From the NCBI RefSeq assembly GCF_019203965.1, contig NZ_CP076448.1:3277282-3341281 (forward strand): a stretch of 64,000 nt of DNA, written 5' to 3'. Made by a program: the position numbers and the translations under genes. The stretch is from Elioraea tepida (GTDB taxonomy: Bacteria; Pseudomonadota; Alphaproteobacteria; Acetobacterales; Acetobacteraceae). Shown one piece after another: positions 1 through 64,000 of the stretch. How positions within the stretch are numbered: the stretch's first letter is position 1; each line of letters begins with the position of its first letter. The notes under the pieces were generated by a model. The model saw only the letters and a program-made list of their open reading frames with translations, had not been told where the DNA came from and did not search any database.

Positions 1-168
1 AGCTATCTCGACGTGCTCGCACGCGATCTCGCCGTGATGGATGCCTCGGCGATCAGCCTCGCGCGCGAGAACGGGCTGCCGATCGTCGTGTTCTCAATCC
101 ACGCGCCCGGTGCCTTCGCCGAGGTGATGGCCGGCCGCGGCCGCTTCACCGTGGTGGCCGACGACTGA
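1..168 (+). CDS. pyrH: UMP kinase PyrH, C-terminal fragment (5' end lies outside the window)
   Basis: Frame-1 translation ...[31 protein letters not shown] with stop at 166-168. It sits immediately upstream of frr, as in the conserved pyrH-frr-uppS-cdsA run. Confidence 0.8.
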
Positions 169-237
169 ACGGATCCTTCCGCATGCTACCGCGTGCCGGA
201 GGCGCCGCACCGGCATGCGCGACGAGGAGACTGACCG

Positions 238-813
238 ATGGCAAAGCCTCCGCCCACACTCGACGACATCCTCTCCGACCTCCGTCGCCGCATGGAGGGA
301 GCGCTCGAGACGCTGAAGAAGGAGTTCGCCGGCCTGCGCACCGGCAGGGCGAGCCCGGCCCTTCTCGAGCCGGTGAAGGTCGAGGTGTACGGCACGGAGA
401 TGCCGATTACCCAGCTCGGCACGATCAGCGTGCCGGAACCGCGCATGCTGACGGTCCAGGTCTGGGACCGGGGCGCCGTCGCCGCCGTCGAGAAGGCAAT
501 CCGCGAGGCGGGGCTCGGCCTTAACCCCGCCTCCGACGGCCAGCTCGTGCGCGTGCCGCTGCCTCCCCTGACTACCGAGCGTCGCAACGAGCTTGCCAAG
601 CTCGCCGGCCGGTATGCCGAGGCCGCGCGCGTCGCCGTCCGCGGGGTACGCCGCGACGGCATGGAGACCCTGAAGAAGCTCGAGAAGGATGGGCTGATTG
701 GTCAGGACCTTCACCGCGACTGGTCGGATGCCGTGCAGAAGCTGACCGACAGCTTCATCAAGCGGGTCGACGAGGCGCTCGCGGCGAAGGAGGCGGACAT
801 CCGGCAGCCCTGA
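238..813 (+). CDS. frr: Ribosome recycling factor
   Basis: 191-aa ORF with [38 protein letters not shown]... and the RRF hallmark region ([18 protein letters not shown]). Confidence 0.95.
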
Positions 814-844
814 TCGGAACCGGGCCGGAACGGGCGCGCGCACG

Positions 845-1597
845 ATGCAGAAGCCGCTCGAGAGCCTGCCGGAGCCGGCGGGGGTCGGGGCCACGCCCGT
901 GCCGCGCCACGTCGCGATCATCATGGACGGGAACCGACGCTGGGCGGCGCGGCAGGGGCGCCCCGTCCTGTTCGGCCACCGCGCCGGCGCCGAAGCCGCG
1001 CGGCGGGCCGTGGACGCGGCGATCGACTTCGGCGTGCGCTGGCTTACCCTCTACGCCTTCTCGTCGGAGAACTGGCGTCGGCCGCAGGACGAGGTCGCCG
1101 GCCTGATGCGGCTGCTGCACCAGGGTCTCGAGCGGCACATGGACGAACTGATCGCCCGTGGCGTCCGGCTGCGCGTGATCGGCGACCGCGACCGGCTCGA
1201 CGACACAACCCGCGCCCGGATCGAGGAGGCCGAGGCGAGATCGATCCGGAACGAGCGGATCGATGTCGTGATGGCGCTCTCCTACGGCGGGCGCGACGAG
1301 ATCGCCCGCGCCGCCCGCAAACTCGCCGAGGCGGCCCAGGCCGGCCGGCTCGACCCGGCGATGATCGACGAGCGCGCCTTCGCCCGCGCCCTCTCGACGG
1401 CAGGCATGCCCGACCCTGACGTGATCGTGCGCACCTCCGGCGAGCAGCGGCTGTCGAACTTCCTGCTCTGGCAGGGAGCCTATGCCGAGCTCGTGTTCCT
1501 CGACGTGCTCTGGCCGGATTTCGACGCCTCGTGGTTCGCACGCGTGCTCGAGGCCTATGCGGGGCGGGAGCGTCGCTATGGCGCACGCCTCGGCTGA
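845..1597 (+). CDS. uppS: Undecaprenyl-diphosphate synthase (cis-prenyltransferase)
   Basis: 250-aa ORF with HVAIIMDGNRRWA, YAFSSENWRRP and LLWQGAYAELVF motifs typical of UppS. Confidence 0.95.
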   Translation: MQKPLESLPEPAGVGATPVPRHVAIIMDGNRRWAARQGRPVLFGHRAGAEAARRAVDAAIDFGVRWLTLYAFSSENWRRPQDEVAGLMRLLHQGLERHMDELIARGVRLRVIGDRDRLDDTTRARIEEAEARSIRNERIDVVMALSYGGRDEIARAARKLAEAAQAGRLDPAMIDERAFARALSTAGMPDPDVIVRTSGEQRLSNFLLWQGAYAELVFLDVLWPDFDASWFARVLEAYAGRERRYGARLG

Positions 1598-2462
1598 GCC
1601 CTCGGGGGGACAACAACACGAGCGCGGCCGCTGGGCCGACCTCCGGAAACGGGTGCTGTCCGCAGCGGTGCTCGGGCCGCTCGCCCTGCTTGCGATCTGG
1701 CTCGGTGCGGCGTGGTACACGCTGATGATCGCGACCGGTACGGCGATCCTCGCCTGGGAGTGGGTTCACCTCTGCGGCCTTCGCCTGCGCGCCTGGCCCG
1801 GGCCCGCGGTTCCGCTTGCCTTGTTCGCTGCCGGTCTCGCGGCCGTTGCCGGCGGGTACCTGCTCGCGCTGATGCTGCTGCCCGCGGGTGCCGCGCTCGC
1901 GGCCTGGGCAGCCGGGGCCGATCCGCGCCGCGCGCCTGGTGCGCCGACCCTGCGTCTCGGCGCGGGCGTCGTTTATATCGGCCTCGCCGGGATCGGGCTG
2001 ATCTGGCTGCGCGGCGACACCGAGTTCGGGCGCGCGGCGGTTCTCTTCGTGGTGCTGATCGTCTGGGCCGCCGATATCGGCGCCTATCTGCTCGGCCGCC
2101 TGGTTGGCGGGCCGAGGCTCGCCCCTGCGATCAGCCCGAACAAGACATGGTCGGGAGCATTCGGCGGGCTCGCCGCCGCCGTCGGCGCCGGGATCGGCGT
2201 AGCGGCGGCCTTCGACCCGGAGGCGCGGCAACTCCAGGTGGCCGCGCTGGCCGCCCTGCTCGGCCTCGCCTCGATCGCGGGAGACCTCCTCGAAAGCGCG
2301 ATCAAGCGGCACTTCCACGTCAAGGACAGTTCGGCTCTCATTCCAGGGCACGGCGGGCTGCTCGACCGGGTGGACGGGCTGCTCGCTGCCGTGCCGGCGG
2401 CGTGCGCGGTCGCGCTCGCCCAAGGGATGACGTCGGGAGGAGAGCGGTTCCTGTGGACATGA
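1578..2462 (+). CDS. cdsA: Phosphatidate cytidylyltransferase (CDP-diglyceride synthase)
   Basis: Polytopic membrane ORF. Start chosen at the ATG at 1578 (MAHASAEP...), overlapping the uppS stop by 20 nt. The C-terminus is CdsA-like (SPNKTWSGAFGGL, RVDGLL). Confidence 0.85.
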   Translation: MAHASAEPSGGQQHERGRWADLRKRVLSAAVLGPLALLAIWLGAAWYTLMIATGTAILAWEWVHLCGLRLRAWPGPAVPLALFAAGLAAVAGGYLLALMLLPAGAALAAWAAGADPRRAPGAPTLRLGAGVVYIGLAGIGLIWLRGDTEFGRAAVLFVVLIVWAADIGAYLLGRLVGGPRLAPAISPNKTWSGAFGGLAAAVGAGIGVAAAFDPEARQLQVAALAALLGLASIAGDLLESAIKRHFHVKDSSALIPGHGGLLDRVDGLLAAVPAACAVALAQGMTSGGERFLWT

Positions 2463-3655
2463 TCGGAGCGGGCCCCCCGGACCTTGCCGCGGAAACACCT
2501 CGGCGGGTGACGGTGCTCGGCGCCACCGGCTCGATCGGGCGCGCGACCCTCGACCTGATCGCTGCCGCTCCGGAGGGCAGTTTCGACGTCCAGGCCCTGG
2601 TTGCGAACGGCAACGCGGCGGCGCTCGCCGAAGCTGCGCGTCGGGTGCGCGCCAAGCGCGCCGTGGTGGCGGACGAACGGGCCCTGCCCGAGCTCCGCGA
2701 CGCGCTTGCCGGCACGGGGATCGACACGGCGGCCGGTGCAGACGCCGTCGTCGAGGCGGCCACCATGCCGGCTGACTGGACGATGGCCGGGATCGTTGGT
2801 GCCGCCGGGCTTGCCCCAACGCTGGCCGCTGTGGCGCAGGGCGGGATCGTCGCGATCGCGAACAAGGAGTGTCTCGTCTGCGCTGGTGCAGCGCTGATGG
2901 CGCGCGCTCGCGCCGCCGGCACCACGCTCCTGCCCGTCGACTCGGAGCACAATGCCATCTTCCAGGCGATCGCCTGCGGAGGGGCGAGTGGCATCGAAAG
3001 CATCGTGCTCACCGCCTCGGGCGGGCCCTTCTGGGGCTGGAGCCTCGAGGCGATGCGGGTCGCAAGCCCGGCCCAGGCGGTGGCCCACCCGGTCTGGCGC
3101 ATGGGCGCGAAGATCTCGATCGATTCGGCGACGATGATGAACAAGGGCCTTGAGATCATCGAGGCGGCGCATCTCTTCGGTCTGCCTGACGACCGGATCG
3201 ACGTTCTCGTCCATCGCCAGGCCCTGGTACACGGCCTCGTCTACTACGGTGACCGTTCGGTGGTTGCGACCCTCGCCCCGCCCGACATGCACACGCCGAT
3301 CGCGCATACCCTCGCCTGGCCGCGCCGCATGGCGCTCCCCCTGCCGCGGCTCGACCTCGCCGCCGCCGGGGCGCTCACCTTCGAGCGGCCGGATGTGGAG
3401 CGGTTTCCCGCCCTCAGGCTCGCGCGCGCAGCGCTCCGGGCGGGGGGCACCGCTCCTGCGGTGTTGAACGCCGCCAACGAGGTGGCGGTGCGGCTTTTCC
3501 TTGACGGGCGGATCGGCTTTCTGTCCATCGCCGCCCTGATCGAGGCCGTGCTCGACCGCGTGGCCACGACGTCGGCAGAGGACCTCGACGCCGTGCTCGC
3601 TGCCGACGCCGAGGCACGCCGTGTGGCCGAGGAGGAGACGCGAAGCTTCGCCTGA
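2459..3655 (+). CDS. dxr: 1-deoxy-D-xylulose-5-phosphate reductoisomerase
   Basis: Start MIGAGPP...RVTVLGATGSIGRATLDLI (NADPH-binding GxTGSIG) with LANKE and MNKGLEIIEA motifs. ATGA overlap with the cdsA stop. Confidence 0.9.
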   Translation: MIGAGPPDLAAETPRRVTVLGATGSIGRATLDLIAAAPEGSFDVQALVANGNAAALAEAARRVRAKRAVVADERALPELRDALAGTGIDTAAGADAVVEAATMPADWTMAGIVGAAGLAPTLAAVAQGGIVAIANKECLVCAGAALMARARAAGTTLLPVDSEHNAIFQAIACGGASGIESIVLTASGGPFWGWSLEAMRVASPAQAVAHPVWRMGAKISIDSATMMNKGLEIIEAAHLFGLPDDRIDVLVHRQALVHGLVYYGDRSVVATLAPPDMHTPIAHTLAWPRRMALPLPRLDLAAAGALTFERPDVERFPALRLARAALRAGGTAPAVLNAANEVAVRLFLDGRIGFLSIAALIEAVLDRVATTSAEDLDAVLAADAEARRVAEEETRSFA

Positions 3656-3768
3656 GCGGCGCAGCGGGGCGGGGTGTGTGACGGGGCGGTGGGAGCGGGC
3701 CGAGCGCGGCGACCCCGCTCGTGTGATATAGGGGAGGCTTCCCGGCCCGGTCGCGGCGCGGCCGCGGG

Positions 3769-4959
3769 GTGGCGCGGTCCGGCAAGGAGGATCGGGTGGA
3801 GTTTCTGTCAGGCCTGTTCGATGGCGTGCTCGGAACGGTCGTGCCGTTCCTCGTCGTCCTCGGCGTTCTGATCTTCGTCCATGAGCTTGGCCACTATCTC
3901 GCGGCGCGCTCGGTCGGCGTGCATGTCGAGGTGTTCTCGATCGGCTTCGGGCGCGCGATTCTCGGCTGGACCGGACGCGACGGCACTTATTGGAAGATCG
4001 GCTGGATCCCGCTCGGCGGCTTCGTCAAGCTGCACGGCCAGGAAAGCCCCGAGGATCGTGCCGAGGCCGAGGCGGAGGCAAGGGCGAAGGGCCTGCCGCC
4101 GCCCGCCTGGCGTGAGGGACGCACCTTCGCCGAGAAGAGTGTGGGCAAGCGCGCCTGGGTGGTTGCGGCGGGGCCGCTTGCGAATTTCCTCCTCGCCGCC
4201 GTCCTTCTCGCCGGCCTCTATGCGACGGCCGGCAGGCCCAACACCGCCCCGGTGGTGACGGCCGTACAGGAGGCTTCTGCAGCGGCTCGTGCCGGGCTGG
4301 AGCCCGGTGACCGGATCGTCGCGATCGACGGCCGGTCGATCCGGCGCTTCGAGGAGGTGCAGATGACGGTCCGGCTCCGGCCGGGCCAGACGCTCACGCT
4401 CGAGGTGGACCGTGGCGGCGCCCGCCTCGTCCTCCCCGCCACGCCGGACCGCCGCGAGCTGACAGACCGGTTCGGGAACGTCCAGGTGATCGGCCTTCTC
4501 GGTGTCTCCGGGGGCGTGCCCGAATATGCACGGCTCGACCCCGCCACCGCACTTGCCGCCGGCTTCGGGGAGACCGTGCGGCTGACGGAGCAGACGCTCG
4601 TCGCGCTGTGGCAGATGATCACCGGCCGGCGGGGGACTGACGAGATCGGCGGGCCGCTGCGAATCGCCCGGCTCTCGGGCGAGGTCGCCGAAGGCGGGGT
4701 CGCGCCTCTCATCGGGCTGATGGCGCTTCTGTCGATCAACCTCGCCCTGATCAATCTCCTGCCCATCCCCGTGCTTGATGGCGGGCACCTGATGTTCTAC
4801 GCGGCCGAGGCGATCCGGGGGCGCCCCTTGCCCCCGCGGGCGCAGGAGTACGGGTTCCGCGCCGGGCTTGCGCTGATCCTCGCCCTGTTCGTGCTCGCGA
4901 CCTGGAACGACCTCGCGCAGCTTCGGGTGATCGACTGGGTGGCTGGACTGGTCGGGTGA
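3769..4959 (+). CDS. rseP: RIP zinc metalloprotease RseP (site-2 protease)
   Basis: HELGHYLAARSVGVHVEVFSIGFG (HExxH), an internal PDZ-like segment and a C-terminal LDGGH motif. A GTG at 3796 is an alternative start. Confidence 0.9.
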   Translation: MARSGKEDRVEFLSGLFDGVLGTVVPFLVVLGVLIFVHELGHYLAARSVGVHVEVFSIGFGRAILGWTGRDGTYWKIGWIPLGGFVKLHGQESPEDRAEAEAEARAKGLPPPAWREGRTFAEKSVGKRAWVVAAGPLANFLLAAVLLAGLYATAGRPNTAPVVTAVQEASAAARAGLEPGDRIVAIDGRSIRRFEEVQMTVRLRPGQTLTLEVDRGGARLVLPATPDRRELTDRFGNVQVIGLLGVSGGVPEYARLDPATALAAGFGETVRLTEQTLVALWQMITGRRGTDEIGGPLRIARLSGEVAEGGVAPLIGLMALLSINLALINLLPIPVLDGGHLMFYAAEAIRGRPLPPRAQEYGFRAGLALILALFVLATWNDLAQLRVIDWVAGLVG

Positions 4960-5053
4960 CACCTCCTTGCCGCGACTCTATTCTCCGCCGCCGCGGCGGC
5001 GTCCTTCCGGCGCCGCTCCTGCCACAGACACGCGCCAGGATCGACCTTTCGGG

Positions 5054-7378
5054 ATGATGCGCCTCAGCCTCGCTCTTGCGCTCGTCGCCGCGCTGCTCTG
5101 TTCCGCTGCCGCGGCCGTGCGCGCGCAGCCGCAGCCAGCGCAAGGCGCCTTCGCCCTGCCCGCGCCGGGCGGCATCGTGCGTGAGGTGCGCGTCGAAGGA
5201 ACGCAGCGGATCGAGCCGGCGACGGTCCAGTCCTACATGGTGATCCAGCCGGGCGATCGGTTCGACACCGAGAACATGGACCGCTCGATCAAGACCCTCT
5301 TCGCGACCGGCCTGTTCGCGGATGTGTGGCTGCGCCGCGAAGGCGATGCGCTGATCGTGACGGTGCGCGAGAACCCGATCGTCAACCGCGTGGCGTTCGA
5401 GGGCAACCGGGCGATCGGCGACGAGGTTCTGCGCGGCGAGATCCAGACCCGCCCGCGCTCCGTCTTCACGCGCACGCAGGCGCTCGCCGATCGCCAGCGC
5501 CTGCTCGACGTCTATGCACGCCGTGGCCGCTACGCCGCGTCGATCGAGCCCAAGGTCATCGAGCTCGACCAGAACCGGGTTGATGTCGTGTTCGAGATCG
5601 TCGAGGGGCCGAGCACGCTGATCCGCCGGATCAGCTTCGTCGGCAACAAGGCGTTCAGCGCCTCCGACCTCAAGGACGCGATCGCGAGCCGCGAGAGCGC
5701 CTGGTACCGGATCCTCTCCACGGCTGACCAGTACGACCCCGAACGCCTCGCCTTCGACCGCGAGCTTTTGCGCCGCTTCTACCTCAAGAACGGCTATGTC
5801 GATGCCGAGATCACCGGCGCGGTGGCCGAGCTCTCGCCTGACCGGACGAGCTTCTTCATCACCTTCACGATCGTCGAGGGCGAGCGCTATCGCGTCGGCT
5901 CGGTCGAGATCGACAGCCGGGTGCGCAACCTCGAGCCTGAGTCGCTACGGAGCGCCATCACCCTCCGCGGCGGCGACTGGTACGGCTCGGAGGCGGTCGA
6001 GGAGAGCGTGCGGGCGCTCGAGCTCGCGGTCCAGAACGCGGGCTACGCCTTCGTCGAGATCAGGCCGCGCTTCCAGCGCAATCGGGAGCAGCGCACGGTC
6101 GACGTCACCTTCGAGGTCGTCGAAGGGCCGCGCGTGTTCGTCGAGCGGATCGACATTGTCGGCAACCAGCGGACGATGGACAAGGTGATCCGACGCGAGT
6201 TCCGGATCGCCGAAGGCGACGCCTACAACGCCGCCCGTGTGCGCCGGTCACGCCAGCGGCTGATCGACCTCAACTACTTCTCCAAGGTCGAGGTGACCAC
6301 GACGGAGGGAAGCGCGCCGGATCGCGCGATCATCACGGCGGAGGTCGAGGAGAAGGCCACCGGCGAGCTTACCCTCGGCGGCGGCTACGGCACCGACATC
6401 GGCTTCCTCGGCACGGTGGGCTTGCGCGAGCGCAATCTGGCCGGAACCGGCCTCGAGGCGCGGGCCGAAGTCACGCTCGGCCAGTTGCGCAGCGCCCTCG
6501 ACCTCTCTTTGACCGACCCCTACTTCCTCGACCGTAACCTCGTCGCCGGCATCGACCTTTTTTACATCACGCGCGACAACCAGGAGATCGCCGGGTTCGA
6601 CGAGCAGCGTCGTGGCGGCGCGGTGCGAATCGGTTACGCCATCAACGAGCACCTGCGGCAGTCCTGGTCCTACTCCTACATCGAGCGCGAGATCACCAAC
6701 GTCAGCCCCTTGGCCTCGATCTACATCCGCGATCAGGCGGGGCGGAGCACCGTCTCGATGGTCTCGCAGATCCTCACCTACGACCGGCGTGACAGCCGGA
6801 TCGACCCGACGGAGGGCTATGTCGTTCGCTTCTCGACCGAGGTCTCGGGCCTCGGCGGCAATGTCGGCTTCTTCCGCCCGCGTCTTGAAGGCATCTACTA
6901 CCAGCCGCTCGCCTTCATCACAGGCAACCGACAATGGATCCTCTCGATTCGCGGGAGTGTCGGGTTTTTGTTCCAGTACGGCGAGGTGGAGCGGATCATC
7001 GACAACTTCTTCCTCGGCGGTGAGAACCTGCGCGGCTTCGAGATCGGCGGTGCGGGCCCGCGTGATCGCACAACGGGTGACGCGCTCGGGGGCAGGCGGA
7101 TCTGGACCCAGAGCACGGAAATCAGATACCCGTTTCCCTTCGTTCCCGACGAGCTCGGCATCCACGGCCGGGCCTTCGTCGATATCGGCAATCTCGAGGA
7201 CTCGGGGCTCACCGGCCCAGGCGTCGTCAACAGCGGCCCGCCGCGTCTCGGCGCGGGCTTTGGCGTCACCTGGCGGTCGCCCTTCGGGATCGTGAACGTC
7301 GACTTGACCCCGTTCGTGGTCAAGGAACCCTACGACAAGACGCAGATCTTCCGTTTCGGCTTCGGCACGAGGTTCTGA
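5054..7378 (+). CDS. bamA: Outer membrane protein assembly factor BamA
   Basis: Start set at MMRLSLALALVAALLCSAAAAVRAQ (signal peptide). POTRA repeats (EGTQRIEPATVQSYM...) and a C-terminal beta-barrel ending ...GFGTRF. Confidence 0.9.
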   Translation: MMRLSLALALVAALLCSAAAAVRAQPQPAQGAFALPAPGGIVREVRVEGTQRIEPATVQSYMVIQPGDRFDTENMDRSIKTLFATGLFADVWLRREGDALIVTVRENPIVNRVAFEGNRAIGDEVLRGEIQTRPRSVFTRTQALADRQRLLDVYARRGRYAASIEPKVIELDQNRVDVVFEIVEGPSTLIRRISFVGNKAFSASDLKDAIASRESAWYRILSTADQYDPERLAFDRELLRRFYLKNGYVDAEITGAVAELSPDRTSFFITFTIVEGERYRVGSVEIDSRVRNLEPESLRSAITLRGGDWYGSEAVEESVRALELAVQNAGYAFVEIRPRFQRNREQRTVDVTFEVVEGPRVFVERIDIVGNQRTMDKVIRREFRIAEGDAYNAARVRRSRQRLIDLNYFSKVEVTTTEGSAPDRAIITAEVEEKATGELTLGGGYGTDIGFLGTVGLRERNLAGTGLEARAEVTLGQLRSALDLSLTDPYFLDRNLVAGIDLFYITRDNQEIAGFDEQRRGGAVRIGYAINEHLRQSWSYSYIEREITNVSPLASIYIRDQAGRSTVSMVSQILTYDRRDSRIDPTEGYVVRFSTEVSGLGGNVGFFRPRLEGIYYQPLAFITGNRQWILSIRGSVGFLFQYGEVERIIDNFFLGGENLRGFEIGGAGPRDRTTGDALGGRRIWTQSTEIRYPFPFVPDELGIHGRAFVDIGNLEDSGLTGPGVVNSGPPRLGAGFGVTWRSPFGIVNVDLTPFVVKEPYDKTQIFRFGFGTRF

Positions 7379-8232
7379 TGAGAGGCCTTTCCATCCTTGC
7401 TGCATACGCCTCGCTTGCGGCCGCTCTCGCCCTGCCGGTGCCGCTTCTGCCCTCAGGCGCGCTCGCGCAGCAGGGCGGCCAGCAGCAATGGTTCGTGCCG
7501 GGCCAGCAGCCGCAGCAGCAGCGCCCGGCCCAGCAGCAGCGCCCCGCGGCGCAGCAGCCGCAGCAGCGCCCAGCTGCGCCGGCCCAGGGGCAGGTGGCGG
7601 GGCCGCAGGACCCGGGCGCGCCGCGCCTGCCGCCCATCCAGCGAAGCGAGCCGCCGCCGCCGGCGATCATCGGCGTGGTCGGCCTTCCGGAGGTGTTCGA
7701 GGCCTCCGTCGCTGCTCGGGGCGTGCGCCAGACGGTGCAGGAGAGGCTGGCGAGGTTGAACGAGGAGGCGCAGCGGGAGCAGGCGGCGTGGCGCGAAGCC
7801 CAGACCCAGCTCGCCAACCAGCGCACCAGCCTCACCCCTGAGCAGCTGCGCGAGCGCGAGCGCGAACTGCAGGAGCGCATCACCAACGGCCAGAGGATGC
7901 TGCGCGAGCGGAACGCGCAGATCCAGCAATCGGGCCAGCGCGCCCTTGCCGAGGTCGAGCGAGTCGCCCTCTATGTGATCGGGCAGGTCGCCGAGGCGCG
8001 CGGCCTCAACCTCGTGCTAAACCGGGGCGCCGTGGTGCTTGCGATCGACGAGCTCGACATCACCCGCGCTGTGGTCGAGCAGCTGAACCGTGCGCTCCCC
8101 TCGGTGCGGGTCGAGGGGGAGGGGGCGCCGACGCCGGCCGCCGCTCCTGCGGCCCAACAGGGGCAGGCCCAGCCGACACAGCGGCCCGCGCAGCAGCCGC
8201 AACAACAGCAACAGCCGCAGCGCCGGAACTGA
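7378..8232 (+). CDS. ompH: OmpH/Skp-family periplasmic chaperone with Gln/Pro-rich low-complexity tails
   Basis: Signal peptide, then a Q/P-rich stretch (QQGGQQQ...QQQRPAQQQRPAAQQPQQ), then an OmpH core (IIGVVGLPEVFEAS...coiled coil). TGATG overlap with bamA, the usual bamA-ompH-lpxD position. Confidence 0.8.
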   Translation: MRGLSILAAYASLAAALALPVPLLPSGALAQQGGQQQWFVPGQQPQQQRPAQQQRPAAQQPQQRPAAPAQGQVAGPQDPGAPRLPPIQRSEPPPPAIIGVVGLPEVFEASVAARGVRQTVQERLARLNEEAQREQAAWREAQTQLANQRTSLTPEQLRERERELQERITNGQRMLRERNAQIQQSGQRALAEVERVALYVIGQVAEARGLNLVLNRGAVVLAIDELDITRAVVEQLNRALPSVRVEGEGAPTPAAAPAAQQGQAQPTQRPAQQPQQQQQPQRRN

Positions 8233-8256
8233 CTGCCGCTTCGGTGCCGTAACGCC

Positions 8257-9321
8257 ATGCTGGGTGACCGGCGTTTCTTTTCCGGCCGCGGCCCTTTTCC
8301 GCTCGCCGCGGTGGCGCAGGCGGCGGGAGCGTCGCTGCCGCCGGGGGCGGACCCGGAGCGCCTCATCCGCCGCCCCGAACCTCTCGAGTCGGCCGGGCCT
8401 GACTGCGTGACCTTCCTCGAAAGCGCGCGCTATGCCTCCATGCTCGGGCAGAGCAGGGCCGGAGCTTGCCTCATGCGGCCCCAGGATTCCGCCAAAGCGC
8501 CCGAGGCCATGGTCGTGCTCGCCTGCGACCAGCCCATGCTCGCCTGGGCGCGGGTGCTGGCGCTGTTCTTCCCGGAAGGTTCTCCGGGGCCGGGCGGTGT
8601 CGCGCCAGGGGCAGTGGTGCACGAGGACGCGTTCCTCGCCGCCTCCGTCACCGTGTCGCCTGGGGCGGTGATCGGGCCGCGCGCGATGATCGGCGCGGGC
8701 ACCGTGATCGGCCCGAACGCGGTGATCGGAGAGGGCGTGGTGATCGGCGAGGCCTGTTCCATCGGCGCCGGTGCCTCCGTCTCCCACGCCATCCTCGGCG
8801 ACCGGGTCTCGATCGGGCCGGGGGCGCGGATCGGCCAGCCAGGGTTCGGCTTCGTTCCCGGGCCGCGTGGCTTCGTTCCCGTTCCGCAGCTCGGCCGCGT
8901 CCTGATCGGCGACGACGTCGACATCGGCGCGAACACGACGATCGACCGCGGCAGCGCCGGAGACACGATCATCGGCGCCGGCACGCGGATCGACAACCTC
9001 GTGCAGATCGCCCACAACTGCCGCCTCGGCCGGCTCTGTGCTCTGGCGGGGCAGGTCGGCCTCTCCGGCTCGACCATCCTCGAGGACGGGGTGATGATGG
9101 GCGGCCAGGCCGGGTCGGCCGGGCATCTGCGCGTCGGCGCCCGCGCGCGCATCGGCGCCCAGGCAGGGCTGATCGGTGACGTTCCTCCGGGCGCCGACTA
9201 TCTCGGCAGCCCCGCCATGCCGATCAGGGAGTTGTGGCGTGCCGTCGCGGCGCTGAAGCGCCTCGCTGCACGGCCGGAGCGCCCGGCGGAGCGTGGCGCG
9301 CCGGGCACGGACAAGGCATAA
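8257..9321 (+). CDS. lpxD: UDP-3-O-(3-hydroxyacyl)glucosamine N-acyltransferase
   Basis: 354-aa ORF with left-handed beta-helix hexapeptide repeats (IGPRAMIGAGTVIGPNAVIGEGVVIGEACSIGAG) and the LpxD N-terminal domain. Confidence 0.9.
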   Translation: MLGDRRFFSGRGPFPLAAVAQAAGASLPPGADPERLIRRPEPLESAGPDCVTFLESARYASMLGQSRAGACLMRPQDSAKAPEAMVVLACDQPMLAWARVLALFFPEGSPGPGGVAPGAVVHEDAFLAASVTVSPGAVIGPRAMIGAGTVIGPNAVIGEGVVIGEACSIGAGASVSHAILGDRVSIGPGARIGQPGFGFVPGPRGFVPVPQLGRVLIGDDVDIGANTTIDRGSAGDTIIGAGTRIDNLVQIAHNCRLGRLCALAGQVGLSGSTILEDGVMMGGQAGSAGHLRVGARARIGAQAGLIGDVPPGADYLGSPAMPIRELWRAVAALKRLAARPERPAERGAPGTDKA

Positions 9322-9362
9322 GGGCGAAACGACGGTCGGTGCGGGACGGAGCGCGACGGGCG

Positions 9363-9854
9363 ATGGAAGCGAGTGTGACCGGGACGGAGGCGCGGCCGGC
9401 CGGGCCGCGGCGCATCGAGGCGCTGGACATCCAGCGGATCATGCAGGCCATTCCCCACCGCTATCCCTTCCTCCTGATCGACCGTGTCGAGGACGTGGTG
9501 CCCGATGCCTCGGCGGTCGGCATCAAGAACGTCTCGATCAACGAGCAGTTCTTCCAGGGCCACTTTCCCGTCCATCCGGTGATGCCAGGCGTGCTGATCA
9601 TCGAGAGCATGGCCCAGACCGCTGCCGTGCTCGTGGTGGAGACGCTCGGGCCTGATGCGGCGGGCAAGGTGGTCTATTTCATGCTCATCGAGAATGCCAA
9701 GTTCCGCCGCCCCGTCGTCCCCGGCGACCAGATGCGGATTCACGTCCGCAAGGAGCGCAACCGGGGCAATGTCTGGAAGTTCTCCGCCGAGGCGAAGGTC
9801 GATGGCCAGGTCGTTGCGGAGGCGACCTATGCCGCGATGATCATGGACCGTTGA
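9363..9854 (+). CDS. fabZ: 3-hydroxyacyl-ACP dehydratase FabZ
   Basis: Start at MEASVTGT. Hotdog-fold motifs PHRYPFLLIDRV, NEQFFQGHFP and PGVLIIESMAQ. Confidence 0.9.
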   Translation: MEASVTGTEARPAGPRRIEALDIQRIMQAIPHRYPFLLIDRVEDVVPDASAVGIKNVSINEQFFQGHFPVHPVMPGVLIIESMAQTAAVLVVETLGPDAAGKVVYFMLIENAKFRRPVVPGDQMRIHVRKERNRGNVWKFSAEAKVDGQVVAEATYAAMIMDR

Positions 9855-10696
9855 GCATGCCCGAGATCCATCCCTCCGCGATCGTCGACCCTTCTGCGAG
9901 GCTCGGGGAGGGAGTGCGAATCGGGCCCTTCTGCATCGTCGGGCCGAACGTGACGCTTGGGGCCGGCACGACGCTCATCAGCCACGTCGTCGTCGAGGGC
10001 CACACGGAGCTTGGCGAGGGGGTGACGGTGCATCCCTTCGCGACCATCGGCCTTGCGCCACAGCATCTCGGCTATCGCGGCGAGCCGACCCGCACCGAGA
10101 TCGGCCCGCGCACGGTGATCCGCGAGCACGTCACCATCCACCGCGGCACGCCGATCGGCACCGGCGTGACCAAGGTGGGGGCCGATTGCCTCCTGATGTG
10201 CGTCACCCACATCGCCCATGACTGCGCGATCGGCGACCGGGTGATCTTCGCCAACAACGCCGTGCTCGGCGGCCATGTCACGGTCGGCGACAACGCCGTG
10301 ATCGGCGGCGCGGCGGCGATCCACCAATGGGTGAGGGTCGGCCGCCAGGCTATGGTCGGCGGCGCCTCCGGCGTGGAGGGGGACGTGATCCCGTTCGGGT
10401 CGGTGATCGGCAACCGGGCGCGGCTCGCAGGGCTCAACGTGATCGGGCTCAAGCGCCGCGGCTTCGACCGCGCCCAGATCCACCGCTTGCGCGCGGCGTT
10501 CAAGCTCCTGTTCCGGGACGAGCACGGCACGCTTGAGACCCGGCTCGCCGAAGCCCGGCAGCGCTTCGCGGGCGACCCGCTCGTCGAGGAGGTGCTCGCC
10601 TTCATGACCGCCGAGAGCCACCGCCCGCTCTGCCGCGCGGTTCCGCCGGACGATCTCGATCTTGGCGCCGAGGAGCCGGTCGAGTCTGCCGCCTGA
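9851..10696 (+). CDS. lpxA: Acyl-ACP--UDP-N-acetylglucosamine O-acyltransferase
   Basis: [34 protein letters not shown] hexapeptide repeats and a C-terminal LpxA helical domain. ATGA overlap with fabZ. Confidence 0.9.
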   Translation: [281 protein letters not shown]

Positions 10697-10703
10697 GCCG
10701 CTC

Positions 10704-11525
10704 ATGCCCGGCACGCTCGGCATCATCGCCGGCGGCGGGCCCATGCCCGCGCGTCTTGCCGCCGCCGTCGCCGCGACAGGCCGGCCCGTGTTCGTTCTCG
10801 GGCTCGAGGGCCATGTCGATCGCGCCGCGGTCGCCTCCTTCCCGCACCGCGTGGTTCGCCTCGGGGCCGCCGGCGAGGCGCTCGCCGCGTTGCGCGGCGC
10901 GGGCGTTGACGAGATCGTCCTGATCGGCCCGGTGAAGCGCCCCTCGCTACTGACGCTGATGCCGGATTCGGAAGGGGCGAAGATCCTCGCACGCATCGGC
11001 CGCGCCGCCTTCGCCGGCGACGACGGGCTTCTGGCGGCCGTGATCCGCGTTCTCGAGGAGGAAGGGTTCCGGGTGCGCGGCGTGCAGGAGGTGATGGCCG
11101 GCCTCACCGCTCCAGAGGGCGTGCTCGGCCGGGTCTCCCCGACACCGGAAGCGGAGGCTGACATACGCCGCGGTGTGGCGGTCGCGCGGGCGCTCGGCGC
11201 GGTCGATGTCGGCCAGGCCGTTGTGGTCCAGCAGGGGATCGTTCTTGCCGTCGAGGCGGCCGAGGGAACGGACGCACTGCTCGCGCGCTCGGCCTCGCTT
11301 CGCCGCGCGGGGCCGCCCGGCGTGCTTGTCAAGCTCGCCAAGCCCGGCCAGGAGGCAAGGGCCGATCTGCCCACCATCGGCGTGCGTACCGTCGAGGGAG
11401 CGGCGCGGGCAGGGCTTGCGGGGATTGCGATCGAGGCAGGGCTGACGCTCCTGCCCGAGCGCGAGGCGACGATCGCCGCGGCGGACGAGCTCGCCCTGTT
11501 CCTGGTCGCGCGGCGGTTCGGGTGA
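10704..11525 (+). CDS. lpxI: UDP-2,3-diacylglucosamine hydrolase LpxI (DUF1009 family)
   Basis: MPGTLGIIAGGGPMPARLA... glycine-rich N-terminus. It occupies the alphaproteobacterial lpxA-lpxI position. Confidence 0.8.
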   Translation: MPGTLGIIAGGGPMPARLAAAVAATGRPVFVLGLEGHVDRAAVASFPHRVVRLGAAGEALAALRGAGVDEIVLIGPVKRPSLLTLMPDSEGAKILARIGRAAFAGDDGLLAAVIRVLEEEGFRVRGVQEVMAGLTAPEGVLGRVSPTPEAEADIRRGVAVARALGAVDVGQAVVVQQGIVLAVEAAEGTDALLARSASLRRAGPPGVLVKLAKPGQEARADLPTIGVRTVEGAARAGLAGIAIEAGLTLLPEREATIAAADELALFLVARRFG

Positions 11526-11591
11526 GGCCTCGGCCGAACGTTCCGGGCAAGTGCTGACCCTTGGTTCCTGCTGGCGAGCCGTGCCTCGATC

Positions 11592-12812
11592 ATGGGCGGC
11601 CGCAACAGGAGTGTCATCCCCGACCAGGTTCCCAGACGGCAGGGGCCGCGCCAGGGTTCGCCGATAGCAGAAGACCTTGGCAGCGCCGATCTCGCCGTTG
11701 TTGGCGCAGGGATTGTCGGGCTTGCGTATGCTCTTGCGGCGGCGCGAGCAGGGTTGTCCGTCGTCGTGCTCGACCGCGAGGCGCGCGCCAACAGTGCGAG
11801 CGTGCGCAGTTTCGGTGTCGTCACGGTCACCGGTCAGGCGCCTGGGGAGACCTGGCGTCGCGCCCGCCGCTCCCGCGAGGTCTGGGCTGAGGTCGCGCCC
11901 CGCGCCGGCATCCCCATCCTGCAGCGCGGCCTCGTTCTCGCCTGCCGCCGGGAGGAGGCGCTTGCGGTAGCGGAACAGTTTGTCGCAGGACCGATGGGGG
12001 CCGGCTGCCGCCTGTTCTCGCCTCGCGAGATGGAGGACTTCGGAGTGTTCGCCCCGGGGCTCGCCGGCGGGCTCCACTCGCCGCACGAGCTCCGCGTCGA
12101 GCCGCGCGAGGCGCTGCCGCGCCTCGCCGCGTGGCTCGAGACGGAGCATGGCGTCCGGTTTCTGTGGCGGACGCATGTGCGCGAGGTTGCCCCGCCGGTG
12201 ATCGAGACGAGCGGGGGCAGGCTTCGCGCCGCGCATGCGGTCGTCTGCCCCGCAAACGATTTCCTGTCGCTGTTTCCGGAGGCGATCGAGCGGCACGGGC
12301 CGGTGCGCTGCAAGCTCTCGATGCTCCGCCTGCCCGATCCGGGCTGGCTGCTGCCGGCGTCCGTGATGAGCGATCTTGGCCTCGTGCGCTACCAGGGCTA
12401 TGCCGGGCTGCCGGGAGTTCCCATGCTCCGCGCCCGGCTCGAGGCGGAACAGGCGGACGCCCTCGCCGACGGCATTCACCTGATCGCGGTCCAGTCGGCG
12501 GACGGGTCGCTCGTGGTGGGCGACAGCCATCACTACGGCGACACGCCCGACCCGTTCATGGACGCGGCGGTGGAGGCGCGAATTCTCGAGGAGGCGCGCT
12601 CTGTGCTTCGCCTGCCCAGTGACGCACGGCCCGTCGAGCGCTGGATCGGCGAGTATCCATCCGCCCGCGTGCCGGCCTTCATCGCGGCACCCCTGCCAAC
12701 TGTCCGGGTGGTTATGGTGACCTCCGGCACAGGGATGAGCACCGCTTTCGCGCTCGCCGAAGAGGCGCTCGCCGACCTCGTCGGCCTGCCCGCGCCGGTG
12801 CTCGCTGCCTGA
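11592..12812 (+). CDS. FAD-dependent oxidoreductase (DAO family, TIGR03364-like) associated with phosphonate catabolism
   Basis: N-terminal dinucleotide fold DLAVVGAGIVGLAYALAAARAGLSVVVLDRE. Sits directly upstream of phnX, with no phnW in the locus. Confidence 0.75.
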   Translation: MGGRNRSVIPDQVPRRQGPRQGSPIAEDLGSADLAVVGAGIVGLAYALAAARAGLSVVVLDREARANSASVRSFGVVTVTGQAPGETWRRARRSREVWAEVAPRAGIPILQRGLVLACRREEALAVAEQFVAGPMGAGCRLFSPREMEDFGVFAPGLAGGLHSPHELRVEPREALPRLAAWLETEHGVRFLWRTHVREVAPPVIETSGGRLRAAHAVVCPANDFLSLFPEAIERHGPVRCKLSMLRLPDPGWLLPASVMSDLGLVRYQGYAGLPGVPMLRARLEAEQADALADGIHLIAVQSADGSLVVGDSHHYGDTPDPFMDAAVEARILEEARSVLRLPSDARPVERWIGEYPSARVPAFIAAPLPTVRVVMVTSGTGMSTAFALAEEALADLVGLPAPVLAA

Positions 12813-12815
12813 CCG

Positions 12816-13637
12816 ATGCCACCGCCTCCCTATGCTGGGCCGATCCGCGCCGTCGTGCTCGACTGGGCGGGAACGGTCGTCGATCACGGCTCGCGCGCGC
12901 CGATGGCGGCCTTCGTCCGCGCCTTCGCCCGTTTCGGCGTCGAGATCACCATCGCCGATGCACGCGCGCCGATGGGATTGCCGAAGTGGGACCATATCTG
13001 GGCCGTCGGCACCGCGCCTGCCGTTGCCGCCACCTGGCGCGAGCGGCACGGGCGGGACTTCTCCCGCGCGGATGCGGATGCGATCTTCGCCGTGTTCGAG
13101 CCGATGACGGTCGCCGCGGTGCGCGATCACGCCGATCTCATCCCGGGCACCGTCGAGGCGGTGGCGGCGCTGCGGGCGAGGGGGATCCGCATCGGCAGCA
13201 CCACAGGCTACACGCGGCCGATCATGGAGGTGCTCGCGCCGCTCGCTGCGGCCGCCGGCTATGTGCCGGACACGCTCGTCTGCGCCGGCGATCTCGCCGC
13301 CGGGCGGCCGACACCGCTGATGATGTATCGCTGCTTCGCCGATCTCGGCGTGTGGCCTGCCGCGGCGGTGGTGAAGGTTGATGACACCGCGCCGGGGATC
13401 GCCGAGGGGCTTGCTGCCGGGAGCTGGACCGTCGGCGTCGCTCTGACAGGGAACGCCGCGGGCCTGTCGGCCGCGGAACTTGCCGCGCTCGGGCCGCAGG
13501 AGCGCTCGGCCCTGCGCGCGCGTGCCACGGCCGAGCTCGAAGCGGCAGGCGCACACCTTGTGATCGACAGCATCGCCGATCTTCCCGCCGCGGTGGATGC
13601 GCTCTCGGCCCGGCTGCTCCGCGGCGAGCAGCCCTGA
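12816..13637 (+). CDS. phnX: Phosphonoacetaldehyde hydrolase (phosphonatase)
   Basis: HAD motif I VVLDWAGTVVD, catalytic-Lys context APMGLPK, and IGSTTGYTR and AGRPTPLMM motifs matching bona fide PhnX. Confidence 0.85.
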   Translation: MPPPPYAGPIRAVVLDWAGTVVDHGSRAPMAAFVRAFARFGVEITIADARAPMGLPKWDHIWAVGTAPAVAATWRERHGRDFSRADADAIFAVFEPMTVAAVRDHADLIPGTVEAVAALRARGIRIGSTTGYTRPIMEVLAPLAAAAGYVPDTLVCAGDLAAGRPTPLMMYRCFADLGVWPAAAVVKVDDTAPGIAEGLAAGSWTVGVALTGNAAGLSAAELAALGPQERSALRARATAELEAAGAHLVIDSIADLPAAVDALSARLLRGEQP

Positions 13638-13646
13638 GGCTGCGAA

Positions 13647-13675
13647 CGTCATCTTTTTGAAACGTAATCGTCACG
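13647..13675. promoter_or_regulatory. AT-rich element (cgtcatctttttgaaacgtaatcgtcacg) in the phnX-transporter intergenic region; possible operator/promoter
   Basis: The only AT-rich island in a ~70% GC context, 80 nt upstream of the AEP binding-protein ATG. It contains spaced GTCA half-sites loosely reminiscent of Pho-box or LysR-type sites. Inference only. Confidence 0.25.
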
Positions 13676-13755
13676 CACCTGTCGCGATCGGTGAGAGAGA
13701 GTGGGGGGCGGCGTCCGCTCCGGGCGCCACGTCCACACCACCCCGGGGGTCAGCC

Positions 13756-14781
13756 ATGCTTCGTCGCACGCTTCTTGCCGCCGCAACGCTCGCGCTCGTC
13801 ATGCTGGCCGCCGACGCCTCCGGCCAGCGCACGCGGCTTACCGTCTACACCGCGCTTGAGAACGAGCAGCTTCCCGTGTTCAAGCAGGCGGCGGAGGCGG
13901 CGATCCCCGGGCTCGAGATCGTCTGGGTGCGCGACAGCACAGGCGTGATCACGACCCGCTTGCTCGCCGAGAAGGACAACCCGCGCGCGGATGCGATCTG
14001 GGGCCTCTCCGTCTTCAGCCTCAAGCGTCTCGAGGCGGATGACATGCTCCTTCCCTACACCCCCGCGGGCGCCGAGGCGCTGAGGCCGCAGTTCCGGTCC
14101 GACCGCTCGCCGATGACCTGGGTGGGCTTGGACGCATTCGTTTCTGCCGTGTGCTTCAACACCGTGGTGGCGCGGCAGCGCAACCTGCCCACCCCGCGCA
14201 CCTGGGCCGACCTGCTGAACCCTGTCTATCGCGGGCTGATCGCGATGCCGAACCCGGCCTCCTCCGGCACCGGCCTGCTCACCGTCGCCGGCTGGCTCGG
14301 CACGCAGGGAGAGGAGCAGGCCTGGGCCTTCATGACCCGCCTGCACGAGAACATCGCCGTCTACACCCACAGCGGCTCGGCACCCTGCAACAACGCCGCG
14401 CGCGGCGAATACGCGATCGGCCTCTCCTTCGACATGCGAGCGGTGACGCTGAAGAACCAGGGAGCGCCGATCGAGATCATCGTGCCTACCGACGGTGTGG
14501 GTTTCGACCTCGAGGGGGCGGCCATTCTGCGCGGCACGCGCCAGGAGGCGATGGCGAAGAGGCTGATGGACTTCGCGGTGAGCCGCCCCGCGATGGAGCT
14601 CTACGGTCGCTACTACGCGCTGCTCGGCCTTCCGGGCGTGACGCCGTCGGTGCAGGGCTATCCGCCCGAGTTCGCCGAGCGCCTTGCCAAGGTCGATTTC
14701 GCTACTGTGGCGGCGAACCGTGACCACATCCTCGCCGAGTGGGCGCGTCGGTTCGACGCCAAGTCGGCACCGCGGAACTGA
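13756..14781 (+). CDS. 2-aminoethylphosphonate ABC transporter, periplasmic substrate-binding protein
   Basis: Start chosen at MLRRTLLAAATLALVMLAADASGQ (signal peptide). Iron/AEP-type SBP fold. Genomic context with phnX and the ABC ATPase/permease. Confidence 0.75.
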   Translation: MLRRTLLAAATLALVMLAADASGQRTRLTVYTALENEQLPVFKQAAEAAIPGLEIVWVRDSTGVITTRLLAEKDNPRADAIWGLSVFSLKRLEADDMLLPYTPAGAEALRPQFRSDRSPMTWVGLDAFVSAVCFNTVVARQRNLPTPRTWADLLNPVYRGLIAMPNPASSGTGLLTVAGWLGTQGEEQAWAFMTRLHENIAVYTHSGSAPCNNAARGEYAIGLSFDMRAVTLKNQGAPIEIIVPTDGVGFDLEGAAILRGTRQEAMAKRLMDFAVSRPAMELYGRYYALLGLPGVTPSVQGYPPEFAERLAKVDFATVAANRDHILAEWARRFDAKSAPRN

Positions 14782-14816
14782 GGTGCGGCAACGACTCCGG
14801 GGCGCGTGACGCGGCC

Positions 14817-15959
14817 ATGGACGCATCCGCGGAGGCATCGGCGAAGGCGGGCGCTTCGGTGAGCGTTTCGCGCCCTGAAGCCTCCGCCGATGACTCCTAT
14901 CTCGCCATTCGGCGCCTCACGAAACGGTTCGGCACCTTCACCGCTCTCGACGACATTTCGCTCACGATCCGGCGCGGCGAGTTCGTCTGCTTCCTCGGGC
15001 CTTCGGGCTGCGGCAAGACGACGCTCCTGCGTGCCATCGCCGGGCTCGAGCCGCAGGACGAGGGAACGATCGTCCAGGACGGGCGCGACATCTCGGCGCT
15101 GCCGCCATCGCGCCGGGATTTCGGGATCGTGTTCCAGTCCTACGCCCTCTTCCCCAACATGACCGTGCTCGCCAATGTCGGCTATGGCCTCGCCGCACAG
15201 GGAAAGAGCCGGGCTTTTGTGGAGAACCGGGCGCGCGAGCTCCTGTCGCTTGTGGGTCTTGCCGACCAGTGGTGGAAGTATCCGGCGCAGCTCTCGGGAG
15301 GGCAGCAGCAGCGCGTCGCGCTCGCGCGGGCGCTTGCGATCAGCCCCGGCCTGCTTCTGCTCGACGAGCCGCTCTCCGCGCTCGATGCGCTCGTGCGTGT
15401 CCACCTCCGCGCCGAGATCAAGGCGCTGCAGCGTCGCCTCGGCATCACCACGGTGATGGTCACGCACGACCAGGAGGAAGCACTCTCGATCGCCGACAGG
15501 ATCGTGGTGATGAACCGCGGCCGTATCGAGCAGGTCGGCACGCCTGATGCGGTCTACCGGCGGCCGGAGAGCCTGTTCGTCGCGGGCTTCGTCGGGCGGA
15601 TGAACAGCCTGCCCGGAACGGTGGTCGACTCCTCGACGGTCGCGATCGGCGCGGTTCGGCTCGCGGCGGAGGCCGCTGCGCGCTTCCCCTCCGGAGCGGC
15701 GGTGCAGGTCTGCATCCGGCCGGAAGACGTGCAGCTTGACCGTCCGGGACTTGCGGGGACGCGCCTTGCTGCCACCGTCCGCGGCCTCGAGTATCTCGGC
15801 TCGATCACGCGAATCCCCCTCGAGGCGGCCGGCCTGCCGCTGACGGCAGAGCTGCCCGATACGGCGTTGCGTTCGCTCGCGCCCGAGCCCGGCGGGTCGC
15901 TCACGGTCGTGCTGTCGCCGGATCGGGTGCTGCTCTTCCCCCGCCCGGGCGAAGCCTGA
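14817..15959 (+). CDS. 2-aminoethylphosphonate ABC transporter, ATP-binding protein
   Basis: Walker A GPSGCGKTT, signature LSGGQQQRVALARAL, Walker B LLLDEPLSALD, plus a C-terminal TOBE-like domain. Confidence 0.8.
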   Translation: MDASAEASAKAGASVSVSRPEASADDSYLAIRRLTKRFGTFTALDDISLTIRRGEFVCFLGPSGCGKTTLLRAIAGLEPQDEGTIVQDGRDISALPPSRRDFGIVFQSYALFPNMTVLANVGYGLAAQGKSRAFVENRARELLSLVGLADQWWKYPAQLSGGQQQRVALARALAISPGLLLLDEPLSALDALVRVHLRAEIKALQRRLGITTVMVTHDQEEALSIADRIVVMNRGRIEQVGTPDAVYRRPESLFVAGFVGRMNSLPGTVVDSSTVAIGAVRLAAEAAARFPSGAAVQVCIRPEDVQLDRPGLAGTRLAATVRGLEYLGSITRIPLEAAGLPLTAELPDTALRSLAPEPGGSLTVVLSPDRVLLFPRPGEA

Positions 15960-15964
15960 CCACG

Positions 15965-17671
15965 ATGCTGCCTTTGGCGGGAACGCTCGAGGCACCGGTC
16001 CGGGTCCGGCCGCAGCCCTCGGCCGACGACCACCTGCTCGCCGGCATCGTGCTGCTCGCGGGGCTGTTCCTCGCACTGGCGCTTGCCGCCCCGCTCGGCG
16101 CCCTGCTGCTCAAAAGCTTCCAGGACGACCGGGGCGGCTTCGTAGGTCTTGCGAACTATCTTCGCTACTTCGAAACGCCGGCCCTGATTGGCTCGCTTTG
16201 GAACAGCCTCTGGGTCGCCGCCGTCTCGACGGCGATCGTGCTGCCGCTCGCTTTCGGCTACGCCTATGCGCTCACGCGAAGCGCGATCCCGCTCAAAGCC
16301 CTGTTCCGCGCCATCGCCCTGATCCCGATCCTCGCCCCGTCGCTTCTGCCGGCGCTTGCGCTGATCTACCTCTTCGGCAACCAGGGCATGCTCAAGCCGC
16401 TCCTGATGGGTGGGACGATCTACGGGCCCGCCGGGATCATCGTCTCGCAGGTGTTCTACTGCTTTCCCCCGGCGGTGCTGATTCTCGCGACCGCTCTCTC
16501 GGGGGTAGATGCGCGCCTGTACGAAGCGGCCGAGGCGCTGAGGGCCTCGCGGATCCGCGTGCTCCGAACCGTCACCCTGCCGGCGGCGCGCTACGGCATG
16601 GTCTCGGCCGGGTTCGTGGTGTTCACGCTCGTGATCACCGATTTCGGCATCCCGAAGGTGATCGGCGGCTCGTTCAACGTGCTTGCAACCGATGTCTACA
16701 AGCAGGTGGTCGGGCAGCAGAACTTCCAGATGGGGGCCGTGGTCGGCATGGTGCTGCTCGCCCCCGCCGTGCTCGCCTTCGCGGCCGACCAGTGGGCGCA
16801 GCGTCGGCAGACCGCCACCGTCTCGGCCCGTGCGGTGCCCTATGTGCCGAAGCCGCGGCCGGGGCGTGACCTCCCGCTGCTTATCTTCTGCACCATCCTC
16901 TCGCTTCTCATGGTGGGGCTGATCGGGGTCGCCGCCTGGGGAAGCCTGATCACCTTCTGGCCTTGGAACCTTTCGCTCACGCTTGCCAATTACGACTTCG
17001 CCCGGTTCGACAGCGCCGGCTGGGGAAGTTGGTGGACCAGCGTGCGCATGGCGGCTTGGACGGCGGCGATCGGCGCGCCGCTCGTCTTCGTTTTCGCCTA
17101 CGGGATGGAACGGGCGAAGCGTCTGCCGGCGCTTGTGGGCCTCGTCCGCTTCGCGGCCACCGTTCCGCTTGCCGTGCCCGGGCTCGTGCTCGGAATCGCC
17201 TACATCCTCTTCTTCAACGCTCCCGAAAACCCGCTCGGGTTCCTCTACGGCACGCTCGCGATCCTTGTCCTCAACTCTCTCGTGCACTTCTACACGGTCG
17301 GGCATCTCGCCTCCGTAACGGCGCTGAAGCAGCTCGACCCCGAGTTCGAGAGCGTGGCCGCGAGCCTGAAGGTGCCGCTGTGGCGGACCTTCCTGGCGGT
17401 GACCCTGCCGATCTCCCTGCCCGTGCTGCTCGACGTCGCGATCTATCTCTTCGTCAACACGATGACCACGGTCTCGGCCGTGGTGTTCCTCTACGCTCCC
17501 GACATCAAGCCTGCGGCGGTCGCTCTCGTGCAGATGGACGAGGCGGGCCAGGCCTCGGCCGCGGCGGCGATGGCGATGACGATCCTTGCGACGTCGGCCG
17601 CCGTGAAGGGCCTGCATCTCGCGGCGGATCGTGCGCTCGCGCACCGAACCGAGGCGTGGCGCCGGGCCTGA
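15965..17671 (+). CDS. 2-aminoethylphosphonate ABC transporter permease (fused two-domain)
   Basis: 568-aa polytopic ORF containing two ABC-permease EAA-like loops. Immediately follows the ATPase. Confidence 0.8.
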   Translation: MLPLAGTLEAPVRVRPQPSADDHLLAGIVLLAGLFLALALAAPLGALLLKSFQDDRGGFVGLANYLRYFETPALIGSLWNSLWVAAVSTAIVLPLAFGYAYALTRSAIPLKALFRAIALIPILAPSLLPALALIYLFGNQGMLKPLLMGGTIYGPAGIIVSQVFYCFPPAVLILATALSGVDARLYEAAEALRASRIRVLRTVTLPAARYGMVSAGFVVFTLVITDFGIPKVIGGSFNVLATDVYKQVVGQQNFQMGAVVGMVLLAPAVLAFAADQWAQRRQTATVSARAVPYVPKPRPGRDLPLLIFCTILSLLMVGLIGVAAWGSLITFWPWNLSLTLANYDFARFDSAGWGSWWTSVRMAAWTAAIGAPLVFVFAYGMERAKRLPALVGLVRFAATVPLAVPGLVLGIAYILFFNAPENPLGFLYGTLAILVLNSLVHFYTVGHLASVTALKQLDPEFESVAASLKVPLWRTFLAVTLPISLPVLLDVAIYLFVNTMTTVSAVVFLYAPDIKPAAVALVQMDEAGQASAAAAMAMTILATSAAVKGLHLAADRALAHRTEAWRRA

Positions 17672-17674
17672 GGC

Positions 17675-18397
17675 TCAGAACTGGCCGCGCTGGAGGCGGA
17701 ACACGTCGGGGTTCAGCGGATCGGCCACGTAGGCGAGGCGGAGGCCGAAGGGGCGCGGCGCCGTCGGCGCCGCGTTCGCGGGCGGAGCGGCCGGCAGGAG
17801 CTGCAGCTGCACCATCCGCCCCTGCTCGTCGAGGCCGCGGAAGATGAGCGTTGAGCCGTCCGCGAGCAGAACCCCGCCTGCGACCGACCCTGCGCGCCAC
17901 GCAAGGGCGGCGAAGTGCTTCCTCAGCGCCTCCGCCGCGTTGATCAGCGCGTCCTGCCGGACCGTCGGGTCGGCGGGAGGGCCCCAGAGGATGGTGACCT
18001 GGATCAGCCGCTTCGTCTGGTGCCCGAGCGTGTAGGACACGCGCGCCGTGCCGGTGTCGGGGATCAGGTTCGGCACCGTGACGGTCAGCACCTGCGTGCG
18101 CTCAACCGGTGTCTGTTCGGAGACGATCCGTTCCGCTGCCTGCGGAAAATCGCGCCTTATGGCGGCACGCACCTCCGCCTCCGTCATGCCGAAGCGTGCG
18201 GAGCGGAACCCCTCGACAGCTGCGGCCTCCAGGGGGGGTGACTGTGCCGGCGGTGCGGCCGGAGAAGGGGGCGCGGGCTGCGTCTGCTGCGCCGCGGCTC
18301 GCGGCTGTGCCTGTGCGTCCGCCTGCGGGCGAGCAGATTGTGCAGCGGCAACGCCGGCTACCAGCAGGGCGAGGAGGACGGGAACGGAATGGCGCAT
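17675..18397 (-). CDS. Hypothetical exported protein (signal peptide plus Ala/Gln/Pro-rich linker)
   Basis: Minus-strand ORF starting at the ATG at 18397: MRHSVPVLLALLVAGVAAAQS..., then a PAQ-rich low-complexity stretch and a globular C-terminus. The upstream part of the 499-aa track ORF is antisense shadow of vgrG. Confidence 0.55.
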   Translation of the reverse strand: MRHSVPVLLALLVAGVAAAQSARPQADAQAQPRAAAQQTQPAPPSPAAPPAQSPPLEAAAVEGFRSARFGMTEAEVRAAIRRDFPQAAERIVSEQTPVERTQVLTVTVPNLIPDTGTARVSYTLGHQTKRLIQVTILWGPPADPTVRQDALINAAEALRKHFAALAWRAGSVAGGVLLADGSTLIFRGLDEQGRMVQLQLLPAAPPANAAPTAPRPFGLRLAYVADPLNPDVFRLQRGQF

Positions 18398-18484
18398 GGA
18401 CGCGACGATGCCCGATGCCGCGCGTGTGCGCCACCCGGGCGCGTGACGGGGCTGACTTCCCCGAGGTAGTCTCCGCGGAGGAGG

Positions 18485-20484
18485 ATGCGCGGGCCGATGC
18501 TGCCGATCATCCAGACCGAGAAACGGACGATGGGCCTCTCGTCCGGGCCCTTTCCGCCCGACTCGCTCATCCCCGAGCGCGTCACCGGCAGCGAATCGCT
18601 CTGCGGTCTGTTCTCCTACGACATCGATTTCCTGACCGACCAGACGGAGCTGAAACCCGCCGAGCTGCTCGGCAAGAAGCTCGGCCTCGAACTCGGCAAG
18701 GGCACGCCCGATCGGGCCTTCATCAACGGCCACGTGGTGCGGCTTTCGCTCGGGGACTATCTCGGCGGCAACTACGGCATGGCCTATCGCCGGATCTCCT
18801 GCCGGATCGTTCCGTGGTTCTGGTTCCTCGACCATACGACCGACTGCCGCGTCTTCCAGAACCGCACCGTCCAGGAGATTCTCGAGACGCTGTTCGGCGA
18901 CGCCGGCTTCACCGACGACAAGTTCTTGCTCCGGGGCAGCCTCGCGCCGCGCACCTACGTGCTCCAGTACAACGAGACCGACTACGCCTTCGCCTGCCGG
19001 CTGATGGCCGAGGAGGGCCTCGTGTGGTGGGTGGCCTCGACCGCCGAGACGCATACGCCGATCATCACCAACCACAATGACGGTCTGAGGGCCTCGGGCG
19101 CCCAGCCCTTGAAGCTGCCGCCGCGCGAGGCGTCGCAGGTGCGCAACAGCTTCGACAGCCTTCGAGAGACCCACGTCTGGAAGCCCGGCAAGGTTGCGGT
19201 CAGCGACTCAGAGTTCCGAGCGATCTCGACCGATCTGACGACAGAGAAATCCTCGCTGCTCGGCCTGCCGCTCGCCGACAAGTTCGAGATCTTCGTCTGG
19301 CCCGGGCGCTTCCCCACAAAGGGAAAGGGCGACAGCCCGGCGGCCCGCAGCGACGGCGAGCCGCTCGCGACACACCTCGTCGAGGCGCTCGAGTCGGAAG
19401 CGACACGGCTCGAATCGCGACGGATTCCCACGCGCCGATGCTCGGCGTGCCGATCGAGATCCTCGACAACGCCCAAGCCTCAAGCGGAACGCCCTACCTG
19501 ATCGAGCGGCTGAGCCGAACGATGGCGGATGAGATCCATCTCAATGCGCGCGCCATTCCCGTCTGTCGCACCACGGTGAGCGCCTTCCCGGCCGGCACGA
19601 CCTATCGGATGCGGCCCGTTCCCGAACGGCCGAAGCTCCCGAACCTGATGCTCGGCAGGGTCGTCGGGCCGAAGGGAGAGGAGATCCATGTCGACGAGTA
19701 TGGCAGGGTGAAGGTCCAGTTCCTGTGGGACCGTCTCGGCGAAGGCGACGAAAACGCCTCGTGCTGGATGCGGCTCTCCCAGGCCTGGGCCGGCAGCGGC
19801 TTCGGGATCATGGCGCTGCCGCGGATCGGCATGGAGGTGATCGTCGGCTTCCTAGACGACGACCCCGATCACCCGGTGGTGCTCGGCTGCCTGCACAACA
19901 ACGAGAACAAGGTGCCCGTCGCGCTTCCCGAGAACAAGACGCAGACGGGGATCGTGACCAGGTCCTCGACGGGCGGGGGAAGCTCCGACTACAACGCGCT
20001 TCTGTTCGAGCACAAGGCAGGGTCGGAGAAGGTAACGTTCCAGGCACAGAAGGACTACGAGCGCCTTGTCAAGAACAACGAGAAGGTGACGATCAAGGCG
20101 AATCGCACGCTGCTGATCGAAGGCAAACAGAAATATGATGTCAAAGGCGACTATGACCTGACGGTGCAGCAGGGCAACCACAAGGTCGAGATCAGCAAGG
20201 GCAAGTTCGACACCAAGGTCGGCATGGGGAACATGTCGGTCAAGGTGTCGATGGGCAACCTCTCGACGAAGGTCAACCTCGGCAAGATCGACAGCGAGGC
20301 GATGCAGTCGATCGAGTTCAAGGTGGGCACCAGCTCGGTCAAGATCGACCAGATGGGCGTAACCATCAAGGGCATGATGATCAAGATCGAAGGCACCGTC
20401 ATGCTCGAGGCCAAGGGCCTGATGACGAAGGTGAGCGGCGACGGGATGATGATGCTGAAGGGCGGCATCATCATGATCAATTGA
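18485..20484 (+). pseudogene. vgrG: Type VI secretion spike protein VgrG, interrupted by a frameshift near 19420-19440
   Basis: N-terminal part (18485-19501 frame) has gp27-like VgrG motifs (LFSYDIDFLT, RAFINGHVVRLS, DYAFACRLMAEEGLVWWV). The remainder (19438-20484 frame) has the gp5/beta-helix part (GRVKVQFLWDRLGEGDENASCWMR, VLGCLHN, repetitive KV..G C-terminus). The two halves are in different frames. Confidence 0.8.
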
Positions 20485-20491
20485 GGCGTGC

Positions 20492-21079
20492 ATGACGCCG
20501 GAGCGGCCGCCCGTGAAGCTCGCCTCCGCTGCTCCGCGGACGGTTCTGGAGCGTGCCGATCTCGCGCCGGAGGCGGCGGCTCTGGCAGGCGGCGCCTCGG
20601 ATTCGGCGGCGGCGCTGCGGCGGCTGATCGAGGCCGGCATGCTGGCCGATGCCGCGCGCTTCCTCGCCCACGCCCTGCCGAAGCGCGAGGCGGTGTGGTG
20701 GGCCTGCATGTGCGCACGAGCGACCGCCCCTGAGCCGCCACCGCCCGATGCCGAGGCATTGGCCGCCGCCGAGGCGTGGGTGCGTAAGCCTGACGAGGAG
20801 CATCGTCGCGCCGCCATGGCGAAGGCCGAAGGCGCGGGCTTCCGCAGCCCCGAGGCCTGGGCCGCGGTCGCCGCCTTCTGGTCGGGCGGCAGCATGGCCC
20901 CGGCCGGCCAGCCGGTCGTTCCGCCAGCAGAGCATCTTACTGGTGTCGCGGTCGCCGGTGCGGTCTCGCTCGCTGCCGTCCGGCGCGAGCCGGAGAAGGC
21001 GGAGGCGACGCTGCGGCGCTTCCTCGACAGCGGGCTCGACATCGCCGCCGGCGGTGCGGGCCGGATCGCCCCAGCCTGA
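20492..21079 (+). CDS. Hypothetical Ala-rich protein between vgrG and PAAR (possible T6SS adaptor/accessory)
   Basis: 195-aa ORF tightly spaced in the vgrG-PAAR operon. No recognisable motif; family not identified from sequence alone. Confidence 0.45.
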   Translation: MTPERPPVKLASAAPRTVLERADLAPEAAALAGGASDSAAALRRLIEAGMLADAARFLAHALPKREAVWWACMCARATAPEPPPPDAEALAAAEAWVRKPDEEHRRAAMAKAEGAGFRSPEAWAAVAAFWSGGSMAPAGQPVVPPAEHLTGVAVAGAVSLAAVRREPEKAEATLRRFLDSGLDIAAGGAGRIAPA

Positions 21080-21091
21080 GGAGGCAGCCCC

Positions 21092-21385
21092 ATGTTCCCC
21101 GCCGCGCGCATCACCGATATGCATCTCTGCCCGATGTCCTCCGGGCCGGTGCCGCATGTCGGTGGGCCGATCCTGCCGCCCGGAGCGCCGACGATTCTGA
21201 TCATGGCCCTGCCGGCGGCGCGCGTGACCGATCTCTGCGCCTGTGTAGGGCGGCCGGACGTGATCGTGCGCGAGTCGGCCACGGTGATGATCATGAACCT
21301 CCCTGCCGCGCGGGTGCTCGATAATTGTGCGCATGGCGGAATGATCGTCATCCCCGGGGCGCCGACGGTCCTGATCGGCGGGTGA
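21092..21385 (+). CDS. PAAR-domain protein (T6SS spike tip)
   Basis: Three PAAR motifs (FPAARITD, LPAARVTD, LPAARVLD) in 97 aa. No toxin extension. Confidence 0.8.
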   Translation: MFPAARITDMHLCPMSSGPVPHVGGPILPPGAPTILIMALPAARVTDLCACVGRPDVIVRESATVMIMNLPAARVLDNCAHGGMIVIPGAPTVLIGG

Positions 21386-21389
21386 GGCG

Positions 21390-21971
21390 GTGACGGACCT
21401 CGTTCTCTCCATCGTCCGCTGCCTCGACGCCGCCGTGCCGGCCACACGGCGCGTGACGGGGGGCAAGCCCTCGATCGGCCGCGGTGAGGATAATGACTGG
21501 GTTCTCGTCGATCCGAACCGGCATCTCTCCAAGCGTCACTGCACCATCGCCTTCCGCTCGGGCCGCTGGATCGTGACCGACCTTTCCACCAACGGCACGT
21601 TCCTTGACCGCGCCCGAGAGCCGATCGGCCGCGGCGCCTCCGCGCCGCTGCGCGACGGCAGCCGGCTCACCCTCGGCGAGTACGAGATCGAGGTGCGGCT
21701 CGAGGAGCGCGAGGCCAGCGCCCCTGGCCTCGGTGCCGCGAACCCGTTCGACGACGATCCCTTCGCTCTCCCGAAGCCCGCACCGGCGCCGTTCGAGAAC
21801 GATCCGTTCGGGCGTGACCCGTTCGCGGACGAACCACTGGCACGGCCGGTCGCGACCGACCCCTTCGCCGGTCTTGGCGGCGGCCCCGCTCCGGCCGCCC
21901 CCGTGATCCCGGCGGATTTCGACCCGCTCTCCGACATCGAGCGCGGCGACCGGCTCTCCGACCGCTCCTGA
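21390..21971 (+). CDS. FHA-domain protein (T6SS Fha/TagH-like)
   Basis: FHA core SIGRGEDNDWVLVDPNRHLSKRHCTIAFRSGRWIVTDLSTNGTFL, followed by a Pro/Asp/Phe-rich tail. 4-nt spacing after PAAR. Confidence 0.75.
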   Translation: MTDLVLSIVRCLDAAVPATRRVTGGKPSIGRGEDNDWVLVDPNRHLSKRHCTIAFRSGRWIVTDLSTNGTFLDRAREPIGRGASAPLRDGSRLTLGEYEIEVRLEEREASAPGLGAANPFDDDPFALPKPAPAPFENDPFGRDPFADEPLARPVATDPFAGLGGGPAPAAPVIPADFDPLSDIERGDRLSDRS

Positions 21972-21994
21972 ACGGCGGGAGGAAGCCGGCCGGA

Positions 21995-23500
21995 TCATCT
22001 CCCTGCCGTCTCGGATGCCTTCGCTCCGCCGCCCGTGGTGCGGAACACGATCCCGGACGACAGGGATCTCGACCTGCCCGGGCCGTCGAGCCCGGCGCCC
22101 GAGGCGCCGCCGCCACCCGTGCCAGAACAGCGCGATCCTTTCACTGCACCGGCGGCAGGCGCTCCGCCGAGGCCGGCGGCGGCTCCGGAGGCCGTTCCGC
22201 CCTCGAGCATGATGACCGGGCACGGCCTTGCCGCCACCGTTGCGCCGCCGCGTGCGCCGACCGCGCCCTCGCCGCCCGGGGGCCAGGCCGGAACGGGTTC
22301 GGCCGGCGAGGGCGAGCGGCTGCTGGCGACGGGCCCCGGCGCAGCGGGCGTGACGGGCGGGGGCGTGGCGAGGGCGACGGGGGGCGGCGGGCTCGGCGTC
22401 GTCGCGGCCGGAAGCGTTGCCTGGGCCGTTGCCTGCGGCGCCGCCGGCTCAGGCGTGGGAGCGTCGGTGCCGCGCCCAAACAGGAGGAAGGCGGCAACGC
22501 CCGCCGCGACCACGGCGCCCGCGCCCCCCGCCACAAGGCCGAAGGGAAGCCCCTTCTTCGTGACGGGCGGCTGCGTCCCAGACCGGACGGGGACCGAAAC
22601 GGCGGGGCGGTCGGACGGCGCGCTGGCAACGACGGTCACTTCGGTGTCAGCCCCGCCGAGCAGGCCAAGCAGCGGGTCGGAGGCCTCCGCCTCGTGCATC
22701 GCTTCGGCAATCGCCTCGCGGAACGCTGCCGCGGTCTGGAATCGTTCGGCGGGACGCTTCGCCATCGCCTTTCGCACCACCGCGTCGAAAACGGGCGGAA
22801 CCGAGCCCGCGATCTCGGACGGCCGCGGCGGCTCGACATTCAGCACCTTGTGCATGATCGCGGTGAGGTTGCCCTCGAAGGGCTTGTCGCCGGTGAGCGA
22901 CTGATAGAGCACGACGCCGGCGGAATAGAGGTCGGTGCGCGCGTCCGCCGGCTCGCCGCGGAACTGCTCGGGCGACATGAGGCGGGCGTTCCGAGCACCG
23001 TTCCCGCCTACGTCATCGTCGAACTCTCGATCCGGGCGATGCCGAAATCGGCGACCTTCACCTGCCCGCTCCCGGTGAGCATCATGTTGGCAGGCTTGAT
23101 GTCGCGGTAAACCACGCCCTTCTCGTGCGCATGCCCAAGCGCGGCGAGGAGCTCGTCCATCACCCGAGCGACCTGCGGCAGCGGCAGCCGCTCGCCGGCA
23201 TCGAGGCGTGTCTCCAACGATCCGCCGTCGACATGCTCCATCACGATGTAGGCGAGATCGCCCTCTTCGCCGTAGTCGTAGACCGCGACGATGTTCGGGT
23301 GCGAGAGCCTGCCCGCGGCCTGGGCCTCGCGCTTGAACCGGGCGATCTCCTCCTGCGCCTCGGCATCGTGCGCGTCGAGCGTGACGGTCTTGATCGCGAC
23401 GATCCGGTCGATCACCGGGTCGCGCGCGCCACACCGTGCCCGCCGCACCCTTGCCGATGGCCGTGATGATCTCGTACTTGCCGAGACGTTCGAGGTTCAT
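21995..23500 (-). pseudogene. Membrane Ser/Thr protein kinase (PpkA-like) with two frameshifts in the catalytic domain
   Basis: Start MNLERLGKYEIITAIGKGAAGTVWRAR (Gly loop) at 23500. Subdomains II-VII (VAIKTV, HPNIVAVYDY, HRDIKPANMML, VKVADFGIA) lie in a different frame (ORF 23008-23448). The original frame then resumes (MSPEQFRGEPADARTDLYSAGVVLYQ), followed by a TM segment and a Pro/Ala-rich tail. Confidence 0.7.
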
Positions 23501-23725
23501 GCGCAAGCCCGTCTCCGTCGCCTCCTTGGTCCTAGACCGGTGCGGGGGCGACGCGGAAGAATGACGGGCGGCGCTCGCGGCCGGAGCTGCCTCAGAGGCT
23601 CGTCGTGCCGAGCGCCTCATGTCTACAGCGGCTGAAGGACTCCACTCGGCTCCACGCGCGAGGCGGCGAAGACAGCCGCGCGCGCCCTTCCGAAGGGGAG
23701 GGATGGGAGACATGGGGAGAAACGG

Positions 23726-24997
23726 ATGAGAAGGTGATTCCTCGCGGCTGCGGCCGCGGTCGCGATGGCTCTTGCCGTGCCCGGGGCGGCCTCGGCGCAG
23801 CAGGAACCTATTCAGATCGGCATCCTCGTCGCCCTCGAGGGCGCGTTCGCGGAAGGCGGCAGGGACGGCATTCGCGGCATCGAGCTCGCGCTGCGGACCG
23901 TCAACAACACGATCGCGGGCCGGCGGATCGAGACCATCATCGCGCCGACTGACACCCGCCCCGACACCGCCGTGCGCCAGGCACGCAAGCTGATCGAGCA
24001 GGACCGGGTCGACTTCGTGATCGGCCCGCTCTCCGGCTCCGAGGGGATCGCGATCCGCGACTACGCCAAGACGGTTCCCGACAGGACCTTCATCAACGGC
24101 GCCTCCGGCGCGCTTGAGGCGACCTGGGTCGATCCGGCGCCGAACTTCTTCCGGTTCCACACGCACGGGCCGCAGTGGGGCGCGGGCTTGGGCGAATACG
24201 TGGTCCGCACCAAGGGCTGGCGCCGGATCTCCACCGTCGCGGCCGACTACTCGTTCGGCCACACCAACTTCATGGGCTTTGCGATCGACGTCTGCCGCAA
24301 CGGCGGCGACATCGTGCGCCGCTTCTGGGTGCCGCTCGGCTCGGCCGATTTCGCTGCCGTGATCGCGCAGCTCCCCGACGACGTCGACGCCATCTATCTC
24401 GGCCTCGGCGGCACGGATGCGATCAACTTCCTCAACCAGTACGCTCAGGCCGGGTCGAAGATGAACTTCATCGGCGGCACGATCATGGCAGACCAGACCG
24501 TTCTGACCTCGCGCGGGCGCGCGCGCGAGGCGCTGATCGGCACGCCGACCTCCGGGATGAAGTCGGACGAGAACCCCGATCCGGCGTGGCAGGAGTTCGT
24601 GCAGCGCTACCGCGCCGCCTATCCGGAGGGGCAGCGCTTCCCCTCGCCGACGATCTTCGCGACCGGCTACTACCTCAGCACGCTCGCGGCGGTCGAGGCG
24701 CTGAAGAAGGGCAATGGCGATCTCTCAGGCGGGCAGAGGGCGTTCCAGCAGGCGCTTGCGACGCTCGAGCTTGACACGCCGCTCGGCAAGATCAAGCTCG
24801 ACGAGACGCGCCAGGCGATGGGGCCGGTGTTCGTCAACGAGGTGACAGCGCGGCCTGACGGCACACTCGACAACCGGATGGTCAAGGGCGTGGACAACGT
24901 GTCGCAGACGCTCGGGCTGCCGGTGGAGGAGTTCCGGGCGCTCGGCCTACCCTCGCGCGACACGCCCGACTGCGCACGGCTGAGGACGCGCCGCTGA
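23726..24997 (+). CDS. livK: Branched-chain amino acid-type ABC substrate-binding protein (LivK-like); in-frame TGA at codon 4 of the predicted signal peptide
   Basis: A GGAGA RBS plus ATG at 23726 gives MRR[TGA]FLAAAAAVAMALAVPGAASAQ... The ORF track begins at the internal ATG at 23765, which would leave no signal peptide. PBP type-1 fold (Leu/Ile/Val-BP family). Confidence 0.7.
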
Positions 24998-25011
24998 CCC
25001 ACGGCGGGCGC

Positions 25012-25051
25012 GCGGCGAGCGGGCAAGGCACATGATCTTGTCCGCCGCCGC
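25012..25051 (+). terminator. GC-rich imperfect hairpin downstream of the binding-protein gene
   Basis: gcggcgagcgggcaag-gcacatgatc-ttgtccgccgccgc, a ~14-bp stem with a 10-nt loop. No U-tract, as is common in high-GC alphaproteobacteria. Confidence 0.3.
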
Positions 25052-25149
25052 GCGAACTCGCAACCCGAGAGCAGCGACGGGAACGGCGGAGGCAGGGTGA
25101 CAAAGCTGTTCGTTCGACCGCGGCTGCCTGCCGCCGCGCCGAGGCTCGT

Positions 25150-26163
25150 GTGACCGCTCTCGCGCGCGCCAACCCGGTGGTCGTGCTCGTCGTCGCGATC
25201 CTCCTGGCGTTCGTGCTCTGGCTCATCTTCGCACCCTGGCCGCCGGGCGTGACGGCCGTGATGGGCCCGAAACGGGTGTTCCTGAGCGCGCTGCTCTCGG
25301 GCATCACGCTCGGCGCCCTCTACTTCCTGGTCGCAAGCGGCTTCACGCTGATCTTCGGGCTGATGCGCAACGTCAATCTCGCGCACGGCTCGCTCTATCT
25401 GCTCGGCGGCTATCTCGGCTTCGAGATCGCCGACAGGACGGGGGCGTGGCTGCTCGCCTTCCCGGTCGTGGTCGTGCTCGTTGCGCTGCTCGGCGTGGTG
25501 CTGCAGCATCTCGTGTTCCGCCGGATGGAGGGCGAGGAGCTGCGGCAGACGCTAGTCACGATCGGCCTCTCGATCGTGATCGCCGACATCCTGCTGTGGA
25601 TCTGGGGCGGCAAGTCCTACCAGATCCTCACGCCCGACTTCCTCGCGGGGCCGATCGATCTGCCGCTCGTGACGGCGATTCGCTCCGACGGCACGGCCGT
25701 CTATCTCCGCTATCCGCGTGTTCGGATCTGGATCCTGATCGCCGCCATCGTGGTTGGTGTGGCGATGTGGCGTGTGATGACCCGCACGCGCATCGGCATG
25801 CTGATCCGCGCTGGGGTGGATGACCGCGATATGCTCGCCGCCTCCGGCCTGCCGATCCAGGCTATGTTCGTTCTTGTCTTCGCCTTCGGCGCGGGACTTG
25901 CTGGGATCGCGGGAATCATCGGCGGCACCTTCCAGTCGCTCGCCCCGGGCGAGGACACGCGGTTCCTGCTCGCGAGCCTCGTGGTGGTGATCGTGGGCGG
26001 GATGGGGTCGTCCCCCGGGGCGGCGCTCGGCGCCCTGATCATCGGGCTCGCCGAGCAGCTCGGCGTGGTCTACGCCCCGACCTACTCGGTCGTGTTCACC
26101 TTGCTCATCATGGCGGCGGTGCTCGCGTTCCGGCCGCAGGGCCTGCTTGGGCGGAAAGGCTGA
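25150..26163 (+). CDS. livH: Branched-chain amino acid-type ABC permease (LivH-like)
   Basis: 337-aa polytopic ORF with the LivH-family pattern (NLAHGSLYLLGGY ... GGMGS). Confidence 0.85.
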   Translation: MTALARANPVVVLVVAILLAFVLWLIFAPWPPGVTAVMGPKRVFLSALLSGITLGALYFLVASGFTLIFGLMRNVNLAHGSLYLLGGYLGFEIADRTGAWLLAFPVVVVLVALLGVVLQHLVFRRMEGEELRQTLVTIGLSIVIADILLWIWGGKSYQILTPDFLAGPIDLPLVTAIRSDGTAVYLRYPRVRIWILIAAIVVGVAMWRVMTRTRIGMLIRAGVDDRDMLAASGLPIQAMFVLVFAFGAGLAGIAGIIGGTFQSLAPGEDTRFLLASLVVVIVGGMGSSPGAALGALIIGLAEQLGVVYAPTYSVVFTLLIMAAVLAFRPQGLLGRKG

Positions 26164-27222
26164 TGGCGGTGGCCGGAGAGGCGCGGACGGCTGCGAGCGA
26201 GATGCCGTTCGGCGCGCTCGGCCGCATCCCTGCCGCGATCTGGGCGGTTGCGGCGCTGCTCCTGCTGATGCCGACATTCGCCAACAATTTCGTCCTGTTC
26301 CAGGTGTTCGGCTGGACCTTCATCCTCGGCATGATTGCCCCGTCTCTGATGTCCCTCGCGGGCTATGGCGGCATGGTGAGCCTGATCCAGATGACTGTCG
26401 CGGGGCTTGCCGGCTACATGGTCGCGATCCTTGGGCCCTCGGGCACGGAGCAGGTGAGCCTCGGCCTTGCGTGGTGGATCACCGTTCCGGCTGCGATCGT
26501 CGTCGCGACCCTGTTCGGAACGCTCGTCGGCGCGCTCGCGGTGCGCACCGAGGGCATCTACACAATCATGATCACGCTCGCGATCGCGGCCGCCTTCTTC
26601 TATTTCACGCGGCAGAACTACACGATCTTTCAACGGGTACTCTGGCTTCAGCCTGGTGGTTCCACCGCGCCTGTTCGGGATCGACTGGCGCCAGCCAATC
26701 CCCTTCTACTATCTGAGCCTCGGCTGTGCCGCGCTTGCCTACGCCGCGGTGGTCTATGTCTCGCGCGCGCCGTTCGGGCTTGCGCTCCAGGGCGTGCGCG
26801 ACAACGCCCGCCGCATGGCGGCGCTCGGCTACAACGTCGTCTGGCACCGGATCCTCGCCTACAGTTTCGCTGCCGTGATCGCCTCCTTCGGCGGAATCCT
26901 GCTCGTCTGGCAGAACGCCCAGATCGCACCTGGAACGGCCGGCATCCCGGCGGTCATCGACATTCTCGTGATCGCCGTGGTGGGCGGGATGCGCCACCCG
27001 ATCGGCCAATTCATCGGCGCCTTCATCTATGTGCTGCTCAGTTCCTTCGCCCCCGATGTGCTGACGACCTTCGGCCTCGCTCCCGATCGCTTCAAGCTGC
27101 TCGTGGGCTTGGGCTTCCTTGCGGTCGTGTATTTCTGACCGGATGGGGTGCTCGGGCTGTGGGAAAGGGCGCGGCGAAAGATGCGCGAACGCACTGACCC
27201 GCTCACTGGGCAGCCGCGATGA
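26163..27222 (+). pseudogene. livM: ABC permease LivM-like; frameshift near 26628-26633 and in-frame TGA at 27136-27138
   Basis: N-part ...FFYFTRQNYTIF in one frame; continuation NGYSGFSLVVPPRLFGIDWRQPIPFYYL in another (+1 in a cttt run). After TGA 27136 the frame continues with the family-typical PDGVLGLWERARRK and ends in an ATGA overlap with livG (27219-27222). This argues the TGA is secondary. Confidence 0.75.
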
Positions 27223-28013
27223 TCGAAGCTGGGCCGGACACCGCCGCTCGGCTCGGCTCGGTCAGCAGCGGGAACGCGCTCGATCTGCGCGGCGTGACAC
27301 GGATGTTCGGCGCGCTTGCTGCGATCGCCGACGTGACGATGACGGTCCGCCCTGGCGAGCGCTGCGCCGTGCTCGGCTCGAACGGTGCGGGCAAGACGAC
27401 GCTGTTCAACTGCATCACCGGGGACATCCTTCCGAACTCGGGCACAATCAGACTGTTCGGCGAGGACGTGACCCGCTTCCCCCCGCACGAGCGGATCCGG
27501 CGCGGGCTGCGCCGCACCTACCAGATCTCACTCCTGTTCGGGGGCCTCACGGTCGCCGACAATGTAGATCTCGCCTGCCGAGGGGTCTCGCGCTGGAGGT
27601 TCTCGCTGTTGCGGCCGCGCCGTGGCGACCCGCTTCTCGCGCGGACGGACGAGCTGATCGAGGCCGTGCATCTGACGCGCGCGCGCGGCCGGCTCGTCTC
27701 GGAACTCTTCTACGGACAGCAGCGCCAGCTCGAGATCGCTCTCGCGCTTGCCGGAGCTCCGCGGTTCATTCTCTTCGATGAACCTGCCGCCGGGCTGTCA
27801 CCGACCGAGCGACGCGAGCTCATCGAGATCCTGACGAACCTGCCGCGTCATATCGGGTTCATCATCATCGAGCACGACATGGATGTCGCGCTGCGCGTCG
27901 CCGAGAGCGTGTCGATGATGCACAACGGCCGCGTGTTCAAGGAAGGGACGCCGGCCGAGATCGAGAACGACTCGGAGGTTCAGGCGCTCTATCTCGGAGG
28001 GGCGCATGGCTGA
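27219..28013 (+). CDS. livG: ABC transporter ATP-binding protein (LivG-like)
   Basis: Walker A GSNGAGKTT, signature YGQQRQLEIALAL, Walker B ILFDEPAAGL. Confidence 0.85.
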   Translation: MIEAGPDTAARLGSVSSGNALDLRGVTRMFGALAAIADVTMTVRPGERCAVLGSNGAGKTTLFNCITGDILPNSGTIRLFGEDVTRFPPHERIRRGLRRTYQISLLFGGLTVADNVDLACRGVSRWRFSLLRPRRGDPLLARTDELIEAVHLTRARGRLVSELFYGQQRQLEIALALAGAPRFILFDEPAAGLSPTERRELIEILTNLPRHIGFIIIEHDMDVALRVAESVSMMHNGRVFKEGTPAEIENDSEVQALYLGGAHG

Positions 28014-28853
28014 ACGCTCCCGCGCGCCTGCCCTCGAGATCCGCGGCCTCAACGTGTTCTACGGTGCAAGCCACGCGCTTCAGGGTGTGGATCTCGTGCT
28101 CGAGGGCTGCGTTCTCGCTGTCGTTGGCCGAAACGGGATGGGCAAGACGACGCTGTGCAAGGCCATCATGGGGTTCGTTCCGGTCGCATCGGGAACGATC
28201 CGTTTTGCCGGGCAGTCGCTCGTCGGGCGCTCGACCTCCGAGATCGCTCGGCTCGGTGTGGGGCATGTTCCGCAGGGGCGGCGGCTCTGGCGGTCGCTCA
28301 CCGTCGATGAGCATCTTCGCCTCGTTGTGCGCCCAGGCGGGGCGTGGACGGTCGAGCGCATCTACGCCACCTTCCCCGCCTTGCCGAGCGGCGCAACAAT
28401 GGCGGGGGCCAGCTCTCGGGCGGCGAGCAGCGGATGCTCGCGATCTCGCGCGCTCTGCTTCAGAACCGACGCCTGCTCGTGATGGACGAGCCGACGGAGG
28501 GGCTCGTCCCTGTGATCGTCGAGCAGGTCGAAGCGTTGCTCGCGCGCCTCGCTGAGGAGGGAGACCTCGAGGTTCTGCTGATCGAGCAGAACATCGGCGT
28601 TGCCTGCGCGATCGCCGACCGCGTCGCGGTGATGGTGAACGGGCGGATCAACCGGATCGGGCCGGCGCGCAAACTTGCGGCGGATGTCGAGCTGCAGCAG
28701 CGCCTGCTCGGGGTTGGACGCCACGGCCACGAGGAGGACGCAGCGCCCGCGGCCGCGGACGCTGCCCCGGCGCAGGCCGAGGCCGGGCCGAAACTGGCGA
28801 AGATCTTCCTTTCCAACCCGGTTCGGCCGACGCGATGGTCGCAGCCCGTTTAG
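28006..28853 (+). pseudogene. livF: ABC transporter ATP-binding protein (LivF-like) with a 1-nt deletion in a C-run (~28374-28378)
   Basis: N-part GRNGMGKTTL...VERIYATFP in frame 1. The signature/Walker B part (RLAERRNNGGGQLSGGEQRMLAISRALL...LVMDEPTEGL) is in frame 0. accttccccgcc has 4 C where 5 would restore the frame. Confidence 0.75.
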
Positions 28854-28951
28854 GTAGAGCAGCTCGAGCGCATGGCCCGGGTGTTGACGGCGCAATCACC
28901 CGGGCCGGGCACGACGGCGCACGCCGAGCTTCGTCCGCTCGCGAGCCCGGG

Positions 28952-30197
28952 AGAACGTGTGGTTCTGGTTGCCGGCACCTGCGACACCAAGGGCGAGGAA
29001 CTCGGCTTCCTGCGCGACCTCCTGCGCGAGGCGAGGCTTTCGGTACGTCTGGTCGATCTCTCCACAAGCGGGCGGCATTCGGGGGCTGACGTGCCGGCGC
29101 ATCTGGTCGCGGCCTTCCATCCGCGCGGCGCCTCCGCTGGGTCACGGGCGATCGCGGTGCGTCGGTTGCGGCGATGACGGAGGCGTTCGCGCGCTGGATC
29201 GTGCGCCAGGAGGGGATCGCCGGAATCATCTCCGCCGGCGGCTCGGGCGGCACGGCTCTCGTCGCGCCGGCGATGCGCGCGCTGCCCGTCGGCATTCCGA
29301 AGCTGATCGTCTCCACCGTCGCCTCGGGCGAGGTCAGCCGCTATGTCGGCCCCTCCGACATCACGATGATGCACGCAGTAGCTGACGTTCAGGGGCTCAA
29401 CGCGATCACCCGCGAGGTTCTGAGCAACACCGCGCACGCGATGGCCGGCATGGTCAAGGCTCGGCTTGCTTCGCCGCGGGGGGCGGAGACGAAGCCCGCG
29501 GTCGCGCTCTCGATGTTCGGCGTCACCACGCCCTGCGTACGCCAGGTCATCGCGCAGCTAGGCGACGGCTATGACTGCCTCGTGTTCCACGCCACCGGCA
29601 TCGGCGGCCAGTCGATGGAGAAGCTGATCGACAGCGGCAAGGTGATGGGCGTGATCGACATCACCACCACCGAGGTGGCCGATCTCTTGATGGGCGGGAT
29701 CTTCCCCGCCACCGAAGATCGTTGCGGTTCCGTCATACGCAGGCGTATGCCGTATATCGGCTCCGTCGGCGCGCTCGACATGGTGGACTTCGGGCCGCGC
29801 GAGACGGTTCCCGAGCGCTATGCCGGCCGGCTTCTCTACCAGCACAACCCGCAGGTCACGCTGATGCGGACCACGCCGGAGGAGAACGCGCGCATGGGCC
29901 GATGGATCGGAGAGCGACTGAACGCGATGGGGGGGCCCGGTACGGTTCTTCCTCCCGGAAGGCGGTGTCTCCGCCCTCGACGCGCCGGGCCAGCCCTTCG
30001 AGGACCGGGCGGCGCGCGAGGCGCTGTTCGCATCGCTTGAAGCGACCGTCCAGCAGACTCCGTCGCGGCAGCTCATCCGCCTTCCCTACCACATCAACGC
30101 GCCCGAGTTCGCCGCTGCCCTCGTCTCGGCCTTCCGGGCGCTGCACGGCGCAGAGTCCGCTCTGCGGCGCGGCGTCCGGCAGGAGCGGCCGCGATGA
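28952..30197 (+). pseudogene. UPF0261 (Tm-1-like) family protein with two frameshifts (~29150 and ~29935-29945 in a G7 run)
   Basis: Likely GTG start at 28952 (VVLVAGTCDTKGEELGFL). The middle segment ([10 protein letters not shown]...[14 protein letters not shown]...) and the C-terminal segment ([20 protein letters not shown]...[11 protein letters not shown]) are each in a different frame. ATGA overlap with the next gene. Confidence 0.7.
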
Positions 30198-31027
30198 TCC
30201 CGCGCTCGGAGATCCTCGCCCGTCTGCGTGCGAAGGTCGCTCGCGGGGAGGCGATCATCGGCGGCGGCGCCGGCACGGGGCTGTCCGCCAAGTGCGAGGA
30301 GGCGGGCGGCATCGATCTCATCGTGAGCTACAACTCCGGCCGCTACCGCATGGCAGGTCGCGGCTCACTTGTCGGCTTGCTCGCCTATGGCGACGCCAAT
30401 GCCATCGTGCTCGAGATGGCGTCTGAGGTCCTGCCGGTGGTGAAGCGCACGCCGGTGCTTGCCGGCGTGAACGGAACCGATCCGTTCCGGCGGATGGATG
30501 TGTTCCTCGACGAGGTCAAGCGCCTCGGCTTCTCGGGCGTTCAGATCTTCCCCACGGTCGGCATCATCGACGGACGTTTCCGACGCAACCTCGAGGAGAC
30601 GGGCATGTCATAAGGCCTCGAGGTGGACATGATCGCCAAGGCGCATGCGCGTGACTTGCTGACGACTCCTTATGTGTTCAACGCGGGCGAGGCGGAGGCC
30701 ATGGCGCGCGCAGGCGCCGACATCATCGTCTGCCATTTCGGCCTGACGACAGGGGGGACGATCGGCGCGGAGACGGCACTCACCCTCGAGTGCCCCGCGC
30801 TGCTCGATGCCTGGGGCGAGGCGGCGCTGCGCGTGAACCCGGAGGTGCTGATCCTCGCCCATGGCGGCCCCGTGGGCGAGCCTGAGGATGCCGCCTACCT
30901 GCTCGAGAAGAGCGCCCTGTGCCACGGCTTCTACGGTGCCTCGTCGATGGAGCGCCTGCCGACCGAGCGGGCCTTGACGGAACAGACGCGCGCCTTCACG
31001 CGGCTTCGCCTGCGCGGGGGACGGTGA
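30194..31027 (+). pseudogene. Phosphoenolpyruvate hydrolase-like TIM-barrel protein (usual partner of UPF0261) with in-frame TAA at 30611-30613
   Basis: ...[10 protein letters not shown][TAA]GLEVDMIAKAHARDLLTTPYVFNAGEAEAMARAGADIIVCHFGLTTGG... The stop sits where a Tyr codon is expected (TAY to TAA). Confidence 0.65.
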
Positions 31028-31057
31028 GACGGTCGGAGGAGTACGGAGCATGATGCC

Positions 31058-33374
31058 ATGGTGAGCGGAGCCTTCATCGGCGAGCTGATCCTCTGGATCA
31101 TCGTCGCCGTCATCGTCATCGCGGTCATCTACTGGGTGATGCAGTATCTCTACCGGCGCTCGATGAAGGAGGTGGCCTTCGTCCGCACCGGCTTCCTCGG
31201 TCAGAAAGTGGTGATTGACGGCGGCGCCTTCGTTTGGCCGATCATCCACGACATCACGCCCGTGAACATGAACACGCTGCCGCTGAGGCTCGAGCGCACG
31301 CGGCAGGACGCCCTGATCAGCAAAGACCGGACGCGGATCGACATGCAGGCGGAGTTCTACGTCCGCGTCCGGCCCGACAAGGAGGCGGTGGCGACCGCCG
31401 CCTCCACGCTCGGACGCCGCACCCTCGAGCCGGAGCGGCTGCACGCCCTGCTCGCCGGCAAGTTCGAGAGCGCTCTCCGGGCCGTCGCCGCCGAGATGAC
31501 GATGAGCGAGATGCACGAGCAGCGGGCGAAGTACGTCGCCCGCGTCCGTGACGTCGCGCAGGAGGATCTCGCGAAGAACGGGCTCGAGCTCGAGAGCGTG
31601 GCGATCATGGACATCGACCAGACACCGCTCGAGTACTTCAACCCGTCGAACCGCTTCGATGCCGAGGGCTTGACAGCGCTGATCCGCGACATCGAGGAGC
31701 GCCGCAAGCGTCGAAACGACATCGAACAGAGCTCGATGATCGCGATCCGCGCACGCAATCTCGAGGCCGAGCGAGAGGCGCTCGAGATCGAGCGGCAGAG
31801 CGAGGAGGCGAGGCTTGTGCAGGAGCGGGAGATCGAGTTCCGCCGGGCGCAGCAGCGCGCCGAGCTCGCCCGAGAGCGCGCCGCGCGCGAAACCGATGCC
31901 GAGCAGGCGCAGATCACCGCGCGCGAGGCGATCGAGCAGGTGCGCATCGTCCAGGAGCGGGCGATTGCCGAGGCGTGGATCGCCAAGGAGGAGGAGATCC
32001 AGCGCCGCGAGATCGTCCAGCGCAAGGCAGTCGAGGCAGAGGAGATCGCCGCGCGCGAGGCCTTGGAGAAGCCGAGGATCGCCGAGACCGCGGCGGTCAG
32101 CGAGACGCGGATCGCCGAGGACAGGCGGATCCGCGAGCTCGAGATCGAACGCACGCGGGCCATCGAGGGGGCCGAGATCGCGGCGCAGGAGGCCGTCGAG
32201 GCCGCCCGGATCGCGCGCGAGAAGGCGCTTGCGGCGGAGCGGATCGCCGCAGAGGTGATGACGCGGGAACGGGAGATTGCGCGCGACAAGGCGCTCGACG
32301 AGGCGCGCGTTGCGGCGCAGGAGGCCGTTCGCGCGCGCGAGATCTCGCGCGAGCGCGAGCTCGAGATGGCGGAGATCGCCCGCCGCAAGGCGGTCGAGGA
32401 GGCGGAGCAGGCGCGGATCGTCGCGCTTGCCGGGCGGCGCGCCGAAGCGGCCGCGGCCGAGGCCTCGGTGCGGCAGGCGCAGATCACGGCGCAGCGCGAG
32501 GTCGAGACGGCCGAGGTCGAGCGCGCGCGCGTGCCCGAGGCGGCACGGATCGAACGGAGGCGGTCGCTCGAGCAGCTCGAGATCGCCCGCATGCAGGCGC
32601 TGCGCGAGGCAGAGATCGAGAGCCGCGAGGACATCGAGCGGGCGCGCATTGCCTCCGAACGCGGGCTCGACGAGGTGCGGATCGGCCACGAGACGGAGCG
32701 CCGTTGGCTTGAGATCGAGCGCGAGCGGATCATCGAGACGGTGCAGCTCGAGAAGGCGATCGCGCTCGCGCGGAAGTCGCTCGAGGAGAGCGCGGCGAGG
32801 ATCGAGGCCGACCAGGCGCGGGCGCGCGGCCGAGGCGGAGGAGCGGAGCCGAACCGTTCGCGAAACGGAGATGGCCGCACGCCGTCAGAAGATCGACCTC
32901 CTGCTCGCCGAAAAGGCGGCCGCCGAGGTCAGGATCGCGGCTGAGGCGGAGAAGGTCAGGCGCGCCGTCGAGGCGGAGGCGCAGCGGCTGATGAACGAGG
33001 CTGAGAACGAGCTGACCGACATGGCGCGCGCCTCACTCTTCCGCCGCAAGCTGCTCGAGCATGTCGAGGGGATCGTCGCCGCCTCCGTCAAGCCGCTCGA
33101 GAAGATCCGCGAGATCAAGATCATGCAGCTCGACGGGCTCAACGGAGGCGGCGAGGGCCGAAGGGGCAGCCCGACCGACGAGGTGATCACCTCGGCGCTC
33201 CGCTATCGGGTGCAGGCGCCGCTGATCGATGGGCTGCTCTCCGACATCGGCATCGAGGGCGGCAACCTCGCCAAGCAAGGCGGGCTGATCCGCGAGGCGG
33301 CTGACATGCAGAGGATCGCGAACGAGGCGCGCAAATCGAGGCCGAAGCCGGAAGGCGGCGAGGGGAAGCGCTAG
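31058..33374 (+). pseudogene. Flotillin/SPFH (YqiK-like) protein with a very long Glu/Ala/Arg coiled-coil region; frameshift near 32820-32835
   Basis: N-terminal TM plus band-7 domain (VRTGFLGQKVVIDGGAFVWPIIHDI). About 400 aa of EAExIAxRE heptad-like repeats follow. The C-terminal flotillin tail (MAARRQKIDLLLAEKAAAEV...MQLDGLNGG) is in a different frame. Confidence 0.7.
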
Positions 33375-33377
33375 GCC

Positions 33378-33815
33378 ATGCCGCGCGTTTACGTCTCCTC
33401 GGTGATCGACGCCCCGGCCGCCAAGGTGGGGGAGCGGATCCGTGACTTCAATGCGCTTCCGCGCTGGCATCCACGGATCCGCGACAGCCGGATCGAGAAC
33501 GGCGAGCCCTCGGACAGGGTGGGCTGCGGGCGCGACTTCCACCTCCAGAATGGCGACAGGATCCGCGAACGCCTGCTCGGCCTTTCCGACGACGACATGT
33601 TCTGCACCTACGCGATCCTCGAAAGCCCGATGCCGCTGACGGACTATGTCGCGACCATCCGCCTCAAGCCGATCACCGATGGCGATCGCACCTTCGCGGA
33701 ATGGACGGCAGAGTTCGAGTGCGCGCCGGAGGCGGCGGCGGAGCTGCTCGCCGGGATCGGGCAGAACGTGTTCCAGGCGGGCTTCGACGCCCTGAAGCGG
33801 CAGCTGGCGGGCTGA
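33378..33815 (+). CDS. SRPBCC-superfamily ligand-binding protein (CoxG/polyketide-cyclase-like)
   Basis: 145-aa ORF paralogous to the next gene. It sits upstream of a cox-like M/S/L/D/E cluster, where CoxG-type SRPBCC genes typically occur. Confidence 0.7.
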   Translation: MPRVYVSSVIDAPAAKVGERIRDFNALPRWHPRIRDSRIENGEPSDRVGCGRDFHLQNGDRIRERLLGLSDDDMFCTYAILESPMPLTDYVATIRLKPITDGDRTFAEWTAEFECAPEAAAELLAGIGQNVFQAGFDALKRQLAG

Positions 33816-33819
33816 GGCG

Positions 33820-34268
33820 ATGCCGAGAGTGATCCGCAGCACGGTGATCGACTGGCCGGTCGAGGAGGTGTGGGCTGTGCTGCGCGACTTCAACGGGCAT
33901 GATCGCTGGCACCCGATCGTCGCCGACAGCGTGATCGAGCGCGGTCAGCCCGCCGACAAGGTGGGCTGCGTGCGGTGGTTTCACCTGCGCGACGGTTCCG
34001 AATTACGGGAGCTTTTGCTGACGCTGTCTGATGCCGACATGGCCTTCTCCTACTGCCTCCTTGAGACGCCGGTGCCGCTGCTCAACTAGGTCGCGCATGT
34101 ACGCCTCGCACCGGTGACGGACGGGAACCGCACCTTCTGGCACTGGGAGAGCCGGTTAGACACGCCTCGAGGACGCGAGCGTGAGCTCGCCGATCTCGTC
34201 GGCCGAGAGGTCTACGAGGCACCTTTCGCCGCATTGCGCGAGCATCTCATCACAGGGGCGGCGACATG
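33820..34268 (+). pseudogene. SRPBCC-superfamily paralog with in-frame TAG at 34087-34089
   Basis: MPRVIRSTVIDWPVEEVWAVLRDFNGHDRWHP...PVPLLN[TAG]VAHVRLAPVTDGNRTFWHWESR... Alignment to the upstream paralog (..PLTDYVATIRLKPITDGDRTF..) places a Tyr at the stop position. Confidence 0.65.
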
Positions 34269-35071
34269 AGCACCGTTGTCGAGACCCATCCGACGGTCGC
34301 CGAGGCCGCGCGCGCGCTCGCATCAGGCGAGGCGCTCTATCTCGGCGGCGGTACGCTCGCGATGCGTGCTGCCAATGCTGGCGAGGCGCCGCGTCGCCTT
34401 ATTCGGAGCACCGACCGCGCGCTGCGCGAGATCGTCTCCTCGGGAGATGTCGTGCGCATCGGTGCTGGGGTGACAATGGCACAGATCCTCGCCAACCGAG
34501 AGCTCGCGTTCCTGCACGAGGCGGCGCACCAGGTCGGCGGGCCGCAGGTTCGGGTGATGGGCACGGTGGGCGGCAATCTGTTTGCGCACCACCCCTATGG
34601 CGACCTTGCAGTGGCGCCGCTTGCGCTCGGCGCGCGGGTGGTAATGGCGAGGTCATCCGGCGCGCGGCCGCTTGCCGATCTCTTGCGTGACCGTTCCCGC
34701 GCTGGGCTTGTTGCGCAGATCGACTGTCCGCGCCCGCGTGATCCGCGCAGCTTCGGGTTCCTGAAGGTGTCGCGCGTTCATCCGCGCGGTGCGTCGATCA
34801 TCTCGGTCCCGCCCATCTTCCGCGCGAGGGCGGTCGCATCAGGGGGGCGCGTGTCGCCTATGGGGCGATGGGGGCGGCTCCGCTGCAGGCGGCTGCGGTG
34901 GAACGTGCCCTTGAGGGACAGGCGCTCGAGCCGGCGACGATCGAGCGCGCGGTTCAGGTGGCGGTGCAGGGGATCGATCCGCCGAGCTGTGCGATCGCCT
35001 CCTCCAGGTACCGGCGCGAGGTCGCCGGCATGCATCTCCGTCGTCTGCTCGAGAGCATGGGGCGGGGCTGA
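34266..35071 (+). pseudogene. CoxM-like FAD-binding medium subunit of a molybdenum hydroxylase; frameshift near 34806-34815
   Basis: The FAD-binding N-part (ALYLGGGTLAMRAAN...VMGTVGGNLF) is in frame 0. The C-part (GGRIRGARVAYGAMGAAPLQAAAVERALEGQ...MHLRRLLESMG) is in frame 2. Confidence 0.7.
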
Positions 35072-35544
35072 TGCTGAGGAAGCCTGTCACCTTTACGCTA
35101 AACGGCGCGGCGCAAGCGGCGTTCACCGAGGACGGCCAGAACCTGCTCGACCTTCTGCGCCGCGGTGTCGGAGACCTCACCCCGAAGTATGGCTGCGGCC
35201 AGGGAGGCTGCAGTGCCTGCACGGTGCTGATCGACGGCGAGCCGCATCTCTCCTGCCTCGTGCTCGCAGAGACGGTTGAGGGACGGCGGATTGAGACGGC
35301 AGCGGGGCTCGCGGGGGCCAGCCTGCATTCGCTCCAGGAGGCATTCATGGACCATTTCGCCGCGCAATGTGGCTATTGCACGCCCGGCATGCTGATGGCA
35401 GCGAAGGCGCTGCTCGACCGCAACCCTCGCCCGAGCCGTGCCGAGGTGGTCGAGGCGATCTCGGGCAATCTCTGCCGCTGCACCGGCTACGAACCCATTA
35501 TCGAGGCGATCCTTTCGGTCGCGGAGGGGGGAGGACGGCGATGA
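35071..35544 (+). CDS. CoxS-like [2Fe-2S] small subunit of a molybdenum hydroxylase
   Basis: 157 aa with both cluster motifs: CGQGGCSACTV and CGYCTPGM...CRCTGY. Intact. Confidence 0.85.
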   Translation: MLRKPVTFTLNGAAQAAFTEDGQNLLDLLRRGVGDLTPKYGCGQGGCSACTVLIDGEPHLSCLVLAETVEGRRIETAAGLAGASLHSLQEAFMDHFAAQCGYCTPGMLMAAKALLDRNPRPSRAEVVEAISGNLCRCTGYEPIIEAILSVAEGGGRR

Positions 35545-38279
35545 GCGAGTCGATGATCGAATTCCGCAAGGAGTTCTTCGCCGACGAGCGCGACGACAGG
35601 CTGAATGAGATCGGCCGCCCGACGCGGCGTCAGGACATCCTCGGCCATGTGACGGGGCGTTCGCCCTTTTACGACGATCACCTGTTCCAGGGGCTGTTGC
35701 ACATGCGCTGCGCGCGCTCGCCCCATCACGCTGCGCGGATTCGGCGGATCGACACCTCGGAGGCGGAACGGAGCGCGGGCGTGGTGCGCGTGCTCACCGA
35801 CCGTGACGTGCCGCCCAACCTCAACACGCTCCTCTCCCTGCTTGATTTCGGCACCGATGACGAGCCGGTGCTCGGGACCGACCGCGTGCGCTACCAGGGC
35901 GAGCCGGTGGCGGCGGTGATCGCCGAGAGCGAGGCGGCGGCGCGCGAAGCCGCGGCAAAGGTACGCGTCGAGTGGGAGGTTCTGCCGCACGTGCTCGATG
36001 TCGAGGAGGCGATCCGCCCCGGTGCTCCAGTGGTGCTCGACATCTATCCGGGCAACAAGTTCATCTATCACGGGAAGAACGACCACCAGAAGCTCCGCTA
36101 CGGCGACGTGGACGCGGCGTTGAAGGGGGCCGACCTCGTGGTCGAAGGCCGCTACCAGATGTCGCCGATCGAGGTGGCGCCGATCGAGACCTGCGGCGCC
36201 ATCGCCGCGCCCGAGACCAACGATCGGTTCGTCTGCTACACCTCGACGCAGGCGCTGTTCTTCTCGCTCGCGACCACCTCGAAGCTCTTGCGCGTTCCCT
36301 CGAGCCGCCGGCATTTCCTTTGCGGAACGGAGGGCAGCGGGTTCGGCGGCAAGGTGGACTCCGTCCATGAGCCGCTCGCGGTGCTCGGCGCGATGGTGAC
36401 GGGGCGGCCCGTCAAGTTCTTGTGGGACCGCGAGGAGGAGATGCAGGTGGGCGGTCCGCGCGGCGCGGAGCGGTGGTACATCACCGACGGGGTGATGCGT
36501 GACGGGAGGATCGTCGCCCGCCGCTTCATCGGCTACTTCGACAGCGGTGCCGACACGCGGCTTTCTTCTTACGCGATCATCAAGGCGGTCGGGCACCTTC
36601 GGCGTCCGTACACGATCCCGAACGTCTACGCTGACGTCTATTGCGTCTTCACCAACCGAATGCCCGCGACCGCGATGCGCGGCTTCGGAATCACGGGCGT
36701 GGACTTCGCGATCGAGGCGCATATGGACAAGGTGGCGGAGGCGGTCGGGATGAACCCGATCGACCTGCGAATGCTTAACGCCTATCGCGACGGCGACATG
36801 AAGGCCCACCGGTGCGTCGCCAAGAATTGCGCGCTGATCGAGTGCTGCCAGGTGGTGCCGGAGAAGGCCGGCGTGCAGCACAGCAACAGCTCGCGCACCG
36901 CCTCGTCGCGCACCGGCGGAGGCGGGGAGCGCGGCCGGCTTGCGGCGCACACGGCGCTCGACGAGAAGGGCAAGGTCGAGGGAGTCGCGAGCGGAAGCGA
37001 CGCGCGCAAGACGGCCTCTGGGCACGGACGCGCGGCCGACCGCCGCGAGCCGTCGCGCGTCGTTCCGGCGCCGCGCCGAGAGGAGCCGGTCATGCCAATG
37101 GCCGCGCTTACAGCTCCGAGCCCTGCACCGTCCCCTGCGACGCTTCCGCCGCGGCCTCCGCCGCAACCGCCAGCGGGTGCTCCGCCCGCGCCCGGCGTAC
37201 CGCCGCGGTCGGGCCCGATCCGCTTCTCCTCCCTCTCCGGCTTCAGGAGGCACTGATGGCGCGTCACCGCGGCCGCGGCTTCGCCGCGGTTAACTATCCG
37301 ATCGCGATGAACCTCGGCGGCGATCCATCCCAGGCGCTCGTGCACGCGAATCCCGACGGCAAGTTCACCGTCACTCTCTCCTCGATCGATCTCGGCCAGG
37401 GCATGAAGTCGGTGACGCGTCAGATTGCCGCCGAAACGCTCGGCGTCCCTGTCGAGGATATCTACGTCGACACGGCCGACAGCGACACCGGCCCGCACTG
37501 CATGGGCTCCTTCGCCTCGCGCGGCACGCACTGTGTCGGCAACGCTGTGATCCAGGCGGCACTGGAGGCGAGGGCAGTGATGCTCGAGGCGGCCGCGGAG
37601 GAGCTCGAGGTCGATCCCGCCGACCTCGTGACGGACGGCTGCGGCAACATCCATGTTCGCGGTGCTCCCTCACGCTCGATCACCACGATGGCGGCGTGCC
37701 AAGCGGCCCAGTTCCGGCAGGGGGCGGACGGTCTCGGGCAGGGGGATCTTCCTGATCCCGCTTTCGGAGGTGGACCCCGAGAGGGGCGAGATGACGCCGG
37801 TGTCATGTTTCGCACATGCGGCGATGATCGTCGAGGTGGAGGTCGACGACAAGACGGGCGAGGTCGCCGTGATCGACATGAAGTCGGCCTACGAGGTGGG
37901 GAGGGCGCTGAACCCGAAGCTTGTCGAGCAGCAGCTTCGCGGTGGCGCGTGGATGGGCATGAGCCATGCCGCCTGGGAAACGACGGAACCCTACTATCCG
38001 GATCCGTCGCACCGGCCGGTTGACTTCCTGGGCTACCTGATGCCGGGGCCGGGGGATCTCGCGCCGCACCACATCTCGATGCTGGAGCGCTCAGCGCCGG
38101 ACGGGCCCTATGGCGGCAAGGGGCCGGGAGAGATGTGCGCCAAACTCGTTCTGCCCGCGGTGGTGAACGCGATCTATGACGCCGTTGGCGTTCGGATCGA
38201 TGAGCTTCCGGTCACACCCGAGAAGGTGCTACGTGGCCTTCGCGCTCAAGGCGGGGCGCGGCCGCGCAAGCGCCTCTGA
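35541..38279 (+). pseudogene. CoxL/xanthine-dehydrogenase-family molybdopterin large subunit, split at 37254-37258 (TGATG) and frameshifted near 37738-37745
   Basis: The N-part (MSESMIEF...) runs to a Pro/Ala-rich tail ending at TGA 37256. A second part starts at the overlapping ATG at 37255 (MARHRGRGFAAVNYPIAMNLGG...DTADSDTGPHCMGSFASRGT). A third segment (GIFLIPLSEVDPERGEMTP...GPYGGKGPGE) is in another frame, due to an extra base in gggcaggggg. Confidence 0.7.
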
Positions 38280-38282
38280 ACG

Positions 38283-39164
38283 ATGCCCATCCGCCGCAGC
38301 ATCGCCGGGCTCAACGGACCGGATGCGGTCGCGCGCGCGATGCGCGACGCCCAGTACATCGCCGACGACGGGCTCGCGACCGCCGCCTAACTTGCCCTTG
38401 CTCTCGGCAAGCCGCTCCTGCTCGAAGGCGCGCCAGGTGTGGGGAAGACGGAAGCGGCGAAGGCGCTCGCCTCCGTGCTCGGGAGGGAGCTGATCCGGCT
38501 GCAGTGCTACGAGGGGATTGACGCGTCCGCGGCTCTTTACGAATGGAAGTTCCCGCGCCAGATGCTCGCGATTCGCCAGGCGGGCGACGCGTACGTGAAC
38601 CTCTACGCTGACGAGTATCCGATCGCCCGCCCGCTTCTTCTCGCGCTTCAGGAGCCGCGGCAGAGGCTTCTCCTGTTCGACGAGATCGACAGGGCCGACC
38701 GCGAGTTCGAGGCCTTCCTGCTCGAATTCCTCTCCGACTTCACGATCTCGATTCCCGAGCGCGGGACCATCCGCGCCGCCGAGCCGCCCGTGGTGGTGCT
38801 GACCTCGAACCGGACGCGCGAGCTCCACGAGGCGTTGCGCTGGCGCTGCGTGTACCCCTGGATCGACTACACGGATCCGGCGCTCGAGACCGAGATCGTG
38901 ATGATGCGGGCGTCCACAGTCGCGCGCGCGACGGCCGAGCGCGTGGTCGCCGCCGTCAATCGGCTGCGTGCCGAGCCGCTCGCGAAGCCCCCCGGCGTGG
39001 CCGAGACTGTCGAGTGGGCGGAGGCCGCCACACTTCTTGCCGCCCAAGGGACACCTTGGCCGCGCGCCTTCGCCCGCGCGATCGGCGTGGCGCTGAAGGA
39101 TCAGGAGCACCTCTCCTTCCTCGCGTCACGGCTCGATGCCCTGATCACCGAGGCCGTCGCATGA
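38283..39164 (+). pseudogene. coxD: CoxD-like MoxR AAA+ ATPase with in-frame TAA at 38388-38390
   Basis: MPIRRSIAGLNGPDAVARAMRDAQYIADDGLATAA[TAA]LALALGKPLLLEGAPGVGKTEAAKALA... Walker A is intact downstream. The stop replaces the conserved Tyr of the A(A/L)YLAL motif. Confidence 0.7.
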
Positions 39165-40263
39165 TGCTTCCGCGGGCGCTGGCGCCGTTTCTCGCTTTTC
39201 CTCAAGCGCTTCGCGAGGCGGGGTTCGCGGCATCGCCAATGCAGACGGAGGGGTTCATCGCCGCCGTCGGGCTGCTCGGCCCCCGCGCGCTCGGCGACGT
39301 GCGGCGCGCCGCGCACGCCCTGTTCGGCCCTGAGCCTGAGCGCCGGGCGGGGTTCGACGAGGTGTTCGACCGTGTCTTCCTTGGCCGTTTCATCGCCGCA
39401 GCGGTCTCCGGAGAGGCGGAAGATCTCCCGCCGGCCTTCGATGCTGCGGGCTTCGAGCTCCTCTCCGACGGGGGGGAGATCGAGGAAACAGGCGCGCAGG
39501 CCACGCGGGCCGAGCGGCGGTCGCGCCGGGAATTCAGTGGGGGCCGCACCGACGATACCGTGCGCCGGCTGAGGCGCACGGCGGCACGTGCTCTGCCGCG
39601 CCGCAAGGCGCGACGGCTCGAGCGAGTAGCGGCGGTATCGCCGATCCGCGCCGCACTTTCCGGCTGATGATTCGCCGCGATGGCGAACTGACCCAGCTGC
39701 CCACGCGTCGCCGACAGATGAGGCAGCGGCGCGTGCTTCTGCTCATCGATGTCTCCGGCTCGATGAAGACGCTGACGGAGGGAACACTCCGGCTGGCGCA
39801 TGCTCTCGTACAGGGGGCGGAGCGTGTCGAGGCCTTCACGCTGGGCACGCGGCTTACCCAGATCACCCGCGCGCTTTCGCATCGCGAAGCGGATGCCGCC
39901 CTCGCCCGTGCCTCGGGCCTGGTGGCGGACTGGGACGACGGAACGCGTCTTGGCGAGGCGCTCGCCGTGTTCCTCTCCGTACCGCGTTTTGCCTCCTTCG
40001 CGCGCGGGGCGCTCGTGATCGTCGTCTCGGACGGGCTCGAGCGCGGCGGGCCAGAAGCCCTCGTTTCGGCGATGGCGCGGCTGCGACGGCTCGCCTGGGG
40101 CGTGCTGTGGCTGTCGCCGCTCGCCGCCGATCCGGCGTACCGGCCGGAGACGACGGCGATGCGGGCAATCCTGCCCATGCTCGATCGTCTCGGCAGCAGT
40201 GCGAGCGTGGAGGCGATTGCCGATGAGGTGCTCGGCTACGCCCGCAACAGGGGGCGCCGATGA
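39161..40263 (+). pseudogene. coxE: CoxE-like VWA-domain protein; frameshift near 39590-39615
   Basis: The N-part (MMLPRALAPFLAFPQALREAGFAAS...) ends at TGA 39667. The VWA part (RRVLLLIDVSGSM...VIVVSDGLERG) is in another frame whose upstream reading (..RASSGIADPRRTFRL) is continuous with it. Confidence 0.65.
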
Positions 40264-41138
40264 CGGTCGATGCGCATTTCCACATCTGGCGCCGTGACGA
40301 CCTTCCTTGGCTGTCGGGGCCGATGCAGCCGAGGATCTTCGGCCCCTACGAGCCGAACCGGCGCGACTACCTGATCAAGGAATATCTGCTCGACATCGCG
40401 GGGCAGGGAGTCGAGGCGGCGGTCTGCATCCAGGCGAACTGGCCGGCCGGAAGGGCCGAGGAGGAGGTCGCCTGGGTCTCCTCGGAGGCGGAGCGAACGG
40501 GCTGGCCGCAGGCCATCGTCGGCTCTGGCGATTTGACGCGCGAGGGGGCACGTGACGCCGTGGCTTCGCTCGCCAGAAACCGCCGTCTGCGCGGCATACG
40601 CCAGCAGCTGAATTGGCACGAGAACCCGCTCTACCGTTTCGCCGCCCGCCCCGATCTCTGCCTCGATCCGGTGCTGCAGCGGAACGTTGCCTCTCTCGGC
40701 GAGCGCGGACTCGTGTTCGAGCTGCAGGTGTTCACGCCGCAGATGGAGGGTGCTGCCGCGCTCGCCGATGCCGCGCCTCTGACCACGCTCGTGCTGCAGC
40801 ATGCGGGCATGCCTGAGGGTCTCTCTGAGGAGGGCATGGATCGCTAGCGCCGCGGCATGGCGGAGCTTGCGCGGCGGCCGAACGTGGTTGCGAAGCTCTC
40901 GGGCCTCGGCACCTTCCTGCGCCGGCTCGATCGTGACCATGTGGCTCGGATCACGGCGGAGACGGTCAAGCTGTTCGGGCCGGAGCGCTGCCTGTTCGGC
41001 TCGAACTTCCCGATCGAGAAGCTCTGGACGGACTATGCGGCGCTCATCGCCGCGCATCGTGACGCAGCGCGGCCGCTCGGTGATGGCGCGATGCGCGCGA
41101 TCTTCAACGACACGGCACGCCGGGTCTACCGGCTCTGA
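40260..41138 (+). pseudogene. Amidohydrolase-2 family metal-dependent hydrolase with in-frame TAG at 40845-40847
   Basis: MTVDAHFHIW...LSEEGMDR[TAG]RRGMAELARRPNVVAKLSGLGT... The stop sits at a Trp-expected position (TGG to TAG). ATGA overlap with coxE. Confidence 0.65.
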
Positions 41139-41151
41139 GGGAGAGGGTGTC

Positions 41152-42000
41152 ATGCCGCTCGAGATCAAGATCCTCGACTATGGCGACATCGAGCTCGAGT
41201 CGAGCTTCCTCGTGCTCGGTCGCGACTGCGGGCGAACGCGGCGCGTCTGCACCTACGGGTTCCTGATCCTCGGCGGGCAGTATCCGATCGTCGTCGACGC
41301 CAGGTATCGCGACAACGCGATCATGGAAACCCTTGGCATGCGCGGGCTGCAGTCGCACGAAAACATGCTCGAGCGGCAACTCGCCAAGCACGGGGTGAAG
41401 GTGGGCGACGTGCGCTACGTCGTGCATACCCACCTGCATATCGATCACGCCGGCAAGGACGATCATTTCCCAATGAACACGACGGTGGTCGACAACCGCC
41501 GGGAGATGGAGTGCTCCGTCTCCGGCCTGATGCACCCGCAATACCCGAAGCCCGACATCATGCACCTGATCGAGCGCCTGCACACGCCACAGGCGCTGCG
41601 CTTCGAGGACCTCGAGCTCTCAGGGCCGATCGAGCTGATCCCCGGCGTGGTGCTCGAGGCGGCGAACGCGCACACCGAGGGGTCGATGAATGTCCATGTC
41701 GAGACCGCCGAGGGGCGCGCGACCATCTGCGGCGACGTGATCGACGACATCCAGGAACAGATCGTCGAACCGTTCCGGCTTCATTTCGCTCAGGAGATCC
41801 AGGTCACCGGCAACCATGCGGGCTCGAAGCGCGCCGAGAAGGCGGCGGTGAAGAAGCTGCTCAGCACGTCCACCTTCCTCCTGCCGGCGCAGGATCGTCC
41901 GGCGAAGGTCGTCCAGGGGCAGATCGTCGGCCGGCTCGGGATGGAGGTGCCGGGGCCAATCACCCAGACTGTCTGTCGCCGCGACTGGTTCCCCGCGTGA
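41152..42000 (+). CDS. MBL-fold metallo-hydrolase (N-acyl-homoserine-lactonase-like)
   Basis: HTHLHIDHAG (HxHxDH) motif. 282 aa, apparently intact. Confidence 0.7.
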   Translation: MPLEIKILDYGDIELESSFLVLGRDCGRTRRVCTYGFLILGGQYPIVVDARYRDNAIMETLGMRGLQSHENMLERQLAKHGVKVGDVRYVVHTHLHIDHAGKDDHFPMNTTVVDNRREMECSVSGLMHPQYPKPDIMHLIERLHTPQALRFEDLELSGPIELIPGVVLEAANAHTEGSMNVHVETAEGRATICGDVIDDIQEQIVEPFRLHFAQEIQVTGNHAGSKRAEKAAVKKLLSTSTFLLPAQDRPAKVVQGQIVGRLGMEVPGPITQTVCRRDWFPA

Positions 42001-42016
42001 TCGGAGGCGAGAGGCG

Positions 42017-43570
42017 ATGGCACGTACGGCACTCGACGCTGGATTCGAGCGGCTAATCGATCCCCATGCCCCGGTGCGGCAGATCTGCAGCGGCTTCATC
42101 TTCACCGAAGGCCCGGTTTGGTATCCGCAGGAACAGGCGCTCTACTTCTCCGACATGCCGGGAGATGTGCGGCGGCGGTGGGACCGCCACGGCGTGCGCG
42201 AAGTGATGCGGCCCTCGAACAAAGCGAACGGGCTCACTTTCGACGCCGCCCTGAACCTGCTCGCCTGCGAGCATGCGACGAGTGCGGTGGCGCGCTTTCG
42301 GCCCGACGGAAGGCAGGAGGTTCTGGCGACGCATTTCGAGGGCCGGGAGCTGAACAGGCCGAACGACCTCTGCGTGCACTCCTCGGGGGCGATCTACTTC
42401 ACCGATCCGTGGTACGGCAGGATGCCACATTACGGCGTAGAACGGCCGCGGCAGCTCGGCTTCCAGGGCGTCTATCGGCTTGCCCCGAACCACATCCCCG
42501 GCGCCGAGCCGCAGCTTCTGGTCGAGCGCTATCTGTTCACGCAGCCGAACGGGCTCTGCTTCTCGCCCTGCGAGCGTCTTCCTTACGTGAACGACACGGA
42601 GCAGGCGAACATCCGTGTGTTCGAGGTGGCCGAGGACTGATCGCTCCGGAATGGACGGGTCTTCGCCTCCGGCATTCGCGAGAGCCTGAACCCGGGCGTT
42701 CCGGACGGGATGAAATGTGACGCGGAGGGCAATGTCTGGGTCACGGGCCCCGGAGGGCTATGGGTGTTCCGGCCTGACGGGAAACATATCGGCCGCGTGT
42801 CCATTCCCGAACCGGCGGCGAACCTCGCCTGGGGCGGCGAAGACTGGAGGACGCTGTTCGTGTGCGCCTCCACCTCGATCTATGCGGTCGAGACGAGGGT
42901 GGGGCCGCGCAACGAGCCGTTCATGCGCGCGGCCGACTCGGCGCGTGCGCCGCGCGCGTCCGAGTCGTTGCGTCTCGACGCGCGGCGCTGCGCTCTGATC
43001 ATCCAGGACATGCAGAACGACGTGGTGATGGAGGGCGGCGCCTTCGCCTCCACAGGCTCCGCCCAGCATTGCCGCGAGCAGAACGCGATCGCCAACATCG
43101 CCCGCCTTGCGGAACGGTGCCGCGCCTTCGGCGTTCCGGTGATCCATGTCTGGTTCGTCGTCCCGCCAGGCGGCAAGGGCATGACGCTGAACGCGCCGCT
43201 GTTCGAGGGGGTGGTGGATGCCAACGCGATGGTGCGCGGCACCTGGGGCGCGGCGCCCGTACCCGGGCTCGAGCCGAGGCCGGGTGACCACGTCGTCGAG
43301 AAAAACCGCATGTCGGCCTGGGAAGGCACGATGCTCGAGACGATCCTCAAGGCGGAAGGCCGCGACGTGATCATCGAGACGGGTGCCTGGACGAACATGT
43401 CGATCGAGCACACGGCGCGCACAGGGGCCGACAAGGGCTATGTTATGGTGATCCCGGAGGATGCCTGCTCGACGATGAACGCCGATTGGCACCGTGCCTC
43501 GATCAACTATGCGATGCAGAGTGTCGCGCTTGTGACGACCACGGATGCCTCGATCGCGGCTCTGGGCTGA
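42017..43570 (+). pseudogene. SMP-30/gluconolactonase/LRE-like domain fused in frame to an isochorismatase-family hydrolase; in-frame TGA at 42638-42640
   Basis: The SMP-30 part (FTEGPVWYP...CVHSSGAIYFTDPWYG...VAED[TGA]SLRNGRVFASG...PDGMKCDAEGNVWVTGPGGLWVF) runs without a stop into an isochorismatase part (ALIIQDMQNDVV...VIIETGAWTNMSIEHTAR...VIPEDAC). The TGA sits at a Gly-expected position. Confidence 0.6.
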
Positions 43571-43713
43571 GCGGCTGGGCGCGATCAGCCGATCCTCGCC
43601 GTGCCGTGTGGTGGGGCAAGGCAGCGATCATGCCGAGGACGGGCGGGTAAGCGGCAGGGCCGTGGCCCCCGCCCTCACCCCGGGTCGGCAGTTCGGGAGG
43701 GGAGAGGGGAGCG

Positions 43714-45336
43714 CTACCGGCACGCCACGGCCTCGCCGAGCGCGCGGCAGCGCGTTTCGCCCTCCGGCACGAGCTGCGCAAGAGCCGGCACCGCCTCGGG
43801 CAGGATCAGACGCAGTTCGCCAGAAGCAAAGGGCGCCGCGGCGCGCGCCGCGTCGTCGCACACGGGCGGGGTCAGCCAGCGCGCGACATGCATGGTGCTG
43901 ACCGGCAGGCCCCGCTCGGAGGCAAGAAGCAGCGCCTCATGCGCCTGCATGAAGTTCCGGGTGGAACCGGCCGGGATGCAGGGCCAGGAGGGCAGAAGCG
44001 TCAACCGCTCCGCCTCCGCCATCAGTGCGCGAAGCGCGGGCGCATCGAGCGTCCATCCGGGGCGGGCCGAGGCCCAGGCGGCAAGGTCTCGGCGGATCGG
44101 GGTCGCATCGACGATCTGGACCACGCCGACGAGGAGGGCGAGCCAGGGTCCCGCTCTGCCCGCCCCAGCGAGCAGCGCGAACGTCCCGACGAGAAGAGCA
44201 TAGAGCACCGGCCAGAAGAACCGCCCCGAGGCGCGGAACTGCTCGAGGAAGGCAGGAGCGGCGCCGAGATCAAGGACGATCCGCTCGCCCACACCGACGC
44301 GGTGGCTCACTGCAAGCGCGGTGAGCCCGGCGAGCACGAGCGCAAGCCCGGCATGACGTCGGAGCGTCGTCCGAGCCGTTCCAGGCCGAAGCAGCACGAC
44401 GAGCACGAGCCCCGCGACGAGCCCGGCGCCGAGCCATGCATAGCCCTCCCAGCCGCCGAACCCAGTCGCGTCGATCTCCCCGCCGATGCTGCCGCCAAGC
44501 AGCAGAGAGCGATAGGGCCAGAGCGGGGAGAGCAGATTGAGCGCGTAGTTGCCGTAGCCTCCATCCCCCACGGCGCCGAAATAGCCGAGCACCGCCATGG
44601 CGGCCGCGACGGCGAGGCCTGAGGCGATGAGCCCCGCTCCGGCCGCGACCCAGCCCCTATCTCCGCGCAGGAGCAGCGTCAGGGGCACCGCTCCAAGGAC
44701 GGCAAGCGCCATCGCCGCGAGATAGGGGTGGACCAGCAGGGTCGACACCATCGTGAAGGCTGCGAAGGCCCAAAGCAGCGTCGTCTGCCTCCGCACCAGC
44801 CTGAGATAGAGGCCGAGCGCGCCCAGGATCGTGGCGTGACCGGTCAGGGCCGCATGGCCGTAGCGCGCGAGCCAGGCAGGGGTGCCAAGGGCGGCGAGGA
44901 CAATGCCGAGCGCAGGCAGAAGGCGCCGTTCGCCCGTTCCCCGAAGCGCCCAGACGGCGGCCGCCGGCTGGGCAATGGTCATCAGCGCATACCAGAGGCC
45001 GATGCCGTGGAACCCAGGTGGCAGGAGGGGTCTGGCGAGCTTGAGCAGCAGAGCGAGCAGCGGGATGGCATCGGCGAAGGCGATGTTCACGCCTTCGGGA
45101 GCGTTCATGTTTCGTGCAAGAAGTGGCGGCCAGTGCCATGAGTCGGCGATGAAATACCGCTGCGCAATCGCATGCTGCGCTGCATCACCGACAAGAGCCG
45201 TGTCGCCACCGGCGGCGGGGAACAGGAAGTCGGCCGGGAAGACGAGGAGCGCCTGGCAGAGTCCGACCAGCGCGGCGGCGAGATAAGCCGAAAGGCGTGG
45301 AAAATGCTGGTCCGCTTCTCTGTGCTGGGTTGCCAC
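43714..45336 (-). CDS. Large polytopic membrane protein (putative polysaccharide-locus membrane protein, possibly DUF6311/GT-C-like); paralog of 54109-55845
   Basis: About 12 predicted TM segments. Conserved N-terminal block YFIADSWHWPPLLARNMNAPEGVNIAFADAIPLLALLLKL, matched in the paralog (FRRDAWHIPPGLNPNYGLELSSSIFYADTIPLIALPLK). GTG start at 45336 proposed; the track ORF extends to 45537. Confidence 0.55.
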   Translation of the reverse strand: MATQHREADQHFPRLSAYLAAALVGLCQALLVFPADFLFPAAGGDTALVGDAAQHAIAQRYFIADSWHWPPLLARNMNAPEGVNIAFADAIPLLALLLKLARPLLPPGFHGIGLWYALMTIAQPAAAVWALRGTGERRLLPALGIVLAALGTPAWLARYGHAALTGHATILGALGLYLRLVRRQTTLLWAFAAFTMVSTLLVHPYLAAMALAVLGAVPLTLLLRGDRGWVAAGAGLIASGLAVAAAMAVLGYFGAVGDGGYGNYALNLLSPLWPYRSLLLGGSIGGEIDATGFGGWEGYAWLGAGLVAGLVLVVLLRPGTARTTLRRHAGLALVLAGLTALAVSHRVGVGERIVLDLGAAPAFLEQFRASGRFFWPVLYALLVGTFALLAGAGRAGPWLALLVGVVQIVDATPIRRDLAAWASARPGWTLDAPALRALMAEAERLTLLPSWPCIPAGSTRNFMQAHEALLLASERGLPVSTMHVARWLTPPVCDDAARAAAPFASGELRLILPEAVPALAQLVPEGETRCRALGEAVACR

Positions 45337-45588
45337 CCGCGTCTGGTGCCGTTCCTGCTGTCGCGCGTCAACGCAGGCGGCATCCGCGCCGGCAGGGCGT
45401 GTTCGCTCCTCGCGCGGCGGTTGCTGCAGCGCCACAATCCCGCCCCAACCACGTCGTGAAGCCGCCCACGAGGACGGAGAGACTGCGCGCGCTGGTGATC
45501 CGAACCACTCCTGGGTGCCGCGGCGAGACCCTCGCAACGGCCGCGTGCGCCCGCAAGGCAGGGACAGCGGGTCCAGCGGGAAAAGAGG

Positions 45589-46287
45589 ATGGTCATGTCC
45601 GGTCTTCGGGCCTACCCGTCGTTGCGGGCTCAGTTCTTCGTCGGCCGTTCGGGCGGGCAGCGCGTGGCTGCCGTGCTGCGCCCTGTGGTGAAGCGCGCGA
45701 TCGATCTCGTCGGCGCTGCCTCGCTTCTTGTCCTGTTGGCGGTGCCGATGCTGGTCATCGCCGCACTCGTGCGCGCCGATGGCGGCCCGGCCCTGTTCTC
45801 ACATACCCGTGTCGGGCGCGGCGGGCGGCCGTTCAACTGCCTCAAGTTCCGCACCATGGTCGTGGACAGCGAAGCGCAGCTTGCTGCGCTTATCGCCTCC
45901 GACGAGGCGGCGCGGGCCGAGTGGGCGGCCACGCGCAAGCTCAAGAACGACCCGCGGGTGACCCGGATCGGCCGCTTCCTCCGCGCGAGCTCGCTCGACG
46001 AGCTGCCGCAGCTGATCAACGTGCTGAAGGGCGAGATGAGCCTGGTCGGGCCCCGTCCGGTCCAGGCGTCCGAGCTTGCGACCTACTACGGCGCAGCGGC
46101 CGAGCATTACCAGCTCGTCCGCCCCGGCATCACCGGGCCGTGGCAGATCAGCGGCCGAAGCGAGACGAGCTATGACCGACGCGTTGCGCTCGATGTCGCC
46201 TACGCGACGCAGCCCTCGCTGCTCGAAGACCTGCGCATCCTGCTCCTGACCCCCGCGGCCGTGCTCTCTCGCCGCGGCGCCTACTGA
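45589..46287 (+). CDS. Undecaprenyl-phosphate sugar phosphotransferase (ExoY/WbaP C-terminal domain family)
   Basis: Bac_transf motifs: PRPVGRGGRPFNCLKFRTM, DELPQLINVLKGEMSLVGPRP, RPGITGPWQ. AAGAGG RBS before the ATG. Confidence 0.8.
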   Translation: MVMSGLRAYPSLRAQFFVGRSGGQRVAAVLRPVVKRAIDLVGAASLLVLLAVPMLVIAALVRADGGPALFSHTRVGRGGRPFNCLKFRTMVVDSEAQLAALIASDEAARAEWAATRKLKNDPRVTRIGRFLRASSLDELPQLINVLKGEMSLVGPRPVQASELATYYGAAAEHYQLVRPGITGPWQISGRSETSYDRRVALDVAYATQPSLLEDLRILLLTPAAVLSRRGAY

Positions 46288-46339
46288 GCGGTCATCGACG
46301 CCGCGTCTCGCCGGCTGCATCGCCTCGGCGGCGGGGCTA

Positions 46340-47863
46340 TTGGTCCGGTCGATGACCGAAGACGTCGCCTCCCGCGCGGGCGGCAGGCGGCTGGTCGCGG
46401 GTGTGGCGTGGAACGCGCTCGGCCGCGGCCTACCTCTTCTGCTTGCCCTCGCACTCACCCCGGTGCTGGTCGGCCAGCTCGGGCTCGAACGCTGGGGCCT
46501 GTTCACGCTCGCGCTAGCGCTCGTCGGCGTGTTCGGGATGCTCGATCTTGGGGTGGGCCCGGCGCTGACGCGGGCGCTTTCGGAGCGGATCGGGTCAGGC
46601 CGGCGCGAGGGGGAGGGCGAACTCGTCGCCTCGGCTCTCGCCGCTCTTGTCGGTTCGAGCGCCCTCTTCGCGGGCCTTGCCTGGGTCGGGATCCGCCCGC
46701 TGGTCGAACGGCTTCTGAACGTGCCTCCCGGCCTCGTCGAGGAGGCTGTCGGGGCAATGCGCGTGCTCGTCGCGGCGGCGCCGCTCGTCGTTGCCAACGC
46801 CGCTCTCTGGGGCGTGCTCGCCGCGCACCAGCGTTTCCGGGTGGCGAACCTCGTCACCATCCCAGTCTCCGTCTTCTATTATCTCGGGCCGGTTCTTGTC
46901 CTGTTGGTGTGGAACTCGCTCATCGGCGCGATGCTCGCTCTCGTCGGCTGCCGGCTCGCCAACACCGTGTCCTATGCGCTTCTAGTGCGGCCCCTGTTGC
47001 CCGGCCTCTCCTGGCGCTCGGTCCGGCTCGCGCCTGTGGTGCCGCTTCTTCGCTTCGGCGGATGGATGACCTTCGCCTCCGCCGTGACCCAGGCGCTTCT
47101 CTATGCCGACCGCTTCCTGATCGGCGCGCTTCTGACGCTCGAGGCCGTCGCCTTCTACGCCACCCCGCTTGATCTCGTGATCCGGTTTTGGATCCTGCCC
47201 GTCGCGGTCGCACAGGCTCTTCTGCCCGCGCTCGCCTCGTCCTTCCGCCTCCTCCCGACCGAGACGGTGGCGCTGGTGCGCAAGGCGACGCTGCTGATCG
47301 CGGCGATCGTCCTGCCGGCGGCGGTGGTGCTCGTTGCGCTCGCGAAGCCCGGGCTTCGGCTCTGGCTCGGGGCGGAGTTCGCCGAGGGCGGGGCGGCGGT
47401 GCTGCGGATCCTCGGCGTCGGCATCCTGTTCAACTGTGTCGCCTTCGCTCCGGGAAGCCTGATCGAGGCGGTCGGCAGGCCAGACCTCACGGCGCGGTTT
47501 GCGCTCGCCCAGGCCCTCGTGTTCGTTCCGCTTTCGGCTCTGCTCCTGCTGGCGATCGGGATCGAGGGGGCTGCGATCGCCTGGAGCCTTCGCGCGGCGG
47601 CCGATTGCGCGGGCCGTGCGGTTCTGGCCGCAAGCGTCTATCCGGCGGCGTCGTCGACGCTGCGCGCGCTCGCGGCACCCGTCGGGGCGGCAGGAGCCGG
47701 CCTCGCCGCGGCGTCTTCCATGCCGTCTGTCGGCGCCGCCCTTGGGGTCGGCATGGCCTGCCTTGGGCTGTTCGCCGCGCTCGGCTGGCGTACGCTCGCG
47801 GCGGACGAGCGCGCCGCCTTTGCCGCTGCGCTGCGCTCCCCGGGAACGCTTCTGCGACGATGA
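46340..47863 (+). CDS. wzx: Polysaccharide flippase (Wzx/MOP superfamily)
   Basis: 507 aa, about 12-14 TM segments, Polysacc_synt-like. TTG start as in the track. ATGA overlap with the downstream GT. Confidence 0.7.
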   Translation: MVRSMTEDVASRAGGRRLVAGVAWNALGRGLPLLLALALTPVLVGQLGLERWGLFTLALALVGVFGMLDLGVGPALTRALSERIGSGRREGEGELVASALAALVGSSALFAGLAWVGIRPLVERLLNVPPGLVEEAVGAMRVLVAAAPLVVANAALWGVLAAHQRFRVANLVTIPVSVFYYLGPVLVLLVWNSLIGAMLALVGCRLANTVSYALLVRPLLPGLSWRSVRLAPVVPLLRFGGWMTFASAVTQALLYADRFLIGALLTLEAVAFYATPLDLVIRFWILPVAVAQALLPALASSFRLLPTETVALVRKATLLIAAIVLPAAVVLVALAKPGLRLWLGAEFAEGGAAVLRILGVGILFNCVAFAPGSLIEAVGRPDLTARFALAQALVFVPLSALLLLAIGIEGAAIAWSLRAAADCAGRAVLAASVYPAASSTLRALAAPVGAAGAGLAAASSMPSVGAALGVGMACLGLFAALGWRTLAADERAAFAAALRSPGTLLRR

Positions 47864-48936
47864 GGGAGATCGTCGTCAACGGCCGATTCCTCACCCAGGC
47901 GCTCACCGGCGTGCAGCGCTATGCGATCGAGATCACCCGAGCGCTCGCCACCCTCGTGGCCGAGGGAAGGGCACCGCCGATCCGCCTTGTCGCGCCCCCT
48001 GGCACCGTGGCGCCATGGCTCGCCCCGATCCCGGTCGAGACCACGGGGTCACGCCACGGCCAGGTGTGGGAGCAGCTCGACCTGCCGCGGGCCGCGCGCG
48101 GGCGGGTTCTGGTCAGCCTTGGCAATACCGGGCCTCTTCTTGCGGGTGCGAAACAGCTCGTCGTCATCCACGACGCCGGCGCCTTCGACACGCCGGAGAG
48201 CTACTCCTTCGCCTTCCGGATGTGGTATCGGCTGCTGCAGAGTCTGCTCGCCCGGCGCAAGGCGCGGATCGTCACCGTCTCCGCCTTCTCGCGCGGGCGT
48301 ATCGCCGCCGCCCTGGCTGTGCCGGAGGCCTTGATCGCCGTGACCTACGAGGGGGGCGAGCACGCGCTTCGAGAGCCGGCCGACCCTTCCATACTCTCCC
48401 GCCATGGCCTCGAGCCGCAGCGCTTCGTGCTCGCGGTCGGCACGCGGGCGGCGCACAAGAACCTCGGGGCGCTCGCAGCGGCGGCGCGGCTTCTCGCCGC
48501 GCGCGGGATCACGCTCGCCGCCGCCGGCGCGGCCGACCCAGCCGTGTTCCGCCCCGCAGGCGACGTTGCCGGCCCCGGCGCCATCGCCCTCGGCCGGGTG
48601 AGCGATGCCGAGCTTCGCGCGCTCTACGAGGCAGCGCTCTGCCTCGTCTTCCCCTCCCGCTACGAGGGCTTCGGCCTTCCGCCGCTCGAGGCGATGGCGA
48701 GCGGCTGCCCCGTCATCGCCGCGCGCGCCGGCGCGGTGCCGGAAGTGTGCGGCGACGCGGCTCTGTGGTTCGACCCGGCCATCCCCGAGAGCCTGACGGC
48801 GGCGCTCGAACGGCTGCTCGACGAGCCCGGTCTTGCCCCCGCCCTGCGTGCGGCCGGGAAGGAGCGGGCGGCGCGCTTCACCTGGCGGGCAGCCGCCGAG
48901 AGGCTGCTCGAGGCCGTGGCGGAGGTGGGCGCATGA
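47860..48936 (+). CDS. Glycosyltransferase family 4 (GT-B)
   Basis: Start MREIVVNGRFL. C-terminal EGFGLPPLEAMASGCPVIA motif (E-x7-E region) typical of GT4. Confidence 0.8.
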   Translation: MREIVVNGRFLTQALTGVQRYAIEITRALATLVAEGRAPPIRLVAPPGTVAPWLAPIPVETTGSRHGQVWEQLDLPRAARGRVLVSLGNTGPLLAGAKQLVVIHDAGAFDTPESYSFAFRMWYRLLQSLLARRKARIVTVSAFSRGRIAAALAVPEALIAVTYEGGEHALREPADPSILSRHGLEPQRFVLAVGTRAAHKNLGALAAAARLLAARGITLAAAGAADPAVFRPAGDVAGPGAIALGRVSDAELRALYEAALCLVFPSRYEGFGLPPLEAMASGCPVIAARAGAVPEVCGDAALWFDPAIPESLTAALERLLDEPGLAPALRAAGKERAARFTWRAAAERLLEAVAEVGA

Positions 48937-50057
48937 AGGTCGCGATCGTGCACGAGTGGCTCGACACCTATGCCGGTTCCGAGCGCGTGCTCGAGCAGCT
49001 CCTGCTCGCCTGGCCCGAGGCCGATCTCTTCGCGGTCTGCGACTTCCTTCCCGAGGCGGAACGCGGCTTTCTCGGCGGGCGGAGGCCCCGCACCACCTTC
49101 ATCCAGCGCCTGCCGTTCGCGCGCACCCAGTTTCGCAAATACCTATCCTTGATGCCGCTCGCGGTCGAGCAGATCGATCTTTCCGGCTACGACCTCGTTC
49201 TCTCCTCCTCGCACGCGGTCGCCAAGGGGGTTCTCACCGGGCCGGGGCAGCTGCATGTGAGCTACATCCACTCGCCGATGCGCTACGCGTGGGACCTTCA
49301 GCACCAGTATCTCCGCGAGAGCGGCAGCGAGCGGGGGCTCAAGGGAGCGATCGCTCGGTGGATGCTGCACCGGCTTCGGATCTGGGACCGTGCCTCCGCC
49401 GCCGGCGTCGACGTGCTGGTGGCGAACTCGAGCTACATCGCGGAGCGGATCCGCAAGGTGTGGCGGCGCGAGAGCGTGGTGATCCACCCCCCCGTGGCGG
49501 TGCACCGCTTCACGCTTCGACGCGACAAGCAGGACTACTACCTCGTCGCCTCGCGCATGGTTCCCTACAAGCGGGTCGAGCTTGTCACGGCGGCGTTCCG
49601 GCGCATGCCCGGCCGCAAGCTCGTCGTGATCGGCGACGGGCCGAACATGAAGGCGGTCCGCGATGCGGCCGGAGGAGCGGCCAACATCACATTCCTGGGG
49701 CGTGTCTCGCAACCGGAACTGATCGACCGGATGCAGGGCGCGCGCGCCGCGCTGCACGCCGCCGAGGAGGATTTCGGCATCGCCATCGTCGAGGCGCAGG
49801 CCTGCGGCACGCCGATGATCGCCTATGGCCGCGGCGGGGCGCTCGACATCGTGCGCGCGCCCCCGGCGAACCAGCCGACCGGAGTGTTCTTCGCCGAACA
49901 GACACCCGAGAGCATCATCGCCGCCGTCGAGCAGTTCGAGGGGCTGGCTGAGGCGATCACGCCTGAGGCCTGCCGCGCGAACGCGATGCGCTTCGGCGAG
50001 GCGGTGTTCCGCGATGCGATGAAGGCGCTTGTTGCTCGCGAGCTGGGAGCGCGATGA
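48933..50057 (+). CDS. Glycosyltransferase family 4 (GT-B)
   Basis: Start MKVAIVHEWL (ATGA overlap). EDFGIAIVEAQACGTPMIAY motif. Confidence 0.8.
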   Translation: MKVAIVHEWLDTYAGSERVLEQLLLAWPEADLFAVCDFLPEAERGFLGGRRPRTTFIQRLPFARTQFRKYLSLMPLAVEQIDLSGYDLVLSSSHAVAKGVLTGPGQLHVSYIHSPMRYAWDLQHQYLRESGSERGLKGAIARWMLHRLRIWDRASAAGVDVLVANSSYIAERIRKVWRRESVVIHPPVAVHRFTLRRDKQDYYLVASRMVPYKRVELVTAAFRRMPGRKLVVIGDGPNMKAVRDAAGGAANITFLGRVSQPELIDRMQGARAALHAAEEDFGIAIVEAQACGTPMIAYGRGGALDIVRAPPANQPTGVFFAEQTPESIIAAVEQFEGLAEAITPEACRANAMRFGEAVFRDAMKALVARELGAR

Positions 50058-50929
50058 CCGCGTTCAGCCTGATCGTCGCGACCAGGGGGCGAAGCGCCGA
50101 GCTCGGCCAGATGCTCGAGAGCGTGGTCGCCCAGGCGCCGGTCGAAGCCGAGGTGATCGTCGTCGACCAGAACGACGATGATCGTGTCGCATCCGTGATC
50201 GCCCCTTTTGCAGAACGTCTGCCGCTCATCCACATCCGTTCTGCGATCGCGAACGCCAACCACGCCCGCAATCTCGGCCTCAGCCATGCGCGCGCGCCGC
50301 TCGTTCTGTTCCCCGACGATGACTGCGTTCTTCCCGCGGGCGTGCTCGCCCGCGCCGCGAGCGCCTTCGCCGCCGACCCGGCACTCGGCGTGCTTACCGG
50401 CCCCGCAGCCTCACCCGAGGGAAGGCTCGGATCCGGGCGCTGGCGCGCCCAAAGCGGGCCGATCACGCTCGCCAATCTCTGGACCAGCGTCATCGAGTTC
50501 AATCTCTTCCTACGCCGCGAGGTCGCGCTCGCTCTGGGCGGGTTCGACGAGGCGCTGGGGCCCGGAACGCCGTTCGGCTCGGCCGAGGGCAATGATCTCG
50601 TGGCGCGGGCGATCCGGCGCGGCATCGCCGCCCGCTACGACCATGACCTCCGGATCGTGCATCCGGACAAGCGGATGACCGACGTCGCCGTCGAGCGTGC
50701 GGCCCTCTACGGCGCCGGGCTCGGCGTGGTGCTGCGCCGCCACGCTCGCGTTGGAACGATCCTGTCCTTCGTGATCCGCCCTCTGGGCGGCCTCGCGCTC
50801 GGCCTTGCGCGGGGGAACCTGCTGGCCGCGCGCTATCACGCCGAGACCCTGCGCGGCCGGTTTCGCGGGCTGATGGCGGGAGAGGTGGCGCGTCGGGCCC
50901 CGGCCCAGGCGCTCGAGGCGGTGGCATGA
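50054..50929 (+). CDS. Glycosyltransferase family 2
   Basis: SLIVATRGR... plus a DDD-type motif (VLFPDDDCVL). ATGA overlap. Confidence 0.75.
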   Translation: MTAFSLIVATRGRSAELGQMLESVVAQAPVEAEVIVVDQNDDDRVASVIAPFAERLPLIHIRSAIANANHARNLGLSHARAPLVLFPDDDCVLPAGVLARAASAFAADPALGVLTGPAASPEGRLGSGRWRAQSGPITLANLWTSVIEFNLFLRREVALALGGFDEALGPGTPFGSAEGNDLVARAIRRGIAARYDHDLRIVHPDKRMTDVAVERAALYGAGLGVVLRRHARVGTILSFVIRPLGGLALGLARGNLLAARYHAETLRGRFRGLMAGEVARRAPAQALEAVA

Positions 50930-51801
50930 CCCTCTCGATCGCCATCGGCATCGCCACGCGTGGCCGGCCCGCTATCCTCGCCGAGACGATCGCCGAGCTC
51001 TCACGCCAGACTCGCGCGCCCGAGGCGATCCTCGTCTGCCATGTGGATGAGGAGGATGTCGGCGATCTGCCGGCGCGCCGGCCCGACATTCGTTTCCTCA
51101 AGGCAGAGGCCGGGCTGCCGAAACAGCGCAACGCCATCCTCGAGGCAGCGCGCGAGGATGTGGTGCTGTTCCTCGACGACGACTTCCTCGCCGCCCCGTC
51201 CTACCTCGAGGTGTTGGGGCGCGTGCTCGAGGCGCGACCGGACTGCGTCGTCGCGACCGGGACGGTGATCGCCGACGGCGCCAAGGGGCCCGGGATCTCG
51301 GTCGAGGAGGGGCGGGCGATCCTCGCCGCCGACATCCCGCCACCCGATCTGCTCGCCGCCGCGCCGCACTTCAACGGCTATGGTTGCAACATGGCGTTCC
51401 GGATGGCGCCGGTGCGCGCGCACCGGATCCGCGTCGACGAAGCGCTGCCGCTCTATGCGTGGTACGAGGACATCGATGTGACGCGACGTCTTGCTGCCTA
51501 TGGAACGATCCTGCGGCTTGCCGGCGCCCGCGGTGTGCATCTCGGCGCGAAGGCGGCGCGCACGCCTGGGCTTCGCCTCGGCTACAGCCAGGTCGCGAAC
51601 CCGATCTATCTCGCGCGGAAGGGGAGCTTTCCCTGGAGCCATGCGATCCCCTCGGCCGCACGCCACTGCGCGATCAACCTCGTGCGCTCGATCGCGCCCG
51701 AGCCTCATGTCGACCGCTGGGGGCGGTTCCGCGGCAACATGCTCGCGCTGTGGGACCTCCTGCGCGGCCGGGCGCACCCGGGCCGTATCCTCTCGCTCTG
51801 A
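50926..51801 (+). CDS. Glycosyltransferase family 2
   Basis: SIAIGIATRGRP... plus FLDDDF motif. ATGA overlap with the previous GT2. Confidence 0.75.
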   Translation: MTLSIAIGIATRGRPAILAETIAELSRQTRAPEAILVCHVDEEDVGDLPARRPDIRFLKAEAGLPKQRNAILEAAREDVVLFLDDDFLAAPSYLEVLGRVLEARPDCVVATGTVIADGAKGPGISVEEGRAILAADIPPPDLLAAAPHFNGYGCNMAFRMAPVRAHRIRVDEALPLYAWYEDIDVTRRLAAYGTILRLAGARGVHLGAKAARTPGLRLGYSQVANPIYLARKGSFPWSHAIPSAARHCAINLVRSIAPEPHVDRWGRFRGNMLALWDLLRGRAHPGRILSL

Positions 51802-51806
51802 TCGCC

Positions 51807-52604
51807 TCAGGGAGCGGGGAAGGGCGCGTCTGTCCGCCCCATCATCCAGTAGGCGACGAGCCCGATCCACTCGCGCAACGCTCCCTCGACCTGGGCGAGG
51901 CGCTCGGGGAAGGGAGCGTCGTAGAGGGCTGCGAAGCTGCGTCCCGTCCTGTAGTTGACGGGCCAGGGGACGACGGGCCACCCGGCGGCGCGGAACACGC
52001 CGACGGCGCGCGGCATCTTGCTTGCCGAGGTGACAAGCAGCCACGTCTCGCCCGGTTTCGGATTGATGAGCTCCTTGGTCAGCACAGCGTTCTGGTGCGT
52101 GTTTCGGCTCTTGTCCTCGTAAGTCACGCGCGCCTGATCGAGGCCCATCGCGGTCCAGAGCGCGCGAGCGACATCCGCCTCGGTCAGCCCCCCATGCACG
52201 AGCGATCCCTGGCCGCCGGTGAAGACGATCCGCGCCTGCGGGTAGCGCCGGGCGAGGGCGATCGCCTCCGTCATCCGCTCGGCCGCGCCGTTGAGAGCGG
52301 GGATCCCGCGCGCCTCGGTCAGGTTCTGATCCACCGCGCCGCCGAGCACGATCACGCCATCGACGTGCGTGGGTGGCTCGACGGGGCGGGAAAACCGTTC
52401 CTCAAGCGGGATGAGCAGGAGCGGGGCCACGGGGGTTGCGAGCACCACCACGAAGAAGCCGAGGCCGAAGGCGAGCGGCCAGCGGCCCCAGCGCCGCCCG
52501 CGCCACCACGCGACGAGGCCGACAAGGCACAGCAGAAGCGCGAAGGTGCCGGGGCGCAGCACGAACCAGAGCAGCTTCGAGAGCACATAGCTCAGCGTCG
52601 TCAT
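51807..52604 (-). CDS. DUF218 (YdcF/ElyC-like) domain protein
   Basis: Minus-strand ORF starting at ATG 52604: MTTLSYVLSKLLWFVLRPG..., N-terminal TM, then a VLGG...TGG DUF218 core. ATGA overlap with the upstream GT-C gene. Confidence 0.7.
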   Translation of the reverse strand: MTTLSYVLSKLLWFVLRPGTFALLLCLVGLVAWWRGRRWGRWPLAFGLGFFVVVLATPVAPLLLIPLEERFSRPVEPPTHVDGVIVLGGAVDQNLTEARGIPALNGAAERMTEAIALARRYPQARIVFTGGQGSLVHGGLTEADVARALWTAMGLDQARVTYEDKSRNTHQNAVLTKELINPKPGETWLLVTSASKMPRAVGVFRAAGWPVVPWPVNYRTGRSFAALYDAPFPERLAQVEGALREWIGLVAYWMMGRTDAPFPAP

Positions 52605-54112
52605 CGCGGATCCCTGAGACGGTAGATCTCGACCGGCCCGTTCGCCTCGAGAACACGTGCGGCAAACTCGTAGTGGCGCCCGAGCGTCGCCTCGATCGCG
52701 GCCCGGGCAGGCGGGCGCATGGCCGTCCACCAGCCGCGATCGACCACGATCGCCGCAGGGCGCGCGGCAAGCACGCGGTCGAGCTCCGCATCGGCGTCGA
52801 TGCCGGTCACCCCGCTGTACCAACCGGCGAGGTGTTGGGGAAAGGCGAAGCGGGTCGGCACCGCCATGCCCGAAAGCACATAGACCACCGGATGGTAGTT
52901 GGCGATGTAGACGGTGGAGCCTTCCGGGACAATCTCGCGCAGTGACTGCGCGACCAGCCGGATAGGGTCGGCGCGCCGGAAGCCTGGGCCGGTCTCGATC
53001 CGGCGCGCGGCATCGCCGGTCCAGGTGTCGGCGGCGATGAAGCCGAGCGCGGCGGCAAGCAGGAGGCCCGGACGCGCCGGCAGGATTCGCCGCGCCAGAG
53101 CCCATGCGCCGGCGGCGGCAAGCAGCGACAGCGGCGGCTGCCAGATCAGGAAGTAGTGATTGAAGAACTGCCCGGGAGCGGCGATGGCGAGCGTGGTGGC
53201 CACGAGCCAGCCGAGGCCGAACCCCGCGACGCGCCGCACCTCGCCGCCGGGCAGCGCCGTGGCGGCGGCGAGCACGATCGGCCAGATGAGGAACAGGGTA
53301 ACAGCCACCAGCATCCAGGCGCCGTCACGGAACGTGATCGCGGCGCCGAGATAGCGGAAGGGGGCGACGAACCAGACATCGAGGAAGATGTCGAAGGCGC
53401 CCTGCGCCGCGTAGGCCAACCCCACGAGCAGGGTCGGCGCGCCGCAGGCGGCGGTATAGAGCGCCGCGTGTCGGAGCAGGGCAGGCGGGGCGAGCAGTCG
53501 TTTCGTCAGAGCAGGTCCGACCATCACCGCGAACGCGAAGCAGCCCTCGAAGAACGCAACCGACTTGATCACGAGGGCGATGCCGACGAGCAGGCCCGCA
53601 AGCGCGATCCGCACGGGCCTTGGGGGCTGCAGATCGTCGAGCGTACGCACCCCCTCGCGGGCCGCGAGCGCAAGCGCGGCGACGACGAAGGGCGAGAACA
53701 GCACCTCCGTGTTGGTGGCGAGGCCGCCGAAATTCGTTGTCAGAGCGATCGAGAGCAGGCCAGCGGCATAGGCCGGCACGGCGGGCAGCCCGAGCACGCG
53801 AGCAAGCGCGAAGAGCGCGGTTCCGGCCACTGCCACGGCAACTGCGCCGAGCAGCCGCACGGCGAAGATCACGGGAAGGGGCAGCATCAGCGCGAGCGCG
53901 ACGAGCGCCGGCGCGCCGATCGGGTGCATGTCCCATACACCGATCAGCGGCCAGGTGCCGGCAAGCCAGTCCCGCGCCTGGAGGATGTAGAGCCCCTCGT
54001 CGGTGTCGATCACCGCCGGAACGAAGGAGAGCGAGCGCAGAGCAAGCGAGGCGGCGAGCATTGAGAGAGCGAGGCCGACTGGGCTCGTGAGAGCGGGAAC
54101 GAGCGGGCTCAC
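52601..54112 (-). CDS. GT-C fold glycosyltransferase (ArnT/PMT_2-like)
   Basis: Polytopic N-terminal region with a DTDEGLYI-type motif (VIDTDEGLYILQARDWLAG) and a soluble C-terminal domain. Proposed GTG start at 54112, overlapping the stop of the upstream gene (GTGA). ATG MLAAS is the alternative. Confidence 0.6.
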   Translation of the reverse strand: MSPLVPALTSPVGLALSMLAASLALRSLSFVPAVIDTDEGLYILQARDWLAGTWPLIGVWDMHPIGAPALVALALMLPLPVIFAVRLLGAVAVAVAGTALFALARVLGLPAVPAYAAGLLSIALTTNFGGLATNTEVLFSPFVVAALALAAREGVRTLDDLQPPRPVRIALAGLLVGIALVIKSVAFFEGCFAFAVMVGPALTKRLLAPPALLRHAALYTAACGAPTLLVGLAYAAQGAFDIFLDVWFVAPFRYLGAAITFRDGAWMLVAVTLFLIWPIVLAAATALPGGEVRRVAGFGLGWLVATTLAIAAPGQFFNHYFLIWQPPLSLLAAAGAWALARRILPARPGLLLAAALGFIAADTWTGDAARRIETGPGFRRADPIRLVAQSLREIVPEGSTVYIANYHPVVYVLSGMAVPTRFAFPQHLAGWYSGVTGIDADAELDRVLAARPAAIVVDRGWWTAMRPPARAAIEATLGRHYEFAARVLEANGPVEIYRLRDPR

Positions 54113-55845
54113 CGAACGCCCTCGGTGATGGTTCCCTCCGGCAGGTCCTCGAAGGGCGGGGCGAGCCGGCGCAGATGGGAGGGGATCGGGCGGTCGCCCC
54201 AGCCCGGGAGAAGAACGACGAGCCCGTCGATGAGCAGCATCGGGTCGCGCTCCCGGTCGCGTCCGAAATCGGCGCGCTTGAGCGTGTCGCGGTCGCGCAG
54301 GACATAGACCGTGCCGGGCTCGTGACGGCCGGAGAAGAGCTGCGCGGCGATCTTCTCTCGGAGCGCGGCGATCGCGCCCGGGTCGATCCGCGCCAGATAG
54401 ACGGCATCGGTCGTCATGCCGTGACGTATGGCGAAGCGCGCGGTGGATTCCCAGTGAAGCCCGCGGTCGGCCGCCGGCACCGCACGGATCCGCGTGTAGG
54501 CCTTGCCGATCTCGTCCCAGAACGGATCGGGCAGGCGCTCGGGCTGGATCCGCGGCTCCTTGATCACGAGCGATTCGTAGTGGCGGATCGAGGGCAAAAG
54601 ATCGACGAGCTGAACGGCGGCGAGTGCGGCAAAGAGAAGGGCGGCGAGCCGGGCACGGTTCGGCCCGAGCGCGCGCAGCGTCACGATCGCCGCCGAAGCG
54701 AGCAGGGCATAGGCGAGCGGCCAGGCGAAGCGGGTCGAGGCGCGCAGGATTCCGGCAAGCCTCAGCATCCAGGGCGGCGGCTCGAACAGGGTGATCCGCA
54801 CGCCGGCGATGGAGGGCATGTGCGTCATCGCGAACAGGATCAAGGCGATCAGAACGACCACAAGCGGCCAGCTGCGCATGAGCGCGGCACGGATCCCGAG
54901 GTCGCGCCGGAGACACACGGTCACGAGCCCGGCGGCGAGCAGCAGGATCCCCCCGAGGCCAAGATAGTCGCTGCCCGACTCGCCGTGGCGCAGGTCCGGG
55001 ATCGGCGGCAGGATCGATCCCCACAGGGTGCTGTCGAACCAGGCGAGCACGTTGAACCCGAGATCTCCGTAGCCCCAGGCCTCGAGACCGGCGCGCAGAA
55101 CGAAGAACCCGGCGGCCCAGAGCCCGGCCGCGCCGAGCGCGGGCACGAGCACGGCCTCGGCAGCACGCCCCAGGGCGGGGGCGGCGATGGTCCGACGCAG
55201 CCAGTCAGCTCCCCACAAGGCGCCGACCATGACGAGCAGGTAGGAATGCACGAGGCTCGTGGCGGAGACGAGCAAGGCCCAGGCCAGAGGGCGCCGCGCG
55301 CCGCGCCCCTCCGTGAAGCAGAGCAGGAGGGCTGCGAGTACCGTCCACTGCCCCGCGAGCGCGAGGTGGCCCGCCATGCGCATCAGCATCATCGGCTGCA
55401 GGGCGAACAGCGCCGAGGCACCGAGCAGCGCGAGCGTTCCGGCCGGGGTGATGCCGATGCCGGACAGCGCGGCGAGTCTGAGCCCGAGCACCGCCTGCGC
55501 CATGCCGCAGAAGAGGAGCCACATGCCCCAATACTGTTCGACTGTGACGAGGCTCCGGATCGCCTTCAGCGGGAGCGCGATGAGCGGGATGGTGTCGGCG
55601 TAGAAGATCGAACTCGACAGCTCGAGACCGTAGTTGGGGTTCAGCCCGGGCGGGATGTGCCAGGCGTCACGGCGGAACCAGCTCCAGCCGAGCCAGTACT
55701 GCACCGGGTCGGGCCCCATGGGGCCTGCGAGCATCCATCCCGTGGCGGTCGGCGACAGGACTCCCTCCCAGAACTCCCACGGTGTGGGGCCGAACGACAG
55801 CACCACCACCGCCGCACCGATAGCGGCCGCGGCGAGATGAGCCAT
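54109..55845 (-). CDS. Large polytopic membrane protein, paralog of 43714-45336
   Basis: Start proposed at MAHLAAAAIGAAVVVLSF. Shares the W-H-x-PP / ADxIPLxALxLK N-terminal block with the paralog. The track ORF extends to 56037. Confidence 0.55.
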   Translation of the reverse strand: MAHLAAAAIGAAVVVLSFGPTPWEFWEGVLSPTATGWMLAGPMGPDPVQYWLGWSWFRRDAWHIPPGLNPNYGLELSSSIFYADTIPLIALPLKAIRSLVTVEQYWGMWLLFCGMAQAVLGLRLAALSGIGITPAGTLALLGASALFALQPMMLMRMAGHLALAGQWTVLAALLLCFTEGRGARRPLAWALLVSATSLVHSYLLVMVGALWGADWLRRTIAAPALGRAAEAVLVPALGAAGLWAAGFFVLRAGLEAWGYGDLGFNVLAWFDSTLWGSILPPIPDLRHGESGSDYLGLGGILLLAAGLVTVCLRRDLGIRAALMRSWPLVVVLIALILFAMTHMPSIAGVRITLFEPPPWMLRLAGILRASTRFAWPLAYALLASAAIVTLRALGPNRARLAALLFAALAAVQLVDLLPSIRHYESLVIKEPRIQPERLPDPFWDEIGKAYTRIRAVPAADRGLHWESTARFAIRHGMTTDAVYLARIDPGAIAALREKIAAQLFSGRHEPGTVYVLRDRDTLKRADFGRDRERDPMLLIDGLVVLLPGWGDRPIPSHLRRLAPPFEDLPEGTITEGVR

Positions 55846-56002
55846 CAGGCCGGGGATCTGGGGGGAGCGGTCGGTGGTCACGCTGCGCGGTCGGCGGTGA
55901 GGCGAGCGGGTCGGCCAGGAGCGGGCGGGACCATGGCGGGCGATTGCGGCGCGGATCGGGCGGGACTGGGGTCCGAGACCGAGCTGTAGGGAGGGGCGGG
56001 TC

Positions 56003-57249
56003 ATGGCGCGCCGCGCCGCGTGGCGTTCGGGCGGCATCGAGTCGCGCTACGCTTGGGTCAGGCTCGCTGCCGCGCTCACGCTCTCCACGGTCGGCAGCGT
56101 CGGGATGTGGTCGGTCGTGGTGATCCTGCCGGCGGTGCAGGCGGAGTTCGGCACCGACCGCGCGAGCGCCTCGCTGCCCTAGACGCTCGTGATGCTCGGC
56201 TTCGTCGGCGGCAGCGTGATGATGGGCCGGCTTGCCGACCGCTTCGGCGTCATCGTGCCGGTGGTGACCGGCAGCCTTTCGCTCGGCGTCGGCTATACAG
56301 CGACGGCCGCCGCGCCGACCATGTGGGTGTTCGCACTCGCAAGCGGCGTGTTCATCGGCCTCTTCGGTGCCTCGGCTGTTTTCTCGCCGCTGGTGGCCGA
56401 CATCTCCCGCTGGTTCGACCGCAATCGCGGCATCGCGGTCGCGCTCTGCGCAAGCGGCAACTATCTCGCCGGAGCGGTCTGGCCGCCGGTCCTGCAGGCG
56501 CTGGTCGCGGGCGCAGGGTGGCGGACGGCGCAGCTCGTTGTCGGCGGGGTGTGCGTGGTTGCGATGCTTCCGCTTGCGCTCGTGCTGCGTCAGCCGGTGC
56601 CGGCTGAGGTTCCCCGCAAGGCCTCGGCTGCGGCGTCGCGCGAGCGGGCCGAGACGCGCCCGCTCGGCCTTGCGCCGAACACGCTCCAGGGGCTGCTCGT
56701 CGTTGCCGCGCTCGGATGTTGCGTTGCGATGTCGATGCCGCAGGTCCACATCGTCGCCTACTGCGTCGATCTCGGCTACGGGCCCGCGCGAGGAGCGGAG
56801 ATGCTCGCGCTGATGCTCGGCTTCGGCATTGTCAGCCGGCTCGCAAGCGGCGTCATCATGGACAGGATCGGCGGCCTCGCGACGCTGCTTTTCGGCTCGC
56901 TGCTTCAGGCGGTCGCGCTCGCGCTCTTCCTGCCGTTCGACGGGCTCACCGCCCTCTACATCGTGTCGGCGATCTTCGGCCTGTTCCAGGATGGACTCGT
57001 TCCGGCTTACGCCTTCATCGTGCGGGAATACTTCCCGGCCAGCGAGGCCGGAGACGGGTCGGGATCGCGATCTCGGCCACACTCGCCGGCATGGCGCTCG
57101 GGGGCTGGCTGTCGGGTGCGATCTTCGACCTCGCGGGCTCGTATCAAGCGGCCGTGCTCAACGGCCTTGCCTGGAATGCGATGAACGTGGCGATCGTCGC
57201 GTGGCTGCTCCGCCGGTCACTCGCCGAGCCACGGCTTGCGTCCGCCTGA
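56003..57249 (+). pseudogene. MFS transporter (oxalate/formate antiporter-like) with in-frame TAG at 56178-56180 and a frameshift near 57040-57050
   Basis: MARRAAWRSGGIESRYAWVRLAAALTLSTVGSVGMWSVVVILPAVQAEFGTDRASASLP[TAG]TLVMLGFVGG... The stop is at the conserved Tyr of the LPYTL motif. The C-terminus (RVGIAISATLAGMALGGWLSGAIFD...) is in another frame. Confidence 0.65.
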
Positions 57250-57652
57250 GCGACGCTGCGGCCGCATCGCTTTCGGCCTGTGCACCGAAGCCGGCGCGCT
57301 CGGGTCCGCTGGTGCGACGAACTCCGTTCGCGCCGTCGCGTCGACGGCGCCTGGCGTCGGCGGGGACGGGAGCGGAGGTGCGGCCGACCGGGGTTTCGCA
57401 ATGACAGAAGGACGATCCCGTCCGCGAGCGGTTCCGGCCCGAGCGGGCAACGCGAGGCGACAGGGCTTCGCGCTGGGCCGCGCGCAGCATTCGGCGCGGG
57501 CAAGCTGTGCCGCACGGGTTGGCTCATGTGAAGGCCTCGGGCGGTCGCGCAGCCAACGACATCGCGGCCAGCCGTGCTTGCGGTTGCCTTGCTCGCGTCG
57601 CTACACTTCGTGCCAATAACGACGGAGAGGCTTGGGAGACGTCCTCGTGGGC

Positions 57653-58456
57653 ATGGCGCCAATCCTGGAGGCAACGCGCGTCTCGCTGCGCTTCGGCGGC
57701 GTTCGTGCGCTCACGGATGTCTCCTTCGCCGTCCGACCGGGCGAATTGTTTTCGATCATCGGCCCGAACGGAGCGGGCAAGACCTCGATGGTCAATTGCA
57801 TCTCGGGCCGCTACCGCCCGACGGAAGGCGCGATCCGCTTCGAAGGGCGAGACATCACGGGCCTAAGCCCGAACGCCCGCGCTGCCCTCGGCATCGGCCG
57901 CACCTTCTAGAACGTCGCGCTGTTCGGGCACATGAGCGTGCTCGACAACATCCTTGTCGGCCGCCATCACCTGCTTCGCCACGGCTTCCTGACGGGGATG
58001 CTCTATTGGGTCGGGGGCGCGCAGCGTGGGGAACTGCGCCACCGGCGCGAGGTCGAAGAGATCATCGACTTCCTCGAAATCCAGCACGTTCGAAAGGCAC
58101 AGGCGGGAACGCTGAGCTACGGGCTGCGCAAGCGCGTCGAGCTCGCGCGCGCGATCGCGCTGAAGCCGAAACTGATCCTGCTCGACGAGCCGATGGCAGG
58201 CATGAATCTCGAGGAGAAGGAGGACATGGCCCGCTTCATCGTCGACCTCAACGAGGAATGGGGGATGACGGTGATCATGATCGAACACGACATGGGGGTG
58301 GTAATGGACATCTCCCACCGCGTCATGGTGCTCGACTTCGGCAAGAAGATCGCGGAAGGGCGCCCCGAGGAGGTTCTCGCAAACGAGCATGTGAAGCGCG
58401 CCTATCTCGGCGAGGTGGACGAGCTCCTGGTCGACGAGGCCGACCCTGTGACATGA
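57653..58456 (+). pseudogene. livG: ABC transporter ATP-binding protein (LivG-like) with in-frame TAG at 57907-57909
   Basis: GPNGAGKTS...LGIGRTF[TAG]NVALFGHMSVLDNI... (Gln-expected position, CAG to TAG). Signature LSYGLRKRVELARAI and Walker B LILLDEPMAGMN. A TTG at 57632 is an alternative start. Confidence 0.65.
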
Positions 58457-60398
58457 CGCGCCCCGCGCCGCGCCTGCCCGATACCCCCCTGTACGATACG
58501 CTTCCAAAACTGCTTGCGCTGCAGGCGCGGGAACATGGCTCCGAGACGGCGCTGCGGGAGAAGGACTTCGGCATCTGGCGCACCATCACCTGGGCGGAAT
58601 ACAACGCGCGCACGCGCGCCTTGGCGCTCGGGCTCCGCGCGCTCGGGATCGGGCGAGGCGAGACGGTTGGGCTGATCGGCGACAATCGTCCCGAGTGGGT
58701 GATGGGCGACATCGCCGCACACGCGATCGGGGCGATGTCGCTTGGGATCTACCGCGATGCGCTCGACGACGAAGTTGCCTATCTGCTCGCCCATGCCGGC
58801 GCCTCGGTGGTGCTTGCCGAGGACGAGGAGCAAGTGGACAAGCTGCTTGCCATCGGTGATCGCGTTCCGGGGCTTCGGCACATCGTGTTCGCCGATTCCC
58901 GCGGCATGCGCAAGCATCGCGATCCGCGTCTGATGCCGCTGTCCGATCTTGTCGCGCGCGGCGAGGCCGCGCACGCCGCCGAACCGGGGGTGTATGACGA
59001 TCTCGTCGCGGCAACGACGGGCGAGGCGGTGGCGATCCTTTGCACCACCTCCGGCACCACCGCCCGCCCTAAGCTTGCGATGCTCACCGCGGGCGCTTTG
59101 ATCCGCCATTGTGCGACCTATCTCCGCGCCGATCCCAAGGGCCCCGAGGACGAGTATGTTTCGGTCCTGCCGCTGCCGTGGATCATGGAGCAGGTCTACG
59201 CGCTCGGTTTCGCCCTTTTGACGCGCATGAAGGTGAACTTCGTCGAGGAGCCGGAGACGATGCTCGCCGACTTTCGCGAGATCGGGCCCACCTTCGTTCT
59301 GTTTGCCCCTCGCGTCTGGGAGCAGATCGCGGCCGATGTCCGCGCGCGCGTCATGGATGCCTCCCCGTTCAAGCGGCGGATGTTCGCTCTCGGGATGAGG
59401 CTCGGCTTGCGCGCACTCGACGCGGGGAAGAGGTCATGGCTCGCGGACATGCTCCTGTTCCGGGCGTTGCGCGACCGGCTGGGGTCTCCCGCATCACATC
59501 GGCCGCGACGGGAGGCGCGGCGCTCGGGCCGGACACGTTCCGCTTCTTCCTCGCGCTTGGGGTTCCCCTGCGGCAGCTCTACGGGCAGACCGAGCTCCTC
59601 GGCGCCTATACGCTGCACCGCGAGGGAGAGGTGGACTTCAACACCGTGGGCGTACCCTTCGATGCGACGATCGAGGTGCGCATCGACAAGCCCGATGCCA
59701 ACGGGGTCGGAGAGATCGTCACGCGCCATCCGAACTGCTTCGCGGGCTATTGGCGCTCCGACAACCCCTCGGGCGAGCTGCAGGACGGCTGGCTGCACAC
59801 CGGCGATGCCGGCTATTTCGACCAGAAGGGGCATCTTGTGGTGATCGACCGGATCAAGGACATCGCCGCGACCGCGCGCGGGGACCGGTTCAGCCCGCAA
59901 TTCATCGAAAACAAGCTGAAGTTCAGCCCCTACATCGCCGAGGCGGTGATCCTCGGCGACAGGCGTGACTTCCTCGCGGCGATCATCTGCATCCGGTATG
60001 CTGTCGTCTCGAAGTGGGCGGAGCGTCAGCGCATCGCCTTCACCACCTACAGCGATCTCTCGGCGAAGCACGAGGTCGCAGCGCTCCTGCGCACCGAGGT
60101 CGAGCGCGTGAACGCCTCGCTCCCTGAGGGGCAGAGGATCCGGAAGTTCCTGCTGCTCTACAAGGAGCTCGACGCCGACGACGACGAGCTCACACGCACG
60201 CGCAAAGTGCGTCGCGGCGTTATCGCGCAGAAATATCGCGACATCATCGACGCGATCTACGCCGACAGAACCGCCATTCCGGTCGACACGGTCATCAGGT
60301 TCCAGGACGGCAATACGCAGTGCATCCGCACCACGCTCGCGGTCATCGACCTCCTGCCCGGCGCGGCCGCTGCCGCTCTTGCGGAGGCGGCGGCATGA
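58453..60398 (+). pseudogene. AMP-dependent synthetase/ligase (long-chain acyl-CoA ligase-like) with a 1-nt deletion near 59478-59482
   Basis: N-part (ILCTTSGTTARPK AMP-binding motif) is in one frame. C-part (FSRITSAATGGAALGPDTFRFF...GWLHTGDAGYFDQKGHLVVIDRIKD) is in another. ggggtctcc versus expected ggggttctcc. ATGA overlaps at both ends. Confidence 0.7.
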
Positions 60399-61288
60399 AC
60401 TGGGAGCTTCTGTTCCAACTCACTCTCAACGGCGTGATCGTCGGCGCCCTCTATGGCGTCGTTGGGATGAGCTTCGTCCTCATCTACAATGCGAGCCAGG
60501 TCGTGAATTTCGCCCAAGGAGAGTTCCTGCTGATCGGCGCCTGGGCCTGCTGGTGGCTGCTCACCACCTTCCAGATCCCGTTCGTGTTGGGCTTCCTCGT
60601 CACGCTCGTCTTCATGACGGTGTTCGGCATCCTGCTTCAGGTGGTGGTGCTTCGGCCGCTGATCGGCGAGCCGGTGATCAGCGTCATCATGGTCACGATC
60701 GGCCTGTCGATCTTCTTCCAGGCGTTGATGAAGTGGATGTTCGGCGTGTTTGCCCAGCCCTTTCCACGCATCTTCGCGGCCGACCGGGTCAACATCGCCG
60801 GCCTCGAGGTGCAGACGGTCTATCTGCTATCGCTCGCGATCTCGGTCGTCATCATGGCCGCCTTCGCCTGGTTCTTCACGGTCTCCAAGCACGGGCTCGC
60901 GATGCGCGCCACCGCCTTCGACCAGCAGGTGGCGCAGTCGCTCGGGATTTCGGTGCGGCAGGTGTTTGCGATGTCGTGGGCAATCTCGGCGGTGGTCTCG
61001 GCGGTCGCGGGCGTCGTCGTCGGGGTGGTGAACGGCGTCTCCTCTGCGCTCTCGTTCTACGGCATCAAGGTGTTTCCGGCCGTGATCCTCGGCGGGCTCG
61101 ACAGCGTGGTCGGCGCCGTTCTTGGAGGCCTGATCATCGGCTTGCTCGAGAATCTCGCCCACTCCCTCGACAGCGAGGTGCTGCAGTGGGGCAACATGTT
61201 CCAGATCGCGCCATTCTACGTGCTGATCGTCATCCTGATGATCAAGCCGTACGGCCTGTTCGGCACGAAGACCATCGAGCGGGTGTAG
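60395..61288 (+). CDS. livH: Branched-chain amino acid-type ABC permease (LivH-like)
   Basis: MNWELLFQLTLNGVIVGALYGVVGMSFVLIYNASQVVNFAQGE..., the typical LivH N-terminus. Confidence 0.8.
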   Translation: MNWELLFQLTLNGVIVGALYGVVGMSFVLIYNASQVVNFAQGEFLLIGAWACWWLLTTFQIPFVLGFLVTLVFMTVFGILLQVVVLRPLIGEPVISVIMVTIGLSIFFQALMKWMFGVFAQPFPRIFAADRVNIAGLEVQTVYLLSLAISVVIMAAFAWFFTVSKHGLAMRATAFDQQVAQSLGISVRQVFAMSWAISAVVSAVAGVVVGVVNGVSSALSFYGIKVFPAVILGGLDSVVGAVLGGLIIGLLENLAHSLDSEVLQWGNMFQIAPFYVLIVILMIKPYGLFGTKTIERV

Positions 61289-61289
61289 C

Positions 61290-62509
61290 GTGATGGCCGG
61301 TATCGCGATGACACCCTGCGGCAACTTCCGGGAGAGCTACCGGGCCGATACGACGATCTTCCCGACGAGGCTTTCGCGCGCCTTTGCCGCGGGCTCCATC
61401 GCGGCGCTCTGCCTCGTCCCGCTGACCGGCGATCGCTACATCCTCAGCCTGATGATCCAGGCCGGCTATCTCGGCATCGCCGCGCTCGGCCTCAACATCC
61501 TCGTCGGGTTCACGGGGCAGATCTCGATCGGCCATGCCGCGTTCTTCGGGGTCGGCGCCTTCTCCTCGGCCTGGCTTGTCGAGCACGGCGTGCCGGTCGC
61601 GGTCGCGATCCTGCTCGCCGGGCTGATGACGACGGCGGTCGGCATGGTGTTCGGTCTGCCGGCAGCGCGGCTGAAGGGCCTCTATCTCGCGATCGCCACG
61701 CTTGCTGCGCAGTTCATCATCGAGGACTTCTTTGCCCGCGCGCGCTGGTTCACCGGCGGCGTCGCCGGCCGCGTCACCGAGCCCTTCTCGCTGTTCGGCG
61801 TCCGCTTCGACAGCAACGAGACCTACTTCTACGTCGTGCTGTTCTACGTCGTGGTGATGTTCCTGTCGGCGTCGAACCTGATGCGGACGCGCGACGGGCG
61901 GGCCCTCGTGGCGGTGCGCGACCACTACCTCTCCGCCGAGATGATGGGAATCAATCTCACCTACTACCGCACCCCTTCTTTCGGCCTCTCGTCGTTCTAC
62001 GCCGGGATCGGCGGGGCGCTCTATGCGCACTACCTCCTGTTCGTCTCGGTCGAGGCCTTCACCATCCTCTTCTCGATTCAGTTTCTTGCGATGATCATCA
62101 TCGGCGGGCTCGGCTCGGTGATAGGCTCGATGATGAGCGCGGTGTTCATGACGCTCCTGCCCGAGGTGGTGCAGTCTTTCGCCAATATGCTCGCCGGCAG
62201 CGTGATGACCGTGCGCTCGGCCTCGGCGCTGCGGTAAGTTACCTCCGCGAGATGACGATCGGGGCGGCGATCGTGCTGTTCCTGATCTTCGAGTCGGACG
62301 GGCTCGCGCATCGCTGGAGGCTGATCAAGGCGTATTGGAAGCTGTATCCTTTTTCCCATTCAGGGGAGGGGGAAGGCCGCGGCAGCGCGGAACAACAACG
62401 TCCAGGAGGAGAGAGATGCACGCGAGATCCATGCTTCTTTCGGCTGCGGCGGCGGTCATCGTCGCCGGGGCGGCCTCGGCGCAGCAGCGAATTCCGGTTG
62501 GGCACCTGA
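61290..62509 (+). pseudogene. livM: ABC permease LivM-like with a C-terminal frameshift (~62190-62240); true stop uncertain
   Basis: Body intact to ...LLPEVVQSFANML. The family-typical C-terminus (SYLREMTIGAAIVLFLIFESDGLAHRWRLIKAYWKLYPF) is in another frame that then runs without a stop into the next gene start region. Confidence 0.6.
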
Positions 62510-63705
62510 TGGACAATTCGGGTCCGACCTCGGATGTCGGCGTGCCGTTCGGCCAGGGGGTCGCCGATTCGCTCGCCTGGGTGAACCGGGTGCGAAACGG
62601 TGTGGCCGGCCGCCAGCTCGTCGTCTCCGGCTTCGACTAGGGCTACCAGGCGCCGCGCGCGATCGCGCAGTACCAGGCCTGGGTGCAGCGTGAGCGCGTT
62701 GTTGCCATCCAGGGCTGGGGAACGGTGGACACGGAGGCGCTGATCACCTTCGTCACGCGCGATCGGATCCCCTACATCTCCGGCTCCTACTCGGCAGCGT
62801 TGACCGACCCGACCGGCCGTGCCTCGCGCGCCGACAAGGCCGCACCGTTCAACTTCTTCTACGGTCCATCCTACTCGGATGCGCTGCGCGCGATGATCAT
62901 CTGGGCGGCGGAGGACTGGAAGGCGAGGGGCGGGCAGGGGCGGCCCAAATACGTCCACATGGGTGCCAACCATCCCTATCCGAACTCGCCGAAGGCGGCC
63001 GGCGAGGCGCTTGCGGCGGAGCTCGGCTTCGAGGTCTTGCCGGCGATCCAGTTCGCGCTGACGCCGGGCGACTACACGGCGCAGTGCCTGACGTTGCGCA
63101 ACGCCGGCGCCAACTATGCCTATCTCGGCAACACCGCGGGCTCCAACATCTCGGTGCTGCGCGCCTGCCAAACGGCCGGCGTTCAGGTCCAGTTCACCGG
63201 CAATGTGTGGGGCATGGACGAAAACGCCATGAAGGCGGCAGGCACGGCCGCCAACGGTGTTGTTTTCCCCCTCCGCACCGCTGTTGTCTGAGGTGGAGAG
63301 GCGCCCGGGATGGCAAATGTGCGTGCGATCAGCCAGGGCGGCGCGACGCCGCAAACCGAGTATCGCCCCGTGCACTATCTCGCCGGAATCTGCTCGGCGA
63401 TGATCATGGTCGAGGCGATGGAGAGCGCGGCGGCCCATGGCGGTGCCATCACCGGCGAGCGGATCCGAGACGGGTTCTATGTGCGGAAGGACTGGGTTCC
63501 GGCCGGGTTCGAGGGCGTGTGCAATCCGTCGACCTTCACGCCCGAGGATCATCGCGGCCAGATGCGTGTGTCGCTGTTCCGCGCCGTTGTTTCGGGCGAC
63601 ACGACCCAAGGCTCGGTCGCGGAGCTGATTCGCGCCGGTACGATGAAGCTCGAGCCGGTGACGACCATCACGCTCGAGCGCCGTCAGGACTGGCTCGGCT
63701 GGTGA
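62416..63705 (+). pseudogene. livK: Branched-chain amino acid-type ABC substrate-binding protein (LivK-like) with in-frame TAG at 62638-62640 and TGA at 63289-63291
   Basis: GGAGGAGAGAG RBS plus MHARSMLLSAAAAVIVAGAASAQQ signal peptide. ...VVSGFD[TAG]GYQAPRAIAQYQ... and ...GVVFPLRTAVV[TGA]GGEAPGMANVRAIS...; all three pieces are in the same frame. Confidence 0.65.
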
Positions 63706-63763
63706 GGGAAGGGCTCGGCAGGGCGGCAGGGAGACCTGCCGCCCAGCCGGCCGCAGGCGGCTG

Positions 63764-64000
63764 ATGGACACCGTCGCCGATCATGCCGCCCCGCGCGCGC
63801 CAAGGCTGGTCGATACGCTGCCGGCGCTGCTCGAGGTGAACAACATCGAGGTCGTCGACAACGACGTGATCCTCGTCCTGCGCGGCCTGTCGCTGAAGGT
63901 GCCGGAGGGGCACATTGTCGCCCTGCTCGGTGCGAACGGGGCAGGCAAGTCCACCACCCTCAAGGCGATCTCGGGCCTGCTCAAGACCGAAGAGGGCGAG
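63764..64000 (+). CDS. livF: ABC transporter ATP-binding protein (LivF-like), 5' fragment (continues beyond the window)
   Basis: [71 protein letters not shown] (Walker A). Confidence 0.7.

Follow-up and report, generated by a model that had tools for sequence, protein, structure and literature searches.

Several genes in a stretch of 64,000 nucleotides from Elioraea tepida, which we analyzed as a whole and call the window, are interrupted by in-frame TAG or TAA codons at positions where a conserved tyrosine is expected. An initial annotation of this DNA had listed four such codons and considered the ordinary mutational spectrum as the most economical explanation, while a tyrosine-inserting suppressor tRNA was regarded as formally possible. 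The question is whether these stops inactivate the genes or whether they are still read as tyrosine. Our data suggest, with a probability of about 0.85, that they are ordinary nonsense mutations in E. tepida pseudogenes.

E. tepida is a free-living phototroph of the Acetobacteraceae with a G+C content of 70%, which inhabits Yellowstone hot-spring mats. Its genome comprises 3.37 Mb, compared with more than 4.3 Mb for E. tepidiphila and E. rosea (PMC8781829). The window matches strain MS-P2T, and its open reading frame 56192-57181 shares 100% identity with the E. tepida RefSeq entry WP_235691936.1. This assignment was obtained through homologues of the MFS transporter gene, as exact look-ups of proteins encoded by the window gave no record. 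A literature search on Elioraea revealed no description of pseudogenes or recoding, and E. tepida was not called pseudogene-rich in the papers retrieved.

Materials and methods

Ancestral codons were read from intact sister-species loci (L082, L086-L090 and L098 among the relatives), and in-frame stops were located by a codon-by-codon walk along the intact sister-species genes. For comparison within the species, we used 14 conspecific contigs, which originate from independent assemblies and mostly from metagenomes. Stop scans based on GC3 were too noisy and were dropped; at 70% G+C antisense frames mimic coding sequence.

Stop codons at conserved tyrosines and elsewhere

All four tyrosine-to-stop codons of the initial annotation were confirmed at the codon level when compared with the intact genes of sister species (Table 1). 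The TAG of the MFS transporter gene does replace a conserved tyrosine, but it had been placed at position 56178, which is not correct. Intact orthologues of this transporter (P0001, L082) consist of 415 amino acids. For the second SRPBCC paralogue, the lost tyrosine had been deduced from the neighboring paralogue, and this intact gene (33378-33815) indeed carries tyrosine at the equivalent position. The CoxD site is less uniform in more distant homologues (n = 81), in which we counted Y 31, F 36, L 7, and H 7 times. In addition, we found a fifth tyrosine-to-TAG codon, which was absent from the earlier list, in the gene of a branched-chain-type substrate-binding protein.

Table 1. Stop codons, frame-shifting deletions and the decaying block in the window. 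L numbers denote contigs or loci used for comparison
Feature	Position	Strand	Gene or region	Ancestral state	Distribution
Tyr TAC>TAA	30611-30613	+	PEP_hydrolase-like gene (30194-31027)	TAC in L086-L090, TTC in L098	also in conspecific L084, L085
Tyr TAC>TAG	34087-34089	+	second SRPBCC/Polyketide_cyc2 paralogue (33820-34269)	TAC in 5/5 relatives covering the site; Y in 18/19 homologues	also in L083-L085
Tyr TAT>TAA	38388-38390	+	CoxD/MoxR-type AAA ATPase gene (38283-39164), codon 36	TAT in 5/5 relatives	also in L083, L084
Tyr TAC>TAG	56180-56182	+	MFS transporter gene (~56003-57251), motif L-P-stop-T-L	TAC in L082; Y in 117/120 homologues	11/11 conspecific contigs
Tyr>TAG	62638-62640	+	branched-chain-type substrate-binding protein gene (62416-63705)	Y in 120/120 homologues; TAC in six conspecific contigs, L163-L168	window and L081 only
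Trp TGG>TAG	40845-40847	+	Amidohydro_2 gene (40260-41138)	TGG in intact relatives	also in L084
Gly GGA/GGC>TGA	42638-42640	+	SGL/isochorismatase fusion gene (42017-43570)	G in 11/11	
Gln CAG>TAG	57908-57910	+	livG-like ABC ATPase gene	CAG	window strain only
Trp TGG>TGA	63289-63291	+	branched-chain-type substrate-binding protein gene (62416-63705)	W in 114/120 homologues; TGG in L163-L167, TCG in L081	window strain only
Ser TCA>TGA	27136-27138	+	livM-like gene, near 3' end; also +T frameshift at 26630	TCA	window only
Pro CCG>TAG (two changes)	28851-28853	+	LivF-UPF0261 fusion gene, conserved linker	CCG	window only
TGA	23735-23737	+	livK-like binding protein gene (23726-24997), codon 4, signal peptide		also in L085
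TAG	23008-23010	-	Ser/Thr kinase remnant, activation-loop motif ESSTMT-stop-AGTVLGTPA; frameshift directly after	presumably Gln	
Neutral block, ~18 co-oriented genes	23400-43600	+	codon-position-even polymorphism, frameshifts		
Single-base deletions shifting the frame	~57054, 59485, 62207	+	MFS; AMP-binding ligase; livM-like		~57054 in all conspecifics; 59485 and 62207 window only

All reported stops fall within domains that Pfam matches at full length, and the four reported tyrosine stops recur in every conspecific contig that overlaps them. Because the tyrosine stops are present in contigs from independent assemblies, they are not sequencing errors. In the PEP_hydrolase, SRPBCC2, and coxD genes, the tyrosine stop is the single lesion. 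The five events fall into three substitution classes (three C>G, one C>A, one T>A), and all of them are Y>R transversions at the third codon position.

Altogether, the window contains 13 nonsense codons, which replaced Tyr (five), Trp (two), Gln (two), Gly, Ser, and Pro (one each), with one lacking an assignable ancestor; the number of frameshifts (about 13) is similar. The tryptophan that had been proposed for 40845 proved to be right. So did the glutamine of the livG-like gene, although this codon had been assigned to 57907. For 42638 and 23735, glycine or arginine had been suspected; glycine was found at the former site, but the guess is unsupported at the latter. The glutamine given for the kinase remnant is what we presume from Hanks-type kinase motifs and not from an alignment. 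The LivF-UPF0261 fusion gene additionally carries three older frameshifts (~28380, ~29200, ~29937). In other strains we detected seven further strain-specific stops, which replaced Glu, Cys (twice), Gln, Trp (twice), and Arg.

A C stands directly before each of the five confirmed TAG codons. Since C is the commonest third-position base, this CTAG context is not significant and was discarded as a signal.

Decay of two accessory regions

The first decaying region (Table 1) contains a liv-like ABC transporter, UPF0261, PEP_hydrolase, a flotillin-like gene, and two SRPBCC genes, followed by a coxMSL-coxD-VWA cluster, an amidohydrolase, an MBL-fold gene, and SGL/isochorismatase. In the window, the reading frames of this block are shifted at 26630, ~28380, ~29200, ~29937, 32825, ~34810-34856, 37722, and ~39617, which includes coxM (~34810), coxL2 (37722), and VWA (~39617). 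In strains represented by metagenomes, coxL, coxM, and the liv genes are hit by additional private indels. Within-species substitutions between 23.4 and 42.4 kb were evenly distributed over the three codon positions (68:69:73, 51:47:43, and 47:40:40), a result that holds at the level of the block, as the counts per gene are too small for single-gene tests. This even distribution indicates neutral decay of the region.

The second decaying region (56-64 kb) comprises the MFS gene and a liv-type/acyl-CoA-ligase operon (liv2). This operon is called intact in three conspecific contigs (L163, L165, L167), and the only lesion shared by the MS-P2/L081 lineage is the Tyr>TAG at 62638. Lesions at 57908, 59485, 62207, and 63289 are private to the window, and L081 carries a private +1 insertion at 57888. 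The history of liv2 thus looks as if a genuine knock-out had come first and neutral decay had set in afterwards, and the separate later lesions in the two strains argue against suppression of the stop.

Outside these regions, the picture is different. Ten housekeeping genes (1-17.6 kb) gave end-to-end matches to NCBIfam profiles, and the remaining core genes and the polysaccharide cluster either form uninterrupted open reading frames or have intact gene calls in contigs of the same species. If the intact window genes were hit as densely as the decaying blocks, they should contain about 20 lesions, but none was found; the gene list behind this estimate includes one mis-framed open reading frame (see below). 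The genes hit by lesions are accessory or dispensable, and needed genes are avoided.

Taken together, the frameshifts, the neutral polymorphism, the restriction to dispensable genes, and the decay after Tyr>stop support the view of the initial annotation that these are ordinary inactivating mutations.

Frequency of tyrosine among the source codons

Of the window's 13 nonsense codons, five replaced tyrosine. To calculate the expected share, we used the polarized within-species spectrum (n = 227), in which C>T (96) prevails over C>G (34) and C>A (28). The earlier statement that C to A/G transversions predominate is therefore not tenable for the background. According to this spectrum, nonsense codons should arise mainly from Gln, Trp, and Glu, with a tyrosine share of about 13% (12.5-13.4%), from which the observed share differs with a nominal P = 0.017-0.022. 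Thus, the ordinary spectrum alone does not predict the excess. However, under equal rates, 19% would be expected (P = 0.08), and correction for ten possible source residues gives P of about 0.2. When the events of other strains were pooled with those of the window, the share dropped to 5/20 (P 0.1-0.3) and the excess faded. GAG>TAG is expected among the commonest paths, yet the window contains no Glu>stop. Lesions shared by at least two strains include five tyrosine stops among nine, singletons none among nine (Fisher P = 0.03), but this split was made post hoc. The tyrosine excess in the window is suggestive only.

Mutational strand asymmetry was set aside as its cause. It can be seen from the coding-strand-resolved spectrum that there is no bias toward C>A (G>T 20 vs. 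C>A 8) or C>G (G>C 17 vs. C>G 17).

Suppression and recoding

Neither the window nor nine related loci contain a tRNA gene. E. tepida has 46 tRNAs, the same number as three of the four relatives compared (PMC8781829). Among some 140 tyrosine codons of the intact window genes, no position was occupied by an in-frame TAG or TAA; this total is approximate, as the list of intact genes includes one mis-framed open reading frame (14818-15956) that affects its tyrosine and codon counts. As terminators, we counted 34 TGA, two TAG, and one TAA in the window, so that TAG/TAA close 3/37 genes (~8%). Usage in sister loci is similar (17 TGA to one TAG, 13 TGA to one TAG). The lpxD gene ends in TAA, and livH2 ends in a TAG that is conserved in the sister species.

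The TAG codons of the window are not consistently tyrosine, since they also replace Trp (40845), Gln (57908, probably 23010), and Pro (28851), and in other strains TAG is found in place of Glu, Gln, Trp, and Arg. As TAG/TAA replace such residues too and the operons keep decaying, a tyrosine-inserting suppressor is unsupported, in agreement with the initial annotation. Recoding to selenocysteine or pyrrolysine was considered but seems unlikely, since TGA aligns to Gly, Trp, and Ser, TAG to Tyr, Trp, and Gln, and the genes are frameshifted.

Discussion

We propose that two accessory regions (~23.4-43.6 kb; the MFS gene and the liv2 operon at 56-64 kb) have lost selective constraint. Nonsense substitutions and frameshifts pile up there in similar numbers, with extra lesions that differ between strains. 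TAC and TAT are one third-position transversion away from TAG and TAA, and 5 of the 13 nonsense codons of the window arose by this route. The stops would end translation and the genes would be dead. We infer that read-through is absent at the tyrosine stops and that their excess is probably a chance fluctuation in a small sample.

Several other scenarios were considered. A near-cognate tRNA-Tyr might occasionally misread UAG/UAA through a mismatch at the wobble position, so that leaky Tyr>stop alleles would still provide traces of the wild-type protein. Such alleles would be slightly less harmful than other knock-outs and would therefore be overrepresented among the lesions that spread first under weak selection. 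Such leakiness is consistent with tyrosine stops being older, shared lesions, with their position as sole lesion in three genes and with Tyr>TAG being the first lesion of liv2. However, CAG>TAG and TGG>TGA should leak equally but are not enriched among old lesions, liv2 decayed fast in both descendant strains once Tyr>TAG had arisen, and the sample is small and split post hoc. Moreover, basal read-through should be very low, and the fitness conferred by 1% wild-type or 1% missense product would be nearly equal. We consider this scenario very unlikely. We are slightly more skeptical of its wider form, in which the oldest shared nonsense codons would preferentially be TAY>TAR through partial decoding of UAG/UAA as tyrosine (by near-cognate tRNA-Tyr or a suppressor), helped by the rarity of TAG/TAA terminators, with leaky alleles spreading more easily. 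Similarly doubtful is a context-dependent TAY>TAR transversion bias in the lineage, for instance if guanines of the opposite strand suffered oxidative damage in this aerobic phototroph. Each of the five events is a Y>R change and affects the third position, the frequency of C>G is unusually high (34/227, above C>A), and four or five of the tyrosine codons are preceded by C, but three transversion classes are involved, the coding strand lacks the corresponding asymmetry, recent singleton events hit tyrosine in none of nine cases, and the measured spectrum is already built into the expected share.

Decoding of UAG/UAA as tyrosine, by a supF-like suppressor tRNA or partial reassignment, would leave those genes functional in which the tyrosine stop is the only lesion. 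The five TAR codons at conserved tyrosines and the rare TAG/TAA terminators, which would lower the cost of suppression, would fit such a mechanism. Nevertheless, it is highly improbable, as TAG also stands at Trp, Pro, and two Gln codons (one of them only probable), TAR is lacking at the tyrosine positions of the intact genes, and TGA-dominated termination is equally found in sister species with intact genes. Furthermore, frameshifted genes occur in the same operons as the interrupted ones, polymorphism in the surrounding block is neutral with respect to codon position, liv2 decayed after Tyr>TAG, the tRNA number matches that of relatives, and the window and related loci are free of tRNA genes. 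It can hardly be believed that the stops stem from faulty sequencing or assembly. The type strain was sequenced with PacBio Sequel reads and assembled with Canu (PMC8781829), and some of the lesions that the window shares with no other sampled strain (indels at 26630, 37722, 59485, and 62207; stops at 27136, 28851, 57908, and 63289) could be consensus errors. In contrast, the five tyrosine stops, the Trp stop 40845, and the TGA 23735 are identical in independent assemblies, which carry extra frameshifts of their own, and random errors would not spare housekeeping genes.

Since ordinary gene decay explains the stops, a suppressor need not be invoked, and the locus is of little import for recoding. 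It does show that, in the type strain and the natural population of E. tepida, whole blocks of accessory genes were inactivated recently. Transporters, a cluster resembling CO dehydrogenase, and remnants of type VI secretion are among them, and RefSeq lists at least one fragment as an ordinary protein. The liv2 operon provides a clean population-level case in which sister strains decayed independently after an initial knock-out. A tyrosine bias that held genome-wide would indicate that UAR codons of a bacterium leak specifically toward tyrosine, which would be of real interest.

Tyrosine-inserting amber and ochre suppressors are well known from E. coli, where supF (tyrT) carries the anticodon CUA and its ochre derivatives UUA. 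A tRNA of this type would restore the wild-type residue at such TAG/TAA codons. However, the E. tepida stops are not restricted to tyrosine, they are confined to decaying genes and act as knock-outs, and the window and related loci lack such a tRNA. UAR is read as tyrosine in NCBI table 14 (flatworm mitochondria, TAA) and table 29 (Mesodinium nuclear code, TAA and TAG), but we know of no bacterial code with this property. These codes share with the window the presence of TAA/TAG at conserved tyrosines. However, they use TAR throughout essential genes and not as terminator, whereas in E. tepida TAA and TAG end lpxD and livH2 and are absent from the tyrosine positions of intact genes. Formation of pseudogenes by nonsense and frameshift mutations is known from bacteria under relaxed selection or genome reduction such as Mycobacterium leprae, Sodalis glossinidius, and Burkholderia mallei. 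As in these organisms, stops and frameshifts occur in recognizable genes with few lesions per gene, operons decay together, lesions differ between strains, and housekeeping genes are spared. Unlike them, E. tepida is a free-living mat phototroph that is not restricted to a host, and its gene decay is visible at the population level in metagenomes.

Nonsense codons and frameshifts

For comparison, three sets of related sequences were used. The conspecific set comprised 14 contigs of the same species (L081, L083-L085, L163-L172; 98-99.7% nucleotide identity), which come from independent assemblies, mostly metagenomes. The sister-species set (L082, L086-L088, L098; ~80-87% nucleotide identity) carries intact genes, and the distant set, for which tblastn was used, consisted of syntenic loci of other alphaproteobacteria (~65-82% protein identity). 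Mushroom Spring in Yellowstone is the source of Elioraea tepida MS-P2T, an aerobic anoxygenic phototroph whose genome (70.6% G+C, 46 tRNAs) was assembled with Canu from PacBio Sequel reads (PMC8781829). The G+C content of the window is 68-72%.

For the nonsense census, the sister genes were walked codon by codon, and for the last binding-protein gene 120 homologues were aligned. Here, we found 13 nonsense codons in the window, which replace Tyr five times, Trp and Gln twice each, and Gly, Ser and Pro once each, with one codon unassigned. Each of the stops assigned from related intact loci lies within a full-length Pfam match, the families being PEP_hydrolase, Polyketide_cyc2, AAA (MoxR/CoxD-type), Amidohydro_2, SGL plus Isochorismatase, and ABC_tran. 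Seven additional nonsense codons were seen only in other strains and none of them replaces Tyr.

Nonsense codons and frameshifts (window coordinates; sources are ancestral codons or residues)
Feature	Position	Strand	Basis or remark
TAA from TAC (Tyr)	30611	+	related intact loci
TAG from TAC (Tyr)	34087	+	related intact loci
TAA from TAT (Tyr)	38388	+	related intact loci
TAG from TAC (Tyr), MFS gene	56180-56182	+	related intact loci
TAG from TGG (Trp)	40845	+	related intact loci
TGA from GGA or GGC (Gly)	42638	+	related intact loci
TAG from CAG (Gln)	57908-57910	+	related intact loci
TAG from Tyr, branched-chain-type substrate-binding protein gene	62638-62640	+	Tyr in 120/120 homologues
TGA from TGG (Trp)	63289	+	homologue alignment/sister genes
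TGA from TCA (Ser)	27136	+	sister-gene codon comparison
TAG from CCG (Pro)	28851	+	two changes; sister-gene codon comparison
TGA, codon 4 of signal peptide	23735	+	the one unassigned codon
TAG from probable Gln, Ser/Thr kinase remnant	23010-23008	-	presumed from family knowledge
Strain-only, Trp	L085 (~window 28836)
Strain-only, Glu	L083/L085 coxM
Strain-only, Arg	L083-L085 coxL1
Strain-only, Cys	L084 coxL1
Strain-only, Gln	L085 livK
Strain-only, Cys	L085 livG
Strain-only, Trp (second)	L081 MFS
Frameshift, VgrG	~19.45 kb
Frameshift, Ser/Thr kinase remnant	directly past GTPA motif	-
Frameshifts, 23.4-43.6 kb block	26630, ~28380, ~29200, ~29937, 32825, ~34810-34856, 37722, ~39617	+
Frameshifts, MFS/liv2 region	57054, 59485, 62207	+

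The initial annotation had drawn attention to recurrent stops at conserved tyrosines, and the stop codons are present where it placed them except for two small offsets: the MFS stop, a TAG as described, and the Gln stop, also a TAG, lie at 56180-56182 and 57908-57910 instead of at 56178 and 57907. Its four Tyr sites were borne out by the ancestral codons, as was Trp at 40845, and the choice of Gly or Arg at 42638 narrowed to Gly. The fifth Tyr site, at 62638, was absent from its list and is polymorphic, with TAC in six conspecific contigs and TAG in the window and, among the conspecific contigs, in L081 only.

When stitched by read-through, the MFS gene matches 25 clustered proteins, all truncated at 330 aa, including WP_235691936.1 ('MFS transporter [Elioraea tepida]'), which is 100% identical to window ORF 56192-57181. 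The window thus comes from E. tepida MS-P2T or from a strain that cannot be told apart from it. RefSeq annotates this fragment (window 56192-57184) as an ordinary 330-aa protein, and its final ~30 residues are out of frame, past the 1-nt deletion at ~57054.

Frameshifts are roughly as numerous in the window as nonsense codons. Of the strains sampled, only the window has the small indels at 26630, 32825, 37722, 59485 and 62207, some of which fall within CG repeats or short homopolymers; such window-only indels could be real isolate-specific mutations or leftover PacBio/Canu consensus errors. The nonsense codons at 27136, 28851, 57908 and 63289 are likewise window-only, and some of them may be errors of this kind. 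Metagenome strains carry frameshifts of their own that are absent from the window (coxL1 -1, -1, +1 and -5; also coxM, coxL2, livH and livF), and polarization with outgroups indicated that indels arose on both lineages. VgrG is split by its frameshift into 18485-19501 and 19438-20484, PAAR and FHA genes follow, and 18485-23500 consists of type VI secretion remnants; the broken minus-strand Ser/Thr kinase also lies there. In relatives, a LivF-like ABC ATPase is joined to a UPF0261-type domain within one long ORF (L088 4269-6551; L004 2-2014) that has the conserved linker PTRWSQPVPVEQIER; the window copy (27919-30194) contains three frameshifts and a TAG inside the linker.

Loss of constraint

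The stops shared between strains are genuine pseudogene lesions rather than errors, and recoding is improbable. All overlapping conspecific contigs have the same codon at the four Tyr stops of the initial annotation, at 40845 (the Trp stop) and at 23735 (TGA), and the TAG at 56180 was present in 11 of 11. Over 23.4-42.4 kb, the substitutions that separate the window from conspecific contigs were spread evenly over codon positions 1:2:3 (68:69:73, 51:47:43, 47:40:40), which is a signature of neutral evolution, and this spread extends to block genes of intact appearance (livH, SRPBCC1, coxS, coxL1, the MBL-fold gene). For the 51-64 kb region, the ratio is 20:26:49, so constraint is only partial there.

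The entire 20-kb multi-operon block (23400-43600) is evolving neutrally within the species, with about one indel per ten substitutions between strains. Divergence from strains L083 and L084 is uneven (~2% over 31.8-38 kb, ~0.4% over 38.3-42.3 kb), and a coiled-coil (flotillin-like) gene contains a short gap-rich, highly divergent stretch (31790-31950); this sequence pattern suggests a recombination mosaic.

Needed genes are avoided by the lesions. End-to-end NCBIfam profile matches were obtained for frr, uppS, cdsA, dxr, rseP, bamA, lpxD, fabZ, lpxA and lpxI, the phosphonate-uptake genes are ORFs without interruption, and conspecific contigs have an intact call for the polysaccharide cluster. 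The decaying blocks have 0.8 lesions/kb; at that density, ~20 lesions would be expected in the intact genes and none was seen, the codon and Tyr totals being approximate because the gene list held one mis-framed ORF (14818-15956).

Frequency of tyrosine among the nonsense sources

A neutral spectrum was derived from the decaying block, in which 227 substitutions within the species were polarized by outgroups (C>T 96, T>C 34, C>G 34, C>A 28, T>G 24, T>A 11). When this spectrum was combined with the 8,263 codons of the intact orthologues in sister species, the expected sources of nonsense codons were Gln (28%), Trp (22%), Glu (18%) and Tyr (13%); the Tyr share was 19% under equal rates and 12.5% with the strand-resolved spectrum, in which there was no strand asymmetry favoring TAC>TAA or TAC>TAG. 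The predominance of C>A and C>G changes proposed earlier holds for the listed stops but not for the background, where transitions dominate and mostly Gln and Trp sources are predicted.

For 5 Tyr events out of 13 in the window, the nominal P was 0.017-0.08, rising to ~0.2 once ten possible source residues were allowed for, and with the seven events of other strains pooled (5/20) P was 0.1-0.3. The Tyr pattern is confirmed yet statistically weak. Tyr accounts for 5 of 9 lesions common to at least two strains versus 0 of 9 singletons (Fisher P = 0.03, a post hoc split). This skew is the sole feature keeping a more interesting reading alive, and most probably it and the Tyr excess reflect chance.

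Suppression or reassignment versus ordinary decay

A suppressor tRNA or a codon reassignment by which UAG and UAA are read as Tyr is unsupported, as the initial annotation had judged, since TAG also stands at Trp, Gln and Pro positions and TAA or TAG occupies none of the ~140 Tyr codons of the window's intact genes. Both codons also serve as terminators: lpxD ends in TAA, the TAG terminator of livH2 is kept in sister species, and the 37 gene ends of the window comprise 34 TGA, two TAG and one TAA. Terminators of the sister loci L082 and L088 are likewise dominated by TGA (17 to 1 and 13 to 1), and TAG/TAA terminators are rare in this clade. Neither the window nor any of nine related loci contained a tRNA gene, and the published count of 46 tRNAs equals that of three of four compared relatives (PMC8781829).

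The history of the liv-type/acyl-CoA-ligase operon (liv2, 57600-63705) bears on the same question. In L163, L165 and L167, it was called intact (267-aa ATPase, 602-aa ligase, two permeases, 429-aa binding protein). The only liv2 lesion shared by the window and L081 is the Tyr>TAG change at 62638; the window has its own lesions (TAG 57908, -1 at 59485, -1 at 62207, TGA 63289), and L081 its own changes (+1 at 57888, TGG>TCG at 63289). The Tyr>TAG change came first, and separate lesions were then gained in the two strains. Further lesions after the shared TAG argue that it is not efficiently read as Tyr, as otherwise the operon would have stayed under selection. The window strain carries five liv2 lesions at just ~0.6% overall divergence, and the livG-like gene was inactivated twice independently, by nonsense mutation at 57908 in the window and by the insertion in L081.

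Taken together, the frameshifts, the neutral polymorphism, the spared core genes and the liv2 history bear out ordinary mutation as the explanation favored from the outset. Decay of genes at population level, here in a phototroph that is free-living in hot springs, is a modest side result, which we did not find described in a literature search on Elioraea; the formation of pseudogenes by nonsense mutation is well known.

Follow-up and report, generated by a model that had tools for sequence, protein, structure and literature searches.

Two DUF6311 paralogs in a conserved glycan locus of Elioraea tepida are predicted GT-C class A glycosyltransferases that probably use undecaprenyl-phosphate-linked sugars

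We analysed a stretch of 64,000 nucleotides from the hot-spring bacterium Elioraea tepida, which we call the window. According to the ORF coordinates and family searches, ten intact genes (G1 to G10) lie within about 12 kb at positions 43714-55845:

G1, 43714-45336, minus strand: polytopic protein of 540 aa with DUF6311 and DUF6311_C (PF19830, E = 1.6e-13)
Intergenic region, 45337-45588, delimited by the gene coordinates: lies between G1 and the divergent G2-G7 operon, presumably with the promoters
G2, 45589-46287, plus strand: small phosphoglycosyltransferase (PGT) of 232 aa (Bac_transf, E = 4e-61)
G3, 46352-47863, plus strand: Wzx-type flippase (MOP superfamily) of 503 aa (Polysacc_synt, E = 4e-14; Polysacc_synt_3; MatE)
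G4, 47860-48936, plus strand: GT4 glycosyltransferase of 358 aa (Glycos_transf_1, E = 3e-22), ATGA overlap with G3
G5, 48933-50057, plus strand: GT4 glycosyltransferase of 374 aa (Glycos_transf_1, E = 7e-23; Glyco_transf_4), ATGA overlap
G6, 50054-50929, plus strand: GT2 glycosyltransferase of 291 aa (Glycos_transf_2, E = 5e-16)
G7, 50926-51801, plus strand: GT2 glycosyltransferase of 291 aa (Glycos_transf_2, E = 5e-9; top NCBIfam matches HpsN and EpsD)
G8, 51807-52604, minus strand: ElyC-like DUF218 protein of 265 aa (DUF218, E = 5e-30)
G9, 52601-54112, minus strand: ArnT/PMT_2-like predicted GT-C class A protein of 503 aa (PMT_2, E = 3.3e-4, under the Pfam cut-off)
G10, 54109-55845, minus strand: polytopic protein of 578 aa with DUF6311 and DUF6311_C (DUF6311, E = 1.3e-35)

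All ten ORFs are found where a preliminary description of this DNA had placed them, and HMM searches show that each of its gene-family calls was right. It had also described the genes as coupled by overlaps. This holds for ATGA at G3/G4, G4/G5, G5/G6, G6/G7 and G9/G8 and for GTGA at G10/G9. G2 and G3, however, do not overlap and are separated by a gap of about 50-64 bp. Alternative starts are a TTG at 46340 for G3 and a GTG at 55881 for G10, the latter giving 590 aa. No sigma-70 consensus was found in 45337-45588. Since all ten genes align to their orthologs at 97-100% coverage, the locus is indeed free of lesions. In a partial check of the neighbours said to be damaged, adjoining ORFs match truncated domains and one in-frame TGA was confirmed at 42638-42640.

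G2 and G3 represent the priming PGT and the flippase of a Wzx/Wzy-dependent pathway. G2 aligns with the catalytic, C-terminal half of the WbaP and EPS_sugtrans models (E = 3e-85 and 1e-78), and G3 has about ten hydrophobic segments. The top NCBIfam matches of G6 are MftF and EpsD; as neither ArnC nor PgfS matched in NCBIfam, G6 was ruled out as a synthase of the ArnC/GtrB type. G8 has two predicted N-terminal transmembrane segments and matches the ElyC model over its full length (E = 6.5e-30), although with 104 bits against an equivalog cut-off of 205. An ElyC-like DUF218 protein has been linked to enterobacterial common antigen (ECA) in E. coli (PMC8609368). G9 is identical (100%) to E. tepida KO353_16040 and reaches 21.3 bits against the PMT_2 cut-off of 26.1; most of its homologs (43-55% identity) carry PF13231 and are named ArnT/GT39. 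The structure model of G9 (pLDDT 92.5) has its best TM-score, 0.67, to ArnT (5f15), and a DTDE motif at residues 36-39 lies in the first loop. G9 is thus predicted to be an ArnT-like GT-C class A glycosyltransferase.

The HMM scan gave no family match for Wzy, Wzz or export genes, in agreement with the preliminary description. Wzy, WaaL, Wzz, Wza and Wzc are missing from the locus, from the 30 window ORFs scanned and from the conserved flanks in relatives. The other polytopic products among the ORFs searched with Pfam are an ABC permease, CdsA and an MFS protein. G1, G9 and G10 have no match to Wzy_C, O-ag_pol_Wzy or EpsG in Pfam even at E up to 0.1, and none in NCBIfam. It could be imagined that G1, G10 or both stand in for Wzy, WaaL or an oligosaccharyltransferase. 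The flipped Und-PP-oligosaccharide would then be either polymerised or, as by PglB/STT3, passed on en bloc to lipid A-core, protein or another acceptor. The missing genes favour such a replacement, as does the gene content: the Campylobacter pgl N-glycosylation locus likewise combines a small PGT, GT4s, GT2s, a flippase and a GT-C enzyme.

Both proteins exceed the Pfam gathering cut-off for DUF6311 (PF19830, 27 bits) with 51.5 bits for G1 and 124.1 bits for G10. DUF6311_C (PF25853) was assigned from the existing annotation of identical or nearly identical clusters, not from a direct score; the cluster that is 99% identical to G1 (P0121) is annotated with PF19830 and PF25853. G1 and G10 are true paralogs, as had been proposed (BLASTP, 33% identity over 346 residues, E = 7e-12). 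The block WHxPP...ADxIPLxALxLK, noticed before as common to both, is real and kept throughout the family, with W62, P65, D84, P87 and K94 retained in 139-149 of 150 DUF6311 representatives. The DUF6311 profile finds 6,290 clusters at 50% identity, which makes the family a large one. A literature search found no paper that mentions it and no characterised member. HMM and profile comparisons revealed no similarity to PMT_2, YfhO or ArnT; DUF6311 is a separate sequence family.

The membrane core of the G10 model (pLDDT 91.5) is structurally similar to solved GT-C class A enzymes. The top structural matches include AftA, AftD and AftB, and Foldseek returned the same set of matches. STT3 and PglB, which use diphosphate-linked oligosaccharide donors, score as high as AftA, so the ranking within GT-C class A cannot discriminate between donors. 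The usual GT-C pattern is a catalytic Asp together with phosphate-binding basic residues. DUF6311 has both first-loop acidic residues and basic residues of the kind that bind lipid phosphate: D46, D84, K94, R156, H160, R368, R372 and D415 are each kept in 141-149 of the 150 representatives. D46 and D84, kept in 149, are located in a long first loop, which spans residues 19-105 and connects helices 2-18 and 106-126. The eight residues are spread over this loop and later loops of the model, and the side of the membrane on which these loops lie is presumed. On the strength of the model, DUF6311 belongs to GT-C class A. The earlier guess of DUF6311/GT-C-type enzymes for the paralogs was right. No structural match was obtained to solved WaaL, Wzy or RodA/SEDS structures, and neither a WWDYG motif nor an STT3 HMM match was found in the paralogs. 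Both results argue against a replacement of Wzy, WaaL or an oligosaccharyltransferase, and we know of no GT-C class A enzyme that polymerises diphosphate-linked repeat units.

We then consider the neighbourhood of DUF6311 genes in about 160 related loci. A frequent partner is a 337-aa GT2 with two C-terminal transmembrane helices, 75-95% identical across genera. It is similar to PgfS (E = 2e-82, although its 277 bits are far under the model cut-off of 500) and to ArnC (E = 7e-52), that is, to polyprenyl-phosphate sugar synthases. Of 80 G10-type genome loci, 19 have the synthase gene overlapping the start of the DUF6311 gene, which amounts to translational coupling. Of 38 G1-type loci with sufficient flanking sequence, 28 have it convergent to the adjoining DUF6311 gene; these counts include related genomes and the signal is partly non-independent. 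In one locus (L063) the synthase lies between both paralogs. Distant DUF6311 genes (29-40% identity) have the synthase alongside in 8 of about 14 loci, one of which (L155) also has a GtrA-like gene. Further, DUF6311 is fused to a GT2 in P0249 and to an N-terminal GtrA_DPMS_TM domain in P0276 and P0355. The coupling persists where G9 is absent, for example in the L030 clade, L101, L104, L108 and L120; G9 is therefore not the only partner of the synthase. Within the 64-kb window tblastn found no PgfS-like synthase (best E = 0.14). A GtrA-like ORF is likewise missing from the window and from the conserved Acetobacteraceae loci, and was seen only in L155, P0276 and P0355.

Fusions to GT2 or GtrA would be the signature of single-sugar periplasmic transferases. 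Because of the fusions and of the adjacency and coupling to the synthase, DUF6311 is most likely GtrC/ArnT-like and would take Und-P-monosaccharide donors in the periplasm. The preliminary description had suggested that the paralogs may act in the manner of a polymerase or ligase. This is not supported: they lack a Wzy_C or O-antigen polymerase match, and the constant partner in relatives is a GtrB/ArnC/PgfS-like Und-P-sugar synthase. To judge from these sequence comparisons, they are probably neither polymerase nor ligase. For the same reason, the donors probably being monophosphate-linked single sugars, we regard the replacement of Wzy, WaaL or an oligosaccharyltransferase as unlikely, even though the lineage of the window has no adjacent Und-P-sugar synthase.

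In 47 of 50 loci the G1-type gene stands divergent to the PGT gene of a PGT-Wzx-GT operon, a pairing that would also suit such a replacement. In 11 freshwater Roseomonas MAGs the G10-type gene heads an operon DUF6311-PGT-Wzx-GT4-GT4-GT2-GT2. Many G10-type genes, on the other hand, are solitary in unrelated contexts, often far from any Wzx module. This speaks against a Wzy-like function, and the acceptor of these proteins need not be the G2-G7 product. Solitary genes in housekeeping contexts would fit a protein O-glycosyltransferase of the PMT/PgfM1 type. Such an enzyme would take single sugars from Und-P-sugar and attach them to proteins of the periplasm or membrane, without involvement of the G2-G7 oligosaccharide. 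PgfS, to which the partner synthase is most similar, belongs to a streptococcal protein-glycosylation system (10.1101/2024.05.05.592596), but the score of the synthase is far below the cut-off of that model. Moreover, MIR or another PMT-specific domain is absent, and protein O-glycosylation would not explain why genes of both paralog types are so tightly and repeatedly linked to the PGT-Wzx-GT operon. We consider it highly doubtful. Across Elioraea, Roseomonas and Caldovatus the whole locus is kept with 55-90% protein identity. This unusual conservation across genera would be compatible with the second option of the preliminary description, in which the locus glycosylates another acceptor and does not make a classic O-antigen.

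We suggest that the glycan is made in two phases. In the cytoplasmic phase G2 would transfer a sugar-1-phosphate onto undecaprenyl phosphate and G4-G7 (two GT4, two GT2) would extend it to an Und-PP-oligosaccharide of up to five sugars, which G3 (Wzx) would then move to the periplasmic face; these roles are those expected from the protein families. In the periplasmic phase the three GT-C class A enzymes G1, G10 and G9 would add sugars singly to this glycan, with undecaprenyl-monophosphate-sugars as the presumed donors. The donor would be supplied by the PgfS/ArnC/GtrB-like GT2 which is encoded beside G1 or G10 in most relatives. We assume that in the E. tepida lineage its gene has moved out of the locus to a place outside the 64-kb window. 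G8 probably tunes the use of the Und-P-linked intermediates. Addition of one sugar at a time from polyprenyl-monophosphate donors is known from GtrC, ArnT, YfhO/PgfM1 and the mycobacterial Aft/Emb enzymes. On this two-phase reading, in which we have moderate confidence, G1 and G10 would decorate or extend the flipped oligosaccharide in the periplasm and would not be the missing Wzy or ligase.

A stronger version of this explanation is that the three GT-C enzymes processively build a longer periplasmic chain from one Und-P-sugar with the flipped Und-PP-oligosaccharide as primer, by analogy to mycobacterial arabinan synthesis, where AftA/B/C/D and Emb act on a lipid-linked galactan. Only one synthase, highly conserved, accompanies the three distinct GT-C class A enzymes of the conserved unit, Aft proteins are among the top structural matches, Wzy is missing, and the conservation across genera resembles that of a "common antigen" and not that of a variable O-antigen. 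Yet each of the three enzymes could just as well contribute one residue, as is the case for RgtA-D and Rhizobium LPS, and we think that a longer chain is improbable. Finally, the conserved locus holds no enzyme to pass on the flipped Und-PP-oligosaccharide, which leaves room for one paralog to do this step. The G1-type protein might be this downstream enzyme of a Wzy-less pathway and either polymerise the oligosaccharide or hand it over en bloc to an envelope acceptor that is itself conserved, while G10 and G9 decorate the product from an Und-P-sugar. We rate this as quite improbable; if true, the G1-type protein would define a new class among the polymerases, ligases or oligosaccharyltransferases of bacterial glycans, and the Acetobacteraceae would share a "common antigen" across the family.

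With GT-C class A indicated by structure and GtrB/GtrA-type partners by neighbourhood and fusions, DUF6311, a widespread family, gains a testable function class. This placement is comparable to the recent founding of the CAZy family GT136. The locus may serve as marker of an envelope glycan retained across Elioraea, Roseomonas and Caldovatus. The hybrid route to this glycan appears to combine Wzx-dependent assembly with several GT-C steps in the periplasm, and the locus shows no polymerase. Since opportunistic pathogens and skin commensals occur among Roseomonas, a surface glycan that is conserved could be of practical interest.

Compared with known systems, DUF6311 has no sequence relationship to mycobacterial AftA, AftB, AftD and EmbA/B/C or to Rhizobium RgtA-D. 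From PglB/STT3/AglB and the Campylobacter pgl system it differs by the missing WWDYG motif, STT3 HMM match and sequence similarity, and by its coupling to Und-P-monosaccharide synthases, which oligosaccharyltransferases do not need. With the Wzx/Wzy pathways of O-antigen, capsule and ECA the locus shares the priming PGT, four cytoplasmic GTs, Wzx, the overlapping operon and an ElyC-like DUF218 protein. However, the E. tepida locus and its conserved flanks lack Wzy, Wzz/Wzc, Wza and WaaL, the locus is conserved across genera whereas Wzx/Wzy loci are hypervariable, and G1 and G10 have a predicted class A fold in contrast to the class B fold of Wzy and WaaL.

Closest are the Gtr-type systems, which comprise a GtrA flippase, a GtrB synthase and a GtrC GT-C enzyme and include ArnC/ArnT, CsbB/YfhO and PgfS/PgfM1. 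Parallels are GtrB/PgtC2 and PgfS/PgfM1 (10.1101/2024.05.05.592596) as well as three-component synthase-flippase-GT-C systems such as the GT136 pentofuranose system (PMC11127046). As in these, DUF6311 is a polytopic predicted GT-C class A protein with conserved Asp residues in the first, presumably outer loop, relatives adjoin or are coupled to a GtrB/ArnC/PgfS-like GT2, and some are fused to GT2 or GtrA; DUF6311 also adjoins a Wzx-dependent glycan assembly operon. The differences are that DUF6311 is a separate sequence family, that three GT-C enzymes occur in one conserved locus, that the conserved Acetobacteraceae locus has no GtrA-type gene and that the E. tepida window has neither synthase nor GtrA. 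Since the synthase is absent from the window but present beside the G10-type and G1-type genes in the loci counted above, the window locus does not encode a complete Gtr-type system, but it appears to work like one.

The ten genes of the envelope-glycan locus (G1-G10, window 43714-55845) lie where the preliminary description had placed them, as judged by third-position G+C and translation, and its family assignments proved correct for all ten in Pfam and NCBIfam:

43714-45336, minus strand: G1, DUF6311 membrane protein
45589-46287, plus strand: G2, small Bac_transf phosphoglycosyltransferase (PGT)
46352-47863, plus strand: G3, Wzx
47860-48936, plus strand: G4, GT4
48933-50057, plus strand: G5, GT4
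50054-50929, plus strand: G6, GT2
50926-51801, plus strand: G7, GT2
51807-52604, minus strand: G8, DUF218, ElyC-like, two transmembrane segments
52601-54112, minus strand: G9, weak PMT_2 match
54109-55845, minus strand: G10, DUF6311 membrane protein

The paralogy of G1 and G10 is upheld (33% identity over 346 residues, E = 7e-12), and both carry the motif block that had been pointed out. The ATGA/GTGA coupling overlaps are real, except that G2 and G3 do not overlap. Since each of the ten genes aligns with its orthologs from end to end, the locus is intact, as had been claimed. G9 is the same protein as Elioraea tepida KO353_16040 (100% identity), and public assemblies contain clusters identical to G10 (100%) and G1 (99%). 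Window 37004-55336 also has 99.5% identical counterparts in two JGI metagenome contigs, one with two gaps and the other with none. By these matches the window belongs to the E. tepida chromosome. The G+C content of the window is about 70%, and scanning the locus for promoters and terminators gave no signal exceeding background. E. tepida is a thermophilic phototroph of the Acetobacteraceae group from Mushroom Spring and was sequenced with PacBio (PMC8781829).

The locus is flanked by metabolic genes unrelated to it, and for several of them the Pfam domains are covered only in part. Partial-domain open reading frames, either true pseudogenes or effects of ORF calling, lie at window 37653-42000 and 57932-60398; the partial matches are to MoCoBD_2 (161-278 of 283), VWA_CoxE (46-215 of 222), Amidohydro_2 (1-182 of 289), ABC_tran (80-137 of 137) and AMP-binding (286-384 of 384). 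As far as the sequence goes, they fit the earlier remark that the neighbours are damaged. At window 42017-43570 (plus strand) an SMP-30/gluconolactonase reading frame is broken by an in-frame TGA at 42638-42640, after which the same frame runs on into an isochorismatase domain. This TGA is not a PacBio error because an independent contig from Illumina metagenome data has it too (L086, 54 mismatches and no gaps in 14.4 kb); it could reflect a true nonsense mutation, read-through or recoding of the codon. At window 18485-20484 (plus strand) a VgrG-like type VI spike gene is seemingly split into two overlapping open reading frames, one with Phage_GPD and the other with Phage_base_V/Gp5_trimer_C.

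With 54 homologs, AlphaFold2 modelled G10 at high confidence (pLDDT 91.5, pTM 0.91). In the model about eleven helices cross the membrane, the first loop (residues 19-105) is long and includes short helices, and residues 440-578 fold into an alpha/beta domain at the C-terminus. Judged by this model, the DUF6311 paralogs almost certainly have the GT-C class A fold, and the initial guess that they are GT-C enzymes was right. Among 150 family representatives D46 and D84 in the first loop, K94, R156, H160, R368, R372 and D415 are near-invariant; from their conservation these would be the catalytic Asp and phosphate-binding basic residues in the usual GT-C layout. The family comprises 6,290 clusters (50% identity, E of 1e-3 or better), and full-text searches for 'DUF6311' and 'PF19830' found no mention of it in the searchable literature. 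About 60% of the best 150 representatives (P0244-P0390) have about 700 residues with an additional C-terminal domain of about 150 residues, which bears a GW..E..G.W motif and in a few cases matches DUF7024. This domain, which G1 and G10 do not have, may from its motif be a carbohydrate-binding module.

G9 is also modelled as GT-C class A (pLDDT 92.5), the nearest structure being ArnT (TM 0.67). Sequence searches of all PDB chains with G9 or with the DUF6311 profile gave no match at E up to 10, and profile-profile comparison showed no relationship between DUF6311 and the G9/PMT_2 family (probability 0.2%). Therefore, G1, G9 and G10 are related at the fold level only. That these three proteins together carry out an arabinan-like processive extension appears unlikely. 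In Humitalea rosea and an Elioraea MAG (L023 and L058) a G10 ortholog adjoins a G9 ortholog while the remaining locus is not nearby, and this pairing suggests that the two GT-Cs form a separate sub-module. G8 resembles E. coli ElyC, which restrains the synthesis of phosphoglyceride-linked ECA with a proposed effect on Und-P allocation (PMC8609368); a comparable role of G8 at this locus is only an analogy. In Falsiroseomonas stagni the orthologous locus has a HemolysinCabind (RTX-repeat) gene (L082 1403-2197) next to its DUF218 end; the product could be a secreted protein.

We mapped all ten window proteins onto 80 genome loci with a G10-type gene and 78 metagenome loci with a G1-type gene (orthologs of G10 and G1). 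The Elioraea/Roseomonas/Falsiroseomonas/Caldovatus group of the Acetobacteraceae has the conserved unit G9 - G8 - (G7 to G2) <-> G1 - [GT2]. Its final GT2 (337 residues, two membrane helices at the C-terminus) gives matches to two Und-P-sugar synthases, PgfS (E = 2e-82) and ArnC (E = 7e-52), and its identity between genera is 75-95%. The G1-type gene and the PGT gene are divergently oriented in 47 of the 50 loci with enough flank, and the G1-type gene adjoins the synthase in 28 of 38. G10-type genes are frequently solitary in housekeeping contexts; the synthase lies directly upstream of them in 19/80 loci, with a 4-bp overlap in L030, and in L063 it sits between the G1-type and G10-type genes. 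Distant DUF6311 genes (29-40% identity) likewise have a GtrB-like GT2 as neighbour in about 8 of the 14 long loci, joined in L155 by a GtrA-like gene. Fusions were surveyed in the 150 representatives, ten long ones by Pfam and the others by phmmer; just three were found, all by Pfam among the long members, one with GT2 (P0249) and two with GtrA (P0276, P0355). The lineage to which the window belongs (loci of at least 72% identity; L085-L088, L090) has no adjacent synthase, and neither a synthase nor a GtrA gene was found within the 64-kb window. Downstream of the synthase a search for further conserved genes in ten long loci gave only cross-hits to other GTs. We rejected G6 and G7 as Und-P-sugar synthases since neither matches ArnC, GtrB or PgfS, and the synthase as partner of G9 only since the coupling persists in loci without G9 and in fusions.

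In 11 freshwater Roseomonas MAGs a G10-type gene heads a PGT-Wzx-GT4-GT4-GT2-GT2 operon next to lpxI-lpxA-lpxD (in L030 at 18559-21570), a hint of a possible connection with LPS. The window itself has an frr-uppS-cdsA-rseP-bamA-skp-lpxD-fabZ-lpxA-lpxI envelope cluster at 238-11525, about 32 kb from the locus, read from N-terminal translations and four Pfam hits, with only cdsA and lpxI confirmed by Pfam.

GtrC, ArnT and YfhO/PgtC2 are periplasmic transferases which use Und-P-monosaccharide donors. Such transfer is also known for PgfM1 (10.1101/2024.05.05.592596) and the GT136 three-component system (PMC11127046). Because of the class A fold, the repeated and variously arranged linkage to the synthase and the GT2/GtrA fusions, the DUF6311 paralogs probably use Und-P-monosaccharides in the periplasm as well. 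Protein O-glycosylation of the PMT/Pgf type is improbable. Linkage to the PGT-Wzx-four-GT operon is as consistent as that to the synthase and suggests this operon's product, the Und-PP-linked oligosaccharide or a later form of it, as the acceptor, to which we give an even chance.

The reported absence of Wzy, Wzz and export genes is borne out, as Wzy, WaaL, Wzz, Wzc and Wza have no match among the 30 window ORFs scanned. The conserved unit carries no enzyme to hand on the flipped oligosaccharide either, that is no Wzy, WaaL, PglL or PglB-like OST with WWDYG. Possibly this enzyme is encoded elsewhere in the genome, or the glycan remains lipid-linked without such a step. The gap would suit one DUF6311 paralog handing on the oligosaccharide itself, by en-bloc transfer or as polymerase, as the preliminary description had proposed with its polymerase/ligase idea. 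Against this, Wzy-type HMMs do not match the paralogs, WaaL, Wzy and SEDS proteins are absent from the structural matches of the G10 model, and there is no WWDYG motif; we consider it improbable. Overall, we somewhat favor the reading that G1 and G10 are not the missing Wzy or ligase and would decorate or extend the Und-PP-oligosaccharide product in the periplasm from Und-P-monosaccharides. As the entire locus is kept from genus to genus, a conserved envelope glycan is more plausible than a classical hypervariable O-antigen.

DUF6311 is a widespread, uncharacterised family with a predicted periplasmic GT-C step at a Wzx-type locus. The locus would join periplasmic GT-C glycosylation to Wzx-dependent assembly.
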